Origin: Paragordius varius | Taxonomy: Eukaryota > Animalia > Nematomorpha | Direction of reading: 5' to 3' | Length of the DNA: 64,000 bases | NCBI GenBank assembly: GCA_964247055.1 | Contig: OZ176050.1 | Coordinates: forward strand, 13,702,001 to 13,766,000 | Part shown: positions 1 through 64,000 of the stretch, one piece after another | How positions within the stretch are numbered: position 1 is the stretch's first letter | How the letters are laid out: every line of letters begins with the position of its first letter | The notes under the pieces: model-generated | What the model was told of the DNA's origin: nothing | What the model saw: the letters and a program-made list of their open reading frames with translations, nothing else | Databases searched by the model: none | Position numbers and translations under genes: made by a program

Positions 1-3000
1 ATGGTTATGTCATGCACTTAAATCCAATACCGTAAATTATTCCACCATACCTAGCGAAATGTTTACCGGTGACAATTTCGGTGAAAATATGTATGTTATA
101 ATATCAAAATTTTTCATATCTTAATTAAATTTGTTTAACTTAATTCAAATGTGTTTAGTAACATATCATTGGAAAGTACCAGAAACAAAAAACAGTTGTG
201 GCTAGTTTTACGGGCAGCTATTGGTCCACAAAACACCCTGACCAACTTTAAAATTATCCATCAAATAAATCAATTAATCCTCAACAGGGAGTTTCAATTT
301 GTCAAATATCGCATGGAAACTGATGTATTAGTTTTTTCTTACTCAAAAATTTAAAATATGTTTTAGATATATGTTAAATGTGAAGCCGGTTGTCAATTAA
401 ATTTAAAGTTACAAATAATTTTTTTATTTTTAATAAGATTAAATTAATTTATGAAAAAAAGTAGGTTAATTTTTGACATTATTTTTAAGTCCATTAATTT
501 AATGATTATTTATAGCGAAAGAGTTCTTTTATAGCTTTATACATTGGAATCTCGGAACCGTTTTAAATGATTTTATTTTTTTTCAAGATATTTAACAAAT
601 ACCTGTTTTTAATTTTATTTTGATTTTTTGGGAAAAAATATAAAAAACTTTTATAATTGGCATATAAAGTGGATACCTTCCTCCCAAAATGTTTACGATT
701 GTGAAAAAATATATGGTACCCGCATCATGACCCATAAAAAATATTTAGAATTCGAATTATTTGATTAAAATTTAATTAGGAAGTCAAATGTATGTTTATA
801 TATATTACCAGGCTATCCACATATTGTTTTAAGTAGATACCAAAATTAGATACCATTTGATAACAACAGAATCAGAACGAAATGTATTTTGGCGTTTGAA
901 AAAACCACTTTTTAAAAAATCTAAAGAAAATTGGTTAGAACTTGAACTAGAAATGCACGCAATTACCATTCCATTTGTTGCTTTTATCCATATTTTTTTT
1001 AGTTAAAAATTACAGCTCTCCCAAATGATACAGTTAAAATCATAGGATTGCAAATAAATTCTACCAATGACCTCTTCGCCACAAAAACATTAAATTTTAA
1101 TTCAACTATAGTTCTTGCAAAACCAAAAGGTATAAAATCTACCACCGGAATGAACAACACTTTCACCCTATTCAATCTTATTTCGGGCGGTTCCGTACAA
1201 TACTCAAAACATAATCTAATAGTTAGATTGTATAAATGTAAACCACATCAATCCATACACTATATTACAAAGAATCTTAAAACGCAACACAACTTGCAAG
1301 AGTTAAAGCAGTTTATTCAGAAAAATAATTTGTAATTACTTATTTTATTCCGTAAACCTAAAAATTATGCTAACAAAACGTAGAGACATAAAGACAAATA
1401 TTTTTATTCAAAAGTCAACCATCCTCTTTTTTAATTTTGTTTTTCATATATACAGTATGAGTAGGTATAGCTAGATATGAAATATTGCCAAATAGTTAAT
1501 ACAACAGAGGCAGTATTATTGGCTTATAAATATTTTTTACACTTTTTATTAATATTAGCCAATAATACTGCCCTTTGTTTTATTAACTATTTGGCAATAA
1601 TTAATAACTTTCTAGCAATGTATCTTACTCATACTGTAAAACCATGAGATATATTAAAAATTTTAAAAAAAGTACAATGGTCTTTCAAAAAAAGTACAAT
1701 GATCTTTATGTTTTTAGGTTTGGTATGTGTGATTTAAACACAATTTTATAACATATAACTTATTTGTAGCACTCAAAATAAAATTGATCCGGAGTTAACC
1801 TATATGAGTACGGATGAAAAAATAATTTCATTTACGATGAATCAATACAATTTTAGTCTGTTAGATAAGGTTTGGCTTCAAACAATGCACAAAGACTCCA
1901 ATTTCCTTACCAAAATTATCAATTCGGTATCTTTTAAATATACTATTTATACCTCAAACTGACCCTTAAATATTTAAAATTTACCCTTGAACATTTCAAA
2001 ATGCGCATTGAAAATATATTATGAGGCTAAATTTACCTATAATCGAGAATTTTTGTTGGCATAATTTATTATTTTTTCTGCAATACAGCTTTTGGTTTTA
2101 TACAAAATTTTACAATATTATAAAACATAGCTATTCAATATTTTATGTAGAAAAATAATATTGAGTAATTTAAAGCAATAAAAAAATGCCTATAATTAAA
2201 TGTAATTTAAATTTTCTAATATTGAGTATTAATATAGAAAAAATTAAAATTATCATAAAAAAGCTATTGCGCCTAATATCAAGTTATTTACTTAAAGACC
2301 CGTATTTAGGTAATTTTACTCAATATGCACGGCCATGTCAGAAACTAAAGTAATCTAATTAAAGGATTTTACATGCTTGAAAAATTTTATTTAAGGTAAG
2401 ATTTCTAAGGATATGTATATTTAAAACGTTTTTACCGCGCCTAAAATTATATTTGCATATTAGTATTCAGAAATTATGCCACCACCTAGCCGAGATTGTT
2501 TTACCCTAATCGAAATGAAGAATAGTGCTGTGGTTAATTGGAAATTATCTTTTAATCCATTGATGCACTTCAATTCACCCGTTTCGTTTGTTGAATTGAA
2601 TAATCAAAAACATGAGAATATAATGCCCTACAATATTGAACTCAGCTTGTACAAGGGTACAACAGTTTTGGGAAAAGATAGTACGGGAAATACGTATTCT
2701 TGGCCTTTAAAGTACTTCTTATCCCAAAGGTATAAAGCACATACGAATCATTGTACCACGCCCAATAAGTTAACAATAGAGATTTGGAGAAAACATGGTA
2801 TTTTTACTGTTTAAATGTTAATTATAAATCTCACTGTTTAATTTTAACCATTAATATACCTTTGAACTATTAAGGTTCACCCTCGACCAATTCAAATTCA
2901 CCCTGTAATAAATTATGTGTATTTTAAGATTAAAAATTAGCTATATTATTTTATATTTTTTAAAAAAAATGAAATTATGTTTACAATTAAAATAAAACTG

Positions 3001-6000
3001 AAAAAATAATAACTTTGCCATAAAAATATATTAGTTTTTAATTGTGAGTTATAATAGCCCGATATAATTTTTTAGGGTGAATTTGAATTGTTTAAGGGTG
3101 AAACTGAATTGGTCGAAGGGGAATTGAATTGTTCAAGGGTGAATTTGAATTGTAAATGGTATATTATAACTTTCAGAATTTTTGAATTCCAAAACACTTT
3201 GCAAATACATTAACCAAAACGTGACACTATATCCCTTTTATATTTCTCACATCGATGGTACCAAAATGCACCAAAATTTAAACCCCAAGTATATATTCAT
3301 TCCAATCTTATTTATAAAATATTCTTACAATTTCTAAATGTTTATATAACAATTTCAGGGCATTTCTTGCTAAAAAACGACATGACTTGTCCTGTCTTAT
3401 GCAATCGATTGCATTGATCGAAGAAAAGTACAATGATAAATTCGTAATACAATTCCCCTGGAAAACAGCGAACCTCGAATTAATCCGTTACCCTAATCAA
3501 GTAAAATCGATTGATTAATGAACTATACGATTTAAAATTATACTCAAAATGTTAAATATTAATTTTATTAAACTTGAAATATTACATAATTTAAAATAGT
3601 TAGTGGTTGAAATCCCAGTTGAATTTTACATTGAAACCATATCCTTCATCCAATCGCCTCTATTCAAGGGTAAAAAAGAGGATTATTATCATTTTGATCG
3701 CCATATTCTGCACGATTCCAATTTGCACAAGGTACCTAAAAGATTTATAGTAAAATTTATTTTTACTTTTAATTAAAAATTTACTTAGTATTGGAGAAAG
3801 TATTTTAAATTTACTATGGTCCTCGAAAATTTCCGGCAAATAAGGAATTGATAAATTACAGGATACTTATAGTACTTTTAATTTTTTATAAGATTTTTTT
3901 CCCATTTAAAATAGCTTATATAATGTTAAATCAGCTATTTTGGAATATTCCATAATAAATATAAAAGAAAATTTTGATTCAAGCTCTGTTTACAAAATAA
4001 TTATGCGCGCATCTAACTTTAATGGAGTTATAATGATAAAAGTTTAAAAATTAACTCGTACGCCCTAAACGCACCATACTAATATAAATATTTTATCTTT
4101 TAAATATATCAATACCTGATTGCTAGATTATATTAATTCAGTACATAAATGGCATTGAAATACTTGAGGTTTATGAATATACTGTAATACGAAAACCCTT
4201 ATCCCAATATTATAAACTTATAAACCAAATAACTGGATATTACAAAAATAAAAGCTATAATTTCAAAAAATTCAAAGCTTATTATATTTTTGGCGAGTGT
4301 AATCAAAGGCATTCAGCGTTAATTCCTGCAAACTACCCAAGCTTAGCATGTATTGAATCGGTCTTTGAAAAAGGTATACAGTAAATTGAAATTATACGGA
4401 CAAAACTTAAAAATATAAAGACAATTTTTTTTCAAAAGACTACCATACTTTTTTTAACCTTAATTTATCCAATAAAAATTATTTAAATACAATCTTAAAT
4501 TACCTAATTGGTTGTGTTACCAATCTACATCTCTATATTATATTTTGTAGTTATACAATGAGTTACATTTGAAAAATTCAGAATCAAAAAGTATGGTTGT
4601 CTTTTAAAAATTTTTTTTGTCTTTGTATACGTTTTATCCGTATAATTACACTATCTATATTTATATATATATATATATATATATTTTAACATTTTATGAC
4701 AGAAATTTATATTGAGAGGCAAAACACTTGTGGACTGATCAAGAAATCTGGGCAATACAATATAATTTATGATAAAGGTCAAAATTTCAAGTATATATTT
4801 ATATATAGTAAAAATTGAAATTATACGAACGAATATATATATAAATATAAGGACAAATATTTTTTCAAAAGACCGCTGTTTTTAATTCATTTCTTCTACA
4901 ATCATTGTTAATTGCAATGTATGAAATAGAGATGTACTCACTGTTTATTTTAAAATTATAATAATTTATATGGGAAAAAATCAGGGCTTGAAACCGGAAC
5001 TGCATGGAACCGAAGCCCGGTTCCTGGGATTTTAACAGGCATTGGGATTAAACCAACGCGGTTTCGGTTCCACTTCTCCGGGAACCACCGCGGTACTGAT
5101 TCAAGATTTCAAGAACCACCTTGGTTCTATCTATAAATTTTTAGGAAGCAACCTGGTTCCGGTTCTACCCCTTTAATTACTGGTTTCTATATGATTTTTA
5201 ATATAAAAATTTTTTATTATTTAAATTTGATTGTACCACTATATATTACCTACTTGGAATTTTAAACTTAAAACTAAGCGCCTAATATTACATTAGCGAT
5301 CGATTATCTCTAAATTTTGGACGATTTAACTGTTCTAAAAAAACTAATAGTTTTAAGTCGAGTTTATTTATAATACATATGTTCGTATTTATGGTCTCGA
5401 TTGAAAGGAGTTTTCTCATCCTTAATTTTCTATTTTCAGACTTGAGCAGTTTGACCAGCCAATTGCTTGGTCCAATAATTTTTTGAAGTTAAAAAGATTT
5501 TTTCGGATGTCATACTTAATTTGATTCTCATTTTATACCTTAATAATACTTATACATTTTCCTTTAAATTTTTATAATTTTTTTCATTTATTATGGTACA
5601 TATTTTTCTTTCGCTATACATTTGGCAATTTATAATAAATTGTTTAATTGTTAATATTTTGGTTGTATTATTATAATAATAATTTTGCAAATCATTCAAT
5701 CAAAAGTTAGGAACCAAAAATGGAACCGGTTCCGTAACCGCTAATTTTTAAGGAACCACGGTTCCGGTTCCAAAATTTCAGGAACTGAGTTCTATTTTTA
5801 AATTCTTAAGAACCAACGCGGTGCCACTTGTTCGGAACCGACCCGGTTCCGATCACTTTTTGTGAACCGGTTCCAACCCTGGAAAAAATATGTCTTTATG
5901 TTCTTTGCATTATATCTTTATTTTTCAATTTTTACTAATATTATTTATAATTATCATTAGAAATTTGCCAATCAGAAGCGAAGCTTTTGGCTTATATCGA

Positions 6001-7468
6001 TATATTGTTATTGATATAACGCTAAAACCAATGAGTTTAGGAGAGTATAATTGGAATATAATTAGCCAAACTTACCAAAATTTGATTAATATAACCTCTA
6101 TGACATTCGATATCCGAGCCGAGGTATGAATTTTCCTATATCTTTATGATATATATTTAGGCATGATAAACGCATTTTCTGACCGTGGCTATAACCGCGT
6201 TTAAAGGAATCAGTTGTAAAAAATTCATTTAATTGTAAAAAATGCGTATATTATATTTTATACCATTTACAATTCAAATTCCCCCTTGAACAATTCAAAT
6301 TCACCCTAAAATAAATTTAATGTTTTTTAAGATTAAAAATTACTTATATTTAATTAATATATTTTCAAAAAATAAAATTTTGTTTTAAATTACAATAATA
6401 CTGAAAAAACAATAAACTATGCCATTAAGATATATTTCATATTAATGAGGACTTACATTAGCCCGAAAACACATAATTTGTTTTTAGGGTGAGATATGTT
6501 CAAGGGTGGATTCGATAAGGGTGAATATAAACTGCAAATGGTATATTAATATTTAAAACGTAAAAAATGATATAAAATTATCGCTATTTTTAAACCAATT
6601 TGATTTTTAATCAATTTTTTAAAAAAAAATTACGAATAAACCTTCGTTTTCAGAATTCAATAATTATTTTTTTACTCAAACCATATAAATATAATTGTTG
6701 TTTATTAATTTACATTAAGGTTACTTTATGGAGGGATTAGCGATGGTATCGAAATAATTGGGTAAAATAAATAAAACAATTTTCAGACATTTTTACTGTG
6801 AACTCTAAACTAGCAAAATAAAACAATTCTAAGGCGATCTATACAATTTAAATTCACTCTTAACCAATTCAAATTCACCCTCGAACTATTCGAATTCACC
6901 CTGAATATTATGTGTTTTTGGACTAATATAACTCATCATTAATATGAAATATATCTTTATGGCATAATTAATTATTTTTTCAGTATTATTTTAATTTTAA
7001 ACAAGATTTCATTTTATGAATATATAAAAAAATATAGGCATCATTCAATCCTGAAAAATACATAATTTATTTTAGGGTGACTTTGAATTGGTCGAGGGTA
7101 AATATGAATTGTTATAGGGTGAATTTGAAATGTTCAAAAGCGAATTTGAGTAAATGGAATATATAATATTAAAATATAAATTAAGGCGGAACAAAACATC
7201 CCAAAACCCAAACAAAGCTTTAAAAAAATGTCGATCGCTTATAATATGTTATTAATTTTTTCCTTCTGCGAAACCCGTTAAAAGCCTCTAATATAAAACT
7301 ACCTTGAAATAATTGTGAAAAACAAATTAAAAGTTTTAAAATAGGCAATTTCAATGGTAATACATAGAAATTTCTATTAAAAAAACTTCAAGAACGGGAT
7401 AATTTAGTAATCTACTATAGAAGACCAATGAATCCTTTAGCTTGTTTTGATTAAAAGTCAATGCACTG

Positions 7469-7499
<31 letters not shown>

Positions 7500-8182
7500 G
7501 TAAAGGGCAAGATGAAAATATATATTTCCTAATTAATATATCATTCGATAGATTATATTTTATTTTTAGGGGTCATTTGCCATATATAATGCGGCAACTT
7601 GCAACATTTCAGTCCTGAAAAAATCTGGTGTTTATTGGCATTTACATTCATTAAAGCTTTCAAATTATAAGGTATACTTTTATAATTACAATGTATTTTT
7701 TTAACATTTTGCAGTTAAGGATGAAATTATACAAACATAAAACACAAAAATAAAAAGACAAATATTTTTTTTAGACAATCATACTTTATTTAACCTTAAT
7801 TATTCCTATATAAATTATTATTAAATTACATGGTAAAATACAATATCGATTATTTTACCAATATACATACCTATTTCATACTTTACAATTAAAAACCATG
7901 AGTTATGGTAATTAAGTTCAAAAAGTAGACGATCGTTAAAAAAACATTTGTCTTTATATTTTTGCGTTTTTTACCTGTATAAATACTATTCTACTTTTAT
8001 ATTTATCCATATTCAAGTTCATAAAACTTCACAATGATTCTCTAATGATAAATGATGATCAATATACCAACACACTTTTGGTGGCTTTAAATTGCAGGAG
8101 GAATGCAGTTGTACCTTCATTAACGCATGCGAATGTTACATACAAATTTTTTGCTCTGATACAAAAATGCAAATTAATCTAG
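1..8182 (+). CDS. Unassigned multi-exon, multi-module protein (member of the window's novel gene family); 5' end lies off the window; 325-836 and 3732-3914 unresolved
   Basis: Phase-compatible GT-AG exons with open frames: <1-90, 159-324, 837-976, 1003-1331, 1770-1926, 2464-2797, 3177-3288, 3359-3500, 3600-3731, (3789-3799 or 3789-3851 with stop), 3915-4041, 4142-4373, 4703-4790, 5961-6123, 7570-7671, 8018-8182 (TAG). Exon 4703-4790 (EIYIERQNTCGLIKKSGQYNII) resembles 52524-52620 (ELYLESKSVCDLVTDIRAKYNII). The last exon ends LIQKCKLI*, like IVRYCQSNVY* and VIRICSSYIP* in the paralogs. This may be two adjacent genes. Confidence 0.62.
535..715 (+). pseudogene. Exon-like segment with two in-frame stop codons
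   Basis: AG at 533-534 and GT at 716-717, phase 0 to 1. It translates LYTLESRNRFK*FYFFSRYLTNTCF*FYFDFLGK...NVYDCEKIY; FYFDFLGK matches FPFKFLGK in paralog exon 20747-20939. Confidence 0.4.
1453..1636. mobile_element. Palindromic MITE (CAGTATGAGTA termini); related copies at ~40990-41185 and 45800-45981
   Basis: Terminal inverted repeats cagtatgagta...tactcatactg, TA flanks, internal inverted ggcagtattattggct/agccaataatactgcc. Confidence 0.75.
2848..3159. mobile_element. MITE family A (CCATTTACAATTCAAATTCACCC termini), representative copy; others at about 6263-6541, 6843-7157, 22674-23001, 30695-30961, 33409-33718, 43313-43611, 44412-44731, 46785-48969 (interrupted), 59355-59627
   Basis: About 280-330 bp. 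Long TIRs built from a degenerate ~21-nt unit (aattcaaattcacccttgaac), shared AT-rich core, usually TA-flanked, no ORF. Confidence 0.9.
4982..5881. mobile_element. Non-autonomous hAT element with GGAACC/GGTTCC subterminal multimers
   Basis: Termini CAGGGCTTGAAACCGG...CCGGTTCCAACCCTG; exact 8-bp TSD GAAAAAAT at 4974-4981 and 5882-5889. Confidence 0.88.
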
Positions 8183-8666
8183 CCTTACCTACCATATTAT
8201 TATTTAAATTATCATGAAATCTTTGGAAATAATTGAATAATAAATCTAATATTCAATCATAATTATTAATGATGATGTGAGATTGGGTAACCGATATAAA
8301 GCTTTGAACCATTTAGTTATAGTTTCACCTTGAGAGTCAAGAATGCGTATTTTAGTAGCATCATATTCTATAAATTTATGTGTTTTAAATATCATTCGTA
8401 ATATACTTATACAGTATGCATTTTAATGGTTGACACTATAGTTGGGCAATTCGCAACACAGTATTGATGGAAAAAAAACAATACTTTAAATCAGTGGTAC
8501 TCACCAAAAAAAATTTGACGGGCCAAATTAAATATATTTTTTTTCGAGGGCCATGAACTTTATACTGGCAAATATCCTATAGCTATTTGATACATAGGCA
8601 CATATACTTTAAATCAGCACAAGGTTTTTTTTGCGGATGTAATCCAGCTAAAACTCGTTTTTCACC

Positions 8667-8932
8667 TGTAAAGTTGATTTATTCACGTATAGCAATATGG
8701 TATAATAAAATAGAGTTGAGCGATAAAAAGAAAACCAAAATAAAAAAGTGAGTTGCTATTATATCACAAGTTCTTTTTATGTGTGCATGCCTTATTTGCG
8801 TAGACGTTACACAATGGTTATTCTCAACAACAGATAAGCTTTAAAACGAAATATATATATAATATTCAAATACAAAATTACTGATGCAACATGAATTGGT
8901 GTGTTAACAAAATAGAATATTATAACCTTACA
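8667..8932 (-). repeat. 3' LTR (266 bp)
   Basis: Direct repeat of 12902-13168; 6 substitutions and 1 indel by manual comparison. Confidence 0.96.
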
Positions 8933-8945
8933 TTACTCCCCCCCT
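8933..8945 (-). promoter_or_regulatory. Polypurine tract
   Basis: AGGGGGGGAGTAA on the minus strand, abutting the 3' LTR. Confidence 0.9.
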
Positions 8946-8983
8946 AAGTTAACCACGGGGGCTGTCGTGTTCGTACATTATAC

Positions 8984-11900
8984 CTATAAGTTTAAACGAT
9001 CGGGAGGCTGCCGTCTTCTTAGCGGATATCTACGCTCGGGTAGGTCAGAAACCTCCTTTACCACGTCGGGTGTGGCCTCTACAGGCGTCAGCGATTCTGG
9101 GGCTACGTCTTGCCATGAGGTAGCAGGAGTTGGGGCATTTGAGATTCCGAGGTGGGATGGAAGGTTTGTTCGGAGTGGGCTCCCTCGACATGACCCGGGA
9201 CACTTTCGACGCTGGGATATTTATGCTCTATTAAGGGATTAGTTTAGTATGAATTCCCTCCTGACCTACGTCGTAACTGATCTGCATGTTTACGTTTTCG
9301 AATCCCTTCCTCATCTTGCACTTCATACGAGAGTAACCCCCTTCTCTCCAGAATGTGACCTGGCCGCCAGCCTACGGCCATTTCATTTTTAATATAGACA
9401 GGATCGTCTTGTTGGAATTCGCGTCTCGGTTCATTTTCGTGCTCTATAAATTCGACAGGGGTTGTTTTTACCCAAGAGATAGGATTGTGTACACGCCGTT
9501 TTAGGAATATGGCGGAAGGCGTTTCTTTTAGCGAAGAATGCATGCTAGTTCGATACGAATAAAGGACCGTGTTGATAGCTTCATATGTATGCATTTGTTG
9601 GGTCTTAGTAGCGGCGTATTTCGTTTTTAATGTCTTTATTACTCTCTCTACTAGACCGTTTGTTTTGGGGTGATAGGGTGCTGCACAGATGTGCTTTATA
9701 TTCATATGATTTAGGAGAGTCGTAAATTCTCTTGAAGTAAAATACGTGGCGCTATCGGTCACAATTTGGCGGGGAAAGCCAAATCGTGCTGTTTTTCCAG
9801 GCAATTTAAAACGTTTTGACTCGTTATTGATTTAAGAAGATCTATCTCTCACCGTGAGGCGCTATCGATAGTCACTAACCAATAATATCCGTCCACCGGT
9901 CCAGCAACATCTATATGTAACCTTTCCCATGTCAAAGTGTTAAAATTCCATCGATAGGGAAGATTTTCAGGTGCGTTAGGTCGATAGGTTTGGCAAGCCT
10001 CGCACCTTTCCACATAATCCGCTAGATCGGTGTCTAATTCGGGCCAAAATACCGAACACGGGCTTTCATTGTTTTTAGCCCGCTGTGTCCCGCATGCAGA
10101 AGTTTCAATATCGTTTCCTGCATCGCTTGTGGTATCACTAAGCGATCATTCAGGCATAACAGATTATAACAACACTCCAAGTCGTTTTTATGTTTTAAAA
10201 AAGGTTTCAGATCTTCGTCGATCCAACTGTTTGTCCTGAGAGCATTTTTAACTTTTGATAACCGTTGGTCAGTGATCGTTGCCTCTTCGACCACTTTCTT
10301 ATTTACATCCAGCGTTTTTAGAGCCAAAAATCGTACCTGCTTGGTGGCCGCGTCATCTTCATCATCTGGTTGGCTATGCTCTATGGGAAGTCTCGACAAC
10401 GCGTCATCTAAGTTTCCTTCCCCTTTCTTGTAAAATATTTCATACTCGTACCCGATGGTCTTCGATATCCACCTGAGCAGTTTGCTATTATTAATGTTGT
10501 TGATGTCTCTCTTCCGCCCAAATAGTGACACCAGCGGTTTATGATCTGTATATATCTCGAAAGGTCTTCCATATGCAAAGTATTTAAATTTTTCTAGGGC
10601 AAACACTATGGCCTTGGCCTCTTTTTCGATCGTGGAATAACCCTTTTCTGCTATTGAACAAGTTCGTGACGCGTAAAAAATTGGGAGTTTCCCCTGTGGG
10701 GTCTTATGAAACAGTATTGCCCCAAACCCCTTGTTGGAAGCATCTGTTTCGATCAACAAGGGAAAACGGTCGTTAAATGGCATTAAAGCGGGGGGCCTGA
10801 TTAGCAAGCTTTTTGCTTTCGCGAATTCACTATCATCTGCCGGGGTCCACCGCCAAGGTGTATTCTTTCCACTTAACTTGTGTAAGGTTGCTAGGTGTGG
10901 GTGACAGTTTGGTATAAACCGCTCATGAAAATTTATTAAGCCTAAGAACGAACGTAGCTCAGTTTTGTTTGTAGGTGTCGGACAATTTTTAATGGCCTCT
11001 AATTTTTCATTGGACGGCTCAATACCTTGGTCAGAAATCACGTACCCCATGTATTTGACTCGTGAGATACCAATTTGCAATTTGTCACGGCGCAATCGTA
11101 ATCCCGCCTCTTGTAACCTTCTAAATACTTCCCTTAATCTTTAATCATGTTCCTCCCTGGTAGCTCCGGAAATTAAGACATCATCCAGGTACACACAAAT
11201 ACCAGGTATGTCCTTTAAAAGATTGTCCATGCATCTTTGAAAGATCATAGGTGCTGAAGTTAATCCGAATGGAAGTCGTTGGTAAGCATAAAACCCTTTG
11301 TGAGTTGTGATGGTTACTAGCGTCTGTGACGCCCGGTCTATCGGAAATTGTAAGTAAGCATCTTTCAGGTCTAAAGTGGAAAAATTATCCCATTTGCCAC
11401 TTTGGTGGCCAACCCGTCAAAATTAGGTATCAGATGAGAATCCTTTGCTAAATAACGGTTGATACTAATTCGGAAATCGGCACATATCCTAATTTCTCCA
11501 TTTCCTTCAACTATATTTACTGTGGAAGAGGCCCATGTTATTGGGGTTTGGGTCGGATCGATAGGTCGGAGTATTTTGAGTTTAACTAATCTATCAATTT
11601 CATTTTCTACTAAAGGTTTTAGAGTTAAAGGTACTCTACGACAAGGAAAAACTTTAGGTTTGGCCCCGGGGTCGATAAATAATTTTATTGGGGGCCCCTT
11701 GAAAGTACCTAACTCGTCTGAAAACAATTTGTCAAAATAATCAAATAACATTTTATTATTAGGTGCTTGCGTATGTAAAACTGAAAAAACATTTTTTTGG
11801 GAATTCTAACCGAAACGCCCGCATCCAATTCATGCCGAACACGGCTGGCGGGTTAGTTTGCGTCACCACGCAGGGCAGGCACTTCTCCTCTTCGTTCAAA

Positions 11901-12879
11901 ACCACTGAAATCATCGATTTTCCGAGTACTTCTATCGGGCCATCATTGTAGGTTCGCAAATTTGGAGCTGGGAGCAAACGAGGTCGACCAATATTTACCC
12001 AAGTGCGCTTGCCAATAACGGATACCTCGGCGCCTGTATCGTAGATAAACGTTGTTGGTATATTATTTATTAATACCTGAATCCGGGGGGTGTTGTTCGG
12101 GCTAGTCATGGTGCGGATTGACGGCCGTCGGAACGTTGCCTTGCATACTGTGCTGAAATGATTCCATTTGTCGCAATTGAAACACCGTTTTCCTTTTGCC
12201 GGACAGGTGGCGGAACCATGTCGATACCCACAATTACTACATAGCTTTCGGGTTATTTGATTGATTGTATTATTATCATTAACAACTGGTTGGATACTTG
12301 AAGGAAGTTCACTGGTATTATTATTGTTCATATCATTATTATCTCTGATGTTGTGAACCTTTTTATCTTCTAATTCATAGGAATAAGCGATGTCTACAAT
12401 CGCTTAAAGGGTTACCGGACTCCCGTTCTTTTGCCATCTGGATATTTGGATTGAATTTCGCGTTCTACTCTGGGATTTTCAAGACCTACCAGGAATAAAT
12501 CGCGTAATTTTGACTGAATATCCCCTTCAAATTTCCCGGCTTCACAGTTTGCTTTCATTCATCTGGCATTTTTTTTTAATCGGTAGAATTCAACTTGATT
12601 TAACCATAGGCTGCTGATTGGTGAATATATCTGAGTGGCCAAGGTTGCAATTTCCTCCCATTCCATGTCATCTATGAGTTTTGGGTATGCTAACGTTTCG
12701 ATTTTCATTATTACTTGAATACCGCCGAAAGCGAGAATAGTGCGTTTCATTGTGGTGTCATTGGATTCGATATTTTTGGAATTTAAGACTCTCCTGATGT
12801 GACGTATATATTGCGTAAAATTCATCGGTTCCTTAAAAGGCTCCAAAATCAGTTTTGAAATGTCCAGCGCTTGGCTCAT
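8984..12879 (-). pseudogene. gag-pol remnants with frameshifts and stops
   Basis: Gag start MSQALD; double Zn knuckle CSNCGYRH...CFNCDKWNHFSTVC; protease YDTGAEVSVI; RT RICADFR and YLDDVLISG; RNase H ETDASNKG and YTDHKPL; integrase HAGHSG, VTDSATYF, PYHPKTNGLVER; C-terminal RRYPLRRRQPPDRL in a shifted frame. Confidence 0.93.
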
Positions 12880-12890
12880 TGAAAGCTAAT

Positions 12891-12899
12891 ACGGCACCA
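12891..12899 (-). promoter_or_regulatory. Primer binding site, tRNA-His type
   Basis: TGGTGCCGT, 2 nt inside the 5' LTR boundary; complementary to the ...ACGGCACCA 3' end of eukaryotic tRNA-His (9-nt match only). Confidence 0.7.
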
Positions 12900-12901
12900 A
12901 A

Positions 12902-13168
12902 TGTAAAGTTGATTTATTACCGTATAGCAATATGGTATAATAAATTAGAGTTGAGCGATAAAAAGAAAACCAAAATAAAAAAGTGAGTTGCTATTATATC
13001 ACAAGTTCTTTTTATGTGTGCATGCCTTATTTGCGTAGACGTTACACAATGGTTATTCTCAACAACAGATAAGCTTTAACACGAAATATATATATAATAT
13101 TCAAATATAAAATAACTGATGCAACATGAATTGAGTGTGTTAACAAAATAGAATATTATAACCTTACA
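12902..13168 (-). repeat. 5' LTR (267 bp)
   Basis: Direct repeat of 8667-8932, adjacent to the PBS. Confidence 0.96.
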
Positions 13169-15495
13169 TCACCATTTAGTTTATAAAATCAAAATATTTT
13201 GATAACAACATTTATTTTGATATAACCAATAATTTTTGACAAATTTGGTTTAGCCTCATGACAGGCCAATCTTAATACTTCGTCCATATGATCATCGATT
13301 AAGCGATTTCTATGTATTCTTGACATACTTCATCTTTGAATATGCCGTCTCAAACGTGTAAGGGTAGGGAAAAACAGTTAGGATAACTTGAGCACATTTT
13401 TTATATTTTCATATTATTTGGCACAAACACTCTACAAATATTTCTAATTTACGATTCTCCTTGAATATAGCCTCCATATTGGAATCATATTTAAAATCTA
13501 CGAATTTTTCAATGATAGCACCTGATCAAAGCCGAAATGCTAAGGTTGCTTAATATTGGATATATCCATATGCCAGGGATTTTCAACGAATTTTAAGCAA
13601 TTTTTATTTCTTAATTCCTGAAATCTGAATTTCATCTCATTAGATAAAATTAAATAATTGTATGTCACAAAGGTAGGCTAATGTAACCCACCATTTGTCG
13701 TTATTAATTTCCTCGTCAAACTTTCTGTTATCATTTATAAATTATATTTCATGTCTTAAAACAAAAAATCTATTTAATACTTTGCTGAGGCTTAACCATC
13801 TAACAATGGTATACAAAAGAGTATCATCAAACTCACGTGGATATCTTTCAATTGGTATTTGAATTTACGGCACAATTATCTGCCCCTGTGGTTTAATATA
13901 TCCACAACCCTTTTAAATTACTGAATTGAGTATACATTTTTAAACTCGAAACCAGGTTTTGCTGATAAATAAAGCAGTGAATTGATCAAATATTTAGTAT
14001 ATTTGTTTTTCAAAAGAGGAATAAATCCTTTGTTTCCAATCATAGAGGGACAGCCAGCTGTGCAGATCGAAACCAATTTTTTAATAGATATATTATTATT
14101 ATCGAAAAAAGTGCTAATTATTCGAGAAAATCACTCTCTTTCGTGGTATTATATATTGGTAAAAATAATAAATATTCCCCGTTGATAATGTTGTCGTTGC
14201 AAAATCTCACAAGAGCGCACACTGAGGAGCTGAACTAATATCAGTGCTCAATCAATAGCAATTCCAAAATATTTACAGTTTTTCAGAACCAATAAATATA
14301 TTTAGATAATGCGTCGATCGCATGTTGAATCAGAAAGTTGAAGTTTTTAATTTGGCTCATGATTTGATCTTTATTAAAAAATTTATCAAATAAAAAACTG
14401 CAACCATTTATTAGACATTCTTCTATAAGTTGGCAATCAGTAAACGGTTTCATATTTTTTCCTAAAATATAGCAAATTTCATACGAAGCTAATGTTACAG
14501 CTTTTTCCTGGAAGAAAGCCATGGACATAATAGATTTTTCTTCCTGGTATAATTCCTTAATCTTTTAATATTTTTCGTTTCTCAATATTGTATAATTATG
14601 TTGCCTTTACATATAAGGCAGGTGACATTTTTATTTAAAACGACAAAGAATTTTTCTTCCCATTCTTTTTTTAAAAGGAGCGATTTTCATCGGATAATTT
14701 ACGTTTTTCAGCATAAGATGTCATCCTTTGAATTTATGTTTAAATATTTTGTAAATTTTTACAAAAAAATGGGAATATCATTCGAATTATGCAATAAAAA
14801 AACAGATTAAAATTTAATGATGTGAGTTATATAAAATGATGTAGGATAGCAATGAAAAGAATAAGTATATGTATGCATTGGGTGAAAGGATTGCTAAAAT
14901 GCAAAAAAAGAATGATATAATTTTAAAATAGAAAAGAAAATAGAATGCAGAAACAAAAACGTGTTCCAAAATTTTGAAATCATTTTAATGTAGGGAAATT
15001 TTTCTACATTTCAAATTGGGTAAAAATAAAAATTGCCAAAATTAATGTAAATAAAATAAATTAATATTAAAATAAGCGAAAATCCGATTATGTGTATTTT
15101 AAAATTTCATCAATAAAAAAATAATTTTAGTATCAATATGGTCATAGAGCAATTTTAAAGCACTCTTAGGGCAGCTTACGGCCCGCGGGCCGCGGTTTGA
15201 GTATCACTGCTTTAAATAAAATAAACAAAATAATGTAAAAAAAAGAAACAATTGTTTATTCTACATTGTGCTGTTTTTTTCATACATTACTATGTAAATC
15301 TAACTATAGTGTAAGTAAAATAAGCTATTGAGATGCACAGATTGGTGTGTTTATAGAATTATATCGAAATAAGAGAAAAAGTATAATAAACTAAATGGAC
15401 CAAACATTCAAAATTTTGACCGCTAAAATAATATAACGCTTGAGTATTGTTGTTTTAAATAATGAGTAAAATTCATAATCTTTAATATAAATTCA

Positions 15496-16688
15496 TTAAA
15501 TTATATGAGTTAAAAAACTTTGTATAAACAAAAAATTAAATTCTTTTATCACGTGCTTTAGATTTGAGACCACCCAATTCTGAATAGGATTTATCCTCAT
15601 ACACATAAAATAAGGAATAGTCTCATTTAAAATATCACCTGTAAAATTATAAAATAATATAATAAAAATTAAATTTATATTAAATTGTGTTTTTTATTTT
15701 TATCATAATACCCATGTACTACTTTGGTATTAACGCAATATTATTAGGTTTTGTTTTTAGTTGCGAATAGGGTTGTGCTGACCAAGTCATGGCCCGGTCA
15801 ATTGACCGGGTCATGACCAGATCAGTGACTATTTATTTTTTGACCATGGTCATTTCAGCTGTTTTTTGAAAAATTGCTGGTAATTTTTTTTGGAAGAAAA
15901 ATAGTAAGTTATTTTTTAATATATTATAAAAAAATATATAAATATTTAAATTTGCTTATTTAAAAATTTAAAATGTTAAACATGCATCCTTAAAACATTG
16001 ACATTTAAGCATACCAGTTATTTCGAAAAAGAAAACAATCCAACTTTTTATAAAATATTCAATTATTCCATATATGTGAACTAATAAAATGAAAAAACAT
16101 TTTATAATTGGGTTCAATGATCAAAGAAAGTGTAAAAGAAACAGGAAAAATATTATTTGAAATATCCAGTATTAAAAGCGAGGTATTTGAAAATCAAAAG
16201 TAATTCATACTCCAATATCGCATGGTATCTACTTAGGTAAAGTGGTCATGACCATGACCATGTTCTGACCGGGTCTGACCGGACTTTTTTGAAAAAGCAG
16301 TCAAATGCACAACCCTAGTTGCGAATGCCGTATATACATTAAAAATTAAAATTATACGGACAAAAGTATAAATATAGGACAAAAGTATAAATATAAGACA
16401 AAAGTATTTTTTTCAAAAAACAATCAATCATACTTTTTACCTTTAATTTATCAATTCATATCTCTATTTTAAATTTTGCCATTTAAAACAATGATATTGA
16501 AACAACAATTTTGAAAAAAAAATTTCTTTATATTTTTACCTTTTGTCTGTAGAATATAATTTTTTACGATCTTGCATAGGTGGAGATTACATTTCTGGCG
16601 CCAGGTCCAGTACAGTATATGTTGCCACCTCCCTCCCCCTCCATGTAACCCCTTGCATTTTATAAAAATATTCAAATTGTGATCATGA
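15496..16688 (-). CDS. Two phase-compatible orphan exons, product unknown
   Basis: 16540-16688 (HDHNLNIFIKCKGLHGGGGRWQHILYWTWRQKC...) with a phase-1 donor, joined to 15496-15638 (DILNETIPYFMCMRINPIQNW...*). No homology recognised. Confidence 0.33.
15768..16317. mobile_element. Non-autonomous hAT element (TAGGG termini, TGACC subterminal repeats)
   Basis: TIR TAGGGTTGTGC...GCACAACCCTA; exact 8-bp TSD GTTGCGAA at 15760-15767 and 16318-16325. Confidence 0.9.
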
Positions 16689-17026
16689 CTGCGCATAAAT
16701 GGGTGATTTTTTTTGTATCATTTAAAATATAAACCTTTAAATACCTATTTTTTTAAATTTACCCCTCTAGCTACTCATCTGCTTGAATATGCATTCATAA
16801 AAAGTCACTCGGTCTTTATTTGTTACCAGTTAAGTATTCTAACTTCAATTGCTATAAATTAAAATATATTATATTTAAATTTAATGGGACTCGATTTAAA
16901 TAATCTTAATAATTTTGTGATTTATATGATATTAGCCACATAGACAAGATAAATAAAGTTATAATATAATACTGATGAATTATCATTTTTAGATATGGTC
17001 AAAACCAATTTTATTCATTAAATTTA

Positions 17027-20000
17027 TTAGTATACATTGCTTTGACAATATCTAACAATCCTTTTCAAAGTAAACGTTAATTTTGTTGCATTAATCATTA
17101 AATCTATTCTCGGATATTCGGAATATTTCTGAGTTGATCGAACACATTTTACCATTCGCACAAAAGAATAATTATACCAGAAGGTGGTATTGGTTGAACC
17201 TTGAACAATTACGGAAACTCCATTTATATCTTGCGTTATTAGGAACTGCAAATTATAAATCAATATTATAAATGTCGGCTAGTTAAAATAATAAGAGACT
17301 GCTATTTTGATAATTAATTACTTTTTCCATGGGAAGAATTGGAAGTATTTGTGATGCGTCAGTATCCAAATATTGAATGTGAATGTCACATCGACTACCG
17401 AAATTTTCATTGCGCATTATGTTAAACTATTTATACAGTAAAAATTGAAAGTATAGGTACAAAACGTAGCAATATAAAGACAAATATTTTTATCTAAACG
17501 ACAACCATACTTTTTAAAACCTTAATTTTTCTCATATAAGCTATTTTGTTACAATTGTAAATATAGAATTGATAGTGTTAGTAATATATATCTCTATTTC
17601 AGGCTTTGCCATTTAAAACAATGAGTTAAATTGAAATAAATCATGATATAAAAAGTAAGGTTGTCTTTTAGAAAAACATATTTGTATTTATATTTTCACG
17701 TTTTGTCCGTATAATTTCAATTTTTACTGTATATATAGAATACTAGTTAACAATAAAGTGGACCATTTTTAATGATACAGCTCCTATATAATAATACCTT
17801 TTCCAAATTCTCTATAGATAATGGGGCGAATCCAAAAATTGTCCTAACATTATCCATCAATGGAAATAAGTCTAGGTTAACGTATTGATACTCCAATTTT
17901 ACTATGAAATTAGCATTTAAGAATGCAAAAATGCGATGAAAGTCTTCAGGTTTTCTCATAAGCATCAGATTTCTAAAAAATTAGTTAATATAATTATTTC
18001 TATTTGAAAAAAAGCGCAAAATGGTAAATATACGAATCAATAACGATGTCTAAAATGGCAACTATGCAGAGATATTAGTTAACGTATATATATTTTAACT
18101 TTATAATAATATGGTAAATATAACTTAAATATCCTTTGTCATAAAGGTGATTGTCGTTAAAACATACGAGAAATTCACGCAAATAAGCATTCGAATTATT
18201 ATACAATTTTGCAAACCTTACTTATATATAAGTATTTTGACCATTAAATACCAAAGGCAATCATAATATCGGTTTAACTAAGAGACGTCAGCGAAAAGTG
18301 CACAGACCAAAAATTTGATTGTTCATCTATTAAATAAATAACACATATAATTTGAGTCCGCCAAATGGATTTGTACCTGAAAAAGAACCTTTGCGACACG
18401 CATCGCTTTTCTTATTCATTAGAAGAAAAAGACTGTCGAAATATAACGAATGGTAGAAACATGTGGTGAATATTTTCCATCTTTCACAACATGTAAAACA
18501 TGGTTTCCAAGATCAAAGTTGTGATCGATTTAGAAAGAGAGTGGGAGCTCTGGTAGACCGTACAACTGTGAAGACGATTAAGTGTGAGAGTTATTGGATG
18601 ATGACTCAAACTCAACGTCAATTGACACCATTACTCTACCACAAAAAACAATCAGTAAATGTCTAGGAACAGTGGGAAAAACCAATAAACTCGGCAAATG
18701 GAACCAAGTTCGCAAAGTTGCTCGTTAAATACCGTTTCAACGTTACGAAAAGTAGTCATTTTTGGAAATTTTAGCGGATGATGAGAAATGGCTTTATTTT
18801 GAAATTCAAAATGGATTTTAACATGAGATGGTCCAGCTTCAAGGCCGAATTGTTTCAGCAAGAATAGTATACTGTGGGTCTAATGGGATAGAATATTTTG
18901 TATTAAGAACTTTGAAACTTGGTGGCAACAAATTGTTAATCTAACCATGCATTAATCGGAAAACGATCAAAATGGGCCTAAAATATGACAAAGTGATTTT
19001 GCTACATGACAATACCCCGTCTTACATAGCAAAATCAGTGGGAGACATTAAAACGTGATAGAAATTTTTTCCCATCCGCCATATTCTAATGTCGCAACAT
19101 CTCACTTTTAGCTCTTTAAATGGGCCACACCCACGTAGAGCAGCATTTCCAATTTCGAAGAAGTTGGAAAATGACTTGACGAATGATTGGCCACTTGCAA
19201 ATATTTATATTCGCTGAGAGATTGGCAAAATGTGGAAAATCCGATGGACAATATTTTTAAATAAAATAAAAAATTAATTTTTTCTTTTCAAAATTACATG
19301 TCTATCTGCCAGACTACCGGTAAAGGCTTATGACTACACCTTTTAAAAACGTTTCCACAGGCTAATATGGGTCTCAATAGAAGTCTCTAGGATTTAAAAA
19401 GCTTTTTAATGTTGGGAACAGATTTAAGGATTACTTTGCAAATGGCTATATTTATTATCTCAATACCGGATAAGGTTTAAGAATTTAATAACTTACAACA
19501 TCTATAAGACGAGATTGAAAAATATGACGAAAGATTAATAATTCTTATTGGGTAGGAGAAAACTTCTCCAAACCAAACGGTCAGTCAAAATATCTAACTA
19601 TACTATTTCGAACAATAATTAGTCCCAGAAATGTCTCCACTTGGCAACCTAATACGCCAAAAAATTTTCTACTTCGGCCACATGATCGAACTCACTCGAA
19701 AAGTCTATGATTTGGAAGAGCTCGTAAAAGAAGAACTCCTGCATAAGATCCTCAAAGAACAAACCAAATAGCAGAACTAAGCGCTAGATCTGGTATACTC
19801 AATGAGCGGAGAAGATATATTTTTAATGTTTTAGTTCTAAATTCACAAAAGAAACAACATTTGGATTTATGAAAAAAAGTGACTGTGGCCTAATCACTTA
19901 ACGTTTTCATATGTTCATCACATGATATAAAATAAAAAATAATAACACAAAAAAATTGTAAATAAAATATTATTTTTCCATAGCAGATAGAAAATTATAT

Positions 20001-22270
20001 GATATTTTTCAGTAAAAATTATTAAAGGTCAAAAAATTTTGGCTGTTTTTTAAAAAAATTTCTCTTTTAATTTTTAGGTTTTTGCATATCTATTTATTGC
20101 CTATGCCATCTGATTCGATTTATTCATTAGCCAAATCATAACTAATTTGAAAACTTTACAAATTTTAATTTTATCAAATAACTTACTCAATGATTGTTAT
20201 ATTCCCAAAGAAATTGAGTATATTGTATCTTCCTCTTATATCTTCAATAAGTTGGCACAAACTAACGGGATCCATGTAAAGCTCTAAAATTTAAGGTAAT
20301 TTTACTTTTTCTTTCGTAAAACAATCTGAGCTTCGTTTTTGTCGGCACTTCGTAACCTAAAGCAAACGCACAAAATTATAAACAAATACAGTAAAAATTG
20401 ACATTATGCGGACTAAAGGTAAAAATAAAGGCAAATATTTTTTCTAAGACAACCATATTTTTAAATTTTGATTTTTTCCAAATCCTAACTGATTGTTTTA
20501 AATGGTGTAAAATAGAGATATATATAACCGAGACAATTAATTCTACTAACAATTGTAACTTAATAGCTTATAAAGGAAAAATTAAGGTTAGAAAGTATGG
20601 TTATCGTCCATTTGTCGTCTTTATATTTTTACGTTTTGTTCGTATTTTAGTATAAATCACAAAAATTTCTTAAAAAAATCCACAAATTACACATATCCAT
20701 AAAACATCTAATATATATTATATACATAATAAATAGATAAACTTACGGGGATGAGTATGGGAACAATTTAACAATCGTGCCTTAATTATTGGTAATTGTG
20801 TATTCAAACCTGATTTTTGGATTAAAATAAGTTTCCCCAAAAATTTGAAAGGAAATATGAATGGTTTTGTTTGTACTACAAAATCTGTATACATTTCATA
20901 GAAACGGAAGCTGGTATCGTTGTATTGGCTGATTCGTAACTAACACAGATAAGATATAAAACTAAAAGATAATTATTTTTTTTAAAAGATTTTAGACTTT
21001 GATTTTTTACATAAACTCTATGTTTCCGATTTTATTGTATATAATTTGAGACATCTTTAATCCAAAATGATAGTCATATTAAACAAAATCAAGTTTTGAA
21101 AATATGGTTGTGTTACCAATATACATCTCTATTTCATACTTTGCAAATTTAAACATCGGGTTATATCAATAAATAACAAGTTTAAAAAAATATAGTGGTC
21201 TATCCGTACAATTTTAATTACTGTATATTTTCACATTTTGTCAACATAATTTAATTTTTATCGTGGAAAAATATAAATATAATTGTGTGAAATCATATGA
21301 GAGACACAGTAATAAAACTCAATCACCTTCATAGGCAATGCGCCCAAGAGATGAAATCTTTTTTCTATCGTTATGCACGTATCATTGGGCCTACTTATCA
21401 GAAAGGTATCCCATTCATCTTGCACACTATTTGTACCACAAAGAATGTATGGGCTTTGTAAATATGGATCAATCTCTATTACAAACTGTAACAATTTTAT
21501 TGCTTATTTACTATAACTAACATTAAAAAGTGATTTAACTATGTAAAAAACCTTTATTGACACCAATATTTGTACAAAAAAGCATTTAAATATGTCAAAA
21601 AGGCCAAAAATTTAACAAAACCTGAAACAGGCCTAAATAATTAGTTTTAAATCCGCTTTCATTCATCTTGCACAGTATTTGTACCACAAAGAATGTATGG
21701 GCTTTGTAAATATGGATCAATCTCTATTACAAACTGTAACAATTTTATTGCTTATTTCTATAACTAACATTAAAAAGCGATTTACCTATGTAAAAAACCG
21801 TTTTTGACGCTAATATTGGTACAAAAAAGCATTTAAATATGTCAAAAGGGCCGGAAATTCAACAAAACCTGAAACAGGCCTAAATAATTAGTTTTAAATC
21901 CGCTTTATATAAATATTTTGATATTACACGAGTTATTTATTAGGGTATTTATGTTATGTCAGGTACCAATTATATAATTCTAGTAAGACTTATATTAAAG
22001 TTATTTTTTATATGACACCTCTGGATTATATTGTCGAATAAAGTAAGATTTAAGTATGGTCGAAACAGGTCCGATTGTTAGGTTATGTAAATGCAATGAT
22101 GAGTTGATTGAGATATAATTTGTATCCATTTTCCACCACAAATAATTATTTTCATGCTCCAATTGGATAGGTTCCAAAACATTTCCAGAAGGTCTAAAAA
22201 AACATAAACTGAATAAAATACCGTAATATTTGGTTAGCAGGAATTGTATGAATCGTTGAATTGCATAAGT
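17027..22270 (-). CDS. Unassigned two-module protein (paralog of 49246-56709); first exon not found
   Basis: Exons 22270-22222, 22193-22019, 21485-21327, 20939-20747, 20356-20306, 20283-20187, 17972-17798, 17426-17322, 17245-17027 (TAA). All are GT-AG, give one continuous frame, and six lengths (175, 193, 51, 97, 175, 105) are identical to the plus-strand paralog. Confidence 0.85.
17436..17729. mobile_element. MITE family B (Tc1/mariner-like, CAGTAAAAATTGAAATTATACGGACAAAA termini); further full or partial copies near 4379, 4807, 7710, 16340, 20390, 43735, 45988, 49640, 51210, 55790
   Basis: Long TIRs, TA duplication at 17434-17435 and 17730-17731, no ORF. Confidence 0.88.
18255..19341 (+). 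mobile_element. Degenerate mariner element
   Basis: Disrupted translation resembles a Mos1-type transposase (TCKTWF, ELLDDDS, LGKW, ILLHDNTP); right TIR cttatgactacacct. The left end is approximate. Confidence 0.8.
19400..19860 (+). mobile_element. Degenerate RTE-clade LINE 3' fragment
   Basis: Remnant FYFGHMI...EKSMILGRARKR, similar to the RTE ends at 42.7 and 57.0 kb. Confidence 0.6.
21412..21906. repeat. 248-bp tandem duplication (21412-21659 / 21660-21906)
   Basis: Two near-identical units visible directly; each contains the splice acceptor and the first ~25 codons of exon 21485-21327. Confidence 0.93.
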
Positions 22271-22482
22271 CTACAACAAATAATTGTGGTAAAAATAAAT
22301 TATTTTATAAGTAATTTGGAAAATATGTTAACTCTATTATCAGTAGTTAGCTGTTTCTTTCACGCGTCACTGTGACTTAGTCGACAATATTGAGAGAATC
22401 GATAAAATATATTTTTCATAATAAACTAGATTATAGGCCACATATACATTTTTGTTGGGCTAAATAGAGGGGAAAAATAATT

Positions 22483-23233
22483 ATGGGTTAATATTTTTTT
22501 TTAAAAAAAATTGATTTAAATTTACCCCTTTATACAGGAAAATTACCAAACGATGATTTATTAAATCCATATGATTTTTATAAATTTTCCGAAAAATTGC
22601 TCGAATGCCAGGTTGTTTATATATATAATGACGCATTTAACGAAGGGTGGAGACCTATTCACGGGTTAATATACCATTAAAAGTTCAAATTCACCCTTGA
22701 ACAATTCAAATTCACTCTTGAATAATTCAAATTCATCCTTAAACAATTTAAATTCACCCTTAAACAATTCAAATTCACCGTAAAATAAATTGTGTTTTAT
22801 AAAATTAAATTTTACCTATATTTTTTTTATATTTTAATGAAATGAAATTTTGTTTAAAATTAATATAATACTGAAAAATAATAAACTATGCCATAAGAAT
22901 ATATTTAATTAATGATGTGTTATATTAGCCAGAAAACACATAATCTATTTTTAAGGTGAATTCGATTGTTCAAGGGTGGGGTGAATTTAAATCGTAAATG
23001 GTATATAAGGCAATTAACAAATAGTTTAAAATAATAATGCCTAAGCGCCGCGAATATTTAATGTTTGCCTAGAATTGAATATGATTTTACGAAAACTAAA
23101 AAAATTTTAACCTTTCAGTTCAAGAAGTGAATCAACAAACTTGATGTTAACATATATAAAAGAGATATATAATGATGTTGTTAAATTAATAGTAAACATT
23201 ATAATGAAGATGAACAGCTTTGTATTTTAAAAT
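22483..23233 (+). CDS. Small unassigned gene candidate, head-to-head with the minus-strand family member
   Basis: ATGG 22483-22486, exon 22538-22664 (GKLPNDDLLNPYDFYKFSEKLLECQVVYIYNDAFNEGWRPIHG), exon from 23119 (SRSESTNLMLTYIKEIYNDVVKLI...). Phases are compatible; the true 3' end is uncertain. Confidence 0.4.
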
Positions 23234-23474
23234 TTTGCTCAATTCGCATTTTAGAGGTTAATATCCATATTTTTGTATTATTTTTATAGTTTAAATTTTT
23301 AATATTGTTAAGTTCTGTAAATATTATATTATTTAACACCCCCCCTCTCCCCCACCAATCTTTAAACCGAAAAAGTAATCCAAATTATGAATAATAATTA
23401 TTATACAGTAGGAAAATTTTTTTAACCAATCTAATTAATTATAAAACTGTTAATAATTCCTTATTAAATATAAA

Positions 23475-24482
23475 AGGTGTAGTCATAAGAAATTACCGAC
23501 TTAACAAAAAAGACGTCAGTGGAAAATAAGCAATCGATTATTTGGCACAGCATTTTGTTCGTCTAACATTAAAAAAGTAACATACACAAGTTGAGTCCGC
23601 CAAAAAATTAGCGCCTTATATTGTTTGGTAATGATGTCGAATTTTGTACCAAATGAACGTTGGCACGCATTATTTATCTTATGTTAACAGAAAAAATGAC
23701 TGTAAAGTTTATCATTTGCTGGTAATACATGGTGAACATGCTGTATCGATAAAAACGTTTAAATGGTTTCGAAAGTTTAAAAGTGTGATTTCGAAATGCC
23801 ATGATATAACACAAACTACGAAAGACTATAAAGTACAAGAGTTATGGGAGGATGACCCGACTCAAACCCAGCGAAATTTGGCAGGATTAGGTATCACATA
23901 GCACAATCAATAGACGTCTATGAGTAATGGGAAAGGCCAATAAACTCGGCAAATGGGTAAAAATTGATTCTTTAAATCATAATCGCAAAGGCCAGACTCT
24001 ATGTCTGATGTGACCAGAGTGGAATTGTCTATTATAAACTTTTGAGCCTAATAAAACCGCTAATAGACAACGCTATCGTAAAAAATGAAAAACTTAAACC
24101 ACATTAATTGAAAACGAGCGGAATTTGTCAGAAGCCATGGTGAAGTGTGGCGACATGACAACGTCCACACACAGAAATATTATCGAAAGACATAAAATAG
24201 CCAAGATGAGGATTTTTGCATCCGCCATTCTCTCCTGACCAAGCACTTGAGCATTCAATGGTACGCACGCTTGCGGAACAGCACTTCAATAATTTTGAAA
24301 ACATTGAAAAATGGCTTGACAAATGTAAGACAATGAGTCTTTCCAGCTTGGGTTTCTAATTTACCCGGGAGATAGGGAAGTGAGTAGAAGCCGAAGAACA
24401 ACTTTTTGAACAAAATTAATTGACTCCCCCTAAAAATTACATTTTTACCAAAAAACTGGTTATGACTTATACATTTACACCT
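23475..24482 (+). mobile_element. Degenerate mariner element, same family as 18255-19341
   Basis: Left TIR aggtgtagtcataag; remnants HAVSIKTFKWFRKFKS, ELWEDDPTQTQ, LGKW. Confidence 0.82.
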
Positions 24483-27400
24483 AGTATTCGATCATTTAAT
24501 TTATTTGAACTAAAATCTATTTTATAGCATGTAATAAAATTATTAAAATTCAAGATATAATCAAGGGCTCATGTTTTTTGTCACATCTTATAAAAAAACT
24601 CGGAATGTCAAAAAGAGTTTATCAGATGAATCAAATTTATATAGTCTGGGATAATAATTGTGAATTTCTGACGATATTTTGTTTTGATTGGTATTTCCCC
24701 GAGAAATTTCTTAATTGTATTTTGATTCTGATTGCCAAGTACATATAAAATAAGGCGTTATTAGTTCCCGCCTTCTAAAAAGTATGAAAGAATCTTGTTG
24801 GCAATTCATTGTTTTAGAAAATTTGGATATGCAGCACAATTAATATATAATAACATTTAAAGTTTTAATACATATGCAAGTTATAAAACTCTGGAGTCCA
24901 AAACAAGCATTTTAATTGTTTTTAGTTGTAAGTTTTTTTATATTTAAATAAATTAGTTGTCGTATACCGATTCCCACAATAATTAATACTTTTTGTGCCA
25001 TATGGTAATAAGGACGTTGACTTTTGACAACTTTTTTATACATTTATAGATTATATAATAGTGTTTTGCCTTTTTTGTAAGTTTAAGTCATAAAATTTGG
25101 CTTTATAAAACATAATATATAGTTATTATAATACATATTGGAAACGTAAAACAAATAATGATTATTTTATTTCCCTGGCTTATATATGTATCCTTGCTAT
25201 ATACAAGAGTGTGATGTGACACAAACTGACAACTCGTAAAATATTGATTAATTCAGACTCTGTTCACTTTTTTTAATTATTTATTTATTTATTTGTATGT
25301 AATGAATAGATAGCTATATACTAAATTAAATTGAACAAATTTGGAAATTATACAAGATAGTACATGATAGTAAATTCTCAAAAGATAACCTGGTTAACAA
25401 TATTTTTTGTATTATAACTCTCATTAAAAAATAAACAATTAAGTCGGTATGTGCCTATACATTGTCAGCGATATCAAATCTTCTTACAATTCCAAACGTC
25501 GAACGGATAAATATTGCCAAGTTTAAATTTTATTATTTATAACTTCGTTTATGCTTATTTTTCATCCAGCAGAATCCTATTTATCCTTAATATTTATCTT
25601 TAATCGCATATGGGTTTGTATAGGCTAAAAAAGTAGCTTTTAAGAGCAGCAATACTAAATTTGACATCGTTTTAAAATTTTGGGATTGTCCCAGTTAGAA
25701 TAAAATGCAAATCCTAAAATTTTTTACAAAAATAGTTTTAGATGCCATAGAAAGAGTCCAGTTATTTTATATTATTGCCTTACCAAACCGTTTTTATATC
25801 TCGAGGCGAACCAAATAGTCAGTTTAAGTTCGAGCCATCATAACAGATTTTTTTAATTTGATCATGACATGATTCAGTTGTAATTCTAATTTTTGCATGG
25901 ATTTTAATTTTAACAATATATTTGGCCTGCTTATTTGCATTTTTTCTTTAGATTGTTAAGTATGTATGTAGAGCATTAGTTGTAAAAATTTAATAGAGAA
26001 TCAATTGTTTTAAAAATGGCTTTTTAAGGTGCCAAATTTGTTATCAGTGTTTTGAAAATACTATGATATAATTTATAATCTATTGTAATTATGAAAGTGT
26101 TTCTGATATCTTTAGGTAGGTCATATAATTATTCATATATATGGTATTTTTTGTAAATTTTTCCATAAAATAGTAAATGAAAATTGGTAAAATGAAATTA
26201 TTAACCAAATTATTTTTTATAAAATGCACAAGTACGTAAATACTTTACCTATAATGAAAATGATAAACCATATGATCTTTTTACGCAGGTGATTTAAAGC
26301 CATGATATATTTTTATATTAAAACATATTCAAATAACCTGATTTTTGCATTTTAGATATTTCATAAAAATTATAGCTAAACATCATACCAAATTTTATTC
26401 TTTCCACTTATAAAATTAGGAAATCGCTTAATAATTATACCTCAATTTTCAATTTTCATTGGTTTGCAATTAAAAAGCAACTCTTTAACCCAATATTTAT
26501 ACATTATATCCTCGATGATATCATCTTTTTTTACTAGGGCATAAATTTATCTCGGATTTTTGATATTTTTTAAGCTTTCATTTTAAGGCTACCAAAAAAG
26601 TAACACAGAGTTTACTTTTCATACATCATTTAGCCTTTACTTTACTATTGGGACCTTTCCAGCAAACATGATATTTTGCCGATGGTTTTAATAAAATAGG
26701 ATCCTAATTTTTATGACCCAATAAGCCACGTAAAGCGTTGATTAAAATTAGGCATATTAGCTGTTTAACTGGAGGAATTTTAGTAACTTAAAAAAACAAA
26801 AAAAAAGATCAAAGAAGATATAATTATACAGTGAAATTTTATATTTGTGAATTAGACAATATGGAATGAAATACACCAATTATTTATTGCATAAAGGAAA
26901 AAGAAAATTATTAATTAATTGTGGCGCTGTGCTGATTCTATCATTTTTAGAACGAAAATTTTCTATAATAGTTATTTATGATAAATATATAAGTTCATCA
27001 ATATATATTAATTTTTTTATACAAAATATTTTTTTTGATTGATAACGAGATATATATATACATAATTATATATATTATATATAAAAAAGAGTAATAACAA
27101 ATGGTATGTATATATTTTAAATATTTTAAAATAAATTTTTTTTAATATTTTTTAAACGTTTTTTTTTTCAATTATAACCAGACAACCCTAGTATGGTGAG
27201 AAATATTCAAATTTTTCAATTTGACATCATAAGTAATCCCTTATATATATTGTATAATTCTAAATGAAATATGCCTTAGATATTAGCCGAATTCGATCAC
27301 AAAGTATTTTTAATCAATAATATTTATCATACGATCAAGAAAAAATATATTTTGGCCAAGATCAATTATTACGAAATTTTTAATATGATACTTTTTTAAA

Positions 27401-29175
27401 ATATATAAATTTTGATATGAGAAATTATTAACGAAAAAGAAAAGAATATACGTATATTTTAACATTAATATTTACAGTATGCTTTTAATGGTTGCTTATT
27501 TCATACTATATTTGGGCATTTTGCAACACAAGAGTGTATGGAAAAGAAAGGAACTATAATTGTTTATTCAACATTTTGTTGTTTTTTCCATACACTTACT
27601 GTGTTGCGAATTGTCCGAATATAGTGTGAAATAAGCAACCATTAAAATGCATACTGTAATCGGATTGAAACATCTATTGCTTTTTGAAACCATTTTAAAA
27701 AACGTATACAAATTATATAAAATGCAAAATTAATTTTTTTTAGATTTTTCAAAGTATATATATATTTATATATTTAAAAATTAATATAAAAATCTTCAGG
27801 ATATTAATTGCATAGAGCATCTAAAATAAATAAAACAATAGAACCATGCGAAGAAAAATTTTTTTAAATCGGAATGAACGGGAACTAAATAATTATTTTT
27901 ACCTTTAATTTATGAATTTTAATTTAATTTTAACTATTGCTAATTTAATTATACCAGACCTTAAAATTAATTTCAATCAATTTGTGATTCAAAAAAAAAA
28001 TTTTTTTTTTGCAATATTTGAACAACCGTTTTGCTTTTTTACAAAGGGAAAACACGTCTTTGATAAAGGAATCAATAAGAATGAATGGTTCAATGATCTA
28101 TCTCTTCTAGAGGTTTTAATAATTACTTAATTTTTCAATCAACTAACACAATTGAAATGATCAAATATTTTAATTTTGAATTCTAATTTAATGCTCTACT
28201 TACTATTAAACATCAATAAATTTTGGATATGGCTTAAATGAAGTTTTAAACTTAATAGAGTTTATAAGAAATATTGGTTAGTTATTGTGTGGGACACATG
28301 GAATTGTCTTTGATTAATAGCATATACCATAATCCTTCTAAGTTTTCTTTTTTTATTGAGAATTGTCATGTTTTGAAGATGAACTATACGGGATATTCCT
28401 ATAAAACATCAGAATAAATTGTTTTTTGTCCAGAATAAATTATTTTTAGCTTGACTCTTGGAGAAGGAGATTGTTTTAGAGTAGAATCTGTATGGCAGTT
28501 TTGTCATATCATTCATTAATTTATCCAACCAAGTTGATTTATTATCTCCGACTATGCGATATCTCAATCGAATAAGGAGCAATAGTTTTGATTTAAAACA
28601 ATGTAAAAATTTTTCTTATAAATACTTATTTGGATTCAATTCTTATTTTAAGGATATTTAAAGAAATTAAGGAATGAATCGTAATTATTTATAGATTGGC
28701 CTAACTTGCATTTTATTAATAAAAATGCCTTCGAAAGTTGAAATTTTTTCAATCCTTCAATATTTTGTGGATGTTTGTAGTTAATCACTAAGTTTAAAGA
28801 TTTGAGTGTAATAAACTGAATATATTATAGAAATTTTGTAGTTCTGTTTATTAAATATGACATTTACACCTTCAAGGGGAAACAATATGTATCCATTTTT
28901 AAAAATCGATATAATTAAAATTAAGAACTGAAAGTTGCCATTTAATACTATATATATATATGAAAGTTTTAAATTATATGTTTATTAATTAGTTCCTTTA
29001 AATTAATTTATCATCATATCTTTACTTTAATAACAGGATATGCACATGTTTGATTTTTACTGGTTATTTTACAAGCTCATAGTTTTATGCAGTTATAATC
29101 GGTCAGAGATATACAAATAACATTTATCTAAATAGAGGCCTAAATATATATTTATGTGTTCAGTAATAAAAAAAT

Positions 29176-29251
29176 ATACAGTTTACAATCTCTTTTTTCC
29201 TTATATTATTAAAGGGTAAGGACTTAAATTGCCTACTATACCATCACGCCT
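29176..29251 (-). mobile_element. Internally deleted SINE copy
   Basis: Keeps both ends of the 34603 and 37433 SINEs (atacagttt...gggtaaggac joined to cctactataccatcacgcc). Confidence 0.65.
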
Positions 29252-31261
29252 TATATTGTGTTGTTCAGTAATTAATTTAACAAATTTTTGGATTAGTAGT
29301 TTCATTTTGATTTAAGTTAATTAAACAAGTCTAATATATTGTGTTTATTAAAATCATATTTCAAATTCATAGACACACATATTTAGATATCTATACAGTT
29401 TAGATATTATAACATGTTTAGAATTATTTTATGTTCCGCATTTTGTAATTAGGGGTCTTGTTAGGTACATTCATTTTATGAATTGTCAGAATAGAGTTAT
29501 AGGCTCTAACAAAAGTATGTAAAAAAATTACAGAAAAATTACAAATATGACTTAGAGTTAGTTCCTACTGAAATCTCCTGAGAGAAATGGGATAGAACAC
29601 ATAGAAAGAACTATGTTGGCAAAAAAATGTCCATTCACCATATTTTTTGTTGTTAGTTAGTTGGTTGACACATAAAAATATCATTTGTCTTTCATAGTAG
29701 TAAGTATTAGTATTATATATATCACATATACAATTCATATATTTATGGAAATTATTTGGTATATATCAAAGTATATAGATATGATTCTCTCGTTCTATAA
29801 ATAATTTTTCACGCTCTGTGCCATATTGGATACTACATAATAAATTTTTAATATATTGTAATTTTCCCCCTATCGATTGACCAAGAGGAGATATATTGCA
29901 ATTGTAATCACAATATAACTTTTAATTTTGGGAAATATGTATGGATATAAATGATTTATTTAAGATGATTGTATGAATAGTTTACATTACCGAGTCCAGT
30001 CACTAGTATATGCAAAGAAATAAATTCAACAAATTTATATCGTTATAATCTCATGATTTCCGAATTTCTAAAAAATTTTAGCATCTGTTGTGCTAAATTT
30101 TTCAAGGGTTTTTCGGTAGAGCCCATAGCTTAAATATTTTCATCCAAAATATTTTATACATATAGAATATGGAAGAAACTTTATCTATCATCTACTGGAT
30201 ATGTATGTCACAATAGTCGCATATTAATAATGATAGAGAATTATTATCAAGATAAGCAAATAAACTTTATGAAAAAAACATGACATATCAATATCTCCAA
30301 AAATATATATGCGTTCATGTCAACTTTAAATACCAGGATACAAAAAAATAGAATAAAAAGAATATTAAAAAATATACACTTCAAAAATCTAACCTACTTT
30401 GAATGATCTCACGTTTCCAAATAAGAAGCCTTAATAACTTTGAACCAAACTCCAAACAGCAGGACAATACAAAATATTCCAATGAAATTTCCATCCCTAA
30501 CTGCAAAGTTTTGGGTAAAAAAATTTAATCCAATCAACAAATACAGCATTTATACAAGTGCCTTTTCATTCTTGATTCTTTTGTCAACCCTGCTATCCTT
30601 AATATCCAACGTTCATGGTAATTACAGAAATATTTCACTTAAAAATTAAAAGATTAATACTAATTTTGAAATCAAATTATATTATTAAAATATACCATTA
30701 AGCAATTCAAATTCACCCTCGAACAATTCAAATTCACGCTAAAAATAAATTATAATTTTTCGGGCCAATTTAACTGACCATTAATATAAAATATATCTTT
30801 ATTGCATTCTTTATTATTTTTTCAGTATTATTTTAATTTTAAACAAAATTTCATTTTTAAAAAATATAAAAAAAATATGAGTAATTTTTAAACTTAAAAA
30901 ACACTTAATTTATTTTAGGCTGAATTTGAATTGTTTAAGGGTGAATTTGAAGTGTAAATGGCATTTTATTAATAATTTAAATTCTGCAACCCAAAACAAT
31001 ATTTTACATGTACAAATATATAGAAATAGGTTGTCTTTACAAGAAATATAAATTGGCTTATTTTAAATTGCCTTGACAGTTACAATTTAATCATTGTTAG
31101 TTTTTTTTTCAGTATCATTGCCTTAAAAATTGCTCTTTTAATTATTTATATTTTTTTGATATTCGAAAGTGGCATGAATTGTCTCACACTATTGAAACGC
31201 GACAAGTTTTGGATTATTATATATATATATTTTAAAAAAGGCATCTTTATATCCACCTCAA

Positions 31262-31297
<36 letters not shown>

Positions 31298-32107
31298 TTG
31301 AAATATGCGCGCGCTTTAAATAAAAACGGATGAAATATGAAGTGACAAAATGGAATAAGGAATATTTTTGATAGATTAAAAAAAGTATCGTTTCCTTTAT
31401 TTTGACCTAATATATTATATGTGTACGTTATAAATCTATTTTTGATTAACTAACTCTATATTGTAAAATGCAATATTTTGTCGTTATCTTTTTGTTGTAA
31501 ATTTGCTGTAATGAATTATCAGTTATTATGCGACATGGTTAGATGACCTTTTCAAAATATAATGATTTAATGGATTAACACTTCTTGCCCTTTTGAGGTA
31601 GGTTTATGTCCGAAGGCAATTAAAATTTTTATCATAAAAAATATTTTTAGTATTGGGCTAAATTTAAAAATCTTTTTAGCCTTTTGTGTACATGATCAAA
31701 AAATTTTTTTGAAAAGGTAAAAAAAATTGTAAAAAAATTCCCTCTCAAATTATTTCGCCGTCATTTTTTTCTTTAATTTTTTTCGAATCGTGAATAACAT
31801 GCAAATATCATGTTATGGTTAAAAAATATAAATAATTAACCTCATTAATTTAGGAAAGCTTTCAAATCGCAATTTACCAGCAAATTTTTGATATTTGCTG
31901 ATTATAATATCAGCTGTTTGTTTCAATCGTGTTTATCTGGATTTGGGACTCTAGAAGTTTATGTTTTTATCTAATACAGGACAAGAGGGTTTAAATACTT
32001 TAAGCTCTAAAGTCGAAAACTACCAAATTTTATTACGGACAAAAAATTGAAAAATTAATGTTAAGCCGTACAAATTCCAACATTTATATTAAAATAATAT
32101 TTTTTAG

Positions 32108-33179
32108 CTTCAGAGGACGAGGAAAGATTGGTTAAAGATTTATTTCACAGTTATAATAAACTTATTCGACCTGTCACGAATAAAACGGACAAGTTGACAG
32201 TTAAGTTTGGTATGGCTCTCATACAACTCATCAGTGTGGTATATAATATATATATATATATATATGTATATAATAAATATTTATGCAGCCCGCGAAAAAT
32301 TTTCAAATACAAAATTTTACGAATAATAGTAAATCGATTATCTTAAACAAAATTTTTGTATAAATATTTCCATATTTCGGTAATGAACTGGCAAAACCTG
32401 TTAAAAAGTAGTAGTTTTTACAGATTTTATTTAAATTCTAATAAAATATTTAATAATACCCATTTATATAACCGAAACCATTTGTGTTGGACAGCCCTAG
32501 TTTAAATTTAGTTGCTACATTTAAAACATAAAAATGGATTGATTATGTTTTGGGTAAAATACTGAAAGTAAAACATACTTATTTTTTTATTGATAATATA
32601 AATTTTCAATAATAAGGTATCATCAATCGGTTTCCTATTAAATTATTGTTATATAATTATTGGAATGTTTAAAACATAGAGAAAATGTTTGAATGCGAGT
32701 ATTTTAAACTCCATTCATCTGTATCAAAATTTGTATTGCGTGTTTAAATTAGTAGATAATTTTGGTTAAAGAAAAACTTTTTAATTTTAATCATATTAAT
32801 ATATATATATATATATATATATATGATATCAAATCATGTTTTATAGGTTTTAAGTTAAATATCTTATATATTTATACGTCTGAAATTAGAGTGAATTGGA
32901 ACAAGTGCTTAAAACGAATGTATGGCTCCGCTTGGTAAAATATTTTTTATTTCCATGAAATCAATTATTTTTACCATCTACTATATATATTAAATATATA
33001 TATGTTGTATAAAATATTTTTCTCCATCTATATTTACAAAAATTGTGTTAAAAATGAGAATTTTTAAAATATTTTATATGTAATTATAGATATGAGTCTG
33101 TTTCATAACTTTTGTAAGCACATGATATTATTATTAGTATTTACTAATTATTATTCAATATTGCTAAAATTTGATATAC

Positions 33180-33214
<35 letters not shown>

Positions 33215-36200
33215 CATATCAAATTTACCACTTGTATATGTATGAGGGAAAAGTTAAAGTTCAGATCCTTATCTCTGGAACTACTTACATGGATAATTTT
33301 GGGAACTAACCTAAAAGTTAATAGATTTTGGCTTATGTAAAAAAACTTGAATAAATGATTTTTATGGTATAATGCCATCTCATGACATTTGTCCTGAGTT
33401 AATATATACCATTAATTCAAATTCACCCTAAAACAATTTAAATTCACCCTTATAGCAAATTCACCCTTAAACAATTTAAATTCACCCTTAAATAAATTAT
33501 ATAATGTAATTAAAATTTACCTATATTTTTATTTAATTTTATAATATAAAATTTGTTTAAAATTAAAATAATACTGAAAAAATAAACTCTGCCATAAAGA
33601 CACATACCATATTAATAATCAGTAATATTAGTTTAAAAACACATATATTTTTAGGTTGAATTTGAATTGTTCAAGGGAGATTTTGAATTGTTTGAGGGTG
33701 AATTTGAACTGTAAATGGTATATTTTATTATACATGCGATTCAGGTATTGAGATTTCAAATTTAATTAATTTTTAGTTTTTTAATATACGTTTTTTATGA
33801 GTATACTACCACGCAGTATCAAAGAAATTTATGAATTTTTTAAGCTTATTGCAATAATTTTTCAACCCTATACACATTTTTATATTGGCCCATTTATATT
33901 TTTGCTGACCAATCATATACAGTATCGTGTGTTATAAAACAAATTTTATAATATTAAATAAAAAAAAGTAGTGTTGTAAAATATAGTGACCAGATAGGCT
34001 GTTTTTCGCAGTACAGTACTGGGTTTTCAGAAAAAAACTGCGCCTGTACTGCGCCCACTTTTGTACTGCATTTTGAAATAAAAAAATTAATCTTTAAATA
34101 TACATTATTTACCTTTTATTTATTAAAAAAAATATTTTAGAATTTAATATAGTACCCGCTGTAAAAATAACCTCATAATTTGTAAAGAAATGCATTTTGA
34201 GGTACAAAACTAAGATTGGCCTATTTTTAGTTGGTTAGTAAATAATTATCTGCTCGAATTATACATAAAACATATGATTACAGCCTTTCGCGCAGTGGCG
34301 AAACTATAAATCTCGGACTCTACACCGTAAGATTCAGGCTAATGGCTCTTTCACATAGGGTTTCGTTTAAAATTAACAAAATAATTTATGATATTTTTAT
34401 ATTTGTTTGATAGTTTAGAAAGTTTATTTTTTGTTATAATTATTAAACGGAAAATTATATAGAAAAATTTAAAATATATTATATATGGCAGATGATTTCG
34501 AAATAATCTGTTTCCGTAAAAAATAAAGAGTTTTTACGATATCCATAGGTGGGAGGTATGATATTTCTTAATTTTTTTCCTAAACATTAATTTTTATTTT
34601 TTTATACAGTTTTTAGAGTCTATTTTTTCTTTTTTAATTAAAGGGTAAGGACTTAAATTGTATCCGGACTTGTAAAGGGTTTAACACTTGCCTGGCCAGG
34701 GCTGACAGTGATGATGGAAAAATTGCGTAGTTTCGAGGTTTGAACTCTGTCATGCAGTGTAAGAGTCCGGCACCCTACCTACTATACCACGCCTCTAAAC
34801 ATTAATTTTTATTAGTTATCTTATTTTTTGCATAAATAAATTTGAGATATTTTGTTGAAGCGTACTTCAAACTGTTTTGAAGCATGATAGAAACTGTATA
34901 ACGCTTTAAGATATAATAAAATTCTTTTTCCAAATAATTCAATGATGTTGAACATTCAGAGTTAAATGTTTGCTTGCAAATTTTGGTGCATTTTTGTGAA
35001 AAAACAATTTTTATTTAACATATTTTTGAAAATGAACGATTATTTTAATCAAAATCCGAGTGAGAAATTAGCATTATCGAATTATATATAAAATACATCT
35101 CAACCGTTTATATCGTTTCCATCATGCTCAAAATAGTATGAAAGGGAATTTTGCGTTTATTTTAAGAGAACGGTTCATTTTAAAAGAGCCAAAAAATTTG
35201 GGACTTTTAGAGCCACTTCTAAATATTTTAAATTTTTAAAATATTGTTTTGCTTTTTATATGGAGTTTATGTTATATTTTAGTGATATTTTTTAAAATAA
35301 AACATTTAGCGTTCACCAAAACATATATTTGAAAAAATGCGCCCCTTATGCAATTTTATACGGAGCACTTACTGTAAATAACTTACTTTAATAACTCGTA
35401 AAGGTTCAAACCAAAAGCACCATGATAATCCTGATAATTTCCTATCAGAATATATATATTTCATCATGATATTTTTTGTGGAAACTGTGGAATATTCCAC
35501 GATGGTGTAAAAACAAGGCAAAGTATGTTTTAATTTTGTACTGCGTTTAAGTTAAAAATATCTGGTCACATTATTGTAAAATGGAAATAATTGTTTTTTC
35601 AACCATTTTGTTGTTATTTCCATACACTACTGTATTGCCATTAATAATAATATTAATCCTTTAAAACTGATAAGTCCCTTGTAACTTTGTAAAAATAAAA
35701 CATTAATTAATACCTATTAAAAATTATATTTAAGGGTAAATTAATATTTATAGATCAAAACTAATATAATAGAATGAACTATTATACTATGTGAATTATG
35801 TCATTCTAGAAATCAATTTAATTTTGAAATATAATATGTATTAAATAATTTAACCTCTCGGATACAACACATTCATTTCAATCCTCCGATTCCAATTGGG
35901 GTCTTTGGGGTTCCCAGGCCTGTTAAAATCAAAAATTCCTAATAATATGGACCATATTACCATTGCAAGCAAATTGATGCGAAATATAAAAGATTCATCC
36001 AAAAAATTTAATTTTACTTTTTTTGAAGGTAACATGACATAAGTCTATTAGTCAAGCCATTTTTTCTGTTTATATTATGCCAGATATAATTCCAAAAATA
36101 ATTTACTTTAATTTAGCGTTAAAATATGAAAAAAACACGATATTTGCAAAAATATTGTAAAATAAAAATGGCGTCGAAGCAGTTTGAGATGGAGATTTTT

Positions 36201-39200
36201 TCCAAAATAAATGTATTTATAAAATTTATATTAGCATAAATTTCAATTGGAACTGTGTTAGTAGTATTTATATTATATCAATTTAAATATAATCTGGGAT
36301 CTTTAGATACCCCAGTTTGAATCGAAGTGTTAATATAATAATAATATTCATTATATACCGTTTAAACTAATTTTTCATTTCATTTTTTTCCAATTTTTAT
36401 CTGAATATAATACATATTATTATTCTGATTAATGCTGTTAAGCTTATTTTATTAAATTTTAGATGAGAAATTATCTCCTTCAGTTATTCTGGTTAAAAAT
36501 TATGTAAAGAGTTTGTTTTAGGAATCATAATTATGCAATAAGAAACTACCTTATATACCTTTTAATACCTACCATTTAGATTTGGTATGACTATCAATTG
36601 ATTTGGGATCCAAGCGATTATGGAAACATTAAAAACATACGAATCTCATACCATAAAATCTGGACGCCTGACATTGTTTTATTTAATAAGTATTTTTTCA
36701 TTTTTTGATTGTGCCCATCCTTTTTTAACATTTCATACTTGATTGTTAAAAAATTTTTAGCACCCTCGCATATGGGTGATTTTTTACCCACCAATATTTT
36801 GTGACCAGTAAATCAATGCCAAAATTAAATTAAAAAATCAATAATTTGTACCTAAGTATTAAAAAATTATTGGAATGCAAAATTAAACATTTTTTATACT
36901 AATTCTAAATTTTATGCAATAATGTTTATTATTTCATGTGATAGACAAATGTTTTAAATGAGTTTGACTGATTTATGTTTAAAGTAACGTCATAGTCACA
37001 GTTTTAATGCATATGCATTTTAGTAAGACCCTACCCTTAGGAGCCATTTATTAAATTTGTAAATTAAAATTAAAAACCCAAAATAATTGATTAACGATGG
37101 TAAATTTATGCATAGTGCGGATGGAAAGTATGAGGTAAGCACTAAATGTAACGTAGTCTTGCATCACGATGGACAAGTTTTATGGGTCCCACCGTCCATC
37201 TACAAATCAACGTGTATAATGGATGTCCGATATTTCCCGTTCGATGAACAACATTGCACAATGAAATTCGGTTCTTGGACATTCAATGGGGATGAAGTTG
37301 GTTTATCGTTTTACGATGATAAGGAGTATGTTGATTTAAATGATTATTCAATCAGTGGAACATGGGATATCATTAATGTGCCAGGAATCTTGAACGTTTA
37401 CAACAAGTAGTGTCTTCTCTCTTTTCACAACTATATACAGTTTAGAGTCTCTTTTTTCCTTTTTATTAAAGGGTAAGGACCTAAATATCCGGACATGTGA
37501 AGGCTTTAACACTCGCCTGCCCAGGGCTGACAGTGAGACGATGGAAAAATTGTGTAGTTTCGGGGTTCGAACTCTGGCACGCAGTGTAAGAGTCCGGCGC
37601 CCTACCTATTATACCATCACGCCTTTTATCTTTTATCAATTTTGAATTGAATTAAAATTAACAACAATGTTTACAATATAATATAATAGGACAGAACGCA
37701 GCTCCACAAAAACTGATATTACATTCCATCTTCAAATTCGACGTAAAACACTCTTTTATACCGTCAATCTTTTGGCACCATGTATAATGATGTCGTTTAT
37801 GAGCATCTTAGTGTTTTATTTACCACCAGATGGAAACGAAAAAATAACGTTGGGCATATCAATACTCCTCGCCATTGTCCTGTTTCAATTGGTTGTGGCA
37901 AAGATACTTCCACCCACCTCAGTTTGTATCCCATTAATCTCTAAATATCTCTTGTTCACATTTATCGTAAACCTTATTTGCGTCCTATTCACCTTAATTA
38001 TCGTGAATTGGAACTTTCGAGATGGGGATATTCATCCAATTCCTACTTACATACGGTTCCTCTTCATAGACCTACTCCCAAAGTATGTGGGCATGACACG
38101 TCCTACAATAATTCGGCCTTCACAATCTCAAAACCTGATAAAATCACTTTCCAGAGAATTTGGTTCTGACGATTCTGCAACACGCGTAAGTCTACATGAA
38201 TCCCCTAATGGGTACAATGATTTTGAAACAAAAAAATCCAAATGCCAAAAAGTTCCTTGTTGTACTTCACCAATAAAATGCCTTAAACGATTATGTTGTT
38301 GTTTTTGTTTTTGTCCTAAATCATCCAAAGTTAGCGATGCCGATGGCAGTCAAGGGAGCTATGAATTACCTATCCCACGCATTTTAAGGGCAGAAAATGC
38401 AAATCAACATTACTCTTCTAGTCAAATGATGAATAATTATCATGTCTTTAATGATCCGAACAAAACATCCTCCCACAAAAATGTTCCTTATAACACACAA
38501 GGGTTTACAAGGGGTAAATCATCTCTAGAATCAAATTTAACTAACATCCTTTCATATGACGACAACTCTCTAGCCATTGCTCAAGGGTTTGCTCAGCCGA
38601 TACCCTATACAAACATGTACAATAGAGGTATACCTAAAAATGATAAGTATCTTTAAAACAAATCTGTAATCATTTTTGCCTTAATGATATATATTCGGGT
38701 TTTATATTTTATATATTGTTTATCTTAACAGTAGAATATTAATTATTTATAAGTGTTTTATGATAAGCTCTAGTCAAATTTTTGAGTTGCGCAATAAAAT
38801 TCATAAATTATATTTTTTTGAAATATATATGGAATCAACCAAAAGCCCAATATAAATCAAATTTTATAATAGTTAAGCAAAAAGCGTTTGGAGTTTTGCT
38901 AAAATTTGAAATGAATTATCGCCAAAGCTTACAAAATATAAGGTTACATCATTCAAATTACATTCGATTCAATGGAGCAAGTTATAGTAAGCTAGTTTAA
39001 ATTTAAAGCATGGCTTTAATTGGTAAAATAGTTAATATTAGTTTCATATGTGAATTGTCATATAGGTGTATTCCAATTTGCCACTAAATTTTAAATAGAG
39101 GCTAGGCGGGCATGCGCGGTTTTTAACAATAAATCTACATTTGACCAAATTCGCTATGGTACTAAATCTTTGACTAAAATCTATATCAAATGTACGTATT

Positions 39201-42200
39201 TTTTTAACAAGCCTAATCAATTTACATTATCATTGATATATAGCTGTTTTGTATTTCTTTAATTTGTTAAAACGCCATTTCCAGAAACGTCCTTGTACCA
39301 CACTTTACATAAAATTAAGTATTTCTAAATAAATTTTCTTTTAGAGTAAGAGTTAAATTTTATAAAACTTCTTATCACAAGACTGAGATTGAGAAAATGA
39401 GTAGTTTTGGGATTTGTTTGTTCAGGCGATATCTAAACCCATCATAGTCTTAGAGTTCAACCCAGTGGTTCTCAACCTTTTTTTGTTCACGCCCTCCCCC
39501 TCTCCCCCAATTAAAATAAATTTATAATATTATAAAAATCATAATCAATGAAATCCTTGTATCTGCGATTGCTGAAATATTTTCATATGGGGACAAATAT
39601 TTATAAATTGCACCTGAAATCCTTATTAAATTACAATTTTTTTCTAGTGATATTTTATAATTGAATTCTCCAAATTTTTTGCCCCCTCCCCCCACCCCAG
39701 ATTTTTTTAAGCCCCCCTTTTGGAAATTACTGGTTTAAACCTTATACACTCTCTTAGTTAATAAATACGATAGAGTTAGATTTTAACTATAAAACATAAA
39801 TACCTATCTCTACAATTAGGTTATTATATCCATATTTATTATAACAAACATCAGATAATCATCAAAATCCGATGACAAATTATACGCCACAGCTCAATCA
39901 AACGACCAAATTTAGCAATAACAACAAAAAGGGTAAATGTGGCGGATCACATCACAATCTGTATGATAAAAAGATTAAATTTGATCCATATATGTCGACA
40001 CTGCCTATAAATACCTCCAATTCTCCGTCCTACGATAAGTTTCGATTCCCGCTTTGTTTGCAAAGTGCCGTGTCTACAAAAGAGCCCAAAACAGCTAAAA
40101 GATATAAATCCGTTTCCCCCAAACGAAACACAAATTTGCAAATCGAATACGATGATGATTATCTCATCAAAGTTCAAATGTTGCGAAAACATTTCCTTAA
40201 ACGACAACAATTAACTAATATGCGCACCAATCAAAATCAGAATTGGGTATGCAACAAACCCAATGATATGAATAATTCCAAGCAAAATGGAATAGGTAGT
40301 TTTTTAATTATTATACTAACATATATGTTTGATTAAAGTGTAGTCCACAAGGCGCAAATGTTGGAAATGAGATATTTTGTTAACACTTCGATTCAAATTG
40401 GGGTATCTAAATATCCCAGACTAAATTTGAGCCAGGATATTTAAAAAACTAATGAAGGAAAAGGTCCCAATTTAAATTTATGCTTCTATTCAATAAAAAT
40501 TTTATAAATATGCCAAAATATTTAAATAAAATTTTGTTTTGAAAAAAAAGTTCCATGTCAAACTACTTCGACGCCATTTTTATTTTATTTTGCAAATTCT
40601 CGTCTTCTTTTAATAAGGGTAAAATTAAAGCTAATTTTTTATTTATATTACATCTAACATTGCTAGAAATAAAAAAAGCGTTTATTATGTAATATTTTTT
40701 AATTTTACTATTCACATGTCACTTTGACTAAATTTTTACCTTTCTGTTTTAGCTTAAAATAGTAATATCAAGTATTTTTGAATAAAAATTTTTTATATTC
40801 GGTTTATGAATGTTATATAAGTGCAAATTTCCATGGTTTCAATTCCTTCCATATTTTTAAAAGATTTTAATTCTAAACAGGCCTGGGTATCCAATTACCC
40901 CAATTTGAATCGATGGACTAAAATTAATGTGTTGTATCTAAGTGTTAAAACTATATGAATTAGCAACGTTTAATAAATGCTCGGATAAAGTTAGCGCAAT
41001 ATATTATTAGTAAATGTATATTACTAGAAAGTTATTAATTATTGCCAAATAGCATATGCAGCAAAGAGAATTATTATTGGCTAATAATAATAAAAATAAC
41101 TAAAAGCCAATAATACTGCCCTTTGTTGGATATGCTATTTGGGAATATTTACTATCTTTCTAGCAATGTATACTTACTCATACTGTGTATTAGATCAGGG
41201 CTGCCCAATAAAATGGCTTCGTGGGCCGCATTTTCAAAAAACATGTCGGGCCACATTTCAAATATATATATGCGGGCATTGATAAATAATTTTAAATTTC
41301 ACACATAAGTCTATAAATGCAAACAAACACAATATAATATAACAAATTTTCTAGTTTTAGCCACTTATGAATTATTTTGAAATATTGCTGCTTAAGAAAT
41401 ATCAATTTTATTTTTGTGAGCATATTTTAGCAAATTTTCGGAGTTTCCATTTTTTCACAGGCCGCACGTGTGTGGGACACCCCTGTTATTAGATATAATA
41501 CTAAGGATATCAAATATTTTAATTAAAAAAGTTATACATTATTTACAATTTTCCTATTTTTTTCCAAAGTCGCGCATTTTTCATATTCTTTTAATAGGAT
41601 AGTGTCTTTAAAGCCGAAATCGCTTGACAAGACTTATAATATTTATTTATTTCAATAATAAATAATCAATTATATTGAATTATTTAAAATATATATTGGT
41701 AATTTGGCTGGAAATTACTCATTATTTATTCGCCGGTAAATATTATCCAGGTTTGTAATATTTGCGCTGTAAACATTACGAAACGGGTAATCAAATTTTG
41801 AGTTGTATTTTTGGCGACTTTGGAATCGGTAATTTATTTCAATGATACTGTTTAACATTTTAAAACTACCTTAGTAATTTGATTATGCAATCATATGAAT
41901 TTTAAAAATTATTTTTTAATGGAAAAATCCATATTTCAATGGCAAAATTTTTTGAACACTGGCATATTTAAACCGACCAGAAAAATTTAAAAGTCTATAT
42001 AGAAAAATTAAACATAATATGCTTCTAATTTGCGATTTATGTGTAAATAACCGAATTAGAGAAGCCAAACTAGCGAACTTTGATATATAGTTTGTGCAAA
42101 ACAACTATTAATGCTATATTTATGGATCTTCAATGTTAAGCCAAAATTTATGGTGATAAAGAAGAGCAGCTTGCCTAAAATATCTAATAATAGATATTCG

Positions 42201-45001
42201 AAAGGAAAGTTTGAGGTATGGTCTTAGGCTTAATCCTAACAAAACCAAAATATTATGTACAGGAAAAAAGCCTACAATTATAATAGAAGGAGTAGAAATA
42301 GAAATAGTTAAACAGTTAACGTTTTTGGGCGCAATAATTTCAGAGGATGGGTCTTCAACTCCTGACATCAGAAAGAGAATAGGATTGGGTAGAGAAGCGA
42401 TGACCAAATTAATAAAGATTTGGAAAAACAAAAGCGTAGGAGTTGAAACCAAAAAAAGATTACTCTACTGTTTCGTTCTCCCGGTCACCACATATGGATG
42501 TGAGAGTTGGACCCTCAAAAAAAGGGACAAGGAAAGGCTCATGGCTTTTGAAAGGAGCTGCTGGCGTAGGATGCTAGGATACACCTGGAAGGATAAAATT
42601 AAGAATGAAAGTCTAACTACAGAAATAAAACCTAAAACAAACATCATGGAGATAATTCTAAAAAGAAAGTTAACATATTTTGGTCATGTCATGCGATCGA
42701 ATTCTCTGGAGAAAGATACAATGTTTGGGAAGGTAGAAGGGCAAAGGAAACGAGGCCGACCACCGATGAGGTGGTTGGATATGATAAAAGAAGAGACCAA
42801 AATGACACTGAAAGAGCTCAATATAGCGGTTAAAGATAGAAAAAAATGGAAAGAAATAGTTAAAACTATATCCAAAAAGTCGTTTACGACTTAGGAAAAA
42901 CCAACCAACCAGATACAAGAAGTCTTAACATATATTTTAATTAAATAAAATACTTTAGCTAAGTGTGTTTCTTCTGATATTTGCTTAAAAATTTTAAATA
43001 TCTGATAAACACTAATATATTTGTGGCTGGCTTAAAGTGTCTTATTTATTGCGATTATAAATAAATACCACAATTATTAGTAATTTTTTTATTTATTTTA
43101 TAAAAACGTGGCATAGATGACGACATGCACAATCCAAGTCAACTGCAAATAAACCAAAAATCCTCGAAAATGCTCAAAAGTGCATTTAAATCTTCAGTAT
43201 CTACCACGTCTTATTCATCAACTACCATTTTAAAGTCGTCCACAGATAGTCAGGAATCAGCAAAATCTGCCCACAGGTAATACAAATTAAAATTTTACAG
43301 AAAACATATATACCATTTACAGTTCAAATTTACCCTTGAACAGTTCAATTTCACCCTAAAAAACAATTATGTCTATTCGACTAATATAACTCATCACTAA
43401 TATTAAACATATCTTTATGGCATAGTTTTTTATTTTTTTCAGTATTATTTTAATATTAAGCAAAATTTTAATTTTTAAAAATATATCAATATAGGTAATT
43501 TATAATTTTAAAAAATACATAATTTATTTAAGGTTGAATTGTTCAAAGGTGAATTTATGTTCTTCAAATGTGATTTTGAATTGTTCAAGGGTAAATTTGA
43601 ATTGTAAATTGTATAAAAAACTTGTATTTTTGTCAAAATGTATCTTCTAATTTTTGATTGAATTTATATGGGAAAAATTAAAAAAAGGTATGTTGTACAT
43701 ATGTTTTTACCTTTTGTCCAAATAACATTAATTTTTATTACAATAAAAATTAAAATTATACGGACAAAATCTAAAAATATAAAGACATTTTTTTTCAAAA
43801 GACAATCAATGACATATTTTACGATTATTAGATGCTTTTAATAGGATAAATTAAGCTTTAAAAAAGTATGGTTGTCTTTTAAAAAATTGTCTTTTGGATT
43901 ATTGCGTTTTGTCAGAATATATTAATCTTTATTATGTTTAAATTAGACGAGCAAATCGAGTGTTTTCCTATTTATGTTAAAATATATGGGTTGAATATAA
44001 ATAAATTTTTTCATTATATAATTTACAGGCGCAAACAGCAACCCCCGTTTCAAAATCAAAAAATATCGTTCGACCTATCAACTACGAATGACACCTCAAG
44101 CATTGCCGATAGTTTAAACAATCCACCCGACAAACATAAAATGGATAATCCAACCACATCTAAAACATTTAAAAAAGGTTTGTGTTCGATAAAAATATTG
44201 GATCCTTTTAGACATCATTTCTATATTTTACCGTTTTTATAGCGTATATTAATACTCTTTTAAATATATAGAAAATAATGTTGAAACCAAAAAACGAACA
44301 CTGAGTCGACGCGACATTCTCATCAAAAAAGTGTCAAAAAATGTTTCTTTCATTGCGAATCACATTCGGGAGGAAGACGAAGGGGCTATGGTAATTTTAC
44401 TATAATATATATCATTTACAATTCAAATTCACCCTTGAACAATTCAAATGCACCCTAAAAATAAATTAAGTGTTTTCGGGCTAGTATAACTTAACATTGA
44501 TATGAAATAAATGTTTACTACAAAGTTTATTATTTTTTCAGCAGTATATTAATTTTGAACAGAGTTTTATATTTAAAAAATATTAACAAAATAAAGTTAA
44601 TTTTTTAATTTTAAAAAACACATTATTTATTTTAGGATGAATTTCAATTGTTTGAGGGTAAATTTGAGGATGAATAAGAATTGTTTAAAGGTGAATTTGA
44701 ATTGTGTGAGGGTGAATTTGAATGTAAATGGTATATGTTTTCAAACTGTCCGTAAAATTATTTTTATTGTCACCATTACATGGTATCAGGTCACTTTAAT
44801 ATGCTAAACACATTTTTTATATTACAGAAAAGGGAAGATTGGAAGTATATAGCCATAGTGATAGATCGCATTCTCCTTTACATTTTTGTGTTTGTAAGTT
44901 TAGCCGGAACATTAGGAATCATTATTAGTGCACCGCACATCTTCGAAAAGGTTGATCAGCAAGCACGAATCGAATACTTGACTGGAAAACAGTCAGAATA
45001 A
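32108..45001 (+). CDS. nAChRbeta1: Nicotinic acetylcholine receptor non-alpha subunit, insect beta1/ARD-like (also resembles nematode UNC-29/LEV-1); signal-peptide exon not located
   Basis: Exons 32108-32238 (SEDEERLVKDLF), 32890-32934, 36580-36689 (WTPDIVLFN), 37116-37406 (Cys loop CIMDVRYFPFDEQHC, KFGSWTF), 37690-38627 (M1-M3, EKITLGISILL), 39855-40295, 43117-43276, 44029-44177, 44272-44390 (VSFIANHIREED), 44828-45001 (EDWKYIAIVIDR, M4, APHIFE). One frame throughout, ~850 aa, no vicinal Cys in loop C. Orthology is inferred from recognised motifs only. Confidence 0.93.
34603..34794 (-). mobile_element. tRNA-derived SINE with target-site duplication
   Basis: tRNA-like head with A/B boxes on the minus strand; flanking direct repeat taaacattaatttttatt at 34581 and 34796. 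Confidence 0.8.
35854..36329. mobile_element. piggyBac-like MITE; related copies at 40384-40944, 61158-61679 and ~62380-62915
   Basis: TTAA on both sides of three copies, C(A/C)C...GTG termini, asymmetric internal inverted repeats (gattcaaattggggtatcta). Confidence 0.75.
37433..37624 (-). mobile_element. tRNA(Lys)-like SINE in nAChR intron 37407-37689
   Basis: Head GGCGTGATGGTATAATAGG...GACTCTTAC...GTTCGAACCCCG (A box, Lys-CTT-like loop, B box); body shared with the 34603 copy. Confidence 0.82.
39463..39732. mobile_element. Small hAT-like MITE
   Basis: CAGTGGTTCTCAA...TTACTG termini; flanks gttcaacc/gtttaaac (6 of 8 match). Confidence 0.55.
41196..41485. mobile_element. Small hAT MITE
   Basis: CAGGGCTGCCCAA...TGGGACACCCCTG termini; tattagat on both sides (one extra T on the right). 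Confidence 0.7.
42161..42911 (+). mobile_element. 5'-truncated RTE-clade LINE in nAChR intron
   Basis: Uninterrupted 227-codon ORF 42211-42894 (GLRLNPNKTK, TYGCESWTL, YFGHVMR, GRPPMRW) followed by an (AACC)n tail. Confidence 0.92.
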
Positions 45002-46801
45002 AAATTTTGTATTGCGTTGAAAAAATAAACACTCAATCAACTGCCCAATCATTGCCAAACATTATCTACTTGCATTTATATAAAAACATATTTATAACCA
45101 ATCAAACAATAAATAATTTTACCAAAAAATTCCTATATATTTGTGTATTTATAATAGTTTGCGAAATTTAGAGTCATAAACATAGATTCTAATTTCAGTA
45201 TTGGATACAATTCATGACCAGTCAAAATCTAAGGTCTCGTAAAAAAATACAGAAAATAACTTAAAAACTTAATATTAACTGTCAACTGTCCATAAATATA
45301 TTAATAATTATTGTGAAAAACTTTGTAACTTCATAGGAAATTAAAAATAAATTTTATGCTTGCGTTTTAATGTCGATATTTATAAGGTAATTCGACTAAA
45401 ATGCAAAAACAAATTTAGCTTATGCAAATCAAAACTATAATATTTTAAAAAACTAGGCTATTCTTTTGAAATATAACGTTATTTATTTGTTATCTGCGAT
45501 GGAGTAATATATGCTATTTTTTTATAATAAAATTTCATAACTATATTATAATTTATGAACGTTTAAATAATTTAATTTAAATATTTTAATATTTCCATAT
45601 ATCAGACGACTTTACTCCATCTTAGGTAACGAACAAATTAATGACATGTCTTATTATTTAAAAATATTTGAAATCTTTCAATTTTTAAGTAACGGGGTCC
45701 TATTTATCATTTTCAACAGTTTAAAAAGTTAATATCTATTATTAAATTATCATCGACCGTTTGCAAATTTCGAAGGTAGCATTTTTAATTAACGAAATAC
45801 AGTACAAGTAAGTATAAATTGCTAGAGAGTTAATAATACCAAATAGCATATACAACAAAGGGCAGTATTATTGGCTTATAGTTATTTTTTTCACTTTTTA
45901 ATATTATTAGTCAATAATAATTCTCTTTGCTTCAAATACTATTTGGCATGACTTTCTAGCAATATATACTTATTCATACTGTATATACAGTAAAAAATGA
46001 AATTATACGGACAAAATGTAAAAATATAAAGACAAATATTTTTTTCTAAAAGACAACCAGACTTTTCAAAACCTTAATTTTTTCTGAATTTCACACTTTG
46101 CCATTTAAAACAATGATTTACACTTGTATTAATATAAATCTAGATTTAAAAAGTATGGTTGTCTTTTAAAAAAAATATTTGTCTTTATATTTTTACATTT
46201 TGTCCGTATTTCAATTTTTACTATATTGAATTTACATATGTATAATTAATGAACCTTAATTTTAATTTTTTTTATTTATTAAAAAACATTTAATAATTGC
46301 TTACTTGGCAAAGATATCAATTAACCTTTTTACTTTTATACAATAAATATTCTAATATATAATATTCTTTAAATGTGGCTCTATGTTTTTCAAATTTGGT
46401 TTCTATTTCTTAAAATCAAGTTTGTTGATTCTCTTTCATCCCTACCAGGTTCGTTTTTAATAAAATAATTCGTCTTGACTAATTATAGTCGACCAATCAA
46501 AGAAATTTTTTATATAAAGTTATTATTTAAATTAAATATGGATGTCTTAAGCAAATGAGTTTTATAATCCAAGTAAATTTGAATTTCAAAGTTTAAGGTG
46601 CTGAGAAATTGGGCCAAATATTTGATTTATGCCCTCTATGGCAGAAAAATGCAACTGAATTCTGACGTTGTTCTCAGATTTTAAGCATTTTAAATAACTT
46701 TTTTCCAATTAAAAAAATGGGAAACTAGTTGTATAATCAATTACTTTGCTAAAATCTTTGTGGAAAAATTTTTCAAAATATATACCATTTATAGTTTAAA
46801 C

Positions 46802-48713
46802 CAGTGGTACTCACCAAAAAAAATTTGAGGGGCCAAATAAAATATATTTTTTTTCGAGGGCCATGAACTTATAATGGCATATATTCCATAGCTATTTGAC
46901 ACATATGCACATATTTATACCCTAAATCAGCACAAAGAATTTTTTGCGTAACGCATGTGAATCCAGCTAAAATTCGGATTGCACCATTTAAATTAAATTA
47001 AAATATTGATAACAACATTTATTTTGATATTAATCAATAATTTTTGACGAATTTGGTTTTGCCTCATGACAGGCCAATCATAGGTCGTCTATGATTATTG
47101 GTTAAGCGATTTTTGAATGTAGTCTACATACTTCATTTTTGAATATGCCGTCTCACACGTGTAAGAGGGGAAATCAGTTAGGATAATTTGAGCACATTTT
47201 TTATATTTTCATATTTATTTGGCACATTGCCCTACGATCTTTGAATATAGCCCCAAATTGGAATTTTTAAAATTTCAATGATATAGGCCTGATCAAAACC
47301 GAAATTATCAATGCTTAATATTGGATGCCATGTATTTTCAACGTGTTTTAAGCAATTTATGATATTCTTAATTCTTGAAATCTGAATTTCATCCCAATTG
47401 ATATAAATATTAAATGATTGTCTATTATTGAAATAATCATTGCGGTAAATTCCATATTTTCTTCATAAATCGTTTTAAGTGTTGGAAAATATAGGAGTGG
47501 TTTAATTATAATATCTTGTTTATATATTATTAATTTTTCTTCAAAAGCAAATATATGATTGGCGAATTGGGTTACTATTTTGTTCCTGGAAGACTTGGAT
47601 TAAAATTACTAAGATTAGAAGTAATGTCGCAAAGGTAGGCTAATAAAACCCACCATTTGTCACTATTAATTTCCTCGTCAAACTTTCTGTTATCTTATAT
47701 AAATAATATAATTTCATGTCTTAAAACAAAAAATATATTTAATACTTTGCTAAAACTTAGCCATCTCATAGCGGTGTACAAAAGAAGATCATCAAACTCA
47801 CTGTGGATATCTTTCATAAGGTTTTTGAAATTACGGCGGTTAAATTCCACGGATTCACTATATTTAAATTAGCGCAACCATTTATTAGACATTCTCTTAT
47901 TAGTTGGAAATCAGTAAACGTTTAATATTTTTTTCCTAAAATAGAGCGAATTTCATACGAAGCTAATGTTATATCTTTTTCCTAGAAAGCTATGGACATA
48001 ATAGATTTTTTTTGGTATAATTCCTTAATCTTTATATGTTTCATGATTTTCTGGCTATTTATGAAAATGATGTATTGTAAATCTTTCAATTTTGTATTTT
48101 TTTATAATTATGTTGTCCTTACATATAAGGCAGATAACAACATTTTTATTTTAAACGACAAAGAATTTTTCTTCCCATTCTTTTTCAAAAGAGCGATTTT
48201 CATCGGATAATTTACGTTTTTAGCATTAGATGTCATCCTTTAAATTTAAGTTTAAATATTAACTATTTTTCAAAAAATAGGAATATAATTTGAATAATGC
48301 TATAAAAAACAGATCGAAATATGATGTTAATTTGAAAAATATTTTATGGGAATGAGTTTGAAAAATTATGCAGGATAGCAATGAAAAAAATATATAAATG
48401 CAAGTTTGGGTGAAAGGCATGCTTAAATACAAAAAAGGATTGCAATAAAAATTTCAAATTATAAAAGAAAATAGAATATCGAAACATAAACAACGTGCGC
48501 CAAAATTTTGAAATCATTTTAATGTAGGGAAATTTTATTTTAAATGGGTTAAAAATAAAAATACCGAAATTAAATCTAAGGAAAATGAATTAAATTAAGC
48601 GAAAATTCGGTTATGTGTATTTTAGAAATTCATCATAAAAAAATAATATAAATATCAATATGAACATAGGGCAGTTTCAAAGCACTCCTAGGGCCGCGGT
48701 TTGAGTGCCACTG
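46802..48713 (-). mobile_element. hAT (Buster/SPIN-like) element, second copy without the LTR insertion, nested in a family A MITE
   Basis: Same TIRs as 8492-15209; exact 8-bp TSD GTTTAAAC at 46794-46801 and 48714-48721; colinear with copy 1 apart from an internal deletion. Confidence 0.92.
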
Positions 48714-49245
48714 GTTTAAACACTCTCGAACAATTTAATTTTACCCTAAAATAAATTATGTGTTTTTTAAGATTAAAAATTGACTTTATTTTATAATATT
48801 TTTTAAATATGAAATTCTGTTAAAAATTAATATATTGCTGAAAAAATAAACTATGTCGTAAAAATATGTTTCATATTAATGATGATTTATATTATCCCGA
48901 AAACATGAATTTAAATTGTTCAAGGGTGAATTTTTAAATTGTTCAAGGGTAAATTTGAATTGTAAATGGTACATTATCAAATATATTTATAGCTATGTAA
49001 TATTATTTTTATACTTGCGGTTCTAAGGTCGCATTTTTTAAACTCTGCTAAAATGGGCGAAACTGCGCTAAATATAGTCACATTCTAAAATTAAAAAATA
49101 TGGCACATTTAAACCTTATTAAACCGGATTAAACTGTAAGATTTTATAAATACTAATAAAATGTAATTATTATGTGATACCTAAGATTTATTGATAATAG
49201 CTTCCTATTCTACATACAAATTTTTATACAAATTTTATTTTATAG

Positions 49246-52200
49246 TTTTGTGTAATTACACCCGTACTATAAAACCCGAAGATATCCTAAGGTAATATAG
49301 ATATATAAATATATATATAGATACATTTTTTGCCTAAATATAAAGCGATAAAAATATGCATCTAAATTAAAATGCGAAAATAATAGACCTTCTGGAGGCT
49401 TAGATTCAAACCTACGTATATTAACGGAGAATGGATATTTAATGTGGATCATCGATGCTAATTTTGTTCCCTATGACAATTCCACCCGCAATCTTGATTT
49501 GGTTGTTAAAAGCGACGCTTTATCCCTAAAAGAATATTTCATACATCAATACAATCCAGAGGTAAATTGATTACATTACTGTAGACATCATCTCATTATT
49601 ATAGAAAAACCACTTTTTGTAACAGTTGTATATTTATATTTTACCTAAAAATTTAAAATTAATTGAAATTATGCGGACAAAATTTAAAAATATAAAGACA
49701 AATGTTTTTTTCTAAAAGACAACCATACTTGTTTAAACTATTTAAAAAGGTAGCTCATTGTTTAAAATTGCAAATTATAAAATTGTATGTTGGTTACACA
49801 ATCAGTTATACATTTTACGTAATAATATATCTATTGAACAAAAATTAAGGTTTATAAAAGTATATAGTTGTCTTATAGAACAAAATTGTCTTTATATTTT
49901 AACCTTTGTCCGTTCAATTTAAGTTTTTACTGTAATATTAATTGAAGTTTTAAATTATTACAAGCTGCTTAGAAGTTGGGAAAATAGGTGCTTATTACTA
50001 AAAAAATATTTACTAAACTATGTAAAAATGGAAAATAAATAATAAATATTAATTTTTCTAAAGACCCTTATAAAGGCTCGGTATATAAGGGGCCGTCTAT
50101 TATTTAAATATACATATATATATATATATATATATACTAGCGTAAATTTCGTGCTGCTACGCAGCCCGAGGAAGTCCTTCGGACTTCTGGGGGGGTTTCG
50201 AAGTTTGGATTTGAATGGGTCTACCGGTTTTCCGGTACCAGATCACAAAGTTACATGAGGAATCGGTTTTTAACGGGTAGCACCTTACCCAGCAGCTATC
50301 ATCAAAGAAACGACTGACTAAAATTTTTGCCTTTTAACAGGGAATACGTGGAATCCATATTGAATTTTTACGGTCTCCTACCTAGGGCGAAAAATAGATT
50401 TAAAAAATTATTTTTGTGGACTTTGTTTTTTGAAAAAAATGGCATTTTACGGGAGGAGCGGGTAAAAAGAGGGCCTAAATCAAAAAAGTGACTCGAGTAT
50501 GTTCGGCGCAATCGAAAATGAGTAAACAAAAATCATATTTGAAATAGAATGGACCAACACGTTCTCCAGAAAATTGTCTCAAAGACACGATTTTTGTGGA
50601 CTTCTGTTTTCAAAAAAAACCGTTTTTCACACGGGGTGGGCCCGAACTGGGGGCCTATTTCAAAAAAAGGGCGAAGTTATTGTCGGGGCATTCATTAATG
50701 ATTATATTTTTTCGAAGTTTGGATTTGAATGGGTCTATCGGTTTTCCTGTACCAGATCACAAAGCCAGCATTTTCCATTTTTATAAATATATAGATATCC
50801 ATCGTTTAAAACTTGTTGCAATCATACTAATAAACTATGATAAAGATATAGTTTTAATAACAATTTTTATAGTATCCCAAAATTTTTATAGTTATTAACC
50901 AAATTAGGAACAATATAATAAGATATACAAGTCATGAGTTAGGTTATTGAAACCGATATAATTACTGGGTTAATTGGTAAGAAAATTTTTTCAGATATTT
51001 TAAAGGTTTTTTATATTCTTTAGATTTTATATAATCTACAATTTAATTTTTTAGTTTATCATAGAAATATATCCAGCCATACAAAAATTATATATGTTGT
51101 GTGGAACAAATACCAATTCTGTCGTAGACCCATTTATGAATCATGAAAATTCAACATGTGTTTTAATCAAATCCAGATATCATGTTCTCGTCGAAGATCC
51201 CATCAGAGTTTAAATTAAAAATATATTATAAAGACAAATCTTTTTTTTTCAAAAGACCGCTGTACTTTTTTAAAGATTATTTTTCTCTATAAAACTCATT
51301 GTTTTAACTTGTAAAATATGAAACAGAGATTAATTTAACAAGCTATTATATATTTTACAATGGTAATTAATTGATTTAGAAAGCAAAAAATAAGGTTTAA
51401 TAACGTATGGTTGGTTGTCTTTGAAATTTTTTTTATGTTTTTTACGTTTTGTCTAAATAATTTCAATTAAAATTAAAAATAAATCCTTGGATGTGAAATT
51501 TTGTAAGAAATAATTTTAAATTCCTCGCTCAGAATTTTTGGATAACACAAATATTAAAATCCATTTTTTGAAGTTTAATACATAAAATCGTTCAGCTTTA
51601 TAAAGGTAAACACAGATGTATATAAAAGTTAACCTAAGCTCGATCGCATTCTTACACAACTTATTTTATTGTTTTAGGAACACTGTAGGAAAAATATATT
51701 ATTATGATAGTAGCAACTGAAAATATTTCACAATTAAAATAGAATTTTAAAGAAACCGTTTTCCAGTAAAGAAAACATCTTTTTAACCACACGCAACATT
51801 TTTTCGATCATACGGAACTTTTTAAGCACACTCAACATTTTTCAAACACAACTTTTTTTCAAGCAAAGACAATTAAAAGTCGTTTGGTTGAAAAAATGTT
51901 GCTTTTGACTGAAAAATGGTATAATATTTATAAAAAACCAAAATTAATTTAAATTACATATCTATTATTTATTGTATTGTTATTATCACAAGTTAAGAAT
52001 CAGTCAATACCACGGTAAGATGTTTTGCATGTATGAAATATATTCGAAATTTGCCATAAAATCAAAACCTTGGATATTTCCCTTCAGGTATATAACTAGA
52101 GTTGTGGTCCAAGATGTGAATCCCTTCATAACTCAACTCCCTAACATCAAAGCTAAATTATTTGATTGCGTTAGAATGTATCAAAGTATACCATATTTCA

Positions 52201-55200
52201 TAAGTAGTTTAAATTTTTTGATGTTATTACTGTTTTTATATATATATATATCCACAGGATATCAAGTGCCTACAAAAATGCGCTATAAACTGTTTTATGA
52301 AGACATGAGTAAGTTTTTGTAAAACAAAATAAATCTTATTTCCATTTTATATTTTATATTAAATATTAACAGATCAGCTGTTATAGAAATGAAGAGATTT
52401 TTTGAAAGGGATTATTTAATAAACAATGACTTTGGTTAAGGCTTTTAAAGGAAAATTACATCAACTTAAATTTAAAAGATATTTTGATATCAATCCAATT
52501 TTTTTTAAACTATTTTTATGTAGAATTGTATTTAGAATCAAAATCGGTGTGTGATCTTGTAACTGACATCCGTGCAAAATATAACATAATCGATTATTTT
52601 GCTAACGTATCCTATATTGAGTAATTTTTTTTAAATTATTTGGGTTGGTCTAAAACAGGGCATCTTAAACTATGGGTCGCGACCCCATTGGGTCGCGAGT
52701 GATAAAAATACGATTTAACAAAAAATGTTTTTTAACTTGTAAAATTATTGTTATAAAGTAAAATCATCGTAAAATATATCATAAAATCTTCTGCGGAATC
52801 AAATCATTATAATCTATATTTTTATAAAAATGGAAAATGCTGGCCTTGTGATCTGTTTCCAGAAAACCGGTAAACCCATTCAAATCCAAATGTCAAAAAA
52901 ATATATTCATTAATGAATGCCCCGATAATAGCTTCGCCATTTTTTGAATTAGGCTCCCAGTTCGGGCCCACCCCGTGAAACGTGTTTTTTTTGAAAACAG
53001 AAGTCCAAAAAAATCGTGTCTTTGAGACAATTTTCCGGAAAACGTGTTGGACCATTTGCAAATGTGATTATTTTTACTTTTTTTCGATTGCGCCTAACCT
53101 AGCCGGCTTACTTATTTAATTTAGGCTCTCATTTTACCCGTTCCCCCCGTAAAACGCCATTTTTTTAAAAAAAACTAAATAATTTTTTGCCCATGAGATG
53201 AGACCTTTAAAATTCACTGAGGATTCGAGTTATTCTCTGTTAAAAAACAAAAATCTTAGTCTTGCGTTTTTTAATATTGGCTGCTGGGTAAACAGATAGC
53301 CGCTAAAACTGCGCCACTATATACAAATTGCGTTGTTTTGGAGCTAATTTACAGAAAATTTATGAAGCCATATGGGATCATTAAAATCTGGAAATATTAC
53401 CGGTAACTTGGTAAAAATTAAGGTCCGGTTTTTTTATTAGCCGTTTATTTGGGGCCTTTATGCCCTCAAATGCCATCATATAACGATTATTTAGTATTGA
53501 GGTATTTTTTCGAATAACCCATGAGACGGTGGTATCAAAAATGATTCCAAATATTTGCCCTTTAACTCAGCGCTTTTTCCATATAGGTCTATGGGTAGGG
53601 GTCTATCGGTTTAAAACTGACACGCCATACAAAATAGGCGTAGTTTTGGAGCTCAAAAAACTTAAGAAGCCATACGAGTTCAGTTAAATACATTTCTGAG
53701 GAATTTGTATAATATCATTCTTTCCAAAAAGGGACCACAAATAATTTATCCCTTGATCCCAGCTGTATGAACACAATTTCGAATTAAAACTTTTGACCAT
53801 GATTTCGTAAAACAAAAATCTTAAAATAAATCCAATGATAGCTGAAGATTAACTTTAACAAGGGACAGATTAAATATGGTCAATTTAGAGTAAACAATAT
53901 TTCAGCCTATGCAAAAACCCGTAAAAGAATAATTAAAGACAATCTTTTAATTAAATATGTTTATTATGATTTTTTTTCCATTAACTCTATTTATTGCAAA
54001 TTATTAAAAATAATTATCTGTGAGACTACTTCACAGCGAAGCGTGACAGGGCCAGCTAGCATCTTGTATAAATTTGCTATGAATCAGAAAATGTTATTCT
54101 CCTGATAAATATTATCAACAAAATTTCTAAGAGTTATTTCGAAGAAACTATTATTTTTCTATTATATTTGTTGGGGTCGTTGAGAAACTCGCAATCATAA
54201 ATGGGGTCGGGAACTAAAAAAGTTTAAGAAGCCCTGGTATACACATAATTAAAATAAAACTTATATTAATATATAAAAAAATTTAATATGTTTCAATAAA
54301 ATCTTTATGGATCATGAGTTACGTGAAAAACTTTGTAAAAAGTCATTATGGATCGACTAAGTTATTAATCAAGTAGGGTATTATTTTTAACTATATATAT
54401 ACTTATTTAAATGGAATATATATAAAATATACCACAAAATTTTGATCATACATATTATTACAGTCATGTATCCTTTATTTTATCAAAAATTTATTTTCTT
54501 TCGTTAAATGGGTATAATTGTTAAAGAATGGAAAAAAACAAGGGCTCTATGGTATTAACAATATCATATTTATCAAAAAATTATAAGAATTACCATATAG
54601 CTCTTTTTTCCTTTCTGTACCAAATATTTAAACCCATTTGACAAAAAAAAATTTTTGTATAAAGGATACATGACTGTATATATAATGTGAGTCATATGAT
54701 ATATTTATATGTTCTTCATGATATTTATAAAAATAATTTTTACTAAGGGAAACTTATAAAGTTTATATTATGGTATTAGAATTGTATAAAATATATCCAT
54801 TGTAATTTTTTATTTTGAATTTCGTAGAAATATAACTTTAGTACGCCCTACCGATAATAATCTACGTATTTATGCAGTATTGAATGCCAAGATTACACAT
54901 GTAGAAACACCGACACAATATAAGCTAACTGTTTTTCCCTCTTTAATAAATGTAACACAAATTTTTGGCTATGCACCTCTTTTCATAACGGAATTTGAAC
55001 AGGTTGATAAATATTTCACAATTATTGATAAATAATTCAATAACCGATAAATTAAATTATGCGTCCCAAATGGCCACAAATGTGTATTTGCTCAATAGAG
55101 TATTTTTATAACTTAGACCGAATCGGTTGCAATTTGCCATGCATCTTTTTGAAAATTAAAAAAGTTATGTAGCCATCTAATAAATTTGTACAATATTCTG

Positions 55201-56709
55201 ACAAAGGCGTAGTTTGAGGGGGGAAAGGGGGCTGATGCACCGGATGCCATAGGTGAAGGGGCGCCGGATTTCAAAAAAAAATTAATTTTATTATAATATG
55301 CTTATAAAAAAATCACGCAGGTATGAGGGTCATGACCACGGTTTAAATTCGATTATTTTTTCTAAAACGCAAGGGGGCGCCAGAACTGCAAGCTACGTAA
55401 TATTCTTCTGTGCAAAGTCCAAAGTAAAAAATTAGTAAGAGATGGTTTTACGGCTGACAGTGGCAATAAAAAATTACCTGTTATGGTGCTAAGAAAAAAA
55501 TATAGGAGTGTTTTTATTAAAATATATTGCTATTCCCAATCTTTCTAGTTTGCGTGAATAATAAATCACTATACAGTAAAAAATTGAAATTACAGTATGC
55601 AGTTTAATGGTTGCTTATTTCACGCCATAGTTGGGCGATTCGCAACACAGGAGTGTATGGAATAATAAGGGAAATAATTGTTTTTTCAACATTCTGTTGT
55701 TTTTCCAATACAATACTGTCTTGAAAATTTCACTATCGTGTGAAATAAGAACCATTAAAATGCATACTGAATATAAAGTAAAAAAAATAATGCTAATATT
55801 TTTTCAAAAGACCGCTACGCTAACTGTTTTTAACTCATTTTTTCATTGTTTCCAAAAGTGTTTATAGTGATATATGTATATTAGTAACAAATTCAATCAT
55901 GCATTTTACAAGTTTAATTAAATAATTTATATGGTTACAAAAGTATGGTTGTCTTTTGAAAAAATTTGTCATTATATTTCTAAGTTTTTCTGTATATGTC
56001 AATTTTAACCGTAATATTAGTTTGAAATTCATCAATTGGCAAAGCACAGGGCCCACTGTGGAATCCATATAGAATATCTGGCATCTGGTCGCAAAATAAG
56101 ATTACCGATTTTAGCAGATGAAAAGGTTTAGTTAATGTAACTATTTACAATAGTTTTGTTTTATATTGTTGACCTATACACTTTTTCAAATAAAAAAATG
56201 GATTTTATGATACTTCAAATCATAATGATCCTATCAATATCAAAAAACATAAAACTAATATAAAATATACTTTTTAATTTAATATGAATCAATCAAATAG
56301 TCCACAACTAATGAAGGCCTTTAAGATTTTAAATTTTTATGATGCTGGAATACAGTGTTAACCATAACTTTAAAATCTGTGTTTATGGGTTTTGTTGCTA
56401 ATAAATATGGAGTGAAAATAAATTTCGCAAAAAAATTAAGCTTTGGTTTAATAAATATAAAATTTAATCATTGTTTTAATAAAAATATAAATTTAGTTGA
56501 AATTGATACAAACCCACACGGCTGTAATCATAAACGTACAAAGTTACACTGAACAAAACTATACTTTTACGTATCAGGACGCTTTCATTGAACACATTGA
56601 ATGTACAAAATTTCAGGGCTCAAAAAGGCCCGAATTTTTATTTGTCCCGCCCCAACCTCGAATGCATTTAAAAAGAGTCATTAGAATATGCTCATCATAT
56701 ATACCATGA
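49246..56709 (+). CDS. Unassigned two-module protein (paralog of 17027-22270); first exon not found
   Basis: Exons 49246-49291, 49387-49561, 51055-51207, 51993-52185, 52258-52308, 52378-52434, 52524-52620, 54828-55002, 56021-56125, 56497-56709 (TGA). GT-AG throughout, one frame. Motifs shared with the paralog: LCN..ILRPSG, QYNPE, LCGTN, LRISQY, IFG(F/Y)APL, LKR(I/V)(V/I)R.C. Confidence 0.87.
50137..50795 (-). mobile_element. Non-autonomous Helitron
   Basis: Minus strand: A|TCTATAT 5' end at 50795, hairpin GCTGC-GTA-GCAGC, then CTAG|T at 50137; inserted between A and T with no TSD. Confidence 0.8.
52656..54236. mobile_element. hAT MITE interrupted by a Helitron
   Basis: CAGGGCATCTTAAACT...AGTTTAAGAAGCCCTG termini; degraded flanks gtctaaaa/gtatacac. 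Confidence 0.7.
52813..54059 (+). mobile_element. Non-autonomous Helitron sharing its 5' ~500 bp with 50137-50795
   Basis: A|TCTATAT 5' end; 3' end CACAGCGAAGCGTGACAGGGCCAGCTAG (hairpin plus CTAG). The base after CTAG is C rather than the canonical T. Confidence 0.78.
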
Positions 56710-56714
56710 TAATT

Positions 56715-57200
56715 TTATATATATGGGCACTTTGCCTAATTTTTTTGATAAGAGATTGATTGCCTTATATTTTACAAATAAATTATTTGACATTTGTTTA
56801 TTATTAATTTCAAAAGTATTTATAGGGCTCGTCAAATTTTTCAGTGTCCAGCTTTCGCACCCATATAGTAATGTGGGAAATACTGTTGCCTTGATTAATC
56901 TGTTAGACGAAATTCCTAATTCCACTATTTTAAATAAAATTAATTGTGAAATGTCACTACTGCGCAGCCTAATAAGCCAAAATTCTCCTATTTTGGCCAT
57001 ATTATGATATCTAACTGAAAAGTCACTGATGGGAAAAGTGAAGGGTGCTCGTAAAAGAGGAACAAGAACTCGTTGGATGGATAACATCCTCAAAGAAACC
57101 AACCAAGCATTTGAACTAAAGGCTAGATTTTGTATTCGCAATGAATGGAGAAGATATATTTTCAATATTGCAGTTAGTCGAAAACGACCTTAACAACAAC
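56715..57200. mobile_element. RTE-clade LINE fragment with inverted 5' part
   Basis: Minus strand ~56935 to 56720 encodes RLIKATVFPTLLYGCESWTLK. Plus strand from ~56937 encodes the downstream SYFGHIM...GKVKGARKRG..RWMD and ends in an (AAC)n tail. Confidence 0.78.
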
Positions 57201-58654
57201 AATGTTTTCAAAAGAAAATTAATAGAAATGGTGCAAAGAAAAATTATGAGAAACATTTTAGCAATGTAAAAGTAATTATTTTGTTTTATTTTACTAAGGT
57301 TAAGGGGTGTTATAATAGCTTTCGATTTTTTATTAAATCAATTATTATAAAATAAATAGTATAACCTAAAGGTGGTGGGTGCATTGCAGTGCGCACACTG
57401 AGAAAATAACATGACGAAATAATCCAATAGAATTATTAGGGTTATTGCTTTTGGCTCTTCCCAGTGTAATGTTATTTACACTATTGTAATATGTCATATC
57501 AGAAAATACTTTAATTTGAGGACATATTTTAGATAAAATTTTTCAGTCAAACTAATGCTTCATTCCAAAATATATCATTAAACTATATCAAAAACTACAT
57601 ATAAATAGCAAAAAAATTATTTTAAATTTTTTTTATTTTTAGATATGATTTATCAAAGTCTCAAATTTATTCAATCTCCTTATATGGTAGTTTTCTTAAA
57701 ATAAACGCGAAAATGTTTAGATAGTGCGATATTAAATATATCTAAATTTTGATATACACTAAAAATATTAAATATATACTATTTTACAAGAATAAATATT
57801 ATAGCAAAATTTAGTTATCCTACTTCATACTATTTTGCAGTGAAACGGTATAAAGACCCTTTAAGATATTAACACTTTAAACATATAATTCGATATTGAA
57901 CATTTCTATTCCTCAGAATTTGGATTAAAATATTCGTTCGTCTTTGAATTTGTATCATTTGTGTTTTTTACTAAAATTCCTTTGAAACAGAGAGCATTAC
58001 TAATTATATTAAAAAAATGTTTTTATGATATCATTTAAACCGTTTCCATCATAACACAAAATACTATGAAGTAAACTTCAATAAAGTTTTGCTAAAAATT
58101 AAATTTTTGAAAAAAGTTTTTATTTTTAATATTTTTAGTTGATTTTAAAATATTTAAAACATTTATCGGGAAATACCGCATTTTTGCGTTATTTTGACAA
58201 CTAGCCCATTTTGGAAGAGCGAAAAATTATAAACTTTCGGAGCGCACATTTAAATTAAACTTCTTTGAAAATATTGTTTTAATTTATTTTAGTGATATTC
58301 TTGTCTCTAACTTTCACCAAATTATATTTAAAAAATGTGCACAAATTTTGCCATTCCTGATTTAGAGCAGTTACTATGAAAATAATAACTTTCTTATATC
58401 ACTCGTAAGGGCCAAAACAAAAAGCATCATGAAATTCCTGATGCATTTAATCAATATATTATCAAAAATATTTTACCCCCTCAATTGGAATAAACAACAT
58501 TTGGTTGGTTATTTTAGCTGCCAAGGGTAATCATAACTTTCAGCGTTCGAATCCAACACTAAACTACATTAGTATCATTTATTAGTATAATCCACAGTTT
58601 TATATATATATCTTCAAAATAAGAATGACATAGACAATTTTATCTTATGTTTAA

Positions 58655-60702
<2,048 letters not shown>

Positions 60703-63403
60703 GTTGAAAACCAAACGGATTTAAGTTAAATGGTATAGATTGTAATTTAAATTTATGGGTTATATGATTTAAAATATATAGTATATATATTTATTAATTA
60801 AATTATTATGGATATTTATTATAAAATATTAAACAATGATGCTATGTATTAAAAAGTTTCATAGAATTAAACCCAATATATGCAAAACAATAATCCAGGT
60901 ATCCAGAAAAGGTGGCAGGCATGGTTTAAGCGCCACTGTCCGCACAGGACGATCCTTACCTCCTACGCTTTTACACGCTTCAGGGCAGGGGGGCGCCACT
61001 TTATTGCTGGGTGCCTCTAAGGTTATATAGAGTAAAACATGTAGTACAACAGATAAATTAAAAGCGATAATAATAATATTAAATTATATATAATTTACCC
61101 CGTATTTAAGGTCAAAACAAAAATTCGAATGATCTTTTTTGGCCTAGCGACAATTAACACTTGGATACAACACATTCATTTCAGTTCTTCGATTCAAATG
61201 GTTGGATACACCAGACCTGTTTAAAATTAAAATCAGACAAAAGGCACTTATATAACATTAAAGAACCAAAATAAAATAAATTAATTCAAAAAAATTTGAT
61301 ATTAATTATTTAAAGGTTAAACCCAAAAGTTAGAATTTAGTCAACTTAAAATATGTGCATTAAAAAAATAGTTAAAAATGAACCACTTTTTCTGTTTCTA
61401 TTATTATTAGATGTGACTTAAATAAAAACAGAGCTTTAAAGCTATAAAATATATAAACACGATATTTTGCAAAAATGTTGCAAAAAAATGGCGTCGAAGT
61501 AGTTTGATATAGAACGTTTTCTTTTAAACTAAAGTTTATTAGATATTTTGTGTAATTTATTTAATTTTTATTAGGGTAAAAGAAATAATTAAACTGGGAC
61601 CGTTTCTTTCACTAGTTTTTTAAAATCTCAACTTAAATATAGTCTGGGATATTAAGAAAGTCCAATTTGAATCTAAGTGTTAACGCCGTTCCAACTTTTG
61701 TAGTTATCGCTCGTTATCACTAAATTTAAGCTTCGATATTATATTTTTTGGAGCCTTTTATTTCAAAATTAATAAATTATATAAAATATTAAAAGTATTT
61801 ATTGTTATTTATTTTGGAAATATCCAAGTCGAAAATTGTCGCTCTATAATTTATTAATAGATAGCGTTATTGCGCGAAAATAAATATGGTATATTACACT
61901 GCTCCCGAAAAAGTATAATAAACTGACAAATTATATAAATAAAATATTTATATCAGGCTTCCAATACTGATTTGTGATGATTGCTTGATGCCCTAAAGGC
62001 GCACTTAGCGCATAACATATGTTTCCTAAAAATTCAATAAAAGCTAATTGTCTTATTGTATAAAAATCATTAAATGATAAAATATATTTAAACAAATATA
62101 ATCTTATTTGCCCTTCTAAACAGGCTATCGTAACACTTCATTACATTATTATTTGGGTCTAGTTATTTTGGGATATTTTATGTTAAATTTTTATTATAAA
62201 TCCCTTTTGATTGTATGAGATTAAAACATGATTTTCACAATTGTCTATATATTTAAATTAAAACGCTGTTTTTAAATAATAAATATCAATATTACCTGGT
62301 AAATTGCAATTTATAAGTTTCCTAAATTTATATATTTTTAACCATAATAATACATTATGCATGTTGTATAACATGATTCAAACTGGGGTATCTAATTACC
62401 TCAGGAAATATTAAAATTCATAATTTTAGAATATCGAAGGAAACGGTTTCAGTTTAAATTTATGCTTCTATACTAATAAAAATTATATAAATAAGATAAA
62501 ATATTTAAATGAAATTTAGCTTTAAAAGAAAAGTTCCGTATCAAACTACTTGGACGCTATTTTTATTTTAAAATTTGCAAAATATCGTGTTTATTTGATT
62601 CCAAGTTAAAATTAGTAATACTTTTTTATTAAAATCACATTTAACATTGACATAAACAGAAAAAGTGGTATATTTTGCATTATTTGTCATCTTGGCTAAA
62701 TTTTTACCTTTCGGTTTTACCCCTGAATAGGTAACATTTAGTATTGAATGAATATTTTATTATATTTCGGTTTATTAATGTTATATAAGTGCAAACATTT
62801 GCCATGGTTTTAATTTATTCCATAATTTTTGAAAATTTTATATTTAAACAAGCTTGAGGTATCTAACTACCCCAATTTAAATTGAAGCACAGAAATGAAT
62901 GCTTTGTATTCAAGTGATAAAGGATAAAAAATATGGTGGCGAAAAAGTTTGAAATGATTAGTATTCACAACTTTTATAAAAAAATTTTTTTAATCATCCT
63001 AAAAGACTATATGATTTGGCCCATAACTTAAATTTTGAATGAAAATGCGGTATAAAACCTTCCCCAAATTTTCTTATCTATAGCAGTTACTATTAAAAGT
63101 AAATAATAATCCCCCGCAAAAACCAAAAAAATGCAAACATGGATAATTACATTTTCCTTATATAAAATATTATTTTGACTAAAAAATTGATGTGGCATAG
63201 TTACATAAATTTTTATTGGGATATTTAAACCCAATTTGTCTTTGCTAAACTAAACGGTTGATAAATATTCATTCATAAATATGATCCAATAGTAAAGGTT
63301 ATTTTTCAAATGAGTTTGATATTAACTCACACAAAATATATTAGTTCAATTATACTAGGGGCGCTTATTCTAATTGGTATACCACATTTATCTTAATTTA
63401 TAG

Positions 63404-63451
63404 GAATCGCATACACCATTTCCGGGCGAGGTCAACGGTTTGATGTCGAAG
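63404..63451 (+). other. Possible isolated short exon of an unresolved gene
   Basis: GC-richer island bounded by tttatag and gtatta with two open frames; no partner exons identified. Confidence 0.2.
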
Positions 63452-64000
63452 GGTATTATATTTGATTTTAAACGATAACTACCCGATTAATAATGTTTTT
63501 ATGGAAACAATATTTTTATTTTTTAAAAATACTTATTCATAAGATTATAACTATTAAGTTAAAAGATCTTTCTAAGTAATATGAGTTTGATATTGATTAA
63601 ATAAACGTAAAATTTTTACCATACCATACCTATATATGGGCTAAATCCTCTTATTACTTCAAATTGCTAATTAAATTTTCTTTTAATTATATATAATGCT
63701 AAATTTTACGCACTAATTTTAGCAAATATTTAACTTACCTAATACAGACATTAAATAATTTTAACCAAACTTTTCGCATAGATTCCTTGTTAATACTTCG
63801 ACATTTAATTTTTTTACTTCTATAATTCCTAAGATAAACCTTATAAGATAAATTTTCACCTTACCAAACCCTTTTCTGATTATAGATTTTTGGCAATACT
63901 ACATCGTTTAACTTTTCACTTTGATTATGTTCTTTCGATAAACCTTAAAATCTCTAGATTTTTCCTAAAACAAACTTTTTTCTTTACATAGATTCCTGGT

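Follow-up and report, generated by a model that had tools for sequence, protein, structure and literature searches.

Mosaic extracellular proteins are built from exon modules that begin and end in phase 1, the exon-shuffling rule, and the lysosomal membrane glycoproteins of the LAMP type consist of two tandem domains of about 160-200 aa, with four cysteines each and dense N-glycosylation. The family described here, found in a stretch of 64,000 nucleotides of Paragordius varius DNA (the window), is like LAMP in having two tandem domains, four cysteines in each and dense N-glycosylation sites, but unlike LAMP it has no transmembrane segment or cytoplasmic sorting tail, and its cysteines are differently spaced. 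Its proteins stop 2-5 residues past the last cysteine. We considered membership of the LAMP family and rejected it, there being no C-terminal transmembrane helix or tail and no match to Pfam Lamp on any exon. The reading we favour, and hold to be fairly probable, is that of an orphan family of at least six genes with a duplicated four-exon unit and secreted, N-glycosylated products that diverge fast.

Genes B (17027-22270, reverse strand) and C (49246-56709, forward strand) were rebuilt exon by exon and then spliced, which gave nine exons for each gene, without internal stops. The exons are listed below, together with a candidate first exon for each gene.

24171..24228, reverse strand: gene B, candidate first exon, putative (Met and hydrophobic stretch, phase-1 donor)
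22222..22270, reverse strand: gene B, E1b, 49 nt, 'LCN' motif, phase 1 to 2; the intron after it has 28 nt (22194-22221)
22019..22193, reverse strand: gene B, E2, 175 nt
21327..21485, reverse strand: gene B, E3, 159 nt, two conserved Cys
20747..20939, reverse strand: gene B, E4, 193 nt
20306..20356, reverse strand: gene B, E5, 51-nt linker, phase 1 to 1; the intron after it has 22 nt (20284-20305)
20187..20283, reverse strand: gene B, E6, 97 nt
17798..17972, reverse strand: gene B, E7, 175 nt
17322..17426, reverse strand: gene B, E8, 105 nt
17027..17245, reverse strand: gene B, E9, includes the stop codon
47992..48076, forward strand: gene C, candidate first exon, putative and weak
49246..49291, forward strand: gene C, E1b, 46 nt
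49387..49561, forward strand: gene C, E2, 175 nt
51055..51207, forward strand: gene C, E3, 153 nt
51993..52185, forward strand: gene C, E4, 193 nt
52258..52308, forward strand: gene C, E5, 51 nt
52524..52620, forward strand: gene C, E6, 97 nt
54828..55002, forward strand: gene C, E7, 175 nt
56021..56125, forward strand: gene C, E8, 105 nt
56497..56709, forward strand: gene C, E9, includes the stop codon

The window is AT-rich, with 26% G+C and introns of 22-32 nt, which together with an invertebrate-type nAChR gene marks it as non-human DNA. In one intron of gene B, part of exon E3 is repeated as a truncated tandem copy. AG/GT borders are present at 18 of 18 exons of the two genes, the intron phases are identical throughout, and six exon lengths are equal (175, 193, 51, 97, 175 and 105 nt), so that the shared phases and lengths reported in the initial annotation, as well as its stop-free exons, are borne out by the rebuilt models. 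By tblastx the two genes are connected by 12 collinear HSPs (summed E 4e-51), and by blastp the spliced products are 40% identical over 408 aa (E 2e-101). In the exon pair 20283-20187 and 52524-52620, both 97 nt long, an earlier hand count of 15 identical residues in 33 became 15 in 32 on alignment. Synonymous sites are saturated (pS 0.79, against a pN of 0.40) and identity at codon positions 1, 2 and 3 is 0.55, 0.65 and 0.37, position 2 thus being the best kept. Together with the intact frames, this supports the earlier proposal that B and C are old duplicates kept under purifying selection.

The initial annotation had also called for a genome search for more copies, and this yielded three further members, bringing the family to at least six in the genome: gene D on contig 1 at 11.90 Mb, and two genes lying head to head on contig 5, at 10.68-10.70 Mb. 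These three have the family intron phases and several identical exon lengths (97, 105 and 159 nt), and the members as a whole have one exon-intron plan in common at 18-41% identity. Weak candidates for E4-like exons occur at 8.75 Mb on contig C2, 5.08 Mb on C8 and 0.99 Mb on C6. The plan is made up of a repeat unit of some 200 aa that is spread over four exons, their phases being 1-2, 2-0, 0-0 and 0-1 (or stop); the unit is found twice in B, C and the three genes elsewhere, the copies being separated by the 17-aa linker exon. The case for internal duplication is built on the matching phases and the common 175-nt exon and not on sequence likeness, since unit 1 and unit 2 are not significantly alike by hhalign (E 0.34 with two sequences, 0.062 with five, probability below 1%).

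Locus A (1-8182, forward strand) continues beyond the left edge of the window, and its exons are modelled as follows.

1..90, forward strand: locus A, piece of first-exon type belonging to an upstream module, 97 nt, begins 6 nt left of the window; tentative
159..324, forward strand: locus A, E2-type exon of the same upstream module, phase 2 to 0, with uncertain borders; tentative
1003..1237, forward strand: locus A, E4-type exon, phase 0 to 1
1559..1619, forward strand: locus A, module-opening exon, phase 1 to 2, one Cys
1770..1926, forward strand: locus A, E2-type exon, phase 2 to 0
2464..2797, forward strand: locus A, E3 and E4 types fused into one exon, phase 0 to 1
3177..3288, forward strand: locus A, module-opening exon, phase 1 to 2
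3359..3500, forward strand: locus A, E2-type exon
3600..3731, forward strand: locus A, E3-type exon, without the two family Cys
4127..4373, forward strand: locus A, E4 and E5 fused into one exon, 247 nt (B and C: 193+51 nt)
4703..4790, forward strand: locus A, E6-type exon, 88 nt, phase 1 to 2; top single match to the family profile, 12.4 bits
5961..6123, forward strand: locus A, E7-type exon, 163 nt, phase 2 to 0
7570..7671, forward strand: locus A, E8-type exon, 102 nt
8018..8182, forward strand: locus A, E9-type last exon, with the stop codon and two Cys

The identity of locus A to the other members is 17-19%, and raw tblastx and six-frame HMM scans of A against B, C and D gave nothing better than the opposite strand or control regions. 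A collinear chain score of 17.1, against at most 11 in 16 controls, is mildly raised only. It is the spliced model that makes membership significant: it scores 16.7 bits (E 1.4e-7, for one sequence) against an HMM of the five other members, a score reached by none of 300 shuffles (highest 8.8), and hhalign aligns it to the family over 320 columns with a probability of 70.6% (E 3.9e-5). AG/GT borders are found at all seven exons between 3359 and 8182, and their phases run 2-0, 0-0, 0-1, 1-2, 2-0, 0-0 and 0-stop, which is the family order, with the proviso that borders were picked with the family phases in mind, which biases them towards agreement, and that some exist in the model only. The family cysteines are present in E4, E6, E8 and, both of them, in E9, while both E3 cysteines are absent. 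From 1003 onwards the 12 exons in the window encode 645 aa without a stop, and an exon-wise genome search found no paralogs of the locus A exons. On the strength of the spliced sequence, locus A is a member of the family, very distant, and as modelled it holds the unit at least three to four times, against twice in B and C. The proposal that all three loci encode related proteins thus holds firmly for B and C and, at great distance, for A, which is a longer, multi-module gene rather than a plain third paralog.

The family products are probably secreted glycoproteins, a reading that draws on four features of the sequences. Five of the six members have seven cysteines at invariant positions, at identities of 18-26%. 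N-x-S/T sites number 50 where about 22 are expected from composition; each of the six models has more of them than its composition-matched shuffles, three of the models by 3.4-3.7 SD. No membrane segment was found, no 19-residue window having a Kyte-Doolittle mean clearly above 1.5 (maxima 1.09-1.51). Finally, four of five genes have, upstream, an ATG exon of signal-like character with a phase-1 donor, where the null rate is 0.31 per 3.5 kb; gene D has no such exon within 3.5 kb upstream. These 5' exons and signal peptides are predicted models, and since DNA of 26% G+C is rich in hydrophobic open frames, some signal-like exons may be there by chance. Where the initial annotation had suggested a secreted, beta-rich protein, the extracellular fate is therefore plausible, while the beta-rich part finds no support: the hydrophobic periodicity (period 2 versus 3.6) is neutral at 0.39-0.53, and the AlphaFold model described below is of low quality.

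An invertebrate-type nAChR gene sits among loci A, B and C. Because of this neighbour we considered whether the family belongs with the Cys-loop receptor ligand-binding domain and AChBP, and rejected this: exon-by-exon Pfam searches gave no match to PF02931 on any exon, and in the alignment the one pair of cysteines that lie close together, in E3, has 18-20 residues between, as opposed to the Cys-x13-Cys loop sought. The adjacency of the family loci to the receptor gene is most likely a coincidence.

Searches outside the genome were made with single-exon queries of 55-70 aa, which reach only relatives about as close as B is to C. At this level the earlier failure to recognise a Pfam family was reproduced: of 30 exon pieces, drawn from A, B, C, D and one gene of the contig 5 pair, none reached the Pfam-A gathering score, and the best matches (E 0.018-0.18) fell 9-14 bits or more below it, in families all different and unrelated. 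There was likewise no exon-level match to PF01273 or PF02886 of the BPI/LBP/CETP type. Five exon-profile searches of the PDB returned noise only, single-exon queries against a library of 1.84 billion proteins, whose collections are without the proteome of a close relative, returned no relatives, the E4 and E7 alignments gave no match in word searches, and the best ESM Atlas score for E4, 0.80, is at chance level. Two matches in the E4 profile search were discarded as spurious, being the translation of a satellite-like repeat and an RCC1-repeat protein with a common 'TQIPNIKAK' motif. AlphaFold, applied to the longest contiguous family exon (2464-2796), gave a pLDDT of 39.6. Judged from these blank searches with exon queries of 55-70 aa, in collections without a visible close relative, it is possible that the family is lineage-specific. 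One could go further and speculate, tentatively, that the four-cysteine unit of about 200 aa is a new, lineage-restricted extracellular fold, a phase-1-bounded cassette of fast-evolving glycoproteins, which might have their place in the cuticle or where parasite and host meet.

To much the same modest degree, the genes could be highly divergent members of a described extracellular family or fold (beta-sandwiches and two-lobed lipid-binding proteins are examples) that is invisible to exon-sized queries. All outside queries were indeed short pieces, paralogs within the same genome are down to 18-26% identity, so that a cross-phylum likeness would be invisible, and the structure prediction reached only the low pLDDT given above; against this, 30 pieces from five genes produced no Pfam match below E 0.018 and no recurring family, and five exon profiles found nothing in the PDB. 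It is much less probable that the products are intracellular or otherwise non-secreted, with cysteines and N-x-S/T sites reflecting composition and chance. The 5' ends are predicted only, gene D has no upstream signal-like exon, and Asn, Ser and Thr are common in an AT-rich genome, but the sequon excess over shuffles in every model, the retention of seven cysteines at such low identity and the enrichment of signal-like exons upstream all argue the other way.

That the loci are decaying pseudogenes or chance open frames is very improbable. Apart from the truncated E3 copy in the gene B intron, which speaks in its favour, the evidence already contradicts it: nine stop-free exons in each of five genes and at least 12 in A, canonical borders and conserved phases throughout, and conservation in the order of codon positions 2, 1 and 3 with saturated synonymous sites.

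If the orphan-family reading is correct, the family would have grown by gene duplication combined with duplication of the phase-1-bounded unit, followed by fast divergence in which cysteines, sugar sites and reading frames were retained. The products would enter the secretory pathway, acquire N-glycans and form about two disulfides per unit, and may have an extracellular role, that of soluble binding proteins or matrix proteins. Annotation of the genome is poor, and homology does not reach many of its genes; the gene models, at least six in number, and the repeat unit defined here, with its conserved cysteines and glycosylation sites, provide a family profile for annotators, and candidates for studies of the secretome, the cuticle and host interaction. 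Should the fold be new, it would constitute a lineage-specific extracellular domain and an example of multi-exon, phase-1-bounded cassette duplication, while a known fold found by whole-protein comparison would make this an ordinary divergent expansion.

The comparison with mosaic proteins is instructive in this respect. As in these, the family unit is bounded by phase 1 and varies in copy number between paralogs (two versus at least three to four), and it should therefore be duplicable without breaking the frame. Unlike their modules, the unit is about 200 aa long and itself divided by three conserved introns, at exon level it matches none of the described modules, EGF, Ig, FN3, CUB and LDLa among them, and its copies within one protein, unlike those of mosaic proteins, are not significantly alike.

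The family loci are arranged around an nAChR gene in animal, non-human DNA; the window (contig 1, 13,702,001-13,766,000, of an assembly of 110.6 Mb) has a G+C content of about 26% and many short introns. In gene order, with window positions used here and below unless stated otherwise, the features are:

1-8182, plus strand: locus A, the first in gene order
8900-12900, minus strand: broken LTR-retrotransposon, between locus A and gene B
17027-22270, minus strand: gene B, with a candidate first exon near 24.2 kb
about 32100-45000, plus strand: nAChR subunit gene (~13 kb)
49246-56709, plus strand: gene C

The LTR-retrotransposon has separate ORFs for its gag-like, zinc-knuckle/protease, RT, RNase H and integrase parts, and lies in an island with a G+C of 0.38-0.42, compared with 0.26 in the flanking DNA. 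A LINE-type reverse-transcriptase fragment (42211-42894) is found inside one nAChR intron.

Genes B and C match each other in 12 collinear tblastx HSPs (summed E 4e-51). By reading the DNA around each HSP and placing borders at AG and GT positions of matching phase in both genes, we obtained nine exons for each gene (E1b and E2-E9), with 18 of 18 borders canonical, phases that agree throughout, and equal lengths for E2 (175 nt), E4 (193 nt), E5 (51 nt), E6 (97 nt), E7 (175 nt) and E8 (105 nt). Two introns of gene B are micro-introns: 22194-22221 is 28 nt long and 20284-20305 is 22 nt. The rebuilt models bear out the six exact exon lengths, common intron phases and stop-free exons reported in the initial annotation, while the exon pair it had counted as 15/33 identical (20283-20187 and 52524-52620) realigns at 15/32. 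Over 408 aa, the spliced models share 40% identity (blastp E 2e-101) and have no internal stops, and identity by exon ranges from 0.28 (E9) to 0.60. According to the Nei-Gojobori method, pS is 0.79 (saturated) and pN 0.40, and identity is 0.55, 0.65 and 0.37 for the first, second and third codon positions, which agrees with the earlier view that the two are old duplicates, with coding constraint retained. The dN/dS ratio that had been proposed as a check is meaningless at this distance.

In the intron 5' of E3 in gene B, the E3 start and its upstream intron sequence are partly duplicated in tandem (21560-21800 versus 21310-21555, minus strand); in the copy, at 21751-21662, 'VQDE' is followed by a stop, which makes it a pseudo-exon. 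In gene C, the 72-nt intron between E4 and E5 (52186-52257, plus strand) is in frame and stop-free, such that E4, intron and E5 form a single open frame of 124 aa, and its retention would add 24 residues to an unbroken protein.

Exon-wise searches of the whole genome, combined with local profile scans, answered the earlier call for further copies with three additional complete genes: gene D (contig 1, 11.90 Mb) and a pair on contig 5 (10.68-10.70 Mb; 10,681,001-10,701,000), arranged head to head at a distance of about 5 kb. Elsewhere, the searches picked up a few isolated E4-like exons. Exon order and phases in the three genes are those of B and C. Several lengths recur as well: E3 measures 159 nt in three genes and E8 105 nt in four, and E6 measures 97 nt in B, C, D and a single member of the contig 5 pair. 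Within that pair, one gene carries a fused E5+E6 together with an intron of 32 nt, and its partner has an intron of 27 nt. Identity falls to 18-26% between distant pairs, yet seven cysteines are invariant across these five genes: E3 and E9 have two each, E6 and E8 one each, and E4 one at its end. B, C and one gene of contig 5 also have an eighth, which belongs to the E1b motif 'LCN'. One interspersed repeat, 60-90% alike in translation, is present in introns of gene C (52800-53200), gene D (8650-9010 of stretch L009) and one contig 5 member (9400-9870 of stretch L044). Introns of A, B and C also share a shorter MITE-like element, which gives rise to spurious tblastx matches between these loci.

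In these five genes, the phase series 1-2, 2-0, 0-0, 0-1 (or stop) is common to block 1 (E1b-E4) and block 2 (E6-E9), which are joined by E5 (51 nt, phase 1-1), and E2 has the same length as E7 (175 nt) in B and in C. This four-exon unit also organizes locus A, where a raw comparison with the family was indistinguishable from controls and no paralogs of the exons were found. The exons that place it are:

1003-1237, plus strand: E4-type exon, preceding 1559-1619
1559-1619, 1770-1926 and 2464-2797 (E3+E4 fused), plus strand: upstream four-phase cycle
3177-3288, plus strand: exon opening the next unit
4703-4790, plus strand: E6-type exon with E6 phases (1 to 2)
5961-6123, plus strand: E7-type exon with E7 phases and the family's 'N-L' start

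Exon 4703-4790 scores 12.4 bits against the five-member profile, compared with 6.7 for the control strand. With borders sought so as to fit the family's phases, canonical exons were found in family order for E2, E3, a fused E4+E5 (247 nt, versus 193+51 nt in B and C), E6, E7, E8 (102 nt) and E9, which finishes at the stop at 8180-8182; both E3 cysteines are missing. Against the family profile, the resulting model of 345 aa scores 16.7 bits (E 1.4e-7 for one sequence), a value reached by 0 of 300 shuffles (maximum 8.8), and hhalign aligns it over 320 columns with 70.6% probability. Twelve exons in 1003-8182 together encode 645 aa without a stop, and pieces of a further unit lie at the left edge of the window, where one 97-nt exon begins 6 nt before it. 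The profile score, the repeated four-phase cycle and the edge pieces argue that locus A, which had been put forward simply as a third related locus, is a distant and longer member that comprises at least three to four units. An exon-like open-frame stretch on the plus strand, about 3.6-3.8 kb to the left of the window, is 68% identical to exon 1559-1619, which suggests that a unit within the locus was recently duplicated further upstream. Since similarity between blocks 1 and 2 is not significant by hhalign (E 0.06-0.34), we infer internal duplication of the unit from gene structure and the varying unit number in locus A, rather than from sequence.

All six models have more N-x-S/T sites than composition-matched shuffles (50 in total versus about 22), for instance 10 versus 3.7±1.7 in B, 7 versus 2.3±1.4 in C and 11 versus 4.0±1.9 in one contig 5 gene. 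No membrane-like hydropathy was found in 19-residue windows of the six models (maximum 1.51), and the last Cys is followed by 2-5 residues at the protein end. Candidate signal-like first exons (an ATG, a hydrophobic core and a phase-1 donor) lie at most 3.5 kb upstream in four of five genes, which has a P of roughly 0.02 given the null rate, taken from 224 kb of control DNA, of 0.31 per 3.5 kb; the candidate of gene B (24228-24171) is the most convincing and that of gene C is weak. Taken together, these features favour secreted, soluble, N-glycosylated and disulfide-bonded proteins. Of the secreted beta-rich protein proposed in the initial annotation, secretion is thus favoured, and 'beta-rich' is not established.

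Outside relatives were sought exon by exon, with single exons as queries. The statement that no Pfam family was recognised held for 30 exon pieces from five genes, which gave nothing consistent (best E 0.018). An E4 profile run against 1.84 billion representative proteins returned two spurious matches and no self-match, so Paragordius varius proteins are absent from that library. Word-index searches with E4 and E7 alignments gave nothing, five exon profiles gave noise in PDB, E4 was at chance level in the ESM Atlas, and AlphaFold reached a pLDDT of 39.6 on the longest contiguous exon. The neighbouring nAChR subunit has insect beta1-like subunits as its best outside matches (~55% identity in the membrane part); its 294-aa exon query matched invertebrate receptors only (41-59% over the membrane part) and no close relative, so public collections seem to lack an annotated close relative of the species.

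The family is real: hidden, old and multi-copy, with a well-defined cassette structure, and its location beside the nAChR gene is most likely a coincidence. Its products are probably secreted, in line with the extracellular part of the earlier suggestion, and at the sensitivity of single-exon searches it is an orphan. A 60-aa exon query can find only relatives at roughly the distance between B and C, and D already matches E4 of C with only 27 bits; the blank searches are still compatible with a known fold.
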